From Thalia democratica (lineage: Eukaryota), in the NCBI GenBank assembly GCA_965202585.1, contig OZ241826.1:80104001-80168000 (forward strand): a stretch of DNA of 64,000 nt, read 5' to 3'. The notes below the pieces were generated by a model that was not told where the DNA came from, made no database searches, and was given only the letters and a program-made list of their open reading frames with translations. This document shows, piece after piece, positions 1 through 64,000 of the stretch (positions within the stretch are counted from its first letter, which is position 1; every line of letters starts with the position of its first letter). Made by a program: the position numbers and the translations under genes.

Positions 1-275
1 AACTTTAGAAAAACTTGGATGCTTCAGGCTAGTTAAGTTTTTTATAAAAACTCAGGCTAATTTTCTTTTAAATTTTGAATGAATTTGAGCTGATCCAGTT
101 TTCAATATTTGGTAATTTTCTAGTGTATTTTGTTCAAGAACTTGATTTCAGATTTTTAATTGTAAATAACACCTAAATTTGTAAACCTTGTGGCTAGCTG
201 TTTTACTTATTATTAGATTAAAGTTCTTTTTTTTCAGTTTTTAAAAACCTCATTCTGACTCAGGCTAGTTTATAC

Positions 276-543
276 TAGTGATGTAGCAGACTCACTATCC
301 GGGTCCGGCCGGATATTGCCATTTTTGTCTGATATCCGGATCCGGCCGGATTCTAATTTGAAAAAAAAGTCCGGATCCGGTTCCGGCCGGATTCTAATTT
401 GAAAAAAAAGTCCGGGTCCGGTTCCGGCCGGATTCTAGTTTGAAAAAAAAGTCCGGGTCCGGTTCCGGCCGGATTCTAACTTGAAAAAAAAGTCCGGATC
501 CGGGTCCGGCCGGACCCGAAATTTTGGGTCCGGTACATCACTA
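276..543. mobile_element. hAT-type non-autonomous element (MITE) with internal ~41-bp tandem array
   Basis: 10-bp TIRs TAGTGATGTA/TACATCACTA (Ac-like TAGGGATG termini); degenerate 8-bp TSD GTTTATAC/ATCTATAC (6/8); about 4.5 copies of TCCGGCCGGATTCTAATTTGAAAAAAAAGTCCGG(A/G)TCCGGT. Lies in A intron 9; not seen in C intron 9. Confidence 0.75.
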
Positions 544-920
544 ATCTATACTAATACTGTATACTGGCTTGCGGTATCACATGCAGTAAGCTCGGTTTAA
601 ATTATTAAACAACATTCAAAAAAACTCTTATTATTGATAAAAAATATTTTACAAAAACTATCACTTTATTAAAAGCTTTAAGCAGAGCAAAATAGTTTGA
701 CTTAAATAAAAACTTTAGTAGAGTTATCGAGTAATATGTCTACTTTGGTATGCTTAAAAAATTTGTTTAAAGAAGAAATCGATTATTTGTTGAATAAAAA
801 GATAAATTATCTTTGCTCTTATGTTGACGGAAAAATTTACTTTAAACGATTAGTTGCTATTATTTTAAAGGGCATCTGTTAGCGATTTTCTTTTTAGTAT
901 AATAAAAACAAATTACTCAC

Positions 921-3900
921 TTTTTATGGTCGAAGTTGATTGAATTTTCGTATAAGTTCGGCAGTAAGTCTAAAAAGTATTTATTTCAACATCTAGATTT
1001 TGTTATGTATTATTTGTAGATAGAAATTAAAACGCAGTTGTAGTGCTAATATGCCTACAGGTTTTAAAACTTTTAATAACTGAGTTTGCGTGTTAAAATA
1101 CTTTAAAAGCTATTAACTATAAAAACAAACCGTTGTCAATTTTTGATTTCTTGTTAGCAGTTGGATGTATTTCGTTTGCTTCTTCGATTAGCTGATTCTG
1201 CAAGAAAAAATAGTTGTAGATTGGTAAATAAAAAATATATTTTTTTTCTCTATATAACAAATTTCCAACCTGATTTTCTTCAAGGTTGTGTGATCTTTTT
1301 CGGGAAGCTGTATCTTCGCTTGCTGTATTATTTTGTACTTTGTTATTCTCTAAAGATGGAGATTGTTGTATTTGCGACGGAAAAGCTCTGAATTTTTTTA
1401 AATTCTAGCAACAAACTTCTCAAAATTTAGTAACCAAAAGACATGTGTTTGTTGTTGTATTGTTTTAATTTTATCAATATCTTGCTGATTTTGTAACATG
1501 ACAATTGCTTTAAACTTATTTATTTCAAGGAGAAACATTTAAATATTGATATGATAAGTTAACTTATATGGTGAATAATAAATACAAGTTTTTAAAGCTT
1601 AAATATTAATTGAAACATAAAGTTAATTATTTTACAACAAACATTTTTCTAGAAGGCAGGACGCAAGTGAAAGCGGAATTTTTCGTCGCTGATTCGATCA
1701 TATTAGTTTGCAACGGCGAGTTGTCAAAACCCATCAGATAAGTGCTGGGTAGGTTGCTTGGAAACGAAACCAACGGTTGCCATGCAGTGACGTCATCATG
1801 ATCTTCCTGCTGGTTGTTCATGGTTGAAGGGAAAATATGGCTGATTTTATTCGTGACATCATCTTCAGAAGAACTTGCCTATTTGATATTTTTTGTTTTG
1901 TTACAAAAATTTTACAAAAACTATCTGCAATGCTCAAAAAACATAGTTAAAAACCAAACTAACCAAGAATTAATTTCTAAATGTTGAAAGAAATTGAATT
2001 AAGTATTTGCTTATTTAGGTACAAAGATCAACATTTTTTGATTGTAAATTTAAAAGTATTTTGAAAACTAAAAGTCTAAAAAGATTTTAAGCATAAAACT
2101 TTACTATGCAATACACTATTTATATTATTTTTAAGGAACACCCAGAAAAAAACAATAAAGTTAAAACATTTTTTTAATGATACCTTTAAGATGAAGAAAA
2201 TTTATACTTGTAACTATTTAATTTCACCATCTTAAGACATTTTATCGTTGAAGCATTAGTTTTGTTAAGAAAATTTCAATGAGATAACAGACAAAAACGA
2301 AATCTCACCACGTGATTTTGAGCGAGGAAAGCAATGTTTTTCAGACACCATTCACATTCGCATTCGTTCTGATGATGAATGATCACCGATTTTGATATGA
2401 GAGCTTTCAGACTCTTCCCGTGATGTCTGATGCTTCTTTTCCAATCCTTGGCAGTCTCCCTCCCGCTTATTGCTTGGAACTCGTTGGGATGCATCCAGCT
2501 CTGCTTTCCCCCCAGCTCATACAAAATTGATTTGCCTGAGAAGTTATAAATGTTTAGTATAAATGTTTGTTTTAGCAAAAATTGTGTACTATTGAACAAA
2601 TCTGAGATTGTTGTTTCTTTTAGTTTTGAATTTTACATTATTAAACGCACTGATAACGAAGTGAATTTAAATTTATACGTTAAAAAATTAAGACCAAAAC
2701 AAAAAAACTGTGTTTCTTAAAACAAGCAGCTCACAATACTGTTGTACTAAAAATTCCAGTAAAAGACGACAAACTGCTAATTATCAAATTAAACGAAAAG
2801 CGTAACTGCTTGTATAAGTTTGTAGTTCTCTCATTTCAAACTCGCAATAATCTGGTTTTTATTGTTTAATAAACTGGAAGTAATTCGTCTTCTCCAAGGT
2901 TTTAAACTTTTTTACATATTTACAGCATTTTAATACGTGAGCGCTTACAACTAAATAGTTAATATTTTAATTTTCAAATTTTTCCTAATTTTTTATTATG
3001 CCACTCACTATAATCACGAATTTTATAGGCTTCTTGTTTGCTAACAAAGTAAAAATTGTCGATTTGGTGAGCTTTTAGATTTTAAATAAGTGTTAAAGTA
3101 AGCTAAAACTAAAAAAAAAAACATTTGTAAGAGCTTTTTATGTTTTTATGTAAAGACACTAAGTAATAAACAAAGAAACTTGATTTGCTTGTCAAGTTTA
3201 GATCGGTTGAATTCAAAACTAAATGTTGAATAATACCTTAAGTTACTTATTTTCTTCATTTTTCTTTGTAATAAAGCATTTAAAACTTTTAGGTGAAAAC
3301 TTTTCTTTTTGTTAAATAATTTAAATTTAACGTATAAAGATAGAAGACAAATAAATACAATAATACCATTAAACTTCACTCTGCTTTGTTTTACGCAAAA
3401 AGCTAATACATTTTACAGATAGAGACGGCGCTCCGAGCAAAAATCGACTTAAATATTAATAGAAAACTTCTCTAAAAAATCACGAGCGGCCTTATTGAAT
3501 GGAATTTTACTTTCTGGTCAAACAAACGAAAAGTGAGGCAAACATAAGGAACAGTCTGCGTTGCGAGAACGTGATTAAATTGCAACGAAATACTTTTGTG
3601 CGTAAGCAGCTAGCGAGTTTTTTTTTGGGCCCGTGATTTTGATTTCCAATCTTCTTTTCAGAATTTTTAAATGTGAGCTTTTACGTTTTTTAGTTTTTTG
3701 GTTTTTAAAGGTTTTGTTTAAAACGGACTTCGACTTTTGTTATTTACTGTTCTTAATAATGTTTTTGTAACACTACCAATATTTTATACTAGCTATGTGA
3801 AAAATAATATTGACACAATGTTTATGCATACTTCGACAAATAGATATAACAGCTCTTACAAAGATTTCGCACAAATGCATTATTATTAACATATATTTTA

Positions 3901-6900
3901 CATACATTTAGGTAAGTTTAAAAAGTTTTTACGCTTAGGTTTTATTTGAAAAAAAACAATTTAGATAACTACAAAGATTCTTTAAAAATCTTTTTGACTA
4001 AGATATTTTTATAAATTTTAAAAGCAGCACAAATTCGTAAATGACAAAAATAAAAAGCTTGAGTTTTATATACTTTTAAAACAAATTACTTTTTTATTTG
4101 AACAAAAGTATAATTTGCTTTTATGAAGCAAGGAAATTAATTAGAAAAGAAAAAAATATCCTATCAAAATAAGTATTTAGCAGTTTTAAACATTGCATAT
4201 TTATAAAACACTAGACAAAAATAATTTTAATCTAATTTAGTTTTATTTTTATATAGATGTACTGACAAACCTGTCTTTTAACTTTAAATAGTAACTTCAT
4301 AAAAAAAAATTGTTTAAACTATTCTTGTTTATAATTTATTAATTATTCATATCTTCATCAAGTAAAAAAAATCAAAATATTGCATTAGCTAAACAAATAT
4401 TTATAAACATAAACCCACCTTTGCTACCCTGGCTGAGTCTTGCGATGTAGAGGAGGGCATTGTTGTCGCCGCAAGTCACCTCCAAAAACTCCTCTCCTCC
4501 TTCGTCCTTCTTCACTTCCACCTCCGAGCTGCTCACGTGACCTTTCGGCAGGTTCACCGTCCACCTGCAACCCTCTGTTGCCACGTGGTGATGGCTGGTT
4601 GCCCCTGGAAACCGATTTTGAAGTCTCATTTTGCTCACTGAACTTTCCATCAAATCTACGGATGTTTTAACTTGTATTTTGTTGATTTATACTTTTGTAT
4701 ATTCTTATTGTATCTTTGTAAAATGAGCTTTTTTTATGTTACTTCAAGTTGTACTTTAACTATTTTCAAAGCTTGTTGGTTCACATTTCTATGACCAGTA
4801 TTATGAGTGAAGCTAATAAAATAAATAAAATAAATGTGTCGTAATTTGAGTAAACAGCTTCAAGTAGTTATATGCAATGTAATGTATATTTTGAATGTTT
4901 ACCGACGACAGTTGCTTTTAAGTTTTGGTCAACTATCCGATAAAAAAAGTGGAAAAAACAGCAAAACACTCGCAGGAAGCTTGAATGAAAAGGAAGCTCG
5001 TCAATTGATAAATTAGACACGCAGCCAATGGTGACCTTTAGCAACGCTTCTATCTAAGAAGGTTGTCATTGGCAACGTGCAACGACGCGAAGCAAAAACA
5101 AAAAAGCTGTAACGGCATGAAAAAGGATTTAGAGCTGCAATTATAGAAGAAGCGACGGCAGCAGTCGATCTTTCCTGTGACGCAGAAGGAAGCGAATAAC
5201 CGTGACCAATTTTCAATGTTTTTTTTAGCCTTTTTTGTACAAAGTAAATATTTGTCAACGCGAATGCGCGAACTGTCAGCAAATATCGACGGCGCTTTGC
5301 GAAAACAAGAGAATGCTGCTAGACGCTTTCTGTTTGAATTGTCGAAATTTAAACTGTCGTAAAAGTATGCATTTTTAGTATAATGAGTATTCATAGTTTT
5401 AATTACCGTGCAATTTTTTTTAGAAAATTAACAGTTCCTAGTTTTTGTTATTAACAAATATAAAGTTAGGATACTACTTCTAAATATACTTAAAGCTAAA
5501 AGCATAATATACTAAAAACTAAAAGTAAATAAATGATAAATTTATGAGATTCAAAACCTTGTTTGTTTTTTCGCCTTGCAGCGAAATTGAATGTTTGTCA
5601 ACGCGAGAGCGGCCAGTAAACATCGACGGCGTTTTGCGAAAAAACCATAGAATAACGCCGCTCGACACTTCGTGCTTACAAAAAAGCTTTTAACCGCCGC
5701 TCGCACGCCAAACAACGCTCGTTGTGACGTCATGATGATTGTTCTTGACACACACAACAGGCTTTCCAGCTTTCTTCGGTACAAAACGCCGTTCGACAGC
5801 TTAGGATCGAAAGACGAGAAGCTTTTATTCATTATTTATCGCCGCGTCGCATTTCGCTTCTTTTCGCTGCGGCCGTCTGAAACTCTCTTTCTATCGAAAC
5901 GTGTTAGGCGAGTGGTGCAAGAATAATTACCGCCCAAATTCGCCGAATGATTGAACGGCAGATAAAGCAAACTGAGCTTAATGAAGCTACTCAGAGCTTT
6001 TAGCCGATTTCAGAGGCGTGTTTCGTGATTTTTCGTCTCTCAAAGACGCAGAGCGAGACAAATCGACCTTTTAGCTTTTTTTAAATCTCGCGAAGTGCAG
6101 CTTAATTTATGGCTGTAGGTAAAATGTTTTGCTAATTTTTTAGCAAAGAAAAACATTAGATTTTTCAAGGAAGAAAAATTTCGGATTTTTTTATGCAAGC
6201 TTTTCTGCTTACTCGCAACTTTTTCTGCCATTCATTTTTCGTTTGTTTTTTGCTTTAGATATTCGAAAACATAAAATACAGTAAAGCAGAATGTAAGATG
6301 TGCAAGAACTTTCTGGTTAAATCAATAAAATTGATTAAGCTTTACATGTTTTATACCAAATTTCAAAGCAAACATATAATAAAGAAAATAAAAACTGTAA
6401 AGGCATGCGCTAAAATACACAAAAGTTCATCAACATGTTGACAGTCGTCTGCATTAACCTGTGTGCGAATATCGCAAGCTGTTTTTTAATCGAAAACCGC
6501 CAGCAACATAAAAACAAGAATCTTTCTCATTTTTTCTCAAACAAAAATAAATAATCACTTTCTCTATACACATGCGTTGAGCAATTTTGGGTTTTACAGC
6601 TGAAGATTGATTGAAACAAAAGGTAAGGTCAACGCTAATCCGCGGTGTCAGGACTTGGCACCGAAGTTACTGAAATCAGCTTTATATAGCAATCAAATCT
6701 ACTTTGAGCCGCGTAGCACCTATGTACGCGCGAGTTTGTACGGCCGATCAGTTGAATTTAAATTTAGTTAAAATTTAATGGACTTGTTTCAAGCTAGCGC
6801 GTCTGACGAGCTTTTAGAAGTACACGTTGAATGCAAGTTAAAATTAGGTTAATTGTTGAATTTCGTTTGTATATTGAGGCGCGGAATTTCAATATACTCT

Positions 6901-9900
6901 TTTTAATTTTTAAGCCTAAGAAAATTAAAACAATTGATTACTTTTATTAACCCTTTAATAACTCGAATGATTTAATGGTTTTACAAACGGTTTCAGATGT
7001 AAAATATATAAATGCTATAATATTTTATATCGGAAAATTTAAAACGAATTATTTATAAAATGACAAATAAAAGTTATATGGACAAATATAATTATAAATA
7101 TACATATCAACAAAATATACATATATGCACAAATAACGATGTCTAAATAAAAATATCTTATCTTTACTATCTTAGAAAACAAAAAAAAATAATATACATG
7201 AAAATTTTGTTTTGACTTTATTTTTTAACGTGTGTACACAAAACTATATAGTTCAACAAAAACTAACAGTTGGTGTTAGGAGTAACGACTCTTTTTCCGT
7301 TGCTACTAGTAACAACCGGGGGCTGCTGACATTCGACAACGGAAGTCGTGGATGACAGCACTGGTGATGACGTCATAGCGGAAGTTGATCTCTGTTGCGT
7401 GGAAACCAGCTTAAGATGATTGAGCTCGTTGTTGCTGTGTAAAAAAGAAAACTGTTTAACTAATCTAAAATATTGACAAAGTTGAATACTATTTTTAGTT
7501 ATTTTTAGTTTTTAAACTGTTTGTGTAAAACTATAGAAATATTAGGTAAGGAATTGATTAAAATTATTGCAATATAAGTATTTATTTTATCTTAAAAGCT
7601 GATAAAAATGTAATAATCTATTTAAGTAAAAACTTACCGTGAAAATTTTGCGTTGTCGAACATTGGCATATTAGATAATGGTAACATACCTTCTTGTTTT
7701 TTGTTCAGGTTCATCAAATTTAAAACTTGTAACCTGAAAGTGTTTATTTTTAATCAACAACAAACTAAAAAGCCGTTTTTGAAATTTATTACAGTATACT
7801 ACCACTTAAGTACGCAAACTGGACCCGACCAAAAAGTGCGTACTTAGCACGGGTAGTGCGTACTTTTTGACGACATAGTATAATATGAAATTTAGTTGTT
7901 TTTTTTCTTTCTTACAACTAGCCACCAAATAATTAAGCCAAATAAACTAGTCTTTTTATTTTAAATAACATTTAATACATAATTCTAATCTGCAAATTTT
8001 TTTACTAGAATTTAAAATGATTTATTTTTTCTATAAAAAGTTTCTACATAATAAAAACATACGTTTAATATAGAAAGTCAATGTCAGCCAATGATATAAA
8101 AAAGAATATTAAGCCATATTTTCATATTTTGTTTTGTTAGAGGGAAAGTACCAAACTACATTGTGTTTACTAAATGTTTTCAAAACATCAATGTGTGTAC
8201 ATTTAAATTAAATTATGACTTAACTATGTTGTATTTGTAGGTTTTTTTAAGTTTGTCATCTATATTTATTTATTTTATAGCTTTACAGCTCAAATACCAT
8301 TATTCTTTTCACTTTTATGCAACCACTACATAAGTATTTAATTTATTAACATTTGATAACAGGGCTGTCACTATCTCGGGCCACTTAGACTACTCAGGAT
8401 TACTCACCCTAGTTTAAAAGTTGTGAAAGTCTCAGGCTAACTCAGCAGATTGGCCATTCTAACCATATATCAGTCTTTCTGGATAAGTGCGTAATTAAGG
8501 CGGGGTGCGTACCAAAAAAAGTGCGTACTTAAGCGGTAGTCTACTGTACACTTTTATAAAGTACTCAAAAAAAATTATTACGTTGGAAAATTTCGAAAAG
8601 GTTAAAAATTGAACTTTAATGTTTTAAAGTTGTTTTGTTCAGAAAAACATTAAAATATACTAAAGAACCTAGAACAAAACACAAATTAAATAAAATTCAA
8701 GTTTTTGGTACTAAAATGAATAAACGATTAAAAAAAAATTGCAGACAGCGTATTTAATCAGTTGTATAATATTTTTGTTGTTACAACTCAACAAGTCAGT
8801 AGTTGCCATAGCAACCAGCCACACACGCGCCAGTAAAAACAAATCTGACGACCACGTTGCCATGTAAACAAGCTCCTTAGCAACGGTTGCCAAGTTGCGA
8901 GCTGCAATGAAGCAGATAAACGCTTGAGGTCTCTCGCATGGTAACCAAGGTGGCATGGTTGCTTGGCAACCGGGACGTCCCGCTTTTAGCACTTCCACAC
9001 TTCAGTTAATCAGCTTCGACGAAAATCACCGACGTCTGCGAAGGCGGTTTTAAGCTTCCTCCAGACGCGGTAAAGTAAACCGTATGTCTATAGTTTCAAG
9101 GTTTTTCTCAAGAAAAAGCTTTTTTGATGGGATGTGTTTTCTAAGTCTAGATTTTAGGAGTTTTAAATAAAAAAATTTAAACAGACTACTTGATTTAAGG
9201 AAGTACTTTAAAGTTGTAAGTTCATTGTCTCTTTAAAAAAAGTTTGCACATATCTACTGAACTTAGTAGTTTTTTTTAATAAATTATGTGCTGAATAATA
9301 ACTGAATAAATAGCTCGAACTTTTTTACAAAACTTTAAGTATTCTTGGGCTAAGTATAAGCACCTGAAGTAAATTTTATGCTCGCTCACAAATTTATATG
9401 TTATTTTTTTATTAAAAGACTACAAATGTACAGAAAGAATTACCACAACCTAAAACTAAACAATTCAGATAATTTTAAGGCAAAATTTCTTTATTAGAAG
9501 AATAGTAATCTCTTCGAAGTTTTAAATAAATCCAACCAATGTCAATTCCAATCGGCATTTTCAACCATTGATAAAACAATCATTTTGTTTATTATATACT
9601 TAGTTTAAAACAAACAATGTTTATCTACTCACCAGTTAACTTGATTCTGGTCTCCAAATTGTAGCGGGTCGAGCCCGGAAAATTCACCACCTTTTGGCTG
9701 CTTAGCCCCATTCAACCCACTGAAGTTGGAGGAAGTTTGGGGAAATCCCCTAGGAAAGGGGTTACCAGGCAACATGGCTGCCGGGTTGTTAAGCATCCAC
9801 ATACTAGGAAGGTCGGGTTGAGAAAAAATATTCCCGAACTCGGCACCTGATTGGCTTAAAATTGTCGATAAATCGGGAAAAATACCCGGAACTGCTGAAG

Positions 9901-9907
9901 AACTCAT
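921..9907 (-). CDS. SAMD11: SAMD11-like SAND(+SAM) chromatin/transcription factor, copy A (exons 1-9 of 14; 3' part beyond window start)
   Basis: Phase-consistent GT-AG exons 9907-9633, 7733-7638, 7434-7268, 4655-4419, 2535-2309, 1878-1643, 1387-1270, 1197-1131, 969-921, open throughout. Exons 4-5 give FLEVTCGDNNALLYIARLSQGSKG|KSILYELGGKQSWMHPNEFQAISGRETAKDWKRSIRHHGKSLKALISKS (SAND, KDWK motif). This closely matches my recollection of the N-terminal SAND of long vertebrate SAMD11 (EVECGANRALLYVRKLCQGSKG...PNEFQFVSGRETAKDWKRSIRHKGKSLKTLMSKG). The symbol means 'like'; orthology is untested. Confidence 0.85.
7792..8546. mobile_element. Tc1/mariner(pogo)-type MITE in intron 1 of copy A
   Basis: TIRs CAGTATACTACCACTTAAGTACGCA and TGCGTACTTAAGCGGTAGTCTACTG (23/25 complementary), TA on both sides, subterminal GTGCGTAC repeats. 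It accounts for most of the extra length of A intron 1 relative to C. Confidence 0.8.
8780..8972. promoter_or_regulatory. Cluster of RFX X-box-like motifs in intron 1 of copy A
   Basis: GTTGCCATAGCAAC 8782-8795, GTTGCCATGTAAAC 8856-8869, GTTGCTTGGCAAC 8958-8970 plus half sites; the block is conserved in C. Confidence 0.55.
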
Positions 9908-10139
9908 ATTTTAAATGTTTTTATTGATCTGAAATATATACGACTAATATTTTTCAACAAATTACAAAACTACTATTTTCAATGTATACTGTATTTTTAA
10001 AAAATGAAATTTATACTCAAAAAAAAAATTTTATAATGTGGTTTTCAATAAAATTTTTCATAAATCAATTCTACCTCATTTCGAAAAAAAAAAGAAATAT
10101 AATATGTTTTTTAGAAAATTTTAATTATTTTAGACTTGA

Positions 10140-10750
10140 GACAAACGCGCTCCTCTCATCATGTCGTTACCACGGCAATCAAATTCGACCGTGGCGACGA
10201 CCGGGGAGGAGGCACCAAGGAAGACAGATTTCGATAACTAATTTATTTTACTTCGCGGTGACGTACCTCGACGTAACGGGACGAAATCGTGTTAGCAGAA
10301 GATTCCTGTGTAAACAGCAAAAGCCTTGCGGCGCGTTGTGCGAAAAAAACCGCAGCTCTCTTTTCATTGTTTGTGTGATTGCGATAAAACACGCAACCGA
10401 AAACACACCGAGCAAAAATCACCGCCCCTTTGTGATTTTAGCAGCACTTTTTCCTTATTTAAATATAAAAAAACATCGACGGTCTCTAACGAGCTGACAA
10501 TTAACGAGAGAAGAAATCAGCGGCGCGTTGTGTGTGGTAGCTGAAAGCGACTTTAAAATCGCGTGTCTTGAGATTAGCGGATAAAGAGGCGAGGTGGTGT
10601 CGGCAAGGTCGACGACAGATTGATTTTTTCTGTTTGAAACTGAAGTTAACGCGACAGTTTTCGGCATACCACTTGTCTGTCTTGATTTTTTTTTTGTTCG
10701 CCTTTTTATTTTTTTTTTTTTGCCAGCCGACACCTACTGAATATTGTTTA
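10140..10750 (-). promoter_or_regulatory. CpG-rich promoter / non-coding first exon region of copy A
   Basis: CpG-rich island homologous to 40170-40640 (B) and 52990-53650 (C). A GAG|GT donor is conserved at 10267/40361/53495, and an AG acceptor lies 21 nt before the ATG in A (9928) and C (54343). Confidence 0.5.
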
Positions 10751-11089
10751 AAATATTTGTGATGGAAGACCTAATGTATTGAAAGTGAATGAAAAGCTTG
10801 CCACCAGCCTATGAGGATTTTTGTGCTGCAAAAAATTATTTTTTGCCTTAAAAAAGTACTTATTCTGAACAAAAGTGCTGTTAAATTATATATTACTTGG
10901 AACGAAAGTAATTTAAATATAAGCAAAACAATATTTTACTTATAACCCTTTTGAATTTATTTAAAGCTTTAGTAAAAATAAAATACTAACGAAATCCGTA
11001 TGGCTTCTGCTATCATTCAAAACGCCCATCAGACATTATAACTTTATGAAAGTAGCCAACATCAACCTCCAAACGCAAAACAGGAGCTG

Positions 11090-11345
11090 CCAGCTAAACG
11101 CCTGCTAATTCGGCGCCTTTAATTAGCCGCATGTGAGGAGTTGCCTTCACTTGGAAGCCATAAAAAGAAGGCTCGAGTTCAAAACAAAGTCGATGCCCAT
11201 CATTCACATACAACTTGCCCTCACCTAATTTCGCTGCTTCTTTTCTTGCTAAGATTATTCCTTTCGTTTCTTTCACTCGCAAGCTGCCTTGTCAATCGTG
11301 AAATAGGAAAAGGCAGCTAGCTGCTGAGATAACGCGCTGTGTGTG
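11090..11345. repeat. Upstream conserved element, four copies (also 26300-26650, 40870-41170, 52420-52700)
   Basis: Shared core GCAGCTTGCGAGTGAA(C/A)GAAACGAAGG..AGAAAAGAAGCAGCGAAA(T/C)TAGGTGA(A/G)GGCAA. The reading frame is broken differently among copies. Confidence 0.8.
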
Positions 11346-12999
11346 ACGGCACTTAAAAAGGGGCTGGTTTTGAATCTCGCTGGTCTAATTGAATCTCGCT
11401 GGTGTTCTGCAGTGTTGTGTGAGATGAACTTTTTTCGTTGAGATTTTGAATAGGCTGCAAACCCTTTAAAAATATTTTGCGGTGTCGCTTATAAAAATGA
11501 GTTTATTTTTTACTGGTTAGAAAGTTATTTTTTTAGTAATTTTCATTAGTTTTGCCTGTTCGTTTGCTGTTAACTAAAACTATTGAGTTTTTATTTAACG
11601 TTTAATCAATTTACTACCACTATTTGTTTGCTAGTTAACATTGCTTAGTTTAAGTTATAGACCATTAATGACAACGTTTTATGTGGTTTTTTGCTCAAAG
11701 TTTCACAGCAAAACTTTTTTTAAACTAGCGTTAATTAAATAAAATCAAAGATGTTAGATAGCTAAGGGTGCACAACTAAGCAGATTCGGATAATCCAAAT
11801 TACCAAAAAAAAAAAAAGAAAAGGCTACAACTAAAAAATATATGTATATTTGTCAAACAACAAAAAATTAAATGCAGTTTCTATTAATATCTACAAGCTA
11901 TTTTTTTTTGCATTTTTCAAAACATTAAATAATTTTTGAGATACGGCTTAAAAAAACTAAAAACATAGTTATTTTTGATATTTATTAAACATCTTTAAAA
12001 ATATTTAAGATTTATTAAAAACAAAAAAGTGGCTTGAAGATATTAATTAGATCTACATATGTATTTAAATTTTTGAGGTATAGTCTTTTAAATCTCTTTT
12101 TAAGAATTTAAATTGTCGGGATTCGAGTTATTAGAATTTGAGTTGTCATGTAACCGTTTTTTGTTATCAAAGTAATGTTTTTTAAACTTATCATAAAACA
12201 TTTTTGCAAGATAAAGTTTAGATAATTGTACTTAAAGTGTTATTTTTTTACAAAAATTTTGAGAAATGCAGTTGAAAAACTAACTAACAAATGCTTTTAT
12301 GTTGTAGATAATACAGCTAGTACTTACAAATCAAGTACAACGGTTATTGATAGTTTAATGTATGGTTATTGATAAAACTATTTTACTATTAAACATTTTT
12401 TTTACAATCTATAAAAAACTTTTCCAAATCAAGTTAACTATTTTATTTTTCTTTAAATACTTTTAAAAATTAATTAGAAAAATTAAGTCTCGTTTTTCTT
12501 TTAGTTGCAAAACCTGTAATAAAACATACTAAATAGTTTTTACTATTTGTCTTAAATTTTTCTTCAAACAATCGTTTTAATAAACAGTTAAGTTGACCTA
12601 GTTATCTACAAAAAAATAAACTTGAACTTCTTAACAACAAACAAGTATTTAAAAACAGAAAGCTAGAAAAAAAGTGATTAGATCAAAAACTTTTCAAACA
12701 AATAAACTGCTCATTAACCGCCAACCTCGGCATAAACTCGATTTTCAAAACTTCGACAAGCTTCCAAAGCTGCCGTCTCGCTTTGCTTCTGCTACAAAAT
12801 AAAAAGCTTCTGCTCGTCGATGGCCGTCGAATGCACTTCTTTCCGCCGCTCGCCTCTCTCCGCTGCGTCGCTCAGCAAACTTTTAATCGCCGCCGCTGTT
12901 GCTCGAAAGTGAAAAGAGAGAGAGACGACGAAGCATCAGATCACACACGACCCTCAAACGATGCCGCCACCCCCACTTTCGTGCCCGTGCGACCGAAAA

Positions 13000-14580
13000 G
13001 CTGCTGCCAAGCTACGAGGGGTCGTAATTGTGGGGGGGACGCAGGAAGCAATAACCTTGCTGTGCGCTTAGTGAGGGGAAATTTGTTGTTATCGCCGCTT
13101 CTTTATTGGTTTTTCATTGTGCTTTTGGCCGACTTCGCTATGTTTCTGCGGTAGTTTTTTCTCGGTAAGTGGCTGTTTTTTTTTGGGAAAGTGAACAAGT
13201 CTGCGACAGTTTAGTTTTGTGTTTAGTTTTCAAATGTTAAAAATTTTAAGATGGTTGTTTAGTTTAAAAGTGTTTGCATAAGATTATTGTTTTTTTTTTC
13301 AACGTTTTGTTTCTTTCATAAAAGCGACTTGTTCAAATTATTAATAGTTAAGAAAAAGTCACCAAAAAACAACATAAACTATTCAAACTAAAAAGCAGTG
13401 TGGCAAGACTTTTCCCTACTTTCGCTGTTCAGCCATCAGCTTGTGACGTCATAACGAGCAATGCATGGCCCGAGTTGTTCGTGCAATCGCGCGCTCGCGG
13501 AAAATATCATAAATAAAACTGAAGCCTCACCGGGATTCCGCGTTCAAATTTTAAAAATTATTTCTCTAAGGAGAGATAAACCGCTAACCTCCAGTACGTT
13601 CAGTTACGTGCTGGTATGTAACCTATAATTAGCGATTAAAAGCTCTCATGCTGTATATCTTTTCACAAAGTTCGATGATAATTAAACCGCGAGGTCGTTT
13701 GGTTTTGCGCCATAGTCGACAAACTGAAGTTAAATTCGCGTGTAAAAGTAGTTCTAAGCTCACAGGAAGCAATGACCTCGCTAAGCGCTGTTAGAAGGGA
13801 GAAACTTTATCGTCGCTTTTTATTGACTTTCTTTGTGCTTTCGGCCGACGTCGCTAGTTTTTGACGAGTGCTTTTTCTTGGTAAGTGGCTGTTTTTTTCG
13901 GAAAGCGAAGAAGTGTTTACACAGTGTTTTGTTTTAAAGTCTTAAAAACTTTTAATCAGGTTGCGAAATAGACATGTAAGTATTTTTTTAGTCTTTTGTA
14001 AGTTTTGATACAAGCGAGTTAGTTCAAACTGTAGGTTATTGAAAAATATATTAAAACTAACATTTGTAAACGAAAAAAGAAGCAGCATTGCAAAGTTTCA
14101 TTTCTTTCAATCCTTAAATAATACGGAGCAGACACCTCGAAAGAAAAAACGATTTACAGAGCAAACAAAAATAAACATAGTGGAAAGTTTTTTTGAAAGT
14201 TTTTGCAAAAGCAGTATGTTACAAATTTCGCAATCTCATCGTTCAACCATCTGCTTTTATTACGTCACAACCAAAGCTCTAACTTTTTTCGGTGGAAAAC
14301 AACAACCGATCGCTTGCTCGTGGAAAAACTTCATAAATTAAACAAAAACCTCAATTGGATTTCGCGTTTGATAATACTTCCCCTGTAATATTTCCCTAAA
14401 GAGAGATAAACCGCTAACCTGCAGTACTTTCAGTTACATGCTGATATGTAACCTGTTAGTAGCGCTTCAAAGCTCGTTGAATATCATTTCGCAAATCTCG
14501 GTGGTAATTAAACCGCGAGGTCGTTCAGTTACGCATTCAGTTGATAAATCGAACTGAAATTCGCGTGTAATAGAGAGAAA
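13000..14580. repeat. Tandem duplication of a ~750-bp unit upstream of A (mirrored at about 49920-51190)
   Basis: 13050-13190 recurs at 13770-13910 (both end GGTAAGTGGCTG); 13470-13740 recurs at 14280-14570 (GAGAGATAAACCGCTAACCT...AATTAAACCGCGAGGTCGTT). Confidence 0.8.
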
Positions 14581-15853
14581 GTAGCGGTTTAAGAAGGCCA
14601 TTGGGGAAATCGAGTTACGATTCCCTCTCGGTCGCTCACAGGTTAGCTTTCTGGTTTAAAGGGCGCTTCAGTGCTGAAATATTTCAGATTGATATTTTAT
14701 TAGCTGCTTGAAGCGGTTTGATTTTGTTGAAAAATATTTGTTTTAAATGTGATTTGTGAAATCATAATATGTGTTGTATAGGTTTATTAATGAGCTTGAT
14801 TATTTTCAAAGCTTTAATCAATGTTACTGTACTACTGTAATACATAAGAACTTCTTTTAGGGATAGTATTATGTGAGTTGCTTAAATTTTTAATTGGTTA
14901 TACTCAAACCATGATATACTTGTTATATATGACATTTAAATACCAACAGTTATAAAAGAGTCCGAACCTTGAATAGCAAAGATATTATATACTCAATGGT
15001 CTAGTCATCAGTAATAACTGTGATTTATATCTAACATAAACAACATATACTGTTATTAAAAATATTGTTGTTTTATTTCACGTTTGTTTATTTATTTTAG
15101 ACAGATGGGAAAATTTCATTTTATTCAAAATAAATTTGTTAACTTACGTAAAATGAAAATAAAAGTTAGTTTTTTTGTGTATCTCATACATAAGTTACAT
15201 AGTTTTTAAGAATGTAATTTAGAAGAGTTTTGTTTTTATACTATAGTTCTTGAAATGAATTTTTAGACTAAGTATTTGTTAGCTTCAAATTAATTTTACA
15301 TTAATAATTTTCTTCTTTACTTTTATTTTTAGTTGCATAGGATAATGATTGTTAAATTTGTTAAGTTTCGTTAAGGTTTATTACTCAAACAAAAAATTAG
15401 ATTAATTTACATTTGTGTATAGATATATTCTACTTAAACTTCTAGTATAATCCTTTAATATAATTCAGTTTAAGTTAAACAGTTAAAAGACCTAATGAAA
15501 ACTATCTAAGTCATTACAAAGCCAAATATTAAATCTTTTTAGAAAAAAAATAGTCTATAAAAAATATACATTTGAATATTAAAATCGTTATACTTTAAAG
15601 ATATACTTATGATTTATGTTATACACAAAGCATAAAATTTTCTTACCGAGACGTAACTCATAAATCTTTAAAAATTACTTTATTATAAAAAAGAGTCGTA
15701 AATACATTTGTTTTACATTAAAACTTAGTCAATGTTGTTTTTAAATGTTAATATTGTTTTTGAAAAATTTCACACTAAAACAAATAACTTTAATAAGTTA
15801 TTTCAATCAACAAATAATTCAAATTTTTTTTGTACAAACTGGATTATACTCAC

Positions 15854-16060
15854 AAACAAAAATAGTTTTGACCACTTTGTACACTTTTTTCGTAACAACA
15901 GTTTACATTGGTTCCGTAACGACAGTTTCTACATTAGCAAATGATAGAAAATAAAATATAAAAACCTAACTTTTCGTATTTTACTCACCACTTTTCAAAT
16001 TCATTAATGATGTTCAGTTAAATTTCTCTACATTTGAAATTTAAATCACTACTTGAGTTC
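15854..16060 (-). other. Apparently non-coding spliced unit: exon / 60-nt GT-AG intron / 73-75-nt exon / GT donor
   Basis: Intron 15988-15929; second copy intron 16763-16704; mirror copy on + strand intron 48617-48676. All are exactly 60 nt with intact GT/AG. The upstream exon has stops in all frames. Confidence 0.45.
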
Positions 16061-17727
16061 TTTGTTTTTTATTTTATAATTGTATAAAAATTATTTTTAT
16101 GATAAATGTTTTTAATAGCTTTAAACTTAGTTTTACAGTTTTTTTTTCATTTTTAGCATTAGATGGCAGTGATTATCAAGCTTATAAAAAAAAAACTTAT
16201 TACTAAAATAAATTGTATGCTTTAAACTAGCATACATTTTTTATTGTTCATTATAGCTTCTGTTATCATCGTGAAATATTATTTTATAATAGTTGAGCAG
16301 TCCAGATTTAACAAAACTATTTTTTGATTAATATAAATTATATGTCTAAGACTAAAGTATTCTTAAAAGCTTAATCTTGAGAAAATTTGTTCATTTTAAA
16401 ATCTACAGGTACAAACGAACTATAGAAACGTCTTTAACTAAGACTTAACTCATACTAATAAAATCTTAAAAAAGTTTTTATTATGCAAGCAGTTTGTTTA
16501 CATTATTTTTAAAGATATTATTAATTATCTCAAGTTGTAATTGATGAAATTTATTTACTTCAATTTTAAAAATATAGAGAAATTTTTAATTTAATTAGCA
16601 TTCTAAAATACCGTACACGATTAATACTATTTTCACTTTTAGTTAGTGTTGTACACTGATCCAAAAAAAAGACCAGTTTAAATTGGTTCCGTAACGACAG
16701 TTTCTACATTAGGAAATGCTAGAAAATAAAACATAAAAACCTAATACTTCGTATTTTACTCACCACTTTTCAAATTCATTAGTAATCTTCAGTTAAACTT
16801 CCTTACATTTGAAACTTAAATTACTACGAGTAGTGTCCTTTTATTTATTTGTTTTCCTGTGAGTTTTAACAAATAAACTGCACAAAATTAAAATTCTGTA
16901 ATGCATGTTTTGTAAACTATAAATTTTGCAAACGAGAAAAAATAGCAAAACTGCTTATATTTAATTTTTTTTAAACAAACTTTGACGTAATAAAGCATCA
17001 ATTAATGAAAAACAAAAATAGATATTTGTTTTTACCAAATTAATTGAAAAAACATAAACTTTGAAGTTTTTATTTTACACAAGTTAAGATACACTTCAAC
17101 GCATTTTTATATACTGGACAAGCTAGACATACTTTTACAATTTATAGTATATTATCTTAAACATTTATAGCTTTTATATTAATTTACGTCTTAATCACTA
17201 GTAACGCGATATTTCAAGTAAGGTTTTGTTACCGAAAAGTTTATGTTTGGTTTATTATAGTTTTCATAGTTTCTCAAAGTTCATAATGTAGTTATAATGT
17301 CCTTTTTATTTCTACAAATTTATATTTCTTCTCTGTAATCTAAATTATCAAAATATTAACGAAAGTTTAAATATCAATAGTTTTTGATTAATTTAAATAA
17401 ATATAATTAGAATCGTGAAGAACCTTTACACCCTACAAGTGTAAGAAAATATTGTTACTATCTTGTTGCTGTAAATATAAAATAAGAAAAACTAGTTGTT
17501 GTCTACCAATAATTCTGCTGCAAATTAAGTATAATTAAAATCAAGCTTTGCTGAATAGTAATTGATTTTATTTGAAAATGAAAACAAAAATATATTTCAA
17601 TTAAAACTAAAAAAAAAAAGTAGAACTTCTGATTGTTCAAAGTAAATTTTAACAATAAAACTATTACGTGTCAACAGCCGACGAATAAACAGAAATCAAG
17701 AAAAAGTATATTTCTAAAGCATGTCGG

Positions 17728-18487
17728 TTACATTTCTTCAAGAACAACATAAAATCTATCTCCATCGTCCAAATACTCACAGACTTCAATATGGTCGTAC
17801 ATCTCATATAGCATATTCGTACCAGTCTGAAGCTTAATTTGCCGGACACTGCAGTTAAGTTCTTCAGAAAGAAGTTCCTTCAGCTTGCCCACAGTGTAGT
17901 GCTTGTAACACTCGATCGGAGTGTCCCCAAAACCGTCGTCAGATACCAAGTTGTAGTACAACAGAAATAGAATCATCTGGTTAGAAGTGTGATTGTTAGT
18001 TTAGTCTAATAAAAATTATAAAGTTATGCTAAGTACAGCTACCAGCTAACAAAATTAGTATATGTTTTTTAGCTAACAGTTTTAAACTTTCAACTGTTAG
18101 TTGATTTTTTAAAGTAATTGTATTTAATTAAGTAACATATGAACAAAATCTTTTTTATACATTATTAAAGTTACAGTACAATAACATTTTTCAAAATGAA
18201 AAATTTTTTTTATTCTTAATTAGCTACTAGACTAATTAGTTTTAAACTACTTCCTTTATTTTTTAAGTTTCTTAGAACAATTATAATCGGTTATTAAATT
18301 AAGCTTAACTATTTTTTACCCAAAATTGCTTTGTGCTCAGTTTGCTTTTGACCTTGTTTAAAACAATTGAGCTCACTCCAGAGTGGTTACATCTCTCGAA
18401 TATTCGACTTTCTCGCGGTCCTTTTTTTTCTGGGTCAGTCGCTGGGTGTTTAAAGGTAATTCCCCTTATGCTCGGGGAGTTCCCCAT
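17728..18487 (-). CDS. Small two-exon protein (119 aa) with N-myristoylation motif and ubiquitin-like domain
   Basis: Exon 1 18487-18377 (MGNSPS...NHSG, phase-0 donor GGA|gtgagc); exon 2 17976-17728 (acceptor aaccag|ATG, ends TAA). Exon 2 MILFLLYY...DTPIECYKHYTVGKLKELLSEELNCSVRQIKLQTGTNMLYEMYDHIEVCEYLDDGDRFYVVL follows the ubiquitin pattern (TI..LK..I.......Q.L....L.D...L..Y.I.....L.LVL). Both exons are GC-richer than their flanks. Confidence 0.75.
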
Positions 18488-19531
18488 CACCGAGCTTGTG
18501 ACGTTCCCTGGCTGTCACTTTTAGTTTTACAATCAAAAGTACTAATGTTAAAAGCAAAGTCAAACAAGTGTTGAAAGAATTAAACTATTTAAATATTAAA
18601 CAGAAAACAAATACTAAGTTGCTCATTGTTTTTTAATTAACGAAGGACTTTTTTGTTTATTTATTTTGCTATGATTGTATAACATACTACATTTAGGAAA
18701 AACTTGAAAAAAAGTGTTAACATTTCACTGAGTGAAAAACCCTATTTTCTTAATGAAATTGGACGCTTAAGATCTAAAAAATCTGATTTTTTTTAAACGC
18801 CCTAACAAATAAAGTATGAAAGTTACACTAGGTGATTTAAGATTCAAACTATTTTTGGGTGATGTGTAGTTTATTAGTTCTTTAACCAATTTTGTTGCAA
18901 TCTGTTGTTATTTTTTGATTAAACTGTTTTATATTTTATGATAAGCTTATATAGAAAAGTAATTTTTCAAACTGGAAAATTTTAGTTGTACGTGTTAAGC
19001 GTTAAAGAAATTATGCACACTTAAAATAAATTTAAATTTTATTATTCTTTTTTTTACTTTTATACTTAAATTGTGTTACTTGGAGTTAAACTTTTATTTT
19101 TAATCAAAAATTGTTATAAAAGGGTTTTTTATAAATATCTACTAAATCTATCTACATAAATCTACTAAAAGTTTATCTATTATATGTTTCAGTTTTTATA
19201 AAACAAATAAGAGATCTCAACTACTGGAGGAGAAATAATGAATTTATTCTTTCAATAATTTATTTTTCAAACTAAGCTTCGGTCAAAGACTTCGTCAGTG
19301 CTTAAATAAATCTAAAAACATATGTGACAGTCATGGAAAATAGCATTTAAACAATTAAAATAAGATAAAAACAAATTTTTACTCAAAGTTTTTACTTAAA
19401 AAACTAAAAAACTAAATTTTAATATTAAGATTGAGTTTAAGGTAAAGTTTAAACTTTAGTTACGTTTTAAAATCATAATAACAACAATAAAAAATAATAA
19501 AAGCTGTATGTAGGTTTCTTTTTTTCTTCTA

Positions 19532-19780
19532 GTTAATTTTTGATAATGATATTGAAAAATTTCGATGAAATGAGCAAATGGAGTTGTAAAAGAGTTGGTC
19601 AGTATTTGGAAAAATTGATTTGGGGCAATATAAACAAGTAAATAAAAAATTTTAAGTTGACATTTTTGAACATAAAAAAAAAATTTAAGTTAACACTCAT
19701 TTAAAAATATATTTTCTTATTTCCTCCGCTCATCGTAACTTGGGGTCGTACCTCTTCATTCTCAAAGCTCACTATTTCCC
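19532..19780 (+). pseudogene. Relic of SAM-encoding exons 13 and 14 of a lost SAMD11-like copy
   Basis: 19532-19637 reads ILKNFDEMSKWSCKRVGQYLEK, then a 1-nt deletion, then LGQYKQ|gt, matching exon 13 of B/C. 19716-19780 (ATTTCCTCCGCTCATCGTAACTTGGGGTCGTACCTCTTCATTCTC) matches the 3' half of B exon 14; its 5' half is missing. Confidence 0.85.
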
Positions 19781-20369
19781 TTCCTTTAAGGATACTTTAC
19801 ATAGTAAAAACTTCTTGTACGTATTTTAAGAACTTCCGCCTGTCATAAAAATGTTTTGTAATGTAAATTGTGTTATTATTAAATTTATTTTCTTTAATAG
19901 TGTCGCAACGTTTATTGTGAACTTTAAGTGGATTTAATTTTAGAAGTGCAAAAAAGACGCTTCATGTTTTAAACAAAAACTAAATTTTAAACTAGATCTT
20001 TTGTTAAAGTTTCAGCTTTAAAATTTATCAGCATGCTGACCAGAAAAAGTATAAAACAAAGACATTAAAATGTTGATTTCAACTAACTATGCAGTTTTTT
20101 ACTTTATTTACTAAAACAGTACAAAAAAAATATAAAATTTTTAAGAACATGTTTTCATGTTTCATAAAATAATTAAATCAAATTTAAGCACAAAAGATTT
20201 CATTTAAATTTTATCAAAATTACTAATTTCAGCTAGTAGTTGTAAACAAACAGTTCTAAAATTAACTTTTCCTCATTTTAAACATTTACCAAACATTTTC
20301 AAACAATTTATTTTTAGTCCTGAATTATTTCAGCACTTTAATAAAACATTAATCTTCTTTATACTACGG

Positions 20370-23060
20370 AAGTGACGGGCTGGCAATAACTTTGTTACCA
20401 AGCAACTATGCCACCTTGGTTGCTACATGAATTGCGATCCGTGCTTATCGGCTTAATTTGATTACAGATTTGCTCGTCCGTTGCTTAGCAACCGTTGCTA
20501 GCGAACACGTTGTTTGAATAGAGTCATTTTTGTCAGTTTAGCTTGTATGCTGTATAGTTCTGCTGGTTATTAGACACTTATTATGTTTATTAGTAACAAT
20601 AGCAGGTTTAATAGATCCTGTTTTAAACAGAACTTGTTTTTTGTTTAATTTTAACATTTCGGTAAATATGATAATCAATAAGTATTTTTAGCTGTTCAAT
20701 AAAATGTAAATATAGGATATAAAATTTTGTTTGATTAAAATAAACTAATTATAGGTCCTTTCTGTTTTAAACAGAACTTGTTTTATGTCTCGTTTTGAAA
20801 TTTTGGTAGGTGTGATAACAAAAACTTTAGTTTTTCATTTATTTAGTTTTTATTCCAATAAAATGTTTTTGTTTATTAATATGTAAATTCAGAGGTTAAT
20901 AGATATTTTTTTAAACTACAATCAAGTAAACTTAGTTTAAAATATATACTGCATAAATACAAGTCTAGTAACTAATGATTAAAAGTTCTTGGGTTATACC
21001 AAAATGAATACTAAAATTATTTAACTAAACAGAGTATAAGACTAAACGAAAATCCATAAACTATATAAATTTTGTAAAAATCTAAATGATTGAATAAAAA
21101 TTAATAATTTGACTGTTTAAATTGTATATATTTGAAAAATATACATAACAATTCAAGTTTTAGTGAAGCAATTTCACTTTGAAGAACAACAAGTGTGTTT
21201 AGAAACAACCTAATCATCATCAGCTGGTTTCAACGCAACGAAGATTCACTTCCTGTGTGACGTCATAAAAGTAACAGAATTTGAATCGACATATGTTTTT
21301 GTGGCCGTCGTTAATATAAGTCACTAAGCGAGGGTCAATAACCGTGACAAAGAAAAATGATTTTTTTAACGAGTTGAATTTTTTAAGATAAATAGACTTC
21401 GTACTTAAGTGTAGAATACCTTCTTTTAATCTTTGAATTTTGCAGATAATTTTGCTTTATTAGCAGCTGATTTTGTTAAAAATTTGATTTTAACTTATTT
21501 CTTAACCAGTTAATTTTGTAGACACATGTTTATTTTTCAATGACAGCGTCAGAAAACAAATGAAAATTTTCGTAAAACCTGTGGTTTTTAATTTTGTATT
21601 TATTAAAAAATATGCTTTTAATTTCTTGTATTAGTTAGAAATTTATTGACGTATACATATATTCTTTCAAAATAACCTGCATACGATCTAAAACATTCGT
21701 CTATTTCGTCTAAGTCAGATTCCGAATTTCTTCCTTGTAGTTTATCAACCCTTCAAAACTGCAACCCTGATAAACAAAACGGGCGAGAAATAATCTCGTT
21801 GACATGAGAACGCGTCAATGTGTTTAAAGTAAAAACTTGGTTATATATCTCCACAACTTCAGATTAAAAGAGCGATCGAAAGCCTTTTTTTCCGAAAGTT
21901 GCTGCGAAAGATTTACGTGAAATTTAAAAGCAACAACTCCAAAAAAAGAAGTGCGTCAAAAATGTGTTGAAGATTTTTTTAGTTTCTTAGCCTGCAGTTT
22001 TTGTTCGCATGTAAATAATTTCGTAAATTTTAATGTGTGTGCTTGGCTGGAATCGAGTCTATTTAAAAAGGAAAAGATCGAAACTGCCGTAAACTGCTTA
22101 CCTCGAAGCTTAGCTGTCGTGTAAGTTAAAAGCCAAAAACTGACAATTAATTCATTATTTAATCGACCTTCCCTTAGTTCGCTCAATCATTAAAACCTTC
22201 GGCTGGAAAAAAAAAACATTGATGTATAGAGTACAAAAGGTGATTAACTATTTCAGACGAGAAACAGTAGAAGGCTTCTTGTTGTTTTTGTTGTTGGCGG
22301 TTTTCAAACAAAAAGCTTTCGATATTCGCACACAAGTCAATGCAGACGACTGCCAACATATTGATGACTTTTTCGTGTGTGTTTAAAAATAACCAAGTTT
22401 ACTATTAACTGAATTTTGTTGTGTTTATATGTCTGCTGTAACATTTTAGACATAATTAAAAGTTCCGAACCTCATAGTAACACGAAAACAACTTTGAACA
22501 CGTTAAAATTGTTAGTAAAATAACTAATTAATTAATTTAAAAATTCATTAAAAATATTTATTTTGGATTTCACTTTAATGACAACTAATTTACTGTTATC
22601 GATATAATTTCAAGATTAAACAATATGTTTGAATAAAAATTAGTTACATATCTAATTTTTTTGTGAATACAAAAAACTCGGCACGACATGCGGCGTTGTT
22701 TATTTCTTTGCAACTTTAATGTTTGTTCGCCGCACGTGTTTTTCAATTTATGTTTTATTTTATTCGATTTCGCTCGAACAAGTATCGGCGCGATTATCAG
22801 CAAAACAAACCGTCAAAGCTAATGCCTACTAAAGCTTACATTTCATGCCTCGTTCCACGATTTACGGCTTAGTTGTCACTTTTCCTCTTCTTTTCATAGA
22901 CAATCTCCGTTGTTGGATTTTTTCTGCATTCAATTTATTGATTGACGAGAGCTTTTTGTGTTTGTCCAAGTTTCCTTTTAAGCCTTCGGCTCGGTTTGTA
23001 GTTTACTTTCACGGCGAGCTTTTTAAGTTTTTACTTCGCGAAGCTAATGCAAAATCAAAA
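20370..23060 (+). pseudogene. Relic of intron 1 to intron 3 of a SAMD11-like copy (+ orientation)
   Basis: In the same order as in copy C: X-box element (20370-20530), frameshifted exon-3 remnant (about 21203-21270, AATCATCATCAGCTGGTTTCAACGCAACG...GTGACGTCA), and intron-3 elements at 22265-22380, about 22660-22760 and about 22900-23050. Confidence 0.7.
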
Positions 23061-26000
23061 GACTGGCTTGCGAGAGTGAAGAAAGTTCCTTGTAAAAGTT
23101 TTAAGAAGCAGTGATAAGCTCGTTTTGTTAATATAGAGATTGCATAACAAGCGTAGGTGTTAAGTTTTTGTATAGTTTGTAATCAAGAACTTTCTAAAAA
23201 CAATACTAGAACAAACTATAGTAGTTTGTTGTGTATAAATGATAAACTTTTAGGTCATTTGCGGTAATCTTTAAGTATTAGTTTGTAATACTCAGAATGA
23301 AATACATTTCAAACTTAAAGATTCAAGTTATGTAGACTTGAAATACCACTGTCTAAATTACGCTTTTTAAAATTTAAACCAGCATTTAAAATTCTGAACT
23401 TTATAACTATAAAACTCCAAATACAGCAACTAAACTTTTAAATTCTAAATTACTATTCGAATTGCAGAAATTCAAACTAAGGCATTTTTAGTTTTGACTT
23501 TTAAATTACGCAGCTGAAGTTACAAAAATTGAATTTACGTAAATTCTTACTTCGTCAATTTAAAAATTAGGTCATCTTATTTACTTATTTAAAACAACGA
23601 CAATGTATAACATGTGGTTTAAATATTTCATTGTTTTATTGATGTTTCCGTTATATAAAAAAACAATAAAGTAAAAATAACACATGTTTCATAGAAGAAA
23701 TTAAAACTATGCATTAAAAAGGCAATAACATTTTTAGTTAAGCTTTGTAATAATAATAAGCTTGTAAAAATAACGACAGCTGATAAAACTTAATTAGTTA
23801 TTTTTGTTTTAACATATTTAACTAAAAAAATACTAAATTTACAAAGAACTAAAGTTAGTAAAGTATATTATATTTGTAATATAACTACTTCACATTTTTT
23901 TGAATACAATTGAACTAAAGTTAAATCGTAACACACTTTATTTTAGTTTGAAAATACTGAAATAGCAAAAAAAAGCCTATCACATTGTTGGTGTAATATT
24001 GGTTATGATAAAATTCACACTAATATTATCAACTATGTGCATATTTATTATATCTTGGTATAATTTTTTATTCAGAACGTATGAAATTAAGAATTTCAAA
24101 ACTTTTAAAACTTACATCTTCTGATTTATACATTGCGCTTTTATGTAACTTTGGGTTGTTTTAAGTATGGAAGCAGTAACTAAACTGTATCGTTTTTATA
24201 AACACAGTTTCTTGGTATGTAAGCTAAGAAATTCTCTAACTCATCATAGCTTTAAATTAGTTTTTTATCTTTGTTCAGATTTTTCTTTAGAACATAAAGT
24301 ATAGTAACTTTTCTTATAGTCCTAAATTAGATGTGGTCTATTTATTGAAATAAAGATTTTTTATGGTGTAAATGGATTAGTAAAAACAGATTATAATGGA
24401 ACAATTCAGTTTGGAATAGGAGTTTCCACATTGATAGATGTAATAGAAAAGAAAATATAAGGTTCAATTAATAAACAATTACCACATTTTTATTTCTAAT
24501 TAGTTGTTGAAATTACAACATCATTTACAGATGTTGTTGAAAACCAAAACACAAGTTTGTGTAGAAAAGGTTGTTGTATAAAAATTTGAGTATATAAACT
24601 TAATGTAAAAAACAAGCTTTATAAAAGTTTTATTAATTTTAAGCAAAATATACAGCGCTTAACACATAAGTGCTATGAGGACATATTGTTATTGAAATTT
24701 AAGTTTTGATTACTTAGTAAGCTATCCTTTATGCTATAATAAATATATTTTTAGAAGATGGTTCATATTTAGAAAAATAATTTCTATTGTGAGTTTAAAA
24801 TCGTTTTTTGGTTGTTTTGTTAAAAACTTTTTATATTTATAGCGAACAGTTTTAAGTTTTAGACAGTAGTTTGTTTTAGTATTAATAATTTTACAGACTT
24901 TAAACAAAAAGGAACGACTAAGTAAATGCCTTAACTGTGGTACTTAAGTTTACATTTAGTGCATAGGTTAGTTGAAAAAGAAAATACAACACAATTAAAG
25001 TTTAGAGCATTTTTATGGTCCCTGATTATAACACTTAAAACAAATTTCATATGGCGATATTTTTTATAAAGTAAAAATCTGTAATAACTAGTATTAAAAA
25101 GTTTCTAATAATTGAAAACCGTTTTGCTGTAAAAGTGTGAAAAAAATTAGATGTTAAATAAACTATCAACCAAAACATAGGCGAAAGTCTGCAAAGCAAA
25201 AGCCTGGACTTTCGTTTGCCGTGAGACTAGCCCAAGATTAACAAAGGGTCGATATTGCCAACTGTTCATCAGACCACAATCTTTCGGTAGACTGAGACCT
25301 GTTTTGTCCTTAATAGGACTCATCAGTCAGTCACAGCAAAAAAAAAAAACCTGCAGTCGTCAATCTACAAACGGTTTATCATGATTTGACATAATATATG
25401 AAAGCATGATAAACCGTTTCTGACAAGCGATTGAATTTTCAAAATAGTTCATAATATCGACGAGCAAAAGGCGGCACTCTGACGAGCTGCGCAAATTCAA
25501 CTTTCCACGACGAACTATATCTATTACGAACTAATATATATACAGTAACTTAATGTGTAAACAGAAAAGAGAGTTCAATGTTTTATAAGTTTAGTTTAAG
25601 AATTACTTAACATAGTTAAGCACAAGTACTAACAAGTGCTCATAGTTGTTTTAATAATCAGAGCACAAGTTCTATAAATTAAAACTGACAATCACTAGCT
25701 AGCTATACTAAGTAGTGTTGACAGAAAGCCTTTAATCTTCATTTAAATTCTTCAACAAATTTAAACTCCAATTTGACAGTTATAAAATTTTTATAAAGTA
25801 AGCAATTATTTAAATAATTATAAAAAGTAATACCGAAACACAAAATTATACAAAAGTAATCATAGTCGGCTAATTAAATGCTTGTAGAGTAACAAGTGAG
25901 CTTTAACAGCTTAATTATAAACTTTAAAGTTTATAACTGATTTTAACTTTATTGAAAAATTACAAACTTGATCAGAATTTGTTGCTCAAAAAGTAAGTCA

Positions 26001-26650
26001 AACTTAATGTAATTTAGTAACATTAAGTTAAGTAAAGACTAAAGAAAAATTACTTAAATACTATTTGTTTCAAAAATTTATAAGAAACATAAAAAAATAA
26101 AACAATACAAAGAAATTTAAAAGAATGCATCAGAAACAATGCATTTAGTAAGTCCTGACAAGCGAGTGAACTATCTAAACAATAAAAAAAAAACTCTCGA
26201 AAATTTAACAGCCGAATATCGACGAGCAAATGAGCTAATTTCAACTCATCAATAAAACAGCCAGCAATTTTCTACAATTAAATTTATTTCCCCCATTTCA
26301 AAGAGATACTATAACAATGAAATCTCGAATATTCTTTCCTAGTTTAACAATTGAAAAGAGACAGCAGCTTGCAAGTGAACGAAACGAAGGGATAATCTTA
26401 GCGAGAAAAGAAGCAGCGAAATTAGGTGAAGGCAAATTATATGTGAATGTTGGGCATCGACTTGGTATTGAACTCATTTCAGTTTTTCTTCTAAGCAAAA
26501 GTTCCTTATGCCGTTAATCAGAGAGGCAGCGAGTTAGCAGCTGATTTTTGCTGGCAGCGGCGGTTTACTGTTGGCACGATCAACATAAGAAGCTCTCAGG
26601 TGCATTTCTCACACGTTAGTAACCTTCAACACACACGTCTTTCAAACTTT
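20370..26650. repeat. Left inner arm of inverted duplication (pairs with about 40870-46500)
   Basis: Collinear inverted matches 20400/46450, 21910/45420, 22300/45000, 22950/43550, 23400/43050, 25250/42100, 25620/41950, 25470 and 26230/41290, 26300-26650/40870-41170. Confidence 0.75.
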
Positions 26651-29600
26651 TCTGATTTGCTTCTTTTCACCGAAAAAAAATATATATTGCTTTTGAGTTT
26701 TCTTTTCACCTTTCATTACATCTAAAAGGTAAAAATCGAAACTAAAAGAAAACAAATTAAGTGCTAATAAGTCACTTTTAAATATTTATTTTTTGATAAT
26801 ATAGGTACAAATTTATTTAAAACACATTTTTACATAAGTTTAAGAAACTGGTTTAAAGTAAAAAACTACAACTAAAAACTAACCATACGCTTCAACAACT
26901 TCCAGGGCGAAACCTACTGATAAGAAGAAAATTAGACATTTTTAGACAGCATAAAGTCATTAGCGTCTTAAAATTAACTTGTTATGACGAGCGCACGACG
27001 TCAGTTGTTTTGTCACTTGTTGAACTTTAAAACGTAATAAAATTCACTGTTAACTTTTGCGTTTTAATTATCAACTTAAGTCTAAATAAAGTCGGTTTTT
27101 TCCACTTTTGCTATCAAAAACCGAATTCTCTTTTCAACAAGCTGCCTCTCATCGCTGCCGAGACTTTTCCAACTTTCTTATGATAAAGTAGAAACAAGTG
27201 TTGCGATCTAAGATTGCACATCAAGAGTTTAGAAATTTTTTGAGTGAAGGCTGTTTCGTAACAATATAAATTTTTCGATGTTTGGTTTGAAATAAGTTTT
27301 TTTGGTTTTCTTTACAATTTGAAATCTTCATGTTTCGTGCAGGGAAATTAGTCTTAAATGTTATTAATTAAGTCTTAAAAGACAATTGTCTTTACTAAAT
27401 AGTTGTTGAGCATTTAATAATTTATATTTATTTACTTTACTAAATAGCATAGATTAATAAGCATTTTTATTAGCTTTCACACAAAAAAAAATCATATTAA
27501 AATCAATCTTAATAAAAAAGTTTAAGCTTAATAAACATAAATGTAGAATAAATAACCATTAAGTTTTATTTAACTTTAGATAGCTAATTTCATTTATTTA
27601 TTTTCTTAAGTTCTGAAAGCTACTTTTTCTGAAACGTTTAGAAATAGCTATAATAATTGTTTACTACTTTACCATTCTCAAAAAAAAATATAGTTTTTTT
27701 GTTTAAATAACTCAAAACAACATTATATTAATCATATTTAGATCAACTATTATATTTTAAATTTACTCTAGTTTTTATTATTTAAAACAAACTAGGTATA
27801 AATACTAAGTGTCGAACTAATCATATTAGATATAAAACTCATTTATAATTTTTAAGTCTTATTTCCCTACATTTTTATATATTACTTGTTTGATGTTAAG
27901 AAATCTTTAAAATCTTTACTGTTTTAAAATACTTTTAAGAAAACCAAGTGTAAAAATTTCTGTACATAATTTAAACTTGACGTTTCCTTTAAATGCATTA
28001 CAACAAAGTTATTTTTTTAATAAATACTACATTCTAAATACAATATATTTTAACAACAAACATTCATCATACACATTTTGATAAAAACAATTTTATTAAA
28101 AGAAACTTTCTATTTAAATGTAAAACTTATACACTGAAACGGTAAAAAAATACTCGTTTTTATAAATATAAAGCAGTTAATCCTACGTGATGTACAAAAT
28201 TTAAAGAATGGCACTTAAAAACACCTAAAAACAAAAATAAACCTGCATACTCTATTGTTCCTACTTTTGAAGTGAGAGGCAATATAATGCAGATTTTTTT
28301 TTTATTTTTGACGATTTTGACGATCGTGACTCAAATTGCGATCATTTAAATCGTACAAGTTGAATTGTAACTATCGGAGTTTTAACTGTTACAATTTCAA
28401 CAGTCGGAAATTGATATTTTGACATTTTTACTTTCTAACATAAACTAGTACTTTACATACACTGTTGGAAAACACCTAATACTAGTTAGCCGTTGACCGC
28501 AGAAAAACGCAACGGGAATAAACTGTCAGGAATTTCCTATCAAGCACGAAATGTATAGGAACTTTCCTTTAGATAAACTTTTAAATTCCTTTAGGGTTAA
28601 GACTAATATTTGTTTTAGCCGATTTTTTGCTATTTTTTTCAATTTTTCTTCTGTTTGTAAAATCGCTAAGCAAAATTAAGACTCAATAAAACCACTGTTT
28701 CAGATACAGCGCGCTCAAACAATAATTGGCCTCATAGCAGGTATTTATAGAGTTTTGCTTGAATAGAGGGCCTTTGGCAGATCGAATTATGATTCCCATA
28801 CGAATTACGGTTGCAATAGCACATTTTAGTTCTAAGGTATTTCTATGTTGCCTGCATTAATACACAGAACGCAGCTAGGTTTTGTTTGAGTTAGTGGCTA
28901 TAGAAAATACTGCTAAACTCTTCATTAATTAATTTTCTTTTAATTTAGCCTAAGTATTTGTTTTTATACAATTAAAACGTTATAGGTTTTTTACAAACAA
29001 CTACTTTGTTGAGAATTTCCTTTTTTTTTTATCTTTTTGTTATTAATACATACTGAATTGGTACTTTTGAACTGTTTCAAAGCCTTTGTTGTTTTAATAA
29101 AACTTGACATAAACTGTTTCGTTTTTTTTTTAATATAACTTTAGCTTTCCTATGTAAACAGCGCAGGTATGTTTAAAACTTTTATAACTTGAGTTTAATG
29201 TTTCGTCGTTTAAGTAAATGTATTTCAAGTTTTCATATATCTTTTATTTTACCGGAAAAAAAGTCAGAAAACTATTTTTTACATAATATATAATCTTAAT
29301 TTATTTTCTTTTTGAATTTATTATACGTTTCTTTGAAAATAAAATTCTATAAGCTTCATAGATGTTTAGTTGTTTTGATTTAGCTTTGAATTCTTACATA
29401 AATATACCAACGGCTATTTAAAAAAAAAATATATCAAAATTGCGAAACCTTACATTTTTTTACTAATATTAATGTATCTTAATAAAAACGCTTTAGATTT
29501 AAAAACATGTTTTTCTAAAAAAATTTTATCGTTATGTCTATCCAAAGCATTAATTGAACAAAAGTTTCAAGTCAATGTTTAAAACAACTTTCATTTTAAT

Positions 29601-30359
29601 TTAAACATTTTATATAAAATAAACTTTTTTTATACCTTGATTTTATTTTTTTTAAGTGGTATAATTGGTATGCTAGTAATCATATGTCTTAAAAGTTTCT
29701 TTTAATTAAAACGAAAATTGTTTTTTTTGTTGATTAGGAACTATAAGTAGTTACAAACAATATAAACATTTATTTTATATTTTTAAAGTTGATCATTAAC
29801 AATTAATAAAAATTAAAAGTTAAACTTGCTGTAAGCATTTTTATTTAATTAAAAATGAAAATATAACTGGTATAAAAAACAGAAATGCACTAATTATTCA
29901 ATTTTAAAAGGTATTGAATAACACAAAACAGTTTTATTTAAAGTCTTGTTTGGATTAGAAGTCTTCATTTTTAACTAGTCAAACTAGTGAAAAGGCGAGT
30001 GAATAAAAAGCAGCAAAACAGAAAAATAATACATGTACTTTATTATAAAAAAAAAAACAGTTACTGATAGTAATTTTAGCTATCTTTAGAAAACTAAGAT
30101 ATTTTTTAGCTACCATTCAAAAAGTACTAGACTTCACCACAAGACCATTATCAAAAAGCAATGTTATCAAATTTCGGACCTGGTCGCGTTAATAAAAGTA
30201 GTCGTGTGATCCAGTCTATTAATCATTATTAACTTTAGAAACAGGACTAAGTCACAAATCAAGCTTAAGTGCTTGTTAAGAGCTGAATCAAAGTAAGCGC
30301 GCACGTAGCAAAACAGTTCAACAACACAACAAAAAGTAGTTCAGTTTTAATCTCGGGTT

Positions 30360-33300
30360 TTACCCTAAATTGTTAAATAATGAAGAAGGTGAATGGTGAT
30401 CTTCGAGGATGAAGAAGTACGACCCCAAGTGGTGGTGAACGGAGGAAATAAGGGTGTGAGCGTGACCCAGTTTCATTTGCAGCATGCTCAAGCACGAGTC
30501 CTCACGAATGAGGGGCAGGGATTTTCCGTTGATGCCGTTGTCAAGGAATATCTGTTGTCATGGTTAATATTAAAAATTTTGTAGTTTTAAATAAAATTGA
30601 ACATTTTTTTTATGTATAACATGATTATTAAGTGATAAAATAGTTTTTCATATGGTTAAAAAGTATCTTAATAAGATGGTGAATTCGGAGTTTTAAAATT
30701 TTTACTTGTTTATATTGTCCCAAATTGATCTTATCTAAATACTTGCCGACTCTTTCACAACTCCATTTACTCATTTCATCGGATTTTTTTAATATCTTAT
30801 TCATATTAACTCTGTCAGTGAACTTGAGAGTCCTTTCTTCTATTATCTCTTGGAATGTCGAAGCAGCTTTTACTGGGTTTTGGCAAGGATGTTTGACAAC
30901 TTGTTGTTTGAATGAATATAGGTTGTTTGAACAGATAGTAACTGAATCCGAAAAACTGTTTGTTTTTCAAAAAGTAACTGGTTGACATACACCTTATATA
31001 CTTTTAATTATGATCAGTTTAGTAAAACTCACAAGTTGTTCAGTGAATGAAAAAATCTTGATTTTTTTGTCAGCTCATTTTGGTTTCTGAAAAGTTGAAA
31101 CTACTTATAAAACTAAGTGGTGTATTAATTAAGGTTAGTTTTGGTTTTAGATGATGATTTATATAGATAAGTTTTATGTATACCATAAACATTTTTGTTA
31201 TGAAAGGTATTAAAATATATGTGAGTTTTATAAGTTTTACCCATACTTTTTTTCAATTGTGTATGTATTACATTATGATTATGGTTTAAACTTACAATGG
31301 AACACTGCTTGATCTTTTTGTACTTTTTTTGGTTGCTAGTTCTTTTAATCTTTTATTTTTGACGTCTTTGCTGTAAAATTTAGACAGTATTTTTTATTAA
31401 ACATCAGTTCAAAAAAGTAGTGATTTAAAAGTTTTTTAATGAAAAACAACTGAACTTTTTCAACTAATTTTATATTAATTTGCAGCAATTTTTTACTTCT
31501 TAATAATTGTTCAAGAACCTTATTATTTGGGGTTTACAACAGTCTGTATCCATTAGGTGTTTCAAAGATTTTTTCTGGTTGAATTCAACAGAATACCGTT
31601 TTTCTGATTGGCTGACATCTTCTTCTATTTGAGACTTGCAATTTATTTTAACATTTTCAAGTAAATTTGGCGCTAATTGTCCGAATGCAGCTGCTATGTT
31701 CTTTACAAGATTCGACTGATCCAGCATCAATCTATAAATAAGTTAAAAATGTAAATAATTTAATACAATTTGATTTAATATACTCAATCACACTGTTTAA
31801 TAGTTTTAGTAAAGAAAATTGTTAAAAATTTAACATCGCGTGTTATTGTATTAGTAGCTTATTTTTTAACACATTACAACACTATTTTTTAAACAATATG
31901 ATACAACAATGTTTTTCAGTACTACTTTATAAATGACATAATGACTTAAATTTATGTTTTTTTGATAAAAATTTTTTTTGTTCTAAATTATATAAAACAA
32001 ATTGATACAGTAGAACACTATAAAAACTTTTTAAATATTTAAACTTGTTAAACTTAAAGATGTTTTAACTTTTTGATAAATGTTTCTTTTTAAGTTTTGT
32101 TACACTAGCTTTATTTTCTTGTAGAACGTTTTAGGTTATGTTAACTAGAAACTATTACAAGTCAATAATCAAACAAAACTCTTACACAAACAAACTTACA
32201 AAAAATAAATTCTGTGCGAGAATATTTTGATTTTACTCAATATATTTTAACAATATATTTAAAAATAAACGACGTCAACGATTTAAATGTAAATTTAAAA
32301 GCTCAAACGTTGACGGAAGTATTTAGTTTGAACAATTATTGTTTAATATTTAAAAGGTCGGCTTTGAATAATTATACAATATATAAAGTAAAAGTAATAG
32401 TATTACTTACGTGTTCTATTCAGAGGTGACTGAATTTTCATCTAAATTCGACATATATTCTGTAAATGATTGAATTTTACAATAATTTTAAAACACCAAA
32501 TATCGAATCATAGATTTAATATAGGCAGTATTAGTTTCGGCCATCATCAACAAAGTTGTGATGTTTTATGCCATCGATAATAAACAATAAATTATATTGT
32601 TCATCGTTATTATAGATTTAATTAAGGAAATATTTGAATATTTTAAAGCAAAAAATTAACACTAGTCACAAATTGTTCTTGATGATATAAAAAGTATCGT
32701 ATAACGTTCTTTCTAGGTTTTAGGATTTCGTTTGTTTAAACTTTAACACTAACCGTTTTTAGGACTTGACTTCTTTTTAGCTGCTGGATACCCTTCAACA
32801 AGATCAATTTTTGACACCATCTGTAACATTTAAATTGGTATAAGAATTTTAGTTTTTTTACGTTATTAAGTATGCTAAATTCCTACCTGATATTTACCAA
32901 TGCCTTGGTCAGTATCGGTGTTTGGTCTTTTGCGTGGAAATTCATTTTTTACAGAAGAATTCTGAACTTTTTCATAATTTTTTGCGGGGTTTAACGGTGA
33001 AAAATTTCGCTGCAAATCGATTTTGACTGCGTTTTGAGAAGCTCTGAAATATTAGTTTAAATTATTAAGTAAAAATTGGTAAAGTAAACATTGATTTTTA
33101 AAGTTTCTTTTAAACTTAAGAAATATAATGGCTTTATTTTTATAAAGTTAAATAAAAATTAACTAACTTATTTGTTGATGGTCGGACACAAGTGAAAGCA
33201 GAGTTTGTATTAGCTGTTGAGTTTTGTATTGACAAAGGGGAATTTTCTTGGGTGAAACCCATCACGGGTGACGGGGACATGTTGAAGTTGCTTGGCAACG

Positions 33301-36300
33301 AAACCAACGATTGCAAGGTAGCTACTTCATCTTGGTTTTGGTTGTTGAGGGTAGAAGGAAATATGTGGCTTATTTTATTCCTTTCTTCAGTAGATTTACC
33401 CTGATTTAAATTTAAATTTTTATATATTTAGTATTTTCTATAAAAACATTTTTTTAATAATTCAAAGCAACATTAAAAATAATATTGAACTAAGTAAAGT
33501 GCATGTAAATATTTAGCTAAAGTTACCTGAAAGATTTTTTTATAGTAAAACAAAAATTACTTTCTGTGCGTTACATATCATAAAAGTTTTATTCTTAACA
33601 TTAAATGATGAACCTTTTCAAATAAGGTTTATCAAAAACTTACAGAATCAGTAGACAAAGCAGAGTTTTGGAGACACCATTCACATTTACACTCGTTCTG
33701 ATGATAAATGATCACCGATTTTGACATGAGAGCTTTCAGGCTTTTTCCGTGATGTCTGATGCTCCTCTTCCAATCCTTGGCAGTCTCCCTCCCGCTTATC
33801 GCTTGGAACTCGTTGGGGTGCATCCAGCTTTGCTTGACCCCCGTTTGATATAATATCGATTTACCTGACGCATTAACAAATTTTTAGGACTAATAATTTT
33901 TAAGGCATAATTTTTGTACTTTAAAAAAACTCTAAGAAGGATTTTTAGCTTTGATTTTGTGTCTTTAAAAACCTACAGGTCTGCTCTATAGATCTTATTA
34001 AAACCATTTATCTACAAAACTGAATTGAAAAATAAGTTTGGTAAAGTTTATAAGATAAATATAACGTTAAAGACAAACAATTAAGAACCTAGTAAAAACC
34101 AAAAGCTTTCAGTACAGTTGTTCTAAAAATTTAGGCAAAAGCCGAAAGATTGTCGGTTAATAAATTAAAGGAAAAGCGTCGTTGTGTGCGTTTCTAAGTT
34201 TCAAATCTGCGCCAATGTTGCCTTTTTTGTTAAAACATCATAAATCAACCAACGTAAATGTTGTGAACGCATGAGTTGTTTAAAACGTTTTGTCGCCTGA
34301 GAAGTTAAAGTAGCACCGAAATTTCTGAAAAAAACTTTTAAATCTGTTTTCAACTAAATGCTTATATACAGTGTGAAAATACGCTTTTAGCTAAAACTAA
34401 AATGAGATTGTTACAATTTGTTGTACTTGTTTGAAAAGAAACAAAATAATAAATCAAAAAATAAAAAATAAAATAAAATATTTATTAGTCCTGTTATAAA
34501 CGTAAATACTAAATACAAAAACTTATAACTTTGGTATAAAAGAACATCTAAAACTCTTATAGGTTTTTTAATCAAAAAGAATAATTTTTAGAACTAACCT
34601 CTGCTACCCTGGCTAAGTTTTGCGATGTAGAGGAGGGCATTGTTGTCGCCGCAAGTCACCTCCAAAAACTCCTCTCCTCCTTCGTCCTTCTTCACTTCCA
34701 CCTCTGAGCTGCTCACGTGACCTTTCGGCAGGTTCACCGTCCACCTGCAACCCTCCGTTGCCACGTGGTGATGGCTGGTTGCCCCTGACAACCAACCGGG
34801 AAGCTTCAGTTTGCTTGGAGTTTTGCCTGTCACGTGATTAAGTTTTAGATTTCAATAGTTTGTTTGGTTTTTTTAAAGCATTAAAGCATTTAAGCATTTT
34901 AAAGCATTTAAAAAGTATTAAAAGTAAATATAATTTTGTGATTTCGACCGTTGATATAGGCAAGAATAACAACGAATATAATATTATTACTCTTACAATG
35001 TAAAAGGTGGGAAATTATAATTTTATTATGAACAAGTTTACATAAATACTAATACTTTACTTTTATTAAACTTTTAGAAAAGATTCTAGGAATAACAAAA
35101 TTATTAGTTGTTCTGAGTCTTCGAATAGGTTCAACTTAAATTATTTGTAAAAAATATTCTGTGTTTAAAAAAGTCTTGTTTCTTAATTTTTGTATAAAAA
35201 ATAAGTTTAAAATTTTTTACTTCATTAACTTGTGTTTTGTGCATATAAATAAGTCAGAAAATTACTTGTGCGAAGTAAATAAAAGTGTTACAATCTAAAC
35301 AAGGTAAAAACAACATAACTTAAAAAGTAAACCTTTTTGAATAATATAAATTAACTATCGCATAAAATAAAAATAAAAATCACTAGACTAAAATAAATTT
35401 AACCTAAAAAGTTAAATAAAATGATAAAATTAAAAAAGAAGTTGTCGCATATACGCAGCTTCATATTTTGATTTTTGGACCGAAACAATTTAAACTAATT
35501 CATTTGAGCCATAAAATAAAAATGTAACAATTTAGTTCTCGAAGTTTAAGTTTTCATTGTGTAACTTTAGTGATTAGAAATTTCGTAACTTAAGTTTTTA
35601 AAAACTAAATTATAATAATTGAGTTTTCATAGTCTGAATTGCCTTGAAACTATATTTTCAAAACAAACACTTCATAATTATTGTTGTTTACAAAAATTAA
35701 AACTGTTTATTGACAAACCTTTTTGTCGACAGTCAATTTTTTACTCAACACAAGTTTTTCAATAAAACTTGAATTTGAAGTTTAATTTGTTAAGTCAAAA
35801 TAGCACACGCTAAAATCAATTTCAAAATTGAATAGTAAGAAAGCTCGTCAATCGATGAATTAGACACGCAGCCAATGTAGATCTTAAGCAACGCTTCTAT
35901 CGACAAAAGTTGCCATTGGCAACAGCAACGCAGGAGAGACAGCAGCTAAGCCGTAAATCTCCGTTACGGCAGTTGGACTAAGTAACGATAATCAAAAGTT
36001 ACACAGCCATGGCAGCGATAATTACTATTGTCGCTGGTGACAGCTTTAAACAGCAAGTCTTAAAAAACTTTAGTGTGGCTTAAAGCCTTGTTTATGTTTT
36101 ACTGCTGCTAGTAAACAAACAAAATAGAATGTTTGCGGTTTCAACCCGCAAGTTGTTAACAGTCATCGATTTTTTTGTTTGCAAATTAACTACTTTGCGT
36201 GCCTATCGCTCGCTATATGCCCGCACATCAGACAACGTTTTTTGGTGACGTCATAATCATATGTGTCTCAAGCAATTGCTTGTCACATACTCAAGTTTAC

Positions 36301-39300
36301 TTCCAGTATTTTTTATCGCGACTATGAATTTTTTTTTACATATTTCTGAACAAAAACAGGTACTCTTTACAAAAAACATAAGCATGTTTTTTTTTTACTT
36401 ACGTAGTTGTCAACCTGTCTGGGTTATGTTAACTTCTAAACTAAAATCTGCAAGGAAAAATACATAAACTTTATTGGTAAAGATTTTTAGATTTCTGTCT
36501 TAACGATTAAATAAAAAAGAAAAAACATGTTTTGAAATAATAAGTTGCGCAAGCCGTTAAGCTATTGTAGAAGAAAAATTACTTCGTTTTTAATCAATAC
36601 CAATAATGTTCATTTAAGTAGTCATTTAATCATTTAGTTAATTTACCACTTTTCTACCAAACTGATTAATAACAAAGCACAACTTTTATTTTTTTTTACT
36701 GTAAGAGATGTACATAACACAATACAACACTCTTATTAAAACTTACAATAACTTTTAGCCTTTGCGCGGTTTCATCTGACATTTATCTTTCGTTCGTTTC
36801 GATATTTTAAGTTTCTTTCCTTTTTAGCTTAACACACAAAAACCATGGAACTCGGTAGCGAAAAGAAATCTGGTAAAATCGATATTCTTAATCAATTGTT
36901 AAAAGAAACGGCCAACACCGAGCTGAAGCAAAGGGATTTAAAAAGAAAGACAAGAAAGCAAAGTTGTAATCTAAAGCAAAAGTCGCGCTGAGGATCTGCG
37001 AGGATGGCAGCAAGTCCGTCTGTATTGACCCGCACAATCTCCTAGCTCGCGCGAATTCTTTTGTTTGTTTGAAAACCGCAACACAAAACAACCGCAATAT
37101 CAGAAGCCTTCTCGCTGTTTTATATGTATGGCAAACAAAAATTAAGAAGATTATTAATCAAAATCCATTCTGGCAGCGGCATTTTTGCTATACGTTTTTT
37201 TACTGAAAGTCGGGCGATTAGAGAAGGTTGATCAAATAAAAGATCAAAAGTCAAATTGGCAGTTAGTTCTGCAGTTTTTGTCAAACTTTAGCGCTGGATT
37301 GCGCTCGTCTGTGCTAAATTACCTTTTTGTAGAAATTTAAATTACTGTAAACTCGTAACTGAATACACAAATGTCAACGGTGAAATAAGAACGAAAGGCA
37401 AGTTGACAAGTAAAACAAATAGTATAAGTACACTTATACAACCAACAAAGCCCTACTAGAGAAGCTTCGGAAAAAAACTACGACCAATCACTTCACGAAT
37501 GAAAAAAGAGGAGGAAAATTGGGGAAATTTATCACTCGAGTGATCGCCCGTCTGAACTTAAGTGGGGAGTTTCATTCATAAACGAGCATCGCGCGTTGCC
37601 ATGGAAATTGAACGCTTTTTGTTCGATCGGGATATCACTTTTGAAGGGTTAGTAAACAAGAGAAGAGAAATGTTAAACTCTCGTGAGTGCGAAACCAGAT
37701 TATCCTGTTTCAGATGTTGGTCATTTGTTAGAAGTTGAAAAACAGAAAATTATTTAGTCTAAATTTTAAAATTATATTAGTTACATAAAACACCTTTTAT
37801 TTTGTTTTTTCGACTGATAGTTATGATGAAAGTTATTTTAAACATATGTTTGATACTACATTATTACATAATTATTCTAACATTTGTTTTTTAAAATATA
37901 TTCTTTAGCAAATAAAGTCTACCTTCATTCTTTTCTAAACCGTAAAAAAATAATTTATCATCTAACAACTAACCGTTGTTATTGTGGGCTTCCACTTCGT
38001 TGCTACTAGTAACTGGGAGCTGCTGACATCCGTTACCGGAAGCTGGTTGTTTTAGTGACGTCACATTATAGTTTGATTGTTTGCTGATTGGTGATCAGAT
38101 TGTTACTAATAATTTAAAAAGTTCAAAATTTTATTTCTCGAGTTTTTATAAAGTTCTAGATATACTTAACCAAAATATATTTTGTTTTATAATTCCAAAA
38201 AATCTTTACATTTTAGTACCATAATATTATTTTTTACTTTAAAAGTGAATTATTATAAATTTAAAACTGATATTAAGCAGTTAAAAACTAGTGCTATCTT
38301 ATTAAAGTAACTGAATTTTTATTTTAATACTCTTTAATTTGAAATTCAACCGTCAAAAATACTCACGTAGAAAGTGTGCTGTTTTCAAATAGTGGTAAGT
38401 TTGGAAAGTTCATTATACTTTCCTGCTTCTTATTTAAATGTTTTTGATTTATTAGGTTCAATACTTGCAACCTGAAAAACAATGATTTGTATAGTAGTCA
38501 CATGAAACATAAACAAGCAAATACTTGTGTCTACGTTAATTCATTCACACATTATATACGTTTATTCATTTCTATTTAATGAAGACAAAAAAGCAACTGA
38601 AAATGCACAATTAACTCAACTATTCGTCACTAAACTAGGACCGATTAACATTAGATAACATTTTAGAAAAAAAGAATTAATTAAAAAATCAACAAAAATT
38701 TTGATCAATTTATTACTATTTCAAGTTACAAAGGGTGAAAAGTATCTAAAGTTGTAAGGACTGTAATAGTAACGCAATTGTTCATCCTGTTATCTTATCA
38801 CGTGATCAGGTGGTACTCAGGGTAGCACCTGTCAACTATGATCTTTTAATCTTTACAGTTAACAGGTAATTAGCTTCAATGCAGAAAAAAAAATACCATC
38901 GTGCTGTTTATAATGACAGACAGCAGCGGAGTTTATCGAGAAATTTGTAGGTGTGCGGTCAAAGAAATAAAAACACTTCTTTGTAATATAGTTTATAGAA
39001 AGTTTCAGTCATTTAATGACACAAAAGTATTCATTAAAAAGTTCAACACGTAAAATTTCAAGTTTGTTTTCGAAAAAATATTTAGAAAACGTGCAAGTGT
39101 TTTTAAACTCTATATGCAATTTTAATTTCCTAAAAAAGTTTGACATAAAATTTTCGCGCTAATTTAATGAAAGTTTTTTTTTTCAATCTTAAAGTAGTAC
39201 TAAAATGTTTCCAATGAACTAAGATTAAATTTAGCTATTCCGATTAGTATCTTTTTGTTGTTTTACTTTTTATTTAAATAAAATAGACTGTTTTATTATT

Positions 39301-39829
39301 ATATAAAGTAATTTTTTTAATGTTATAAGTTTTCGACTGAACCGTACTTTCAGCCTAACTTTTTTATTATACAACAAAATTTTCTTTTTCAATATTAGTA
39401 TTTATACATTTTTTAAATCTAAATATACAAGAATTTTAAAATAGGGCGAGATAACGCTATAATATTTCCTAAGACTGCAAAAATTAATTGTTATTAAACA
39501 AGATGCAGTTCTTCTCAGCTTATATTTCTAAACAGAAAAAATAAAAATACTCACCAGTTAACTTGATTTGGGCCTCCAAATCGTAGCGGGTCGAGCCCGG
39601 AAATTTCATCACCTTTTTGCTGCTTAGCCCAATTCATTCCACTGAAGTTAAAAGAAGTTTGGGGAAATTTCCAAGGAAACGGGTTGCCAGGCAACATAGC
39701 TGCCGGGTTGTTCAGCATCCACATAATGGCAAGGTCGGGTTGAGAAAAAAGGTCCCCGAACTCGGCACTTGATTGGCTTAAAATTGTCGATAAATTAGGG
39801 AATATACCCGGAATTGCTGAAGAACCCAT
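30360..39829 (-). pseudogene. SAMD11: SAMD11-like copy B, complete 14-exon structure with SAND and SAM but disrupted (pseudogene or SAM-less truncated product)
   Basis: Exons 39829-39555, 38471-38367, 38105(or 38083)-37974, 34826-34599, 33864-33644, 33400-33168, 33043-32887, 32820-32754, 32459-32411, 31731-31519, 31370-31296, 31086-31033, 30955-30706, 30551-30360. The last two encode a SAM domain (WSCERVGKYLDKINLGQYKQ|IFLDNGINGKSLPLIREDSCLSMLQMKLGHAHTL). In-frame TAG at 32418-32416 where copy C has TAC. Exon 3 is out of frame if the homologous acceptor is used. Confidence 0.75.
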
Positions 39830-40169
39830 TGAAATATTTTGTAGTATTTTAAGTTTGTTTAAAAAGAAAATTATATATTTAGTATCTTTAAACTATTTTA
39901 TGTCCAGTTTTTAACTAACCATGTTTTTAAAACAAACTTAAAAATACTAAACCAAGATATTTTTTTTAACTAAAAATATGTTTTATATAAAAACATTTTC
40001 ATATAAGATTTTAAAAAACGCCAATTTTGTAATATGTTATGCGGTCAATTAACTAAAAGTGCTTTGAACATTATATAGAACTTTGTCGTTATTATCATAC
40101 CTAAACTTCCCGATTAGTCAAAACTGAAAACAAAAGCAAAACACACAAAAGCTAATTTAAACCACGTGA

Positions 40170-40640
40170 CGTTTAGAATACTTTGTTTGCATGGCAACCA
40201 ATATCAGCCACGGCGACAAACGACGACGGTAACGACCAATCACGAGCGCGAATTACCTACGATAGTGGCGGTCATCACAGTGTCGAGGAAAATATCGCGG
40301 TCGTCGTTGATAATTAATTTTCTTCTGACGGCAATCTCAGTGAAAAGAATACAATTTTACCTCACATCAGTAAGTGCAGTGCAAATAGTGAAAGATCGGC
40401 ACTACGCTGTGCGAACAACTTCTATGCGAAATAAACAAACGAAGCGTAAATTCACTAAAGTTTAAGTATTTGTTATTTTTTCTTTTGTTTTTTAGGCCTA
40501 TCTAACGAGCGCTCGATGGGCGGAAAGGGGTAATTAACGCGCGGTGTGTGGTAGCACCTCGTGTTGAAAACTTGATGCGGTTAAAAGCAGATAAAAAGGT
40601 TTCGAGCTTTGTGTTCGGAAATCAACGTGAAGCTTTTCGT
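40170..40640 (-). promoter_or_regulatory. CpG-rich promoter region of copy B
   Basis: Homologous to 10150-10600; X-box-like GTTTGCATGGCAAC at about 40185-40198; donor GAG|GTAAAA at 40360. Confidence 0.45.
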
Positions 40641-43399
40641 CTGTATTACAGTTTTTTTGTCATTAGGAATTCAAGTAAGGTTTTATGCTTCATGCGCTAA
40701 TTAGTTTTTACAAAAATTAGTTTAAAACAATTTGAAAATAGTTTTTGCTTTAAAGTTTTAAGTGTTCAAATATCTCTCTTACTTACGATTATTAAACTAT
40801 AAAAAATGTGAAAACAAAAAGAAAAACGTATCAGCAACATAAGTTTTCTCAGTGACAAGAATTAAAACTATAACTTCTGAAAGACGTGTGTGCGGAAGGC
40901 TACTAACGCGCGCGAAATACAATTAAGAGCTTCTTATGACGATCGTGCCAACAGTAAACCGCCGCTGCCAGCAAAAAATTCGCTGTTAATTCGCTGCCTC
41001 TCTAATTAACGGCATAAGGAGCTTTTGCTTAGAAGAAAAGCTGAAGTGAGTTCAATACCAAGTCAAATTCACATACAACTTGCCCTCACCTAATTTCGCT
41101 GCTTCTCATCTTGCTGAAATAATATCCTTCGTTTCGTTCACCCGCAAGCTGCTATCTCTTGTCACTCATGAAAGAAGGAAAGAAGATTCGAGATTTCGTA
41201 TTTGTGACGTCGCTTTGAAGGGGGGAAATGAAGTTTGTCGTGGAAAATTGCTGGTTGTTTTATTATTGAGCTGAAATTTGCGCAGCTCGTCAGAATGCCG
41301 CCTATTGCTCGTCGATATTCAAATGTTGAACTTTCGATGAATTATCTTCAAACTATATTCGAAAATTTACTAGCTATTCAGAAATTATTATTTCAATGTT
41401 TTTCTAGACATTATTATGAGTTTGTTGTAAAAGCTCTTTTATTGTACAATTTTTCTTATTTTATTAACATTTTTTATGAATAAAACTTATTTAAATATTT
41501 TCTAAGATTTTGATCTTTAGTAAATTTCACAATTTTTTTACTAAACTTGACTTTATTTTTAAGTAAACTGTAGAATACTTTGTAGTATTATATTTTAAAT
41601 AGTAGGTCACAAAAAATACAAACACCTAGTTGTGTAAAATTCTTTAAACTCCCTTATTAATATATGCTTGTTGCTCTTTAGCTTAAAGTAGCTAAATTCA
41701 ACAACTTTTGCATAGTTATTGCAAAAAGTGTTGTATTTTTACCTACTTTGATTCAAGCTCTAATAGTAATTTCAATAAATGCTTACATTTCTTAACCAAC
41801 TATAAGTGTCAAATTGCTTTTAAGTTTCGTTTATTTAAGAATTTAACTGAAAATTGAAAGTTTTTTTTCAACACCACTTATTAATACTAGCTAAAACATG
41901 AAGTCTTAATCTAGACAAACTATGCCCTGATTTTCGAAGCAACTTTAAACACTTGTAAGTGCTTGTGCTTTGTTGTGATTTATTAAATTTTACTGAATAA
42001 ATGAAATGACTCAAAGTATTTCTCGGTCGTCCAGTTTAGCTGAGACTGAAAATGAAATCAGGTTTATAAAACAGGCTTGTTTGGCACGAAGTGTTGTTGA
42101 AACAATAAAAGATTATTTTGAGCAGAAGATACTGCTTTTGTGCTTTGATTAGATGATTGAACTGGGTTATCCGAGTGACATTGGCTTTAATAGTTAGTAC
42201 TTATGTATGTTAAGTTGTTTAAATAAACACTGTTGTTAGATTTATAAACAAGCCTATCTCTAGCTAATCTTCAAAAAGGTTAATTTAAAACATTATTTTA
42301 ACTCGACTTTCTAATAAAAATAAGTTTACAAAGAAACAGATAGTGATTAAACTATTAAACTTCTTAATAAACTTATTTTTTTTTCAAGTCTAAACACCAG
42401 GTGTTAAATGTAGAACCACTTCACTTAAAAAAATAAACTTCTTTTCTAAGTTCTTTAAACTATTGTTTAAGTTAAATTAAACTTAGACAGCTTAAAAACA
42501 ATAGTATGCTCTTTAAAATTTATAAAAAACATACAAGACTTACTTATTTCACTTTGTCTTGAGTCTATAAAGTGTAAGTTAATGTGTTTGAAATTTCTTA
42601 TTCAAACAAACAATTTAAATCAAAACTTTTAACTTTAAATACAATCTTACAATGTTTTAAGGCTTAAATTTTTTATATGACACATTTACAAACTTTGAAA
42701 ATTTGTTTATAAAAAAAACACTTTACACATGATACCAGAAATCGTTGATTCTTCGACTCAACATTTGTGTTAATAAATTTAATTTTTGTTTTTTGTTTTA
42801 TTAATGCATATTTTTATTTTTTATTTAACAACTAAAAATAACATTGTTTATTAACGGAACACTTCTTGAACCAAAGCTTAGATATCAAAAAGATTAACAG
42901 ATATTTATGCTTTAGCTTTTACAATGTTTGAACTAAGAAATTGAAATGTCAAAACTTAAACTGACGAAATCTTTCACAAATTCAATCTTTGTATTTTGAA
43001 CTTACGTGATTTAAAGTTTGTAATTCAAAACAGCGTAGTTTGAATTGCCGTATTTGGAACTGTCGTACTTATAATGTCAGAACTTAAATATCAAATTTAA
43101 ATTGGTGGAAATTAGAAATTCGGAACTTGAGTATGAAGTCTGATTTCGGCTTATATAATTTAATCTGTCGTATTAAACTTGTCGGAATTAAAAAAAAAAT
43201 TATCTTGTTTAAATTGAACTTTGATTGACTAATGATTTAAAATTGAGCTTAATTTTTGACATTTTCAACGCAAAACATTGCTACAAATACTTTAAGTATT
43301 TTTAGGAAATTTCATAAATAAAATTTATAAAACCTAACATCTACGCTTGTTTTTGAATATTTTGATTTACAAAACGCACTTTATACGTCATTCCTGCTT

Positions 43400-46300
43400 T
43401 AAATTTTCAATAAGAACGACTTTTACTCTTGCAAGCTTTCCTTCAATTTTGCGTTTACTTAAAGATAATAATAATAAAAAAACTCTTCGTGAAAGTAAAC
43501 GACTGGCCGAAAGTATAGAACGAAACTTGGACAAAACGAGAAAGCTCTCATCAATCGATAAATTTCAGAAGAAGTCCAACAACGGAGATTGTCAACGGGA
43601 GAGGAAAGTGACAGCTAAGTTGTGAATGGCGGAACGAAGTATGAAATGTGTGCTTTAGTTAGCTTTGACGTTTCGTTGATACCTTTTGCTTGTTCAAGCG
43701 AAAACGAATAAAAAAAAGTGAAAGACGCGAGTTTGGCAAACATTGGAATTTCATACAAGCGAGCAAAATACAACATCGCACGTCGTTTCAATTGCAACAC
43801 TTCAGTTGTGATGTTCGCTTGCTTTTATAATTAGGTTTTTAAGGATTATCTCTACAAGATACAAAATTTAACAGCTAAAAATTGCTTACAGGGAAAGTGT
43901 TGAGACAAAAATCTCGACAGTTGTTTTAAGTTCTTTTACAATTTTAGTTTCACTTTGTTTATAGTGTGTTTTGTTTGTATATATTTTTTATTTAGAACCC
44001 TATAATACTTTATAAAGTAATAAAACTACTTTTAATGGTTTTGTGTAGATAAAAGGAAGCAATTCCTTTACAGTTTTGTGAACCAATACAAGGTATCGAT
44101 TACGAAATTTTACAATATTTGGGGAAAAATATTCTTTTACAACCCATAATGATTCGAAACAGTTTACAAAAATACTTGCTACTTAATTAACGTTTGCCTT
44201 TCTTTTAAAACCTCAAACAGTTCTGCTTTTCGGTCAATTCGTAGTGGTGGTAAAGGTTCTAAAACAAACCGATCGTTCAATTTGCGAAACAAGTTGTTCA
44301 ATTGTTACTTTTAACTAAAAAATTATATTATACTCGTGTCTATAGTTTTCGTGATTTTTAGTGCCTCTTGTTAATTAATGGCTGCTGTGCTAAATAAAAA
44401 CTTAAATGAATTAAAATTTAACTTTATATCTTTATACGACTGTAAACAATAACTAACTAAATTTATCTTTTATATATATGAAAAGGAAGTATAGTTTTTT
44501 TTTAAATATATTGTTCTAAATCTAAGTAACATTGATATTAGATAACTAGTTGTTATTAAATATAACCAAAAATTTACTTTTTAGTTAATTCTTGTAACTA
44601 ATTAACTGTTTTTGAGTTACTAACTAAGTTAGTACTTTAAATTATGTCTAAAATAATTAACCACACAGAAAAAAAAACAACTAATATTGAAGATATCATA
44701 ACCCTTTAAGATTAACAAAAAGTCATCATTATTTAACCAGTAGTCTGCATTGACCTATGTGCGAATATTGCAAGCAGCTTTTTGTTTGAAAACGACCAAC
44801 AACAAAACAACAAGAAGCCTTCTCGCTGTTTCTCGTTTCAAATAATTAGTCGAAATCCCTTCTGAGATCTAAAAATCAGTGTTTTTACTCTAAGTATCTC
44901 TCTCTATGCATGAGGTTTTAATGATAGGTTTGTATTAATTTAGGCATGCGCTAAAACACACAAAAATTCATCTATATGTTGGCGTCTGCATTGACTTGTG
45001 TGCGAATAACGCAAGCAGCTTTTTGTTTGAAACCGCCATCAATAAAACAACAAGAAGCCTTCTCACTTTTTATCGTCTTTAAAAGTTATTAAAATCAATT
45101 CTGAGTTCTATAGATCAGCGCTATGCTCTAAGTAGCTCACTATGCATGAGATTTTAATTATAGGTGTTATTATTAATTCGTAAAATATGTCAATTTTTGG
45201 CTTCCTACCTGCGCGGCAACAAAGTATCGGAATGATCAGTTTGCACAAACAGGCTTGTTGCCGTTGAAGCACAAACAGAAAGTTTTAAGTTAGACGAAAA
45301 GAAAGCTGCAAGCTTAACAACTAGACTATTTTAAATATTTATTGACGCTTTTTCTAGATGTATTTTGCAGAATAACTTCGAGAAATTCGTTTTTTTTACG
45401 AACCGTTGCTTCTCAAATTCACATAAATCTTTAGAAGCAACTCAAAAGGGACGAAAGCGTAATTCGTTCGATCTATGATATGATGCAGATATTCATAATT
45501 ATCACGTTATATTAAGTTTAAACTACTTCTTACATCAACAGTTATTTATATAAATAGTTTTGAGAAAAAATAAGATAACTACTTCTAAATAATTTATCTA
45601 TACTTATACGTAGACTTTAAGTTCACTTTTATTATAGTGTTTTAAAAAATATTAAAAATTTCAAACACTCTGTAAAAAAATTACTATAAATGTTATTTGT
45701 CAATAGTTTTTTTTTAATTGATAAAAACTGCAACTTATAGAGTATAAATGTCTACAAAATTAATAACACAAGTACAAAAAGACTAAAATTTACTACAAAG
45801 TTAAAACTTTTAAAATTTCTTATAAGAAACCAATTTTCGTTGTTACGGCTACTAGAATTGTGTTTACGTACAAGAAATATTACTATATTTTAAGCTAGTT
45901 ATGCTTTTAATAAGTATTTTGTTAAGTGTAATTGTATCCTAAATTTCTGTGTTTTACAAAGTCTACCAATAACGGTATGAAAAGACTATGCACAGAAACT
46001 TTTGATTTTTAAACTACTGTTTAATCTTTAGAAAAGGCAAGATTTAAGAAAGTTTTCCTCATGTGCATAAACTTTTAAATTTACTAGCAAATTCTAAAGT
46101 TCAATAGTTTCAAGTGAAACTTAAACAGTACATTTTTGTAGACATATTAGTAAGCTAAAAAACTTTAAAGTAACAAAAGTTTAATAAAGTTTTCAGCTAT
46201 TTAACTGCCTATTTATTACCGCATCTACCAAAATGTCAATTTAAAGCACAAAACAAGTTTTGTTTAAAAGAAGGAACACCAACTAAATATGTTTTTGTTC

Positions 46301-46500
46301 TTACTAATAAACAAGATAACCAGCAAAATTATACAGCATACAAGCTAAACTGACAATACCGTCTCTGTTCAAACAACTTATTCGCTGGTAACGGTTACTA
46401 AGCAACGGAAAAGCAAATCTGTAATCAAATTAAGCCGATAAGCGCAGATCGAATCTTACGTAGCAACTTAGGTGACGTGGTTGCTTAGCAACAAGCTTGT
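43400..46500 (-). pseudogene. Exon-less relic of a SAMD11-like copy upstream of B
   Basis: Intronic elements in the same order as in copy A: about 43540 (cf. 4990), about 43700 (cf. 5590), 44740/44980 (cf. 6440), 46385-46500 (cf. 8800-8970). No recognisable exon remains. Confidence 0.6.
44740..45180. repeat. Two tandem ~240-bp copies containing the conserved intron-3 element
   Basis: GTCTGCATTGAC.T.TGTGCGAATA..GCAAGCAGCTTTTTGTTTGAAA...CAAGAAGCCTTCTC at about 44745 and 44985; other copies at 6445, 22270, 37070 (partial) and 56920. Confidence 0.85.
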
Positions 46501-49500
46501 CAGTTCTTCATCAGTTTGTAGGTTATAGTTAGATGGCGGAACAATGCAAAGTTAGGCAGCGAGTTTCGTCTGAAAAGGGTATGTTAGCTGAAAGGTTGTA
46601 TATATATATAACTATTAAGTCAATTTAGTAATTAAAAAAAAAGAGTAAAATATTTTTTGCTAAATTATTTTTCAATTCTTTTATGGAACAAGAAAGCGTA
46701 CTAAATTGAAAGAGTTAAAAAAAATTACAGCTATGACAATTTATTTTTTTGAAAGAACTAACTGCTTGACATTTACTAATGGTTTTGATAGTAAATAGAA
46801 TACTTTAACACTTAAATACTCTTTAAATTTTACCTATTTGCTGTTTAAATTTTAATTGGATATGTTGTTATTTTTTGCTTTACAATTGTTAATTCTAATA
46901 TTTATAGTCTGCTGAAATGAAGTATTAGGTATTTTTTATTTGAAAACCTTAAAAAATAAATTGAAGTCTTTGTAACTGTTTGGAATTTTTGATAAAACTA
47001 ACCGAGTTTTTTACTGGTATAAAAAAAAAAGTGTTGTTGTAAATTAATTGCCTTTAAACTTGTTTTGCGCGTAACATATAATTTGCAAAAGGTAAAAGCT
47101 ATTTTTTTTTTGGATTTTAAGTTGTCTAAACACTTTGAAGTTAATTTAAAATTAAATACACAAAGAACTTTATACTATAAGTGAAATTTACAATTTTTTT
47201 TACTATTTTATTATTATAGTCAATTATTTAATATCAAAATAAAGATTTTTATTTTATAATTTGAATCGTATTATTTTTAAACTATTTGATATTTTACACA
47301 CTTGTACTCATCAAAACAAACTGAATTAATAAAAAATGGTGACTGTGTAATTTAACTCTGGTGAAAGTAAAGTTAATCTTTAAAGTTCATAGGACTTCAT
47401 TTTTAAAAAAAAAGACTAACAAATTATTGATTTTTGTTTAAAAAGAAATAAAAAAGCTCTAAAAAAGCATAAACTAGTTATTGGATATAAAATAAATTTC
47501 AATGAAAAATTTAGAAGCTTATTTTAATGGAAATTTGTAAAATCTGTTTAAAGTTATGTCTACTTATTATATAGAAATTAATATACTTTTTTTGCAAGCA
47601 ATGTTCTAATGTCATTGCAGGAATGTATTTAGTTACTATTTTCTTTATTTTCTGGTAATAATGTTTAAATAAGTTAAAACTTTGAGATAAAAAATAAGGC
47701 TTTAATGAAAAACTACTTTCAACTAAGCATTAAGTATGTTTTTAAAATTCTAAACTGAAATGCTTTATTAATGATCACGTTAAAAAATGATACATTGAAA
47801 TATTACAAATTAAAACAAAAAGTTACGTGAAAAGACGGTAAGACGGACGAAAAGTAAAGTATTTTAAAGTTATCAATAATCTTATGAGTTTCTTAAGAGG
47901 CTAAAAAAAATAACAAGCGATTTGACCACAAATATCCTTTGCTAGTATGATATTTTAAAAAAGTATTATAAGAAACTGAGTTAGAAGGAAAAATAAAACA
48001 AAATTCAAAACAAGTTTTTTATGCACCCATCAATCATAAACTCAAAATTCAACCTAATTTTGTTTCTCGTTTCGTTGCTATGACAATCTTTATTGTTACT
48101 AAAAAATAGCAATGCTTTTACCTAAGATATAAAAAAAAACACAATTCAAGGAGTTAATCAAAAATTCCTCGTCAAAGTTTCTAAACAATAACTTTCGTAA
48201 GTTAAACAAACTCTTTTTTTATTTTTATAGTTCTAATATTTTACACAAAACTCTTTTATTGACAATTTTTGACTTTGAAATAATTAAACTAGGTTGTTTT
48301 TACAAATTTTAATGCCAGAATTCTACTCACTTTATTTTTTTTGTTTGATCAAATTCTTTTTAATCTATAATTTTTTACCCAGTTTCGATAAAAGACAACA
48401 GTTGCTATTACTAAAAAGTTCCTTACAGCTTTTATTCTGTTCAAAATTTTGTGTTTGTAAAGAACGTTGTTAATAATTTAAACTGATTTATATCTGTAGA
48501 TATGTTATTAAGTACTAAAGTTTTAGTGCAGCAATAACATATAAAACTCGTGTCAATCAAAATCATTTAAGGAAATTTTACTAAACATTAATAATACATT
48601 TGGAGTGTGCCGTGTGGTAAGTAAAATACGATATAATAGATTTTATGTTTTTTTTTTCTAGCATTTACTACTGTAGAAACTACAGTTACAGAGTCAGTGT
48701 AAAATGTTGTTTTATGTTATTGTTTGAAAATTTAAGTAGAATTTTTTCAGTAAGTATAACTTTTAAAGATAATTTAAATTTTCATAAACGATGCAAACAA
48801 AATACTTGCGTACTATAAGCAAGTTTTTTTGTAAAAAATGTTTTTATAGTTTGTCTGTAACAGTTTTCTTTCAAGTGAACAAACATGCTGAGTTTCAAAT
48901 GTATACTAGTCTTAAAGTATTTTCGTTTATTGAACGATTAAAAAGAGCGCAAAAAGTTTTGTCTAAAGACCTGGTGTACGAAAAAACCTTTCGGTTATCG
49001 AGGTGCACCACTCGTACACCGTTAGATTGGTTAGTTTTTTTATTTATATTAAATGTTTTTTACTTAATCTCGGTTGCTTAATTATTATAAGAATTTATTA
49101 ACGATAAAAGTAGTAGTTTAAATGAAAAAAATTCGATCGTTTTTTGCATAATGTTTTATTTTAGTGATAAGTTTTATGTTTTGTATCATAAGTTTAATAA
49201 TCACTAATCTATGCGACTAAAAATAAAACATTGTGCATAACTTAATTTCTAGCTGTAAAACTAAGTTGAAAGCTATAAAAGGATATACTTCAATTTGTAT
49301 ATAGAGATTAAAACTAAATTTATGAAAAAAAAAAGGTTTTAAAACTTTATAACTTAGGAATAAAAAATTTAAAAAGTGTTTATTTAATTTAGTTTTTTCT
49401 TTTTATTAAATGAAAACTTTTACTGATATACATCAAAGTAAAACATATGTTAAATAACAATTTTTTTGTATTAAATGTTTTTAACACAGACTTGTTACTG

Positions 49501-52500
49501 AACGTGAACTTTGAAATAGCATCATAACTTTTAATGTTAAATTACTTTTAAAACTGTGATTGTTTTTATTTTACTAAAACTCTGAACTTTTCTTATTATT
49601 GCAAGTAGTTCTTTTTTGAAAACTTATTCGTTTGCAAAAGTTCAGTCTGTTGTTGAAGGAATCAATATCGAGAACTTATAAATGAAGTAAAGCCAAAAGA
49701 AAAGCATTTCAACAATACCAAGCCGTTTCAAAGACATTTCAGGTAAAATAATAGTACGAACAAAATATGTTGGCACCGAAGCTCGCTTTAAACCAGAAAG
49801 CTAACCAGTAAGCGACGACTTTTAAAACCTTTATTAACCAGAACGACCGTGAGGGAATCTTAATTCGATTTTCCCAAAGGCCTTCTTACACCGCTACTCA
49901 TTTTATTATATTCTACTTTTACACGCGAATTTCTGTTCAGGTTAGCGGTTTATCCTTCTCCCATGGGAAATATTTTACAAATTTGAACGCAAAATCCCAT
50001 TGAAGCTTCAGTTTGATTTATTATGTTTTTCCACGAGCGCCCGACCGGTGCTTTTTTCCACCGAAAAAACATTAGAGCTCGGGTCACGCATTGTGACGTC
50101 ATAAAAGCAGATGGTTGAACTGTGAGATTGCGAAATTTGTAACACACTGTTTGAGCAAAAATTGCAAAAAAAAATCTATCCATTCTGTTTTTTTTCGCTC
50201 TGTATTCTGATTTTTTTTCAAGGTATCATTGTTTAACAATAAAAAGCTGTGAATCTTTAAAATGCTGTTTTTTTTTTGTTCGTTCACAGTTTATGCCTTT
50301 TTTTGACGATTTTTGTTCAACTATCTATAATTTTAACAAACTGGCTTTTACGAAAAAGTTTACAAAAACTAAAAAAAAAAAACTTGAATGAATTTTTTTG
50401 CAAACTTATAATAAAAAACCAACTCAAAATTTTTAGGAAACTAAAAACTGCCTAAAAACTTATTCGCTTTCCCGTAAAAAAATCACTTACCAAGAAAAAT
50501 GCACTCGCAGAAAACTAGCGACGTCGGCCGAAAGCACTAAGAAAAGGTCAAGGCGGCGATAAAAGCTAAAATTCTCCCCACACCATGCACACAGCGAGGT
50601 TATTGCTTTGCGTGTACCCAAAATCGCGACCCTTTGAAGCTCAGCAGCCGGTTTTCGGTCGCTCGAAATGCGAACGCAAAAACCCAGTGATGGTTTTGTT
50701 TGATATATGATGTTTTTCCACGAGCGCGCGATCGGTTTTTTTCCACCGAAAAAAATTAGAGCTCGGGTTATGCAAGGCAAGTTATGACGTCACAAAAGCA
50801 GATGGCTGAACGGTGAGAGCTTTGCAAAATTTACCACTCTGCTTTTTTGTTTATTTGCATTGTATTCCGTTTTTTTTTTTAAGTAAAACGTTTTTAACAT
50901 TTTTCAATTTTAAAATTTTAAAATTAAAAAATATGCACATTAAACATTCAACTTAAAAGTTTTAAGATTTAAAAACTAAACACTTTACTGCAGACTTTTT
51001 CACTTTCCCGAAAAATAGCCACTTACTAATAAAAAGCACGAAAACGCGATGTCGACCAAAAGCACAAAGTTATAAGCCAACAAAACGCGGCGATAAAATT
51101 TCATTCTTCCCCGCAATTAAGCGCACAGCGAGGTTATTGCTTCCTGTGCCTCCCTAAACACACGACTTTTTTGTTGCTCAGCAGCAGCTTTTCGGTCGCA
51201 CGGGCGCGAAAGTGGGGGTGGCGGCTTTGTTTGAGGATCGTGTGTGATCTGATGCTTCGTCGCCTTTCTCTCTCTTTTCACTTTCGAGCAACGGCGGCGG
51301 CGATTAAAAGTTTGCTGAGCGACGCAGCGGAGAGAGCCGAGCGGCGGAAAGAAGTGCATTCGACGGCATTCGACGAGCAGAAGCTTTTTATTTTGTAGCA
51401 GAAGCAAAGCGAGACGGCGGCTTTGGAAGCTTGTCGAAGTTTTGAATATCGAGATTCTATTTTCGTAGGTGGTTAATGAGCAGTTTGCAGGTTTCTTTTA
51501 AAAGTTTTTGTTTAACACTTTTATTCAGTTTTGTTTTTTTACATTTTTTGTTGTTTTAAAGTTTCAGTTTAGGTTTTTAAGTAAATAGAATTGTTTTACT
51601 GTTAATTAAACGATGGTATGACTAAAAGTTCAATAAATAGTTAAAGTTTTTTAATAAGTTTTATTTCATGTTTTGTAGCTATGTTGAATAACGAGACTTT
51701 AAACTTTATTTTTTTTTTATCGGTAATTAATCGAAATTTAAATAACTTACTGGATTTGGAAAAATTTTTAAGTATTTTAACGAAATGCTTTTTATAGTAA
51801 AATATTGAAGATTGAAAATCATAAAAAAAAATTAATGATAATTTATGTACTAGACTTATAAATACTAGAGTTTTTATCTACAGTATAAACGTATTGAATT
51901 CTTATTGTTTCTTAATTCTTATTACAAGCAAATAACAATACAATTTTAAACAAATAAATTTTATAATGCAAACAGTTTGTATGGTAGTGTTTTTAGACTT
52001 TTCTTAATAATAATAAAGTTAATTAACATTATTGTATATATATTTTTGTTTCATCTATGCTAGTTGTAAACATATTTACTTCTAAGAATAGTCTTACTCT
52101 AAAAGTCTGAACTAAAGAAATTGTACTATGTTGTCATTTGTGCGCTATGACTTGAGTACAGCAATGTTCACTGGTAGAAAAATAATGATTGTAAATTACT
52201 TAAGCATCGATTAAAAACGTAATAGTTTTACATACTAGCGAATAAGTAGACGAAATAAACAATAGTAAGAAAAAATTTGCCTTTTTAAGCGACGCCGTAA
52301 AAACTTTTAAATGATTGTTGAACTTCGGGCTCTCAAATCTTCAACGAAAGCTCATCTTACACAACAGCCACCAGCAAGATTTCATTAGAGACCCTTTAAA
52401 ACCGGCCCCCCTTAAAGCGTGGTCGCACACGGCGCGTTATCTCAGCAGCTAGCTGCCTTTTCCTGCTTCAAGAATGACAAGGCAGCTTGCGAGTGAACGA

Positions 52501-52989
52501 AACGAAGGAATAATCTCAGCAAGAAAAGAAGCAGCGAAACTAGGTGAGGGCAAGTTGTATGTGAATGATTGGCATCGACTTTGTTTTGAACTCTTCTCTT
52601 TATGGCTTCCAAGTGAAGCCAGCTTCTCACATGCCGCTAATTAAAGGCGCCGAATTAGCAGGCGTTTAGCTGGCAGCTCTTGTTTTGCGTTTGGAATTTG
52701 ATGGTGGCTACTTTCATAAAGTTATAATCTCTGATGGGCGTACTTTTGAATGGTAGCAGAAGCTATACGGATTTCGTTTGTATTTTATTTTTACTGGAGC
52801 TTTAAATAAATTCAAAAGGGTTATAAGTAAAATGTTGTTTTGCTTATATTTTAATTACTTTCGTTCCAAGTAATATATAATTTAACAGTACTTTTGTATA
52901 GAATAAGTACTTTTTTAAGGCAAAAAATAATTTTTTGCAGCACAAAAATCCTCATAGGCTCGTGGCAAGCTTTTCATTCACTTTCCATA

Positions 52990-53650
52990 CATTAGTTCTT
53001 CCATAAGAAATCTTTAAAACGACAACCAGTGTGTCGGCTGGCGAAAAAAAAGTAGGAAGGGAAACACAAAAAAACGAGACAGACAAGTGGTATGCCTAAA
53101 ACTGTCGCCTTCTCTTAAGTTTCCGAATTTAGAAAATCAATCTACCGCCGCCCTCGCTAATTTCACCTCTTTATCTGCTAAAATCTATACATTCAACTTC
53201 AAAGCTGTTTCACAGACAGCTACCACACACAACGCGCTGCTATTTTTTACTCTCGCTAATTGTCAGCTCGTTAGATGCCGTCGCTGGTTTTTTCTACTTA
53301 AAAGTACAATAAGCTATTAAAAAGCAGAGGGGCGGTGATTTTCGCTCGGTGTGTTTTCAGTTGCGTGTTTTTATCGCAAACACACAAACAATGAAAAGAG
53401 CTGCGGTTTTTCGCACAACGCAGCGCTCGGATTTAGTTGTTTACACAGCGCGCTTCTGCTAACACGATTTCGCCTCGTTTTCATTTTTCGCTGAGGTCCG
53501 TAACCGCATCACCGCAACTGGTTGCTGACAACAGAGCTGATCGCAATCTGTCTTGCTCGGTGCCTACTCCCGGGTCGTCGTCTCGGTCGAAATCGTTTGC
53601 CGTGGGAACCAGATGCCGAGAGGAGCGCGATGGCCTCAAGTCTAATGAAT
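52990..53650 (+). promoter_or_regulatory. CpG-rich promoter / non-coding first exon region of copy C
   Basis: Reverse complement of 10140-10750; candidate donor GAG|GTCCGT at 53496. Confidence 0.5.
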
Positions 53651-53805
53651 CAGAATTTTTCATTGAACTTTTTTTCTTTTGCATTTTTTTGAAAAGAGAT
53701 TGAATGCGACGTTTTAAAATTTGTTTTGAAAGTGTCAGAGATACGTTAAGCTTTTAGTTGTTTTAATATTATATTAACTTTTTAACAAGGAAACGTAAAA
53801 GCATC

Positions 53806-53897
53806 TATCATAAAACATTTTCATAGTTATCCCTTTTGTATGTAATAAGTTTATCATAAAACATTTTCATAGTTATCCCTTTTGTATGTAATAAGTT
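53806..53897. repeat. Perfect 2 x 46-bp tandem duplication in the 5' intron of copy C
   Basis: TATCATAAAACATTTTCATAGTTATCCCTTTTGTATGTAATAAGTT repeated exactly. Confidence 0.95.
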
Positions 53898-54363
53898 TTC
53901 AATTAATTGATATGCAAAACATTAGTATTTACAATTCTAAATGTAAGAACAAGCTGGTTTAGGTAATATCTTAATTAAAGAAAAATTTTCGAACAAAAGT
54001 TTAAGATTTAAAAAAGATTTTTACAGATTTTTACCAACTATAGTTAATTATTTATCAATTTTACTTTTTGTTATAAATTAATTATTTGTTTCCTAGTAAA
54101 ATTATGAGTAACAAATATCTCCATTTAATTCATGGTAAAATAACAATTATTAAATAATTACCAATTAGTACTTGTTTATATTATTCAATTTTCTTAAAAC
54201 TGAAAGTCATTAAAAATACTGTTCAATGAAAACTACAGATTAAACAGACTGCTTTATTTCTTTCAAACTATTAAAACTATGTTTTACTTAACAAAGAATG
54301 TTTTGTAAATTTAAAAAATATTAGTAATCACGTGAATTACAGGTAAATAAAAATACTCTAAAT

Positions 54364-57300
54364 ATGGGTTCTTCAGCAGTTCCGGGTATTTCTGCCGATT
54401 TATCGACAATTTTAAGCCAATCAGGTGCCGAGTTCGGCGATATTTTTTCTCAACCCGACCTTGCCAGTATGTGGATGTTTAACAACCCGGCAGCCATGTT
54501 GCCTGGTAACCCGTTTCCTGGGGGATTTCCGCAAATTCCCTCTAAGCAGCAAAAAGATGGTGAATTTTTTGGGTTCGACCAGCTTCAATTTGGAGGCCCA
54601 AACCAACTTGACTGGTAAGTAATTTGGCAGAAATTTAATTACTAGATACTTAAGTAAAGTAGAAAGTTTTTTTTTTATCGACTGTTGAAAATGTATTTTG
54701 AAAAATATGCTGTTTAAAATACTATTAAACTTCAAGGAACTGTATTTTTTTCAATTGATAAAGAAGTGTTAATTTTAGAATAAATTTGGTTGTCTAGCTC
54801 TTTTGTCTGGTAATTCTTCAAATGTATTTATACTCTAACGCTACAGGTTAAAATACAAAAAAAAAAGTTAATTATTACCATAAAATTTATCTCACGTATT
54901 TTTACTTGGCTCAAAGAGCTTTAAAAGTTCTACGAACAAAGTTAAAATTAATAATTTAATCTGGTTCAAGTGTTATCGAAAAGTATTTATAAATTACCTG
55001 TAAATATCGATATTTTTTTTTTAAGCGATAATAAAACTAACAACTTCAAAGAAGTACTAGCTAAATCCAATTGTTTCGTTTTAAAGTAGTTCTTGCTTAA
55101 AACTCTAAAAAACTAAGCTTAAATAAAACAATCATCTTTTTTAGAACTTTTTTTGGAACCTTAAAGTTATTAATTTCAAAGTAACACTAACTGATAAAGT
55201 TGTGTCTTTCTAAATAACACTGCTAAAGACTATAAAAAACTAATTCTCGAAAACATTTACATCAAAAAGATTTTTCTTGAGAAAAAACTTGAAGCTTTAG
55301 ACATATGGTTTACTTTATTGCGTATGGAGGAAGCTTAAAACCGCCTTAGCAGACGTCGGTGATTTTTGTCGATGCTGGTTAATTAAAAGTACGACGCTGA
55401 AAGTTGGACGACCCGGTTGCCAAGCAACCATACCACCTCGGTTGCCATCCGAGAGACCACAAGTGTTTATCGGCTTCAATGCAGCTCGAAACTTGGCAAC
55501 CGTTGCTAAGGAGCTTGTTTACATGGTGACGTGGTCGTCGGATGTGTTTTTACTGGCGCGTGTGTGGCTGGTTGCTATGGAAACTGCTGACTTGTTGAGT
55601 TGTAACAACATAAAAATAACTACTGTTTAACACGCTGTTTGCGAAAAAATTTCTTTCGTTTGATTTATATATTCAACTTTATATTAAAACTTTTCTTTTG
55701 TTCTAGTTTTTTTTTAATAACTTAATATACTAATTTTCACAAACGCTGTTTAAATTTTTAATTGCTTAATAGTCAACTTTTTCAGGTTACAAGTTTTAAA
55801 CCTGATGAACCTGAACAAGAAACAAGAAAGTATGATGCCGTTTCCTAATATGCCAATGTTCGACAACACAACGCTTTCACGGTAAAATAATAAATTACTA
55901 AAATAAAGCGTGTTTCTATCAGCTTGTAAGATAAAAAACTAACCTTCTCAACGGTAAAGTTTTGAATTAATAAAACTATTACTAAGTCGTTTTTTATTAG
56001 ATTTTTTTAAGACAAAAAACTATAACTTTTACTCACAGTAAAATTAGTTATCATTTTTTCACAGCAACAACCAGTTCAATCATCATCAGCTTGTTTCAAC
56101 GCAACAGAGATCAACTTCCGCTATGACGTCATCACCAGAACTGTCATCCACGACTTCCGTTGTCGAATGTCAGCAGCCCCCGGTTGTTACTAGTAGCAAC
56201 GGAAAAAGAGTCGTTACTCCTAACGGCAACTGTTAGTTTTCGTTGAACCGTGTGGTGTTGTGTACATACGACAAAAAAGTCAATACGAAACTAAAATTTT
56301 CATTTATATTTAGTACAATTTTTTCTATATATATGTATCATTTATATTTTTAAACATTTTTTAATTCGTTTTTGATTTTCTATTAAAATCTTTATGATAT
56401 ACATAGCCCTTAACCTCGCATATGTGGAACAAATTTTGCAGCTGATAAATTGGTTTAATTTCTTTAGAAATTAATTGAAGCTAGCAATGGTTTCAATACT
56501 CTCCAATACAGCTTTAATTTTTTTGTGACATTTACGGATGGAGAAAATGTTACAGGTTTTTAATATAAACTTTAAAGTTTATGTATTTAAGCGCTTAAAT
56601 TTATAAACGAAGTTTACACATATTAACTTACACTCGTCAAAGCTTTTCGGGCTCGCAAGTTTTTAACAGGCGCAATTGATTTTCAACAAAATCAAATTTG
56701 AATGATCAACCGTACAACCTCGCGCGTACTTAATTGCTATTCTACTCAAATTTGATTGCTAAAAAAAGCTGTTTTCAGTAACTTCGGTGCTAAGTTCTGA
56801 CACTGCGGATTGGCGTTGACCTACCCCTTTGTTCCAATCAATCTTCGGCTGTAAAATCCGAAACTGCGCAACGCTGATGTATAGAGAAGGTGATTAATTA
56901 TTTCGTTATACATCGAGAAGGCTTCTTATTGTATTGTTGTTGGCGGTTTTCAAACAAAATACTGCTTGCGTTATTTGCACACAGGTCAATGCAGACGACT
57001 GCCAACATGTTGATAAATTTTTGTGTATTTAAAGATTAGGATGCGCATTTTTTTATATCATATTTTATTATTTTTTTGGTTTGAACTTTGATATAATACA
57101 TGTAAGACTTGATCAATTTTATTAATTTTTTCAGTACGTTTTTGCATGTCTAACAAGTCTAATATGTTTGATGCTTTGAAATACTTCAATGGCTGGCAAG
57201 AAATAAAAAGCCTGACAAAGAAAAATGACTGACAAGAAAAGCTGCGGCCTACATGAAAAAAATCTTTTTTTTCTTTGCTGAATTTTTAGAAATATTTTAC

Positions 57301-60300
57301 TATAAGCTTCTCGCTTTTAATTAAGCTGCACCTCGCTAAGATTTTTAAAACACTGAAAGGTCGACTTGTCTCGCGATGTGTGTCTTTGAAAAGCGTTAAA
57401 TCACGGAACACGCCTCTGAAATAAGCTAAAAGCTTTGAGTGGCGCAGCGAGCTAAGTTGGCTTCTTATCTGCCGTTCAATCATTCAGCGAGTTTCGGCGG
57501 CAACTATTCTCGCATTGTTCGCCTCACACGACACGATAGAGATAGAAATTCAAACGGCCGCAGCGAAAAAAAGCAAATAAAATTTGGTGCGGCAATAAAT
57601 AATGAATAAAAGCTTCTTGCCTCAATCAATTATTCGCAATGTAGGTTTTCAAACACATCACCGAGGACAGTTGAATTTTAGTTTTTATTGGCTTTCCGAG
57701 ATAAAGAAACAAAAAGTGAAAAGGCAAAAAACTTGCAGGTTGCGTTATAAAATAAAGCTTGAACGAAAAGGAAGCTCGTCAATCGATAAATTAGACACGG
57801 AAGACAGCTAATGGTGACCTTACGCAACGATTCTATCTACGAAGGTTGTCATTGGCAAAACACAACGATGCAAAAAAAAAAACCGATGAGCTGCAATGAC
57901 GTGACAAAGGATTAAGAGCATAAAGAAGCAGCGACGGAAGCAGATGATTTCGAGTAGAAGGAAGCAAATAAGCGTGACTAGTTTTCAATATTTGTTTTTC
58001 ACCTTGCTGCTTGTACAAACAAAAATATTTGCGGTGTCAACATGCGAGCGGCCAGCAAACATCGACGGCGATTTAAAAAAAAATAAGAGGAGAACGCTGC
58101 TTGACGCTTTGTGCTAACTAAAAAGCTTTCAGCTGCCGCTCGCACGCCAAACAACGCTAGCTGTGACGTCATAAAGATCTCTGTGTCAAAAGTTCTCGCT
58201 CTCGTCACACCAGGCTTTCCAACTTTCTTAGTTACAAAGCCCCGCTCTACAGCTAAGTATTGACGACGAAATACTTTTCACTTTTTTTTTTCTTTTTCTC
58301 AGAAAGCAAATAAAAACTAAAATTCAACTGTCCTCGGTGAGTGTTTGAAAACCTTCATTGCGAATAATTACTTTTAGCTATTTACTCAAAATTTAGTAAT
58401 TTGAAGGTTATAATTTTCTAATATCACTAATAAGTTTGGTAATAGAACTGTAAATTAATAGGCTATGAAACATATCAAAGCGGATATTTAAGTAACGAAA
58501 ACCATAAGCTTATTTTACAAATATGAAACTAAAAGTTAAAATTTTAAGATAAAATATTTACAGATTTGATGAAAAGCTCAGTGACCAAAGTTAGAACACA
58601 AAACCGGTTGTCAGAGGCAACAAGCCATCACCACGTAGCAACGGAGGGTTGCAGGTGGACGGTGAACCTGCCGAAAGGACACGTGAGCAGTTCGGAGGTG
58701 GAAGTGAAGAAGGACGAAAGTGGAGAGGAGTTTTTGGAGGTGACTTGCGGCGACAACAATGCCCTCCTCTACATCGCAAGACTCAGCCAGGGTAGCAAAG
58801 GTATTAACATACTTTTTTTTAATTCAAATACTTTTATTCGAAAATAAAGAAGCATAAAATTAATTTATTGTCATAGTTAATAAGTAAACTATAGTTAAAA
58901 AAAATCTTAAAGACCCTTTCAATCGTCAGTATACATTTTTTATTTCCTATATTTACTTTAAATTGGATTGTTCTTACTTGGTATATGTTTAAATAAGTTA
59001 TAGGTTTATATTTATGTAATTATTATAAAATATCAGTAAAATTTGTAAGTACCTCTATATTAAAACAAAACTAGATTGGATTATAAACGTTGCTGTCTAA
59101 TGTTTTATAAAAATGCAGTGTTAAAAGTGTTTAAATGTTGATGTAGATAATATTTTTTCTAACATTTTTCAAAAGTTCATGGCTACAAAAACAGTAAATT
59201 AAATGTTTGTGTTCTACCAATTTTCAGTTATATCAAAAATTACAACTTGTATCAAAATTGTTTTGTTTTTTATTATTACATATTGTTATTACAGTATTTA
59301 AAAATGTGATTAAAAAGAAAATATATTTTTAAAAACTGTTTAGTGTATCCAAACTTACATTAAACAAACCTTTAATAAAAAAATTAAAGCTCCTGTAAGT
59401 GTATCTAAAATAAAAAGCTTTGTTTTACAACAAGAACTGTCAAAACTAAAAATTATTTTGAGCAAAGTCATTAAGAATGTTATACATGTATGTAAAATAT
59501 ACAACCTTTTTAAAATATTGTTTAAAAATGTTTTTTAAATAGATTTAATTTAGAACAACTCAAAATAGATATTAAAAAAAAAATTGTTTCAAGCTAGTAA
59601 AATAAAAAAAGTTAACATCAGAATTATATCTATAATATTTTTACAAAAGTAAAAGAAATTATAAAAGTAAAGGATAACTCGCTAAAAAAATGTGACAATA
59701 AATTAAGACTTAAACGACAATACGAGAGAATTTTCAAACGAACGGCGTCAACAGCTCACAGTTAAATGGCTGCAAATCAAAACAAAAGCAATTGCTCACA
59801 AAAGTATTTCGTTGCAATTTGATTACTTTCTCGCAACGCAGACTGTTCCTTATATCGCCTAGATTTTTTTGTTTATTTGACCAGAACGTGAAATTCCATT
59901 CAATCGGGCCGCTTGTGATTTTTTCTAACATTTCTCTTCATTTCTAAGACGGCTTTTGCGCTAAATGTCGTCTCTATCCGTAAATTACATTAGCTTTTTG
60001 CGTGCAACTAGTAGAACAAAGTTTAACGTTATTACTGTGCTCTTTCTTTTCTATTTTTGTACGTTAGACTTTAAAGCTTTAAGAAAAAAAATTTTATCTA
60101 AAAGTTTTAAATAGTTTAATACAAATTAAAAAAAGAAAACAGGTACCTCAAGAAAGTTTTCAACGTTTAATTTTACGGATCTTAACTTTACAGGCAAATC
60201 GATTCTGTATGAGCTTGGGGGCAAGCAGAGCTGGATGCATCCCAACGAGTTCCAAGCGATAAGCGGGAGGGAGACTGCTAAAGATTGGAAGAGGAGCATC

Positions 60301-63300
60301 AGACATCACGGGAAGAGTCTGAAAGCTCTCATGTCAAAATCGGTGATCATTCATCATCAGAACGAATGCGAATGTGAATGGTGTCTGAAGAACATTGCTT
60401 TCCTCGCTCAAAATCACGTGGTGAGATTTTGTTTTTGTCTGTTATCTCGTTGAAAATTTTTTAATTAAACTGAAGCTTTAGCGGTAAAGTACTTTATCCT
60501 AGGGAAAATTAACATTTGCTGATACAAACGATAATCATTATGTATGTGTGGTTAAAAAAATTGTTGAACTTTTATTTTAGTTTTTATTTTACAGATAGAC
60601 TAAAAGCAAAGATAAAAAAATTATATATAGATAACATAAATTAAAAAAATAAAGTTATTTGTTTTTAGTATATTTAGCAAAAATTAATTTAGAAAAGATA
60701 TTTTATATGGTACATGAAAAAGGCTGATTTTAATTAGTTACAAAGCAAATATTTTAATCCTAGGTATTTTGGTTTTTTAACTTCGTTAAAGAATATAGAT
60801 GTTACTTTTTTTTTTTTTAATTTCTTTAAGTTAACAAAATATCAAACAGACAAGTTTATCTGAAGATATCGTGCCAAATAAAATAAGCCATATTTTCCCT
60901 TCCACCATCAAAAACCAGCGGGAAGATCATGATAACGTCACTGCATGGCAACCGTTAGTTTCGTTGCCAAGCAACCTACCTAACTCTCCTATGATGGGTT
61001 TCGACAGCTCGCCGTTGCTGGCCAAAATCGGCGAATCAGCGACGAGAAGTTCCGCATTCACTTGCGTTCTGCCGTCTAGAAAAATGTTTGTTGTTTATTT
61101 TTTTTCGAACTGAGCAACCTTTTTATTACATTTTTTAGTATGATTTAAACACTAAATGTGGTTTTACAATGTATATCTTAAAGCACATTTCACAAAAGTT
61201 TTGTATTTTATAAATTTGTTGCTAATATTTGAAAATTGTTTAGAGCTTCCCCACCACAAATTCAACATAAATATCCATCTTCGACTGAGAAAAAAGTTCA
61301 AAATCATTCTTCAAACGAAGAGACATCTTCCCGAAAAAGGTCTCACAACGTTGAAGAAAACCAGGTTTGGAATTGTTTCAATTGGAAAAATTTTTTTTTG
61401 AAATATTTATCTATCAAATTTAAACAGTTTAATATTTAAGAATCGTTTGAATGAAGAAGCAAACGAAACACGTCCTACTGTTAACAAGAAATCAAAATTT
61501 GAAGATGGTTTGTTTTTTAAAATGCATATTTTAAAGTATTTGAACTCATAGAAATAGTAATATGAATTTTAAAATCTGCAGATAATTTAGTACTACTGTT
61601 TTTTCTGTAATTTTGTTTTACAAACAATACAAAATTAATTCTAGATATTAAAATACAGATTTTTTAGACTTTCTGCCGAACTTACACGAAAATTCAATTA
61701 ACTTCGACTACAACAAGTAGGTTTTTATTATATTAAAAAGAAAATTGCTAACAGCTGTCCTTAAAAATAAAAGCAAATAATCGTTCAAAGTAAATGTTTC
61801 CGTTAACATACGAGTAAAAATAATTTATCTTTTTATTCAGAAAATTTTAGATTTATTTTTAAAACAAATTTTTTTTTCAAGTTCTCAGCCTACAAAAGTA
61901 CATGTTACAAAAAATATATAACTCTATATTTTTAACAAAGTTTTAATTCAAGCCAGCTTATTTTGCGCTGCTAAAAATTGACATTTAAACTAATTTTTGC
62001 AAATAAATGTTTGTACACTTCTAACATTTTATTTTGTTTTATATTCTAAAATTATTATAGACAGATAAATTATTTATTATACTGTATAACTGTTTAGTCT
62101 ATATACTATTATTTATTTAACTTGGCTTAAAAATCTTTAATTTACATTGAGATGGTTTAAAACAATGTTGTTATTATTTATAGATTTTTTAGATAAAGTT
62201 TTTGTACAAAATATAGTGGTAATGAATTATTTTATAAATATTAAGTTGCTAAAAGTTTTACAGGAAAACAATTTTTTTACTTGACGAAAGTTTAAACTTA
62301 AAGTATTTGTAACTTACTAGATTAGAACTATTTTATTTTGTAGAATAAAAAAGCTTTATGAAGCTAAAAACAGTTGTTTGCATAGCAGATTTATCATGAC
62401 TTTTATTATTTATTATCTTGTTTACGTGTATAAAAAAAGTTTTATATTAAAGTTAAAAAACTAGTAGTAATTATAAGTCATTTTTTTTAACAAATCTTTA
62501 TTGAATTTTAAATTATATTTTTTAAGTTAATAATTTTGTTTTATTTATTAATTTATTTCTAGACTAATGCTGGATAAGACGAATCTTGTAAAGAACATGG
62601 CAGCTGCATTCGGTCAATTGGCGCCAAATTTACTTGAAAATATTAAAATAAATTGCAAGTCTGAAGCAGAAGAAGATGTGAGCCAATCAGAAGAATGGCA
62701 TTCAAAAAATGTCAATCTGAAAAACAACTCAAAAGAAGCTAATGTTGAAGTTGTAAACAAGTAAGTAGTTTTATGTATATTTAAACTTTATGTTGCACTT
62801 AAGTTAACCCTTTTAAAGCAAGTAAGTCTTAGAATCTACAAAACATATTTTATCTTCAAACATATTTTATCCGATAAGCGTTTTTACTTCATAATGTTAA
62901 AAACATCCATATACCAAAAATTCAACTAACAAACCTTGAAACTTAACTTAAAAGCTAAGTAAATAAACAATAAACTTATGTTTCAAAATTAACTTCATAG
63001 CTGTCAAAGCACATTACGTAATTATTGTAGAACTAATTTTTTACTTTAATTCTAGCAAAAGAAACGAAAAAAATGAAACAGCTGTTATAAAGTCAATGCA
63101 GAAGAACGTAAAAAGATCAAAAAGTGTTCCTATGTAAGTTTGTAATATTTTTTGTAAAATTTATTTATGGATATAGTTTAATTTTTAAATAGATATAATT
63201 CAATCAAATAAAAATGCATACTTTGTATCACATAACTTTTGTTTTCTTTTTCAAAGCTTTGTAAAGCTGATAGTTGTAAAAAAATATTCCTACTGCAGTA

Positions 63301-64000
63301 AAACTTAACCTTTTGTGAAACAAAAATAAAATGTTAGATTTTCATTTTCAGAGAACTTAAAGAACATACCAAAAGGCTAAGAACTTCTAGTTCACTTTTT
63401 AACTCGTAAGTTTATAAGAACTTTATACATCTAACATAAATTTGTTGTTTAAATCTGTAATAACCTTGTTTTGCTTTACAGAAATTCCACTTCAGAAGGC
63501 GTTTCTCTTAACAACTTTAATCTTCTGAACAACAAAACAACGCTTAAAACTGAACCCCTACATCAAACCCAAACAAAAAACGCTTTATTGTTGGGTAAAA
63601 CTAACAACAGAACGTCTTTTATGTCTCCTGATGAACTTACAATTGAAACGATATTGAAAAACTCTGATGACATGATCAAATGGAGTTGTGAAAGAGTCGG
63701 TCAGTATTTAGATGAAATCAATTTGGGACAGTATAAACAAGTGAGTTGAAATTATAAAACTCAAAACGCATCATTTTCTTTAGGAATTTCTTAAGACTAT
63801 GTATAATTAAATTCGAACGTAGTCATAAATAGTTTTACTTAATACTAAAACTTTGAAAATAAAAGGACTTCAGTCTTGTTTAAATTAAAATTTTTAAGTT
63901 GTTGTTTGTTCTACAACACGAAATAGAAATATAGTTATGCAATAGTAACCATGACAACAGATCTTCCTTGACAACGGAATCAATGGACATTCCCTCCCGT
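54364..64000 (+). CDS. SAMD11: SAMD11-like copy C (inverted paralogue of A; final exon truncated by window end)
   Basis: Exons 54364-54614, 55786-55881, 56065-56231, 58564-58800, 60194-60420, 60850-61085, 61244-61364, 61441-61507, 61668-61716, 62563-62760, 63056(or 63082)-63132, 63352-63405, 63482-63740, 63961->64000. SAND in exons 4-5; SAM starts WSCERVGQYLDEINLGQYKQ|IFLDNGINGHSLP. Sizes of exons 2-6, 8 and 9 equal those of copy A. Exon 11 keeps frame only with the 63082 acceptor. Confidence 0.82.
55415..55585. promoter_or_regulatory. Paralogous RFX X-box cluster in intron 1 of copy C
   Basis: GTTGCCAAGCAAC 55416-55428, GTTTACATGGTGAC 55517-55530, GTTGCTATGGAAAC 55571-55584. Confidence 0.55.

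Follow-up and report, generated by a model that had tools for sequence, protein, structure and literature searches.

A mirror-image pattern in 64 kb of the Thalia democratica genome, probably formed by two old, opposite-facing copies of a repeated SAND-SAM gene unit

The DNA analysed here is a 64-kb stretch of Thalia democratica contig C1 (positions 80,104,001-80,168,000), referred to as the window, in which two inverted arms flank a gene-bearing spacer. This mirror pattern is probably the product of two old, opposite-facing copies of a unit of approximately 25-30 kb in a much-remodelled gene cluster, rather than one private giant palindrome. The structure is of an ordinary kind, though nicely layered. 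Genes were mapped over a gap-free span of 264 kb comprising the window and the sequence to its left, with no Ns in the span, and units to the right of the window are known from match coordinates and one 3.3-kb locus only. The genes are mapped by exon, and the two outer genes both extend beyond the window. Long-range order comes from the assembly alone; the available reads, from three runs and a marine metagenome, are short Logan unitigs (200-800 bp) and uninformative on order and orientation.

Comparison of the window with itself by blastn gave 42 distinct inverted HSPs. The midpoints of 26 fall at 31-34 kb, and these account for 11,753 of the 14,093 aligned bases, forming one dominant anti-diagonal. 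This main band is collinear from 677/61,976 to 26,706/40,817, and the largest inverted HSP pairs 10,043-11,675 with 53,731-52,130 (78%, 1322 bits). The control, in which the window was compared with its own plain, non-complemented reverse, produced a single 51-bp HSP, and the mirror pattern described in the initial annotation is thus real, with the order kept within each arm. The further statement that all inverted matches share a midpoint holds for the 26 HSPs and not for the rest: a second inverted band of nine HSPs, matching gene B to gene C, is centred at ~47 kb, and further inverted matches are centred at 25 kb and 51 kb. The eight inverted pairs listed at the outset were all recovered, six by self blastn and two with sensitive settings only:

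4.4-4.9k and 58.8-58.3k
9.6-9.97k and 54.6-54.3k
14.55-14.68k and 49.94-49.76k
15.9-16.0k and 48.7-48.6k
20.4-20.7k and 46.5-46.2k
26.2-26.7k and 41.3-40.8k
22.7-23.8k and 43.8-42.7k (sensitive settings only)
25.6-26.75k and 42.0-40.8k (sensitive settings only)

The left arm reaches from about -3k to 26.8k and the right arm from 40.8k to beyond 64k, and gene B sits in the unique ~14-kb spacer between them (26.8-40.8k), as had been proposed. The duplication is not confined to the window as first described, since the arms overrun both ends: the SAM exon of gene A lies 2.6 kb before position 1, and gene C runs past 64,000. The left arm consists of gene A on the minus strand with ~17 kb of 5´ DNA, and the right arm of gene C on the plus strand with ~13.5 kb. 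The outer arms are nearly continuous at 72-87% identity, compared to 6.6 of 12.3 kb alignable at 58-68% in the inner arms. The impression that the inner arms are more diverged is therefore borne out, with the exception of the innermost element (79.6%). An element of ~160 bp recurs at 6.4k, 22.3k, 44.8k, 45.0k and 57.0k, and all of its 19 candidate places genome-wide are inside SAND-SAM loci. The matches are thus not scattered genome-wide repeats lacking a common anti-diagonal. The features of the window are:

1-9907, minus: gene A, X-type SAND-SAM gene, outer left arm (ORFs, tblastn exon map, Pfam SAND, inverted HSPs to 54.3-62.0k at 72-87%); ATG at 9907, first SAND exon 4372-4653, second SAND exon 2276-2599
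9908-26835, minus: 5´ intergenic region of unit A, inner left arm, collinear with the 5´ region of C
16900-20150, no strand: insert interrupting the left arm; 1-kb tiles at 17-19k match the younger partner only
17,728-17,976, minus: 82-aa ORF in the insert
19,540-19,655, plus: SAM-exon relic in the insert (tblastn SAM match 19,549-19,626; inverted match to the SAM exon of B)
26221-26835, minus: relic of element R, innermost in the left arm and the end of the 5´ region of A (79.6% against 41,291-40,817)
26837-30452, minus: 3´ flank of gene B, single copy except for the younger partner
30453-39829, minus: gene B, Y-type SAND-SAM gene of the spacer, 86-90% identical to G3
39830-41333, minus: element R proper, proximal 5´ flank of B; its outer 0.5 kb is the innermost right-arm element
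41334-54363, plus: 5´ intergenic region of unit C, inner right arm, 66-69% against the 5´ regions of all other units
54364-64000, plus: gene C, X-type, outer right arm, overrunning the window end; ATG at 54,364, SAND exons 58,566-58,847 and 60,163-60,453, SAM exon 63,471-63,749
12617-41333, no strand: younger inverted duplicate or long conversion block (identity profile, sharp edges)
22800-25100, no strand: 2.3-kb high-identity tract in the younger block (~97.5% against the partner)

The second SAND exons of A and C match Pfam SAND (PF01342) at 52.9 and 44.5 bits, respectively (gathering cut-off 22), and the SAM match (PF00536/PF07647) reaches 18.1 bits against a cut-off of 23, with only the first 20 domain residues within the window exon. 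A protein search with the second SAND exon returned one 141-aa fragment at 90% identity and, apart from this, nothing above 65%. The nearest named relative is a sea-slug protein with the automatic label “sterile alpha motif domain-containing 11” (SAMD11) and SAND as its sole Pfam match; that label aside, the search yielded no informative family name beyond SAND. A literature search gave no relevant paper on tandem expansion of SAND plus SAM genes, and Rfam and tRNA scans of the window found no RNA genes.

The window is part of a SAND-SAM (SAMD11-like) gene cluster that extends over at least 280 kb and comprises at least 10 genes, some in one orientation and some in the other. Nine full genes were placed in the 264 kb by the tblastn exon map, with orientations + - + + - - - - +; a further copy lies ~85 kb into the right flank, and more are found at 82.06 Mb of C1 and on C96 and C2. 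In dot plots every unit matches every other unit, and the homology extends over introns as well as 13-17 kb of 5´ DNA, such that multiple adjacent paralogues have non-coding unit sequence in common, as in a tandem lineage-specific cluster. Five copies to the left of the window (G1, G2, G4, G5 and G6; hereafter clade I) are 83-90% identical to each other and occur in both orientations. In the identity matrix, A is 74-78% identical to clade I vs 72% to C, and C shows 72-73% identity with every other X-type copy. Identity between B and G3 is 86%, both being 55-60% identical to the rest, and the introns of B are unalignable with those of A or C (55-60%). One SAND exon is 90-99% identical across all copies, and exons are homogenised across the family. 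Duplication ages fall into strata at 99%, 88%, 83-90% and 72-75% identity. Expressed in substitutions per site, the relative ages in this history are, from old to young, about 0.35, 0.13, 0.025 and 0.008. To the left of the window, 17 kb are duplicated in tandem at 99.2% identity.

The islands in the 5´ region of A recur, with their order unchanged, upstream of G2, G5 and G6, and the insert at 16900-20150 is restricted to A and its younger partner. The 5´ regions of A and C are 80% identical at 10-12k and 58-68% beyond 14.5k. The region of A is 88% identical to that of G4, the regions of G2, G5 and G6 match one another at 84.5-85.7%, and that of C is 66-69% identical to all units (66.0% to A). 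Relics of R also terminate the units of G4, G5 and G6, another lies ~2 kb past the window end, and the orientation of the cluster genes flips at element R proper. The trees of R and of the inner arms have no outgroup and resolve three lineages only; in the R tree the relic of A has no special affinity to the R of B.

The anti-diagonal between A and C is likewise not private. C aligns with G6 over 13.9 kb at 73.6%, in an anti-diagonal as long as that with A (9.9 + 2.7 kb at 75%), and is 76.0% and 74.3% identical to G5 and G2, respectively; its alignments with every other unit are equally extensive, at 73.6-76%. The arms are no more alike than each is to other paralogues, except that 10-12k slightly favours the A/C pairing, A vs C being the best match there (80-81% vs 75-78% for other units). 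ML trees rooted on the divergent B/G3 type nevertheless place A and C as sisters overall (100/99, 6,023 columns). By segment, the grouping is strong at 0-2.7k (100/99) and 10-12.3k (98/96) of A and is never rejected elsewhere. In the middle of gene A, around the first SAND exon, A nests inside clade I (100/100) and is 82-87% identical to clade I vs 71% to C. A is thus a mosaic, with two segments that group with C and a mid-gene segment that groups with clade I. On these trees the sister relation of A and C appears supported but not secure, because the sole outgroup, B/G3 at 55-60% identity, is near noise and mostly unalignable outside exons, and exons are homogenised family-wide. A clock-like midpoint root would instead place C outside A and clade I.

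A younger layer overlies this pattern. The block at 12,617-41,333 (28.7 kb, 45% of the window) comprises the inner A arm, B and R and is 83-95% identical to an inverted partner of 37.7 kb at C1:79,956,849-79,994,504 (window coordinates -147,151 to -109,496), 122-188 kb to the left of the block. Identity in 500-bp bins is mostly 82-95%, with HSPs at 83.5-91% and a mean of ~88-89%. Many bins reach 90-95%. Segmental duplications are conventionally at least 1 kb at no less than 90%, a level that the A/C arms, at 72-80%, do not attain. Two large length differences separate block and partner, at 26,836 (6.8 kb) and at 34,397 (3.1 kb), and no other high-identity partner of the block was found genome-wide. 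The edges are sharp, at ~12,650 and ~41,350, and collinear homology of 55-77% continues outside them. These boundaries, like the homologies, identities and tree positions, are direct observations. The tract at 22800-25100 has 58 differences in 2,300 bp, compared to 83 and 157 in flanking stretches of 600 and 959 bp, respectively. Its partner is 142 kb away, the matching stretch of the C arm is only ~62% identical, and no other copies were found in the genome. The tract is best read as a later non-allelic exchange. The 28.7-kb transfer may have run in either direction, and either the whole X-Y-X triple or the block alone may have been copied.

Taken together, the cluster is probably built from a repeat unit of 25-31 kb in which an X-type gene is followed on its 5´ side by 13-17 kb of DNA and, at the end, by a relic (R) of the flank that held the promoter of a Y-type paralogue transcribed divergently. 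A and C are probably two old head-to-head copies of this unit with the Y-type gene B between them, and their homology makes the anti-diagonal. This homology appears to be family-level, at ~0.35 substitutions per site, and is not being homogenised. The middle of A probably exchanged with clade I later. The central 28.7 kb would have been duplicated or converted at ~0.13 substitutions per site, with the mirror-image X-Y-X locus G2-G3-G4, 122-188 kb to the left, as partner, and 2.3 kb within it exchanged again at ~0.025. From the homologies we infer as mechanism that either an inverted duplication arose or tandem units were inverted, and that the inverted copies then underwent non-allelic homologous exchange. 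Because A and C are sisters with high overall support in the rooted ML trees, the pair may go back to one ancient inverted duplication, and calling their homology family-level may be an understatement.

The initial annotation went further and proposed that one fold-back duplication gave rise to both arms throughout the window, with B as a unique spacer and simple decay, stronger towards the inside. The geometry fits: the inverted arms are collinear over ~26 kb around a 14-kb spacer that holds B, and A and C are sisters in the rooted trees, with their best mutual match at 10-12k (80-81% vs 75-78%). However, the anti-diagonals of C are equally extensive with G5, G6 and G2, its 5´ region and R have no special affinity to those of A, mid-gene A nests in clade I, and the identity gradient is not monotonic, the innermost element being 79.6% identical. 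The inner A arm, together with B, belongs to one later block in common with a distant inverted locus, and a single event therefore cannot explain the whole window; for 12.6-41.3k the model is already partly refuted. The folded region was proposed to have already held tandem copies. The mirror partners expected from this, the neighbours G6 and D, are 84% identical vs 72-75% for the A/C arms, and the two pairs therefore differ in age. Overall, we consider the fold-back origin improbable. Also unlikely, to a lesser degree, is that the whole X-Y-X palindrome was mirror-duplicated ~0.13 substitutions per site ago (C-B-A and G2-G3-G4), the left outer arms being later overwritten by clade I and the central block left as sole witness. 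The reverse-complemented window is indeed collinear as a whole with G2-G3-G4, the low-identity collinearity crosses both block edges, and clade I is a recent radiation in both orientations. Yet this scenario requires two large replacements with edges that coincide with the block ends, no A-type or C-type trace is seen in the gene bodies of G4 or G2, and the 5´ region of G2, at 84.5-85.7% to G5/G6, is slightly older than the 88% block.

Two further explanations can be weighed against the same data. An assembly artefact, with the inverted arms or the orientation of C produced by haplotype duplication or a mis-join, is very improbable. The 17-kb tandem duplicate at 99.2% does show that near-identical repeats exist in the assembly, on which the order rests, but mixed orientations recur throughout the cluster, the 264 kb contain no Ns, and the sequence at 38.5-44.4k is present and polymorphic, at even unitig depth, in three runs from two labelled organisms. 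Haplotype duplication as such was rejected, the arms at 58-80% identity being much too diverged. That dispersed repeats or transposons lined up by chance has a negligible probability: the ~160-bp element recurs at five sites in the window, but it is confined to SAND-SAM loci genome-wide, and the 26 collinear HSPs on one band include exons and non-coding stretches of up to 1.6 kb. This reading was rejected because the matches are collinear and cluster-specific.

The arrangement of two inverted gene-bearing arms around a gene-carrying unique spacer in a multi-copy family region is reminiscent of the ampliconic palindromes of sex chromosomes. In these (human Y P1-P8 and X-linked examples), arm-to-arm gene conversion holds the arms at >99.9% identity. 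The analogy, raised in the initial annotation, fails on arm identity: the present arms are 58-80% identical, far from near-identity (>99%), and the arm comparison gave no sign of A/C-specific homogenisation or arm-to-arm conversion. Conversion-like signals are seen only between the central block and the locus 142 kb away, and family-wide in one exon. Further parallels are the olfactory-receptor, defensin and KRAB-zinc-finger clusters, tandem arrays reshaped by inversion and non-allelic gene conversion as well as by segmental duplication. Like these, the present cluster has mixed-orientation paralogues, units with intergenic DNA, age strata, mosaics and sharp identity switches. Unlike these, it involves a SAND-plus-SAM family of transcription regulators from a marine invertebrate, each unit includes a relic of another paralogue type that is transcribed divergently, and X-Y-X occurs twice as mirror images. 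Human rearrangements of the DUP-TRP/INV-DUP type comprise inverted duplications with a spacer, arising from replication template switching or fold-back priming. The geometry, an inverted copy set apart from its template by a short unique spacer, is common to both. At the present divergence, junction microhomology is no longer legible.

In conclusion, we have resolved a layered history in a lineage-specific expansion of SAND-SAM chromatin/transcription regulators. It opens no long-standing question, and it illustrates how an apparent giant palindrome in a single window can be a window-frame effect on a larger unit array. For annotation, A, B and C should not be treated as equivalent paralogues, and parts of A and the intergenic DNA differ in history. 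The sharp-edged young block and its 97.5% tract can serve as markers in studies of long-range non-allelic exchange in this genome. One tentative possibility, which we hold at rather less than even confidence, is that the two mirror-image X-Y-X palindromes (C-B-A and G2-G3-G4) still exchange over 120-190 kb by non-allelic conversion between inverted copies, one SAND exon staying 90-99% identical, in a “palindrome of palindromes”. It is suggested by the two layers, the 28.7-kb block at ~88% and the 2.3-kb tract at 97.5%. If true, such exchange would make a lineage-specific family of DNA-binding regulators evolve in concert and yet as mosaics.

The window carries three paralogous genes of a SAND-SAM family, identified from open reading frames and Pfam matches:

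Gene A, minus strand: ATG at 9,907; SAND exons at 4,372-4,653 and 2,276-2,599; SAM exon 2.6 kb before the window start
Gene B, minus strand: ATG at 39,829; 3´ end near 30.5k
Gene C, plus strand: ATG at 54,364; SAM exon at 63,471-63,749; continues beyond the window end

A and C are thus head to head, the left arm consisting of gene A with ~17 kb of 5´ DNA and the right arm of gene C with ~13.5 kb. Pfam recognizes the SAND domain in two exons (44-53 bits); the window end cuts the SAM exon, which for this reason gives a partial match. When 1.8 billion representative proteins were searched with the second SAND exon, a single 141-aa fragment matched at 90% identity; next came generic SAND proteins at ≤65%, one of them, from a sea slug, carrying the automatic name “sterile alpha motif domain-containing 11”. 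The family appears to be lineage-specific.

The initial annotation read the whole window as a single decayed fold-back duplication centred at ~32-34 kb. Comparison of the window (64 kb, 29.5% G+C, zero Ns) with itself by blastn gave 42 distinct inverted HSPs, 26 of which, holding 11,753 of the 14,093 aligned bases, have midpoints at 31-34 kb. All eight inverted pairs noticed by eye were recovered, those at ~23.4k/43.05k and 25.6k/41.95k only under sensitive settings. The 26 HSPs are strictly collinear, from 677/61,976 to 26,706/40,817, and order within the arms is preserved as claimed; the ~5 kb of extra length in the left arm shifts the midpoint from 31.3 to 33.8 kb. As a control, comparison of the window with its own plain, non-complemented reverse gave a single 51-bp HSP. 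The statement that every inverted match shares one midpoint was too broad: nine HSPs between B and C form a second anti-diagonal with a midpoint of ~47 kb, and a few matches lie off both bands. Gene B does sit in the spacer, between the inner arm ends at 26.8k and 40.8k. The greater divergence proposed for the inner arms is confirmed, with 6.6 of 12.3 kb alignable at 58-68% identity, as against nearly continuous outer arms with HSPs at 72-87% (59-81% in 1-kb bins). The innermost element (26,221-26,706 versus 41,291-40,817) is nevertheless 79.6% identical, and the gradient along the arms is therefore not simple.

The possibility that the arms are misassembled haplotypes is ruled out by their identity of 58-80%. 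The arms are not being homogenised, and the analogy with the arm-to-arm conversion of sex-chromosome amplicons fails on arm identity. Sequence of 38.5-44.4k recurs with polymorphisms in short contigs from three runs of two labelled organisms and from a marine metagenome; these are too short to test order, so that arm orientation rests on the assembly. Dispersed repeats were rejected as a source of the matches, since the recurring ~160-bp element is confined to SAND-SAM loci genome-wide. The anti-diagonal is genuine and ancient.

The ~160-bp element lies at 6,401-6,570, 22,212-22,390, 44,704-44,851, 44,942-45,088 and 56,875-57,036, with two per unit in opposite orientations, one intronic and one ~12 kb upstream. 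All 19 of 19 candidate places in the genome are within SAND-SAM loci; the element is specific to the family, not a transposon, and may act as a regulatory cassette. In both arms the proximal 5´ region, which is richer in G+C, contains local tandem duplications: those at 13,042-14,573 and 15,899-16,850 (periods of ~720-820 bp and 775 bp, A side) are mirrored at 49,979-51,202 (~530-690 bp, C side). An ORF-like stretch is kept in both arms, pointing away from each gene (12,783-13,154, plus; 51,117-51,407, minus). Smaller repeats are a CCGG-rich 41-bp tandem repeat in the 3´ intron region of A (334-514; 4.4 copies, 95% matches) and a perfect 46-bp x 2 repeat upstream of C (53,806-53,898).

The first SAND exon has 18 matches in the 802-Mb genome, 10 of them within 79.91-80.19 Mb of contig C1, on which the window occupies 80,104,001-80,168,000. 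The 264 kb mapped (the window and 200 kb to its left) contain nine full genes and no gaps; a tenth, D, follows to the right.

SAND-SAM genes of the cluster (ATG in window coordinates, negative to the left of the window)
G1: -198.5k, plus
G2: -161.7k, minus
G3: -145.6k, plus
G4: -106.5k, plus
G5: -48.5k, minus
G6: -17.0k, minus
A: 9.9k, minus
B: 39.8k, minus
C: 54.4k, plus
D: ~85 kb into the right flank, plus

In a dot plot all units match one another, and the anti-diagonal that C forms with other units is as extensive as that with A: C aligns with G6 over 13.9 kb, reaching 40.1k (73.6%), with A over 9.9 + 2.7 kb (75%), with G5 over 9.7 kb (76.0%) and with G2 over 9.8 kb (74.3%). The same relation ties C to all other units. 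Upstream of G2, G5 and G6, the conserved islands found 5´ of A follow one another in unchanged order, so that the repeat unit is a gene with 13-17 kb of 5´ DNA. Each unit terminates in a relic of R, the proximal 5´ flank of B/G3-type genes, and another relic lies ~2 kb past the window end.

Further copies were observed outside the window. A 17-kb direct tandem duplicate (-90,527 to -56,602; C1:80,013,474-80,047,398; a single HSP of 16,983 bp at 99.2%) copies the 3´ part of G5 including the SAM exon, and reflects either very recent duplication or an assembly artefact in which haplotypes were duplicated. Another contig, C96 (about 9.6-57k), holds a copy of the A/C type (X-type) 95% identical to D (C1:80,187,551-80,190,831) and a third gene of the B/G3 type (Y-type), which matches B at 70-82% and has an R of its own; the contig may represent the right flank in an alternative haplotype, or an additional X-Y pair.

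In an alignment of nine units (each gene with 5 kb upstream), G1, G2, G4, G5 and G6 form a group, here called clade I, with mutual identity of 83-90%. Identity between A and clade I is 74-78%, and between A and C 72%; C matches all other X-type copies at 72-73%. B and G3 share 86% and are 55-60% identical to the rest, and Y- and X-type copies are unalignable outside exons. A maximum-likelihood tree rooted on B/G3 (6,023 columns) joins A and C (support 100/99) on a short stem of 0.031 with long tips of 0.15 and 0.20. By segment, the pairing is strong at A 0-2.7k (100/99) and 10-12.3k (98/96), weak at 2.7-6k and 8.5-10k, and absent from the trees of the other two segments, yet not rejected there (p-AU 0.27-0.38). 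Twelve copies of the first SAND exon, each with 1.6 kb of flank on either side, give a tree that places A within clade I, beside G2, G4 and G5 (100/100), and leaves C alone on a long branch; the identity of A at 3-5k agrees with this (82-87% to clade I versus 71% to C). A is therefore a mosaic.

The first SAND exon itself (34,597-34,793; 4,417-4,635; 58,606-58,802) shows 90-99% identity across all 12 copies compared, Y-type versus X-type included, beside introns that are 47-55% identical between types and unalignable. That of B is 94% identical to its sister G3 and 96-97% to X-type copies, a sequence pattern that points to exon-limited conversion or extreme constraint. Because of this exon-intron disparity, and because the outgroup aligns mainly in exons, the root is weak; a clock-like root places C outside A and clade I. 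In the 5´ regions, A and G4 are 88% identical, G2, G5 and G6 mutually 84.5-85.7%, and C 66-69% to all units (66.0% to A). The R tree likewise gives three lineages, with no special affinity of A's relic to B's R, and a genome-wide search with seven candidates scored found no relative of C closer than ~78%. The most cautious reading is that A-type, C-type and clade I are three old lineages in a near-trichotomy.

A single event for the whole window is contradicted by 12,617-41,333, a younger layer comprising the inner A arm, B's 3´ flank, B and R (45% of the window). It matches, inverted and continuously, a distant partner at -109,496 to -147,151 (C1:79,956,849-79,994,504) that contains the distal G4 5´ region and G3, at 83.5-91% by HSP and mostly 82-95% in 500-bp bins, with large length differences of 6.8 kb at 26,836 and 3.1 kb at 34,397. 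No other high-identity partner exists elsewhere in the genome. The block is sharply bounded: at 12.6-12.7k, ~100 bp separate sequence of 55-69% identity from sequence of 87-95%, and beyond 41.35k identity drops from 83-95% to 56-77%, with collinear low-identity homology persisting outside both edges. Within the block, the tract 22.8-25.1k has 58 differences in 2,300 bp (97.5%), between flanks with 83 in 600 bp and 157 in 959 bp. The tract is common only to the block and its partner, and its C-arm counterpart is ~62% identical; its high identity therefore reflects recency, not constraint. The reverse-complemented window is collinear with G2-G3-G4 (C=G2, B=G3, A=G4), so that the cluster contains two X-Y-X palindromes that mirror each other. 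One possible history is a copy of the complete triple, with the outer arms at the left locus later overwritten by clade I units; the other is a transfer of the central block only, by homology-directed exchange. A 3.3-kb insert at 16,900-20,150, restricted to the 5´ region of A and the 88% partner of that region, carries an 82-aa ORF (17,728-17,976, minus) without a Pfam match and a SAM-exon relic (19,540-19,655, plus) matching the SAM exons of B and C.

The raw A-C difference of ~28% corresponds to a Jukes-Cantor distance of ~0.35 (tree path 0.36), and the layers can be placed on a rough relative time scale.

Age layers (substitutions per site)
Split of A, C and clade I lineages: 0.35
Clade I radiation: 0.11-0.19
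28.7-kb block: 0.13
2.3-kb tract: 0.025
17-kb tandem duplicate left of the window: 0.008

Of the fold-back reading, the inverted-arm geometry with B between stands, and the origin of the whole window in one event does not. The anti-diagonal reflects two inverted copies of the family's repeat unit with a Y-type gene between them; as the patterns suggest, these would have arisen by inverted duplication or by inversion of tandem units, with subsequent non-allelic exchange. The structure is a remodelled gene cluster of inverted paralogous units, of an ordinary kind but with a clean layered history.

Follow-up and report, generated by a model that had tools for sequence, protein, structure and literature searches.

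The window analyzed here, i.e., a 64,000-nucleotide stretch of the Thalia democratica genome, likely harbors a genuine lineage-restricted gene, the conserved product of which would be a protein of 78–82 residues with a ubiquitin-like (UBL) beta-grasp fold and the leader of which would be untranslated. Judging from the collections searched, this UBL family appears to be confined to a small number of related genomes and metagenomes from marine plankton. The preliminary description of the locus had proposed a spliced orphan UBL of 119 residues; its second part, the 82-residue UBL gene, proved to be conserved, whereas the frame of its first exon is not conserved as a coding sequence.

Layout of the UBL Locus

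The features of the locus are as follows (window coordinates):

17976–17731, with the stop TAA at 17730–17728, minus strand: conserved CDS of 82 codons, from MILF.. to ..VVLEEM
18376–17977, minus strand: intron of the earlier model, 400 nt (or, in the case of trans-splicing or of a transcription start within it, outron/leader)
18006–18007, minus strand: alternative 3' splice site ttattAG/ac, 29 nt 5' of the ATG, behind a T-rich tract
18377–18487, minus strand: 37-codon frame MGNSPS...CNHSG, copy-specific, within a GC-rich conserved leader/promoter block
17446–18987, minus strand: 1.5-kb block aligning end to end with the contigs of relatives (blastn of L014, L019 and L020)

The 1.5-kb block comprises the upstream region, the leader, the intron, the CDS and ~280 nt of the 3' flank; by its alignable extent, it likely represents the transcription unit plus the promoter. 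The leader ATG lies at 18487–18485, and the 37-codon frame closes with CNHSG at 18377. There, the donor reads GGA/GTGAGC, and the acceptor, aaccag/ATG, abuts the second ATG at 17976. The junction 18377/17976 is of phase 0 and both frames are in phase, so the 119-residue reading is possible; in this respect, the two frame pieces, the GT..AG pair and the junction are present in the sequence as originally described, and the automatic ORF track indeed splits the two pieces. The GC content amounts to 40% in the CDS, 48% in the leader block, 23% in the intron and ~24% in the surroundings. When the local 3 kb were shuffled 500 times, 29 of the shuffled sequences contained an ORF of at least 82 codons. 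The length of the ORF by itself could thus be due to chance, and it is conservation and the pattern of substitutions that make the case for a gene.

A Second Copy, Distant Relatives and Selection on the Coding Frame

A six-frame search of the 802-Mb assembly revealed an inverted twin of the CDS at C1:79989928–79990173, on the opposite strand, 131 kb away and 99% identical. Hence, the earlier statement that the gene has no mirror partner holds within the window but fails outside it. The CDS of the twin differs from that of the window at 7 of 246 nt, six of the changes being synonymous and one an Asn/Ser replacement; given 48 synonymous and 198 non-synonymous sites, the binomial probability of at least six synonymous changes out of seven is P = 3.3e-4. 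The non-coding parts of the two copies, aligned over 3.2 kb, are 84–93% (about 87%) identical.

Searches of protein collections (5.8 + 1.84 billion sequences) returned three clusters of relatives only: P0001 with 89% identity, P0002, a cluster of seven natural variants with ~76% identity, and P0003 with 58% identity, the latter added by an exhaustive search of the 1.84 billion representatives. All three originate from ENA metagenome assemblies, several of them from TARA Oceans samples. A second profile search of the 5.8 billion proteins yielded nothing beyond the same three clusters, and scans of JGI metagenomes and of IMG/VR viral sequences gave zero further relatives. Two more candidates were rejected: P0004 (1455 aa, low-complexity repeats) is a spurious repeat protein, and the putative paralogue at C4:47750511–47750669 (E 0.6) is AT-rich and riddled with stops.

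Each of the nine distinct CDS variants from the genome of the window and the ENA/TARA metagenomes retains the ATG and the open frame. The length differences between these coding sequences are all multiples of three (internal deletions of 3 and 12 nt, overall differences of 6 and 12 nt). The pairwise dN/dS between lineages is 0.04–0.39 (0.18–0.39 against the relatives), and the comparison of the window with the 76% group gives pS 0.47 vs. pN 0.12 in the ORF. This constraint is unevenly distributed: pN/pS is ~1 for residues 43–57 (window 17806–17850) and 0.18–0.39 for the remainder of the protein. The fold core (residues 1–42 and 58–82) is under purifying selection, and residues 43–57 change at an about neutral rate. 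The latter, placed by the AlphaFold2 (AF2) model in strands 3–4, may constitute either a fast-evolving contact surface or a loose, unconstrained loop.

The same set of variants bears on the question of whether the 82-codon frame is a complete gene or one exon of a larger protein, e.g., an alternative exon of the neighboring SAND-SAM genes (see below) or an exon of an unrecognized upstream gene. Such an arrangement is suggested by the position of the frame between two SAND-SAM genes and on the same strand, in a conserved neighborhood, as well as by a GTGAGT inside the frame, at the EVCEY codons. Nevertheless, it is quite improbable: both the ATG and the stop are kept in 9/9 variants, an in-frame TAA stands 9 codons before the ATG in most lineages, the only in-phase acceptor is missing in L007, the residues beyond the internal GTGAGT are among the best conserved, and the predicted fold is complete from Met1 to the stop.

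The N-Terminal Frame and the Leader

In the twin, a 1-nt deletion reduces the N-terminal piece to MGNS-stop, and 2-nt and 1-nt deletions follow within the same 111 nt, so the leader of this copy displays three frame-breaking deletions in 111 nt vs. none in the 246 nt of the CDS; stops are present in all three phases before the donor. In four relatives of the 76% group (L003, L014, L019 and L020), the ATG is replaced by AAG, 21 nt are deleted, and stops again occur in 3/3 phases. The leader block remains alignable, and the donor GTGAGCT is kept in the window copy, the twin and these four relatives.

As for the acceptor, the most distant relative (L007/L008) carries aaaaac before the conserved ATG and, consequently, has no acceptor AG directly at the ATG. 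The only AG near the ATG common to all 11 loci is that at 18007–18006, situated 29–31 nt upstream. If this AG at -29 is used, the exon-1 frame ends at a TGA overlapping the main ATG, and an in-frame stop TAA stands ahead of the main ATG. The closed exon-1 frame of the twin and the relatives, together with the lack of an AG at the ATG in L007/L008, implies that the conserved protein starts at 17976. The MGNSPS frame (18487–18377) is therefore probably non-coding as far as its sequence comparison goes, being an untranslated leader or a part of the promoter. The block would be either a non-coding first exon joined through the conserved donor or a stretch of outron that is cut off when a spliced leader is trans-spliced to the conserved AG at -29. 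By chance, the window copy alone would then possess an ATG whose open frame is in phase with the acceptor abutting the main ATG; the chance openness of a 36-codon stretch at 48% GC is about one in five, according to a rough estimate.

The MGNSPS start does fit the MGxxx[S/T] pattern in the letters of the window, as had been noticed before. Across the orthologues, a MGxxx[S/T/A] start is not conserved and is found in the window copy only. Since the MG start of the twin is closed and the relatives have none, lipid anchoring is not a feature of the family, and the N-myristoylated extension of 37 residues originally proposed has to be given up at the family level: it is open in the window copy only.

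For this particular copy, the original model could still be true. According to it, the mRNA starts 5' of 18487, is spliced at 18377/17976 and is translated from the first AUG (gtgATGg, with G at -3 and +4) into a 119-residue, N-myristoylated, membrane-tethered UBL, the extension being a young, species- or copy-specific acquisition from the 5' leader. In the window copy, the frame stays open and continues in phase across the junction, the donor and the acceptor are canonical, and the leader block is GC-rich and exon-like. Moreover, the window copy retains the state of the relatives at two of the three indels; the deletions of the twin are thus derived at these positions, and an open frame may have been present in the ancestor shared by both copies. 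On balance, this reading is unlikely, considering the closed frame in the twin and the four relatives, the latter lacking even the ATG, the appreciable odds of chance openness, and the better conservation of the -29 acceptor, which would terminate the frame. The three sequencing runs containing the locus consist of genomic contigs with an even depth over the intron and the exons and contain no 18377/17976 joint. The preferred reading of the leader as untranslated is retained below.

Conservation of the Non-Coding Upstream Sequence

The sequence upstream of the CDS is conserved to a comparable degree. The intron is 0.79–0.81 identical to that of the relatives vs. 0.80–0.81 for the CDS, with very few indels, and the whole leader/intron/promoter region (window 17977–18987) retains an identity of 0.75–0.81 to the 76% group. 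The 269 nt before the ATG are 0.71 identical to the 58% relative. In the 3' flank, the identity decays from 0.76 to 0.52. Synonymous sites of the ORF (pS 0.47) diverge more than the intron (difference ~0.20). Since the upstream region is conserved like the CDS and the synonymous sites diverge more than the intron, the leader and the intron are probably under a regulatory or RNA-level constraint, as far as can be judged from the alignments.

The conservation of the non-coding upstream kilobase on a par with the CDS also means that something other than the protein could account for some of the conservation of the ORF at the nucleotide level. In the extreme case, the locus would not be a functioning protein gene at all but a conserved non-coding element of the SAND-SAM cluster (regulatory DNA or an RNA gene) with a surviving old ORF, or else a recently silenced gene. 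Consistent with this, conservation is about even over the whole 1.5-kb block, 1 kb of which is non-coding, the search of RNA runs gave no RNA run containing the stretch, and the exact window protein is missing from a collection of 15 billion proteins. However, the substitutions in the ORF are biased toward synonymous ones, both against the 76% group and against the twin (6:1), with the intron differing by ~0.20 only, and this synonymous excess argues for protein-level selection on the ORF. In addition, all ORF indels preserve the frame, whereas the adjacent leader collects 1- and 2-nt indels. The absence of a functioning protein gene is accordingly very improbable, and the interpretation of the locus as a protein-coding gene is followed here.

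Several other peculiarities of the upstream region were recorded. Repeated TAGCTAA/GTTAGCT motifs occur in window 17977–18987, and a long-range pairing of 18 bp is predicted between 18234–18214 and 18054–18036, its covariation support being negligible. In a comparison with Rfam, the locus came nowhere near any gathering score. The twin (L005) carries a 237-nt insertion opposite 18595/18596, ~110 nt upstream of the leader ATG, and the insertion point is exactly a TATTTAAATA-like element of the window copy; on this ground, the two copies may differ in promoter use.

Predicted Fold of the UBL Protein

The ubiquitin-like beta-grasp fold predicted for the second piece is supported, with moderate confidence, by two structure models and four fold searches, in line with the pattern noticed initially. 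The ESM Atlas model of the exact window sequence (pTM 0.68) matched clusters of UBL5, Hub1, ubiquitin and ubiquilin with TM 0.79–0.83 over residues 1–82; the UBLs of BAG proteins were also near, and the first structural row was Hub1/UBL5. The AF2 models built on 5- and 11-sequence alignments reached a pLDDT of ~70. The arrangement of their strands and helix agrees with the beta-grasp topology, beta-beta-alpha-beta-beta-(3-10)-beta over about 75 residues, except for a poorly modelled first hairpin (pLDDT <50 at residues 1–4 and 9–17).

Foldseek, the check suggested at the outset for such a model, placed Hub1/UBL5 at the top both in the PDB and among the Swiss-Prot models (E 0.02–0.06; 0.02–0.1 over the Hub1/UBL5 matches), with essentially all matches listed being UBLs. 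In VIA-align, many UBLs scored Z 6.3–6.9, and TBCE, parkin, ubiquitin, ISG15 and Hub1 were on a par; when it was run against 48,161 chains with no Foldseek prefilter, 50 of the 50 matches listed were beta-grasp/UBL structures (Z up to 6.7). None of these scores is more than middling, the Foldseek E-values being no better than 0.02 and all Z <8. The subfamily was not singled out by the fold searches: Hub1/UBL5, TBCE/TBCB and the HERPUD UBLs were the nearest, none of them significantly.

At the level of sequence, the echoes are weak. Zero Pfam families, the Ubiquitin-clan profiles PF00240, PF11976 and PF14560 included, matched the window protein at E up to 10, and the sole Pfam match among the 11 family members was UN_NPL4, itself a UBL (E 0.003, 3/11). 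Sequence searches of the PDB gave the UBL of HERPUD2 (E 0.19) and Hub1 (phmmer E 0.44–0.62), both below the threshold, and the profile search of the PDB produced no significant match (best E 0.23). Thus, the family is as unrecognized as was initially stated, neither Pfam nor any other known family claiming the protein.

Based on the models, the whole protein appears to be one complete beta-grasp domain, in which strand 1 would begin at Met1 (MILF.., cf. MQIF.. in ubiquitin); the last strand reaches within 0–3 acidic/hydrophobic residues of the stop. A zinc/redox site formed by C42, H62 and C66 was considered and dropped, C42 being replaced by Phe in two natural variants.

The C-Terminus and the Likely Mode of Action

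The C-termini of the 11 sequences read VVLEEM, VVLEEI, VVLE/VVFE or IFIEDF. No Gly follows G72 in any of them, which excludes a Gly-Gly tail, and no CAAX box is present, the last Cys being C66, 16 residues before the end. The initial observation that the protein ends in VVLEEM with neither a diglycine nor a CAAX motif thus extends to the family. Since it lacks a flexible tail and a Gly-Gly, as well as a Cys close to its end, the protein is expected to undergo neither E1 activation nor prenylation. Most likely, by analogy, it is a non-conjugatable, non-covalent binding module: the UBL would bind partner proteins non-covalently, like Hub1/UBL5 and the UBL domains integral to larger proteins.

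Genomic Context and Duplication History

The UBL gene resides in a cluster of SAND-SAM genes, of which the following elements were delineated in the window (the genes by exon mapping):

9907 to 2276, continuing beyond the left edge, minus strand: SAND-SAM gene
39829 to 30363, minus strand: SAND-SAM gene
54364 to the right edge, plus strand: SAND-SAM gene
12783–13154 and 51088–51374: GC-rich blocks, upstream of the first and the third SAND-SAM gene, respectively

The UBL gene is encoded on the minus strand, and its distance to the left GC-rich block, which lies downstream of it, is 4.5 kb. One SAND-SAM gene lies 12 kb upstream of it, and the next begins its coding exons 7.8 kb downstream. Window 1–38180 is mirrored in inverted orientation at C1:79960082–80005449, over >40 kb and with 70–92% identity. 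This inverted duplicate keeps the order of the elements (two SAND-SAM genes, a SAM relic and the UBL twin), and the UBL gene occupies the same relative place in it, 114–131 kb upstream. A TARA contig of a relative (L014) displays the order UBL, ~5-kb spacer, GC-rich block and SAND-SAM upstream region. Since the same synteny is found in the inverted duplicate and in L014, the UBL gene is an old syntenic neighbor of the cluster and not an insertion. The right arm within the window (about 50000–64000) contains one SAND-SAM gene and a GC-rich block with 69–78% identity, without a UBL gene; it is an older, shorter duplicate. The initial conclusion that the gene had been inserted, or its twin deleted, hence does not stand: only this older duplicate is devoid of the gene.

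A few side observations pertain to this region. The inverted segmental duplicate lies 98–208 kb from its partner. A relic of two SAM exons, 65% identical to the intact copies, is located at 19549–19626 and 19716–19784 on the plus strand, in a head-to-head orientation relative to the UBL gene, and SAND exons are lacking in its vicinity; the relic is also kept beside the twin (C1:79987868–79988146). In three genomic runs, window 19153–19596 behaves as a very high-copy repeat, its summed contig depth reaching several thousand times that of the single-copy neighbors, with many strand-switch joints. It probably represents a family of short mobile elements, inserted here in the interval that separates the promoter region of the UBL gene from the SAM relic.

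The neighborhood shared by both arms of the inverted duplication and by the TARA relative has also been the basis for a more elaborate proposal. According to it, the UBL serves the SAND-SAM chromatin regulators as a dedicated non-covalent partner and co-evolves rapidly with them, with residues 43–57 as the contact surface, and the leader of the window copy (copy A) has recently been turned, by de novo gain, into an N-myristoylated, membrane-tethered isoform. As a whole, this combination is regarded as very unlikely; the plain reading of a lineage-restricted UBL gene with an untranslated leader is preferred.

Comparison with Known UBL Proteins

Hub1/UBL5 is a stand-alone, pan-eukaryotic UBL of ~73 residues that acts non-covalently, e.g., on the HIND elements of Snu66, and Hub1 ends in a di-tyrosine. 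The window UBL resembles it in consisting of a single domain of comparable length, in which the initiator Met belongs to the first strand and a C-terminal Gly-Gly is missing, as well as in a weak alignment over the helix, strands 3–4 and the DHI..Y segment. At the same time, the match of the sequences is below significance (the phmmer values given above), Hub1 is not favored over other UBLs by VIA-align (Z 6.4 vs. 6.9), the tail is acidic/hydrophobic instead of the di-tyrosine, and the occurrence of the window UBL in a narrow marine lineage contrasts with the pan-eukaryotic distribution of Hub1/UBL5.

The UBLs of TBCE/TBCB head the VIA-align matches (4icu, Z 6.7–6.9 over 69–70 residues with 20% identity; 4b6w, Z 6.5), and that of HERPUD2 is the best UBL match by sequence, sharing TVGKLK at the start of the helix and 26% identity in the structural alignment. 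Still, these matches are middling on the scale of the tool, with E >0.1, and the UBLs of TBCE/TBCB and HERPUD1/2 are domains of large multidomain proteins, whereas the window UBL is the entire protein.

Among membrane-associated UBLs, MUB/UBL3 are anchored via a C-terminal CAAX, which the window UBL lacks. UBTD1/2 are UBLs starting with MG; the window copy would share such a start (MGxxxS) only if exon 1 were translated, and it is devoid of the extra domain of the UBTD type. The lack of a Gly-Gly tail sets the protein apart from Ub, NEDD8, SUMO, ISG15 and Fubi.

Implications

In terms of annotation, the locus is best represented as a single 82-codon coding exon with a non-coding or trans-spliced leader, and a second copy of the UBL gene is to be added at the position of the inverted twin. 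The case also exemplifies that a MGxxxS start in a hand-spliced first exon needs to be checked against paralogues and relatives: the leader gathers frameshifts, whereas the 246 nt that follow display almost only synonymous changes. To our knowledge, the stand-alone non-conjugatable UBLs have few characterized members (Hub1/UBL5). The putative protein encoded here would add a taxonomically restricted, hitherto unannotated family to this group.
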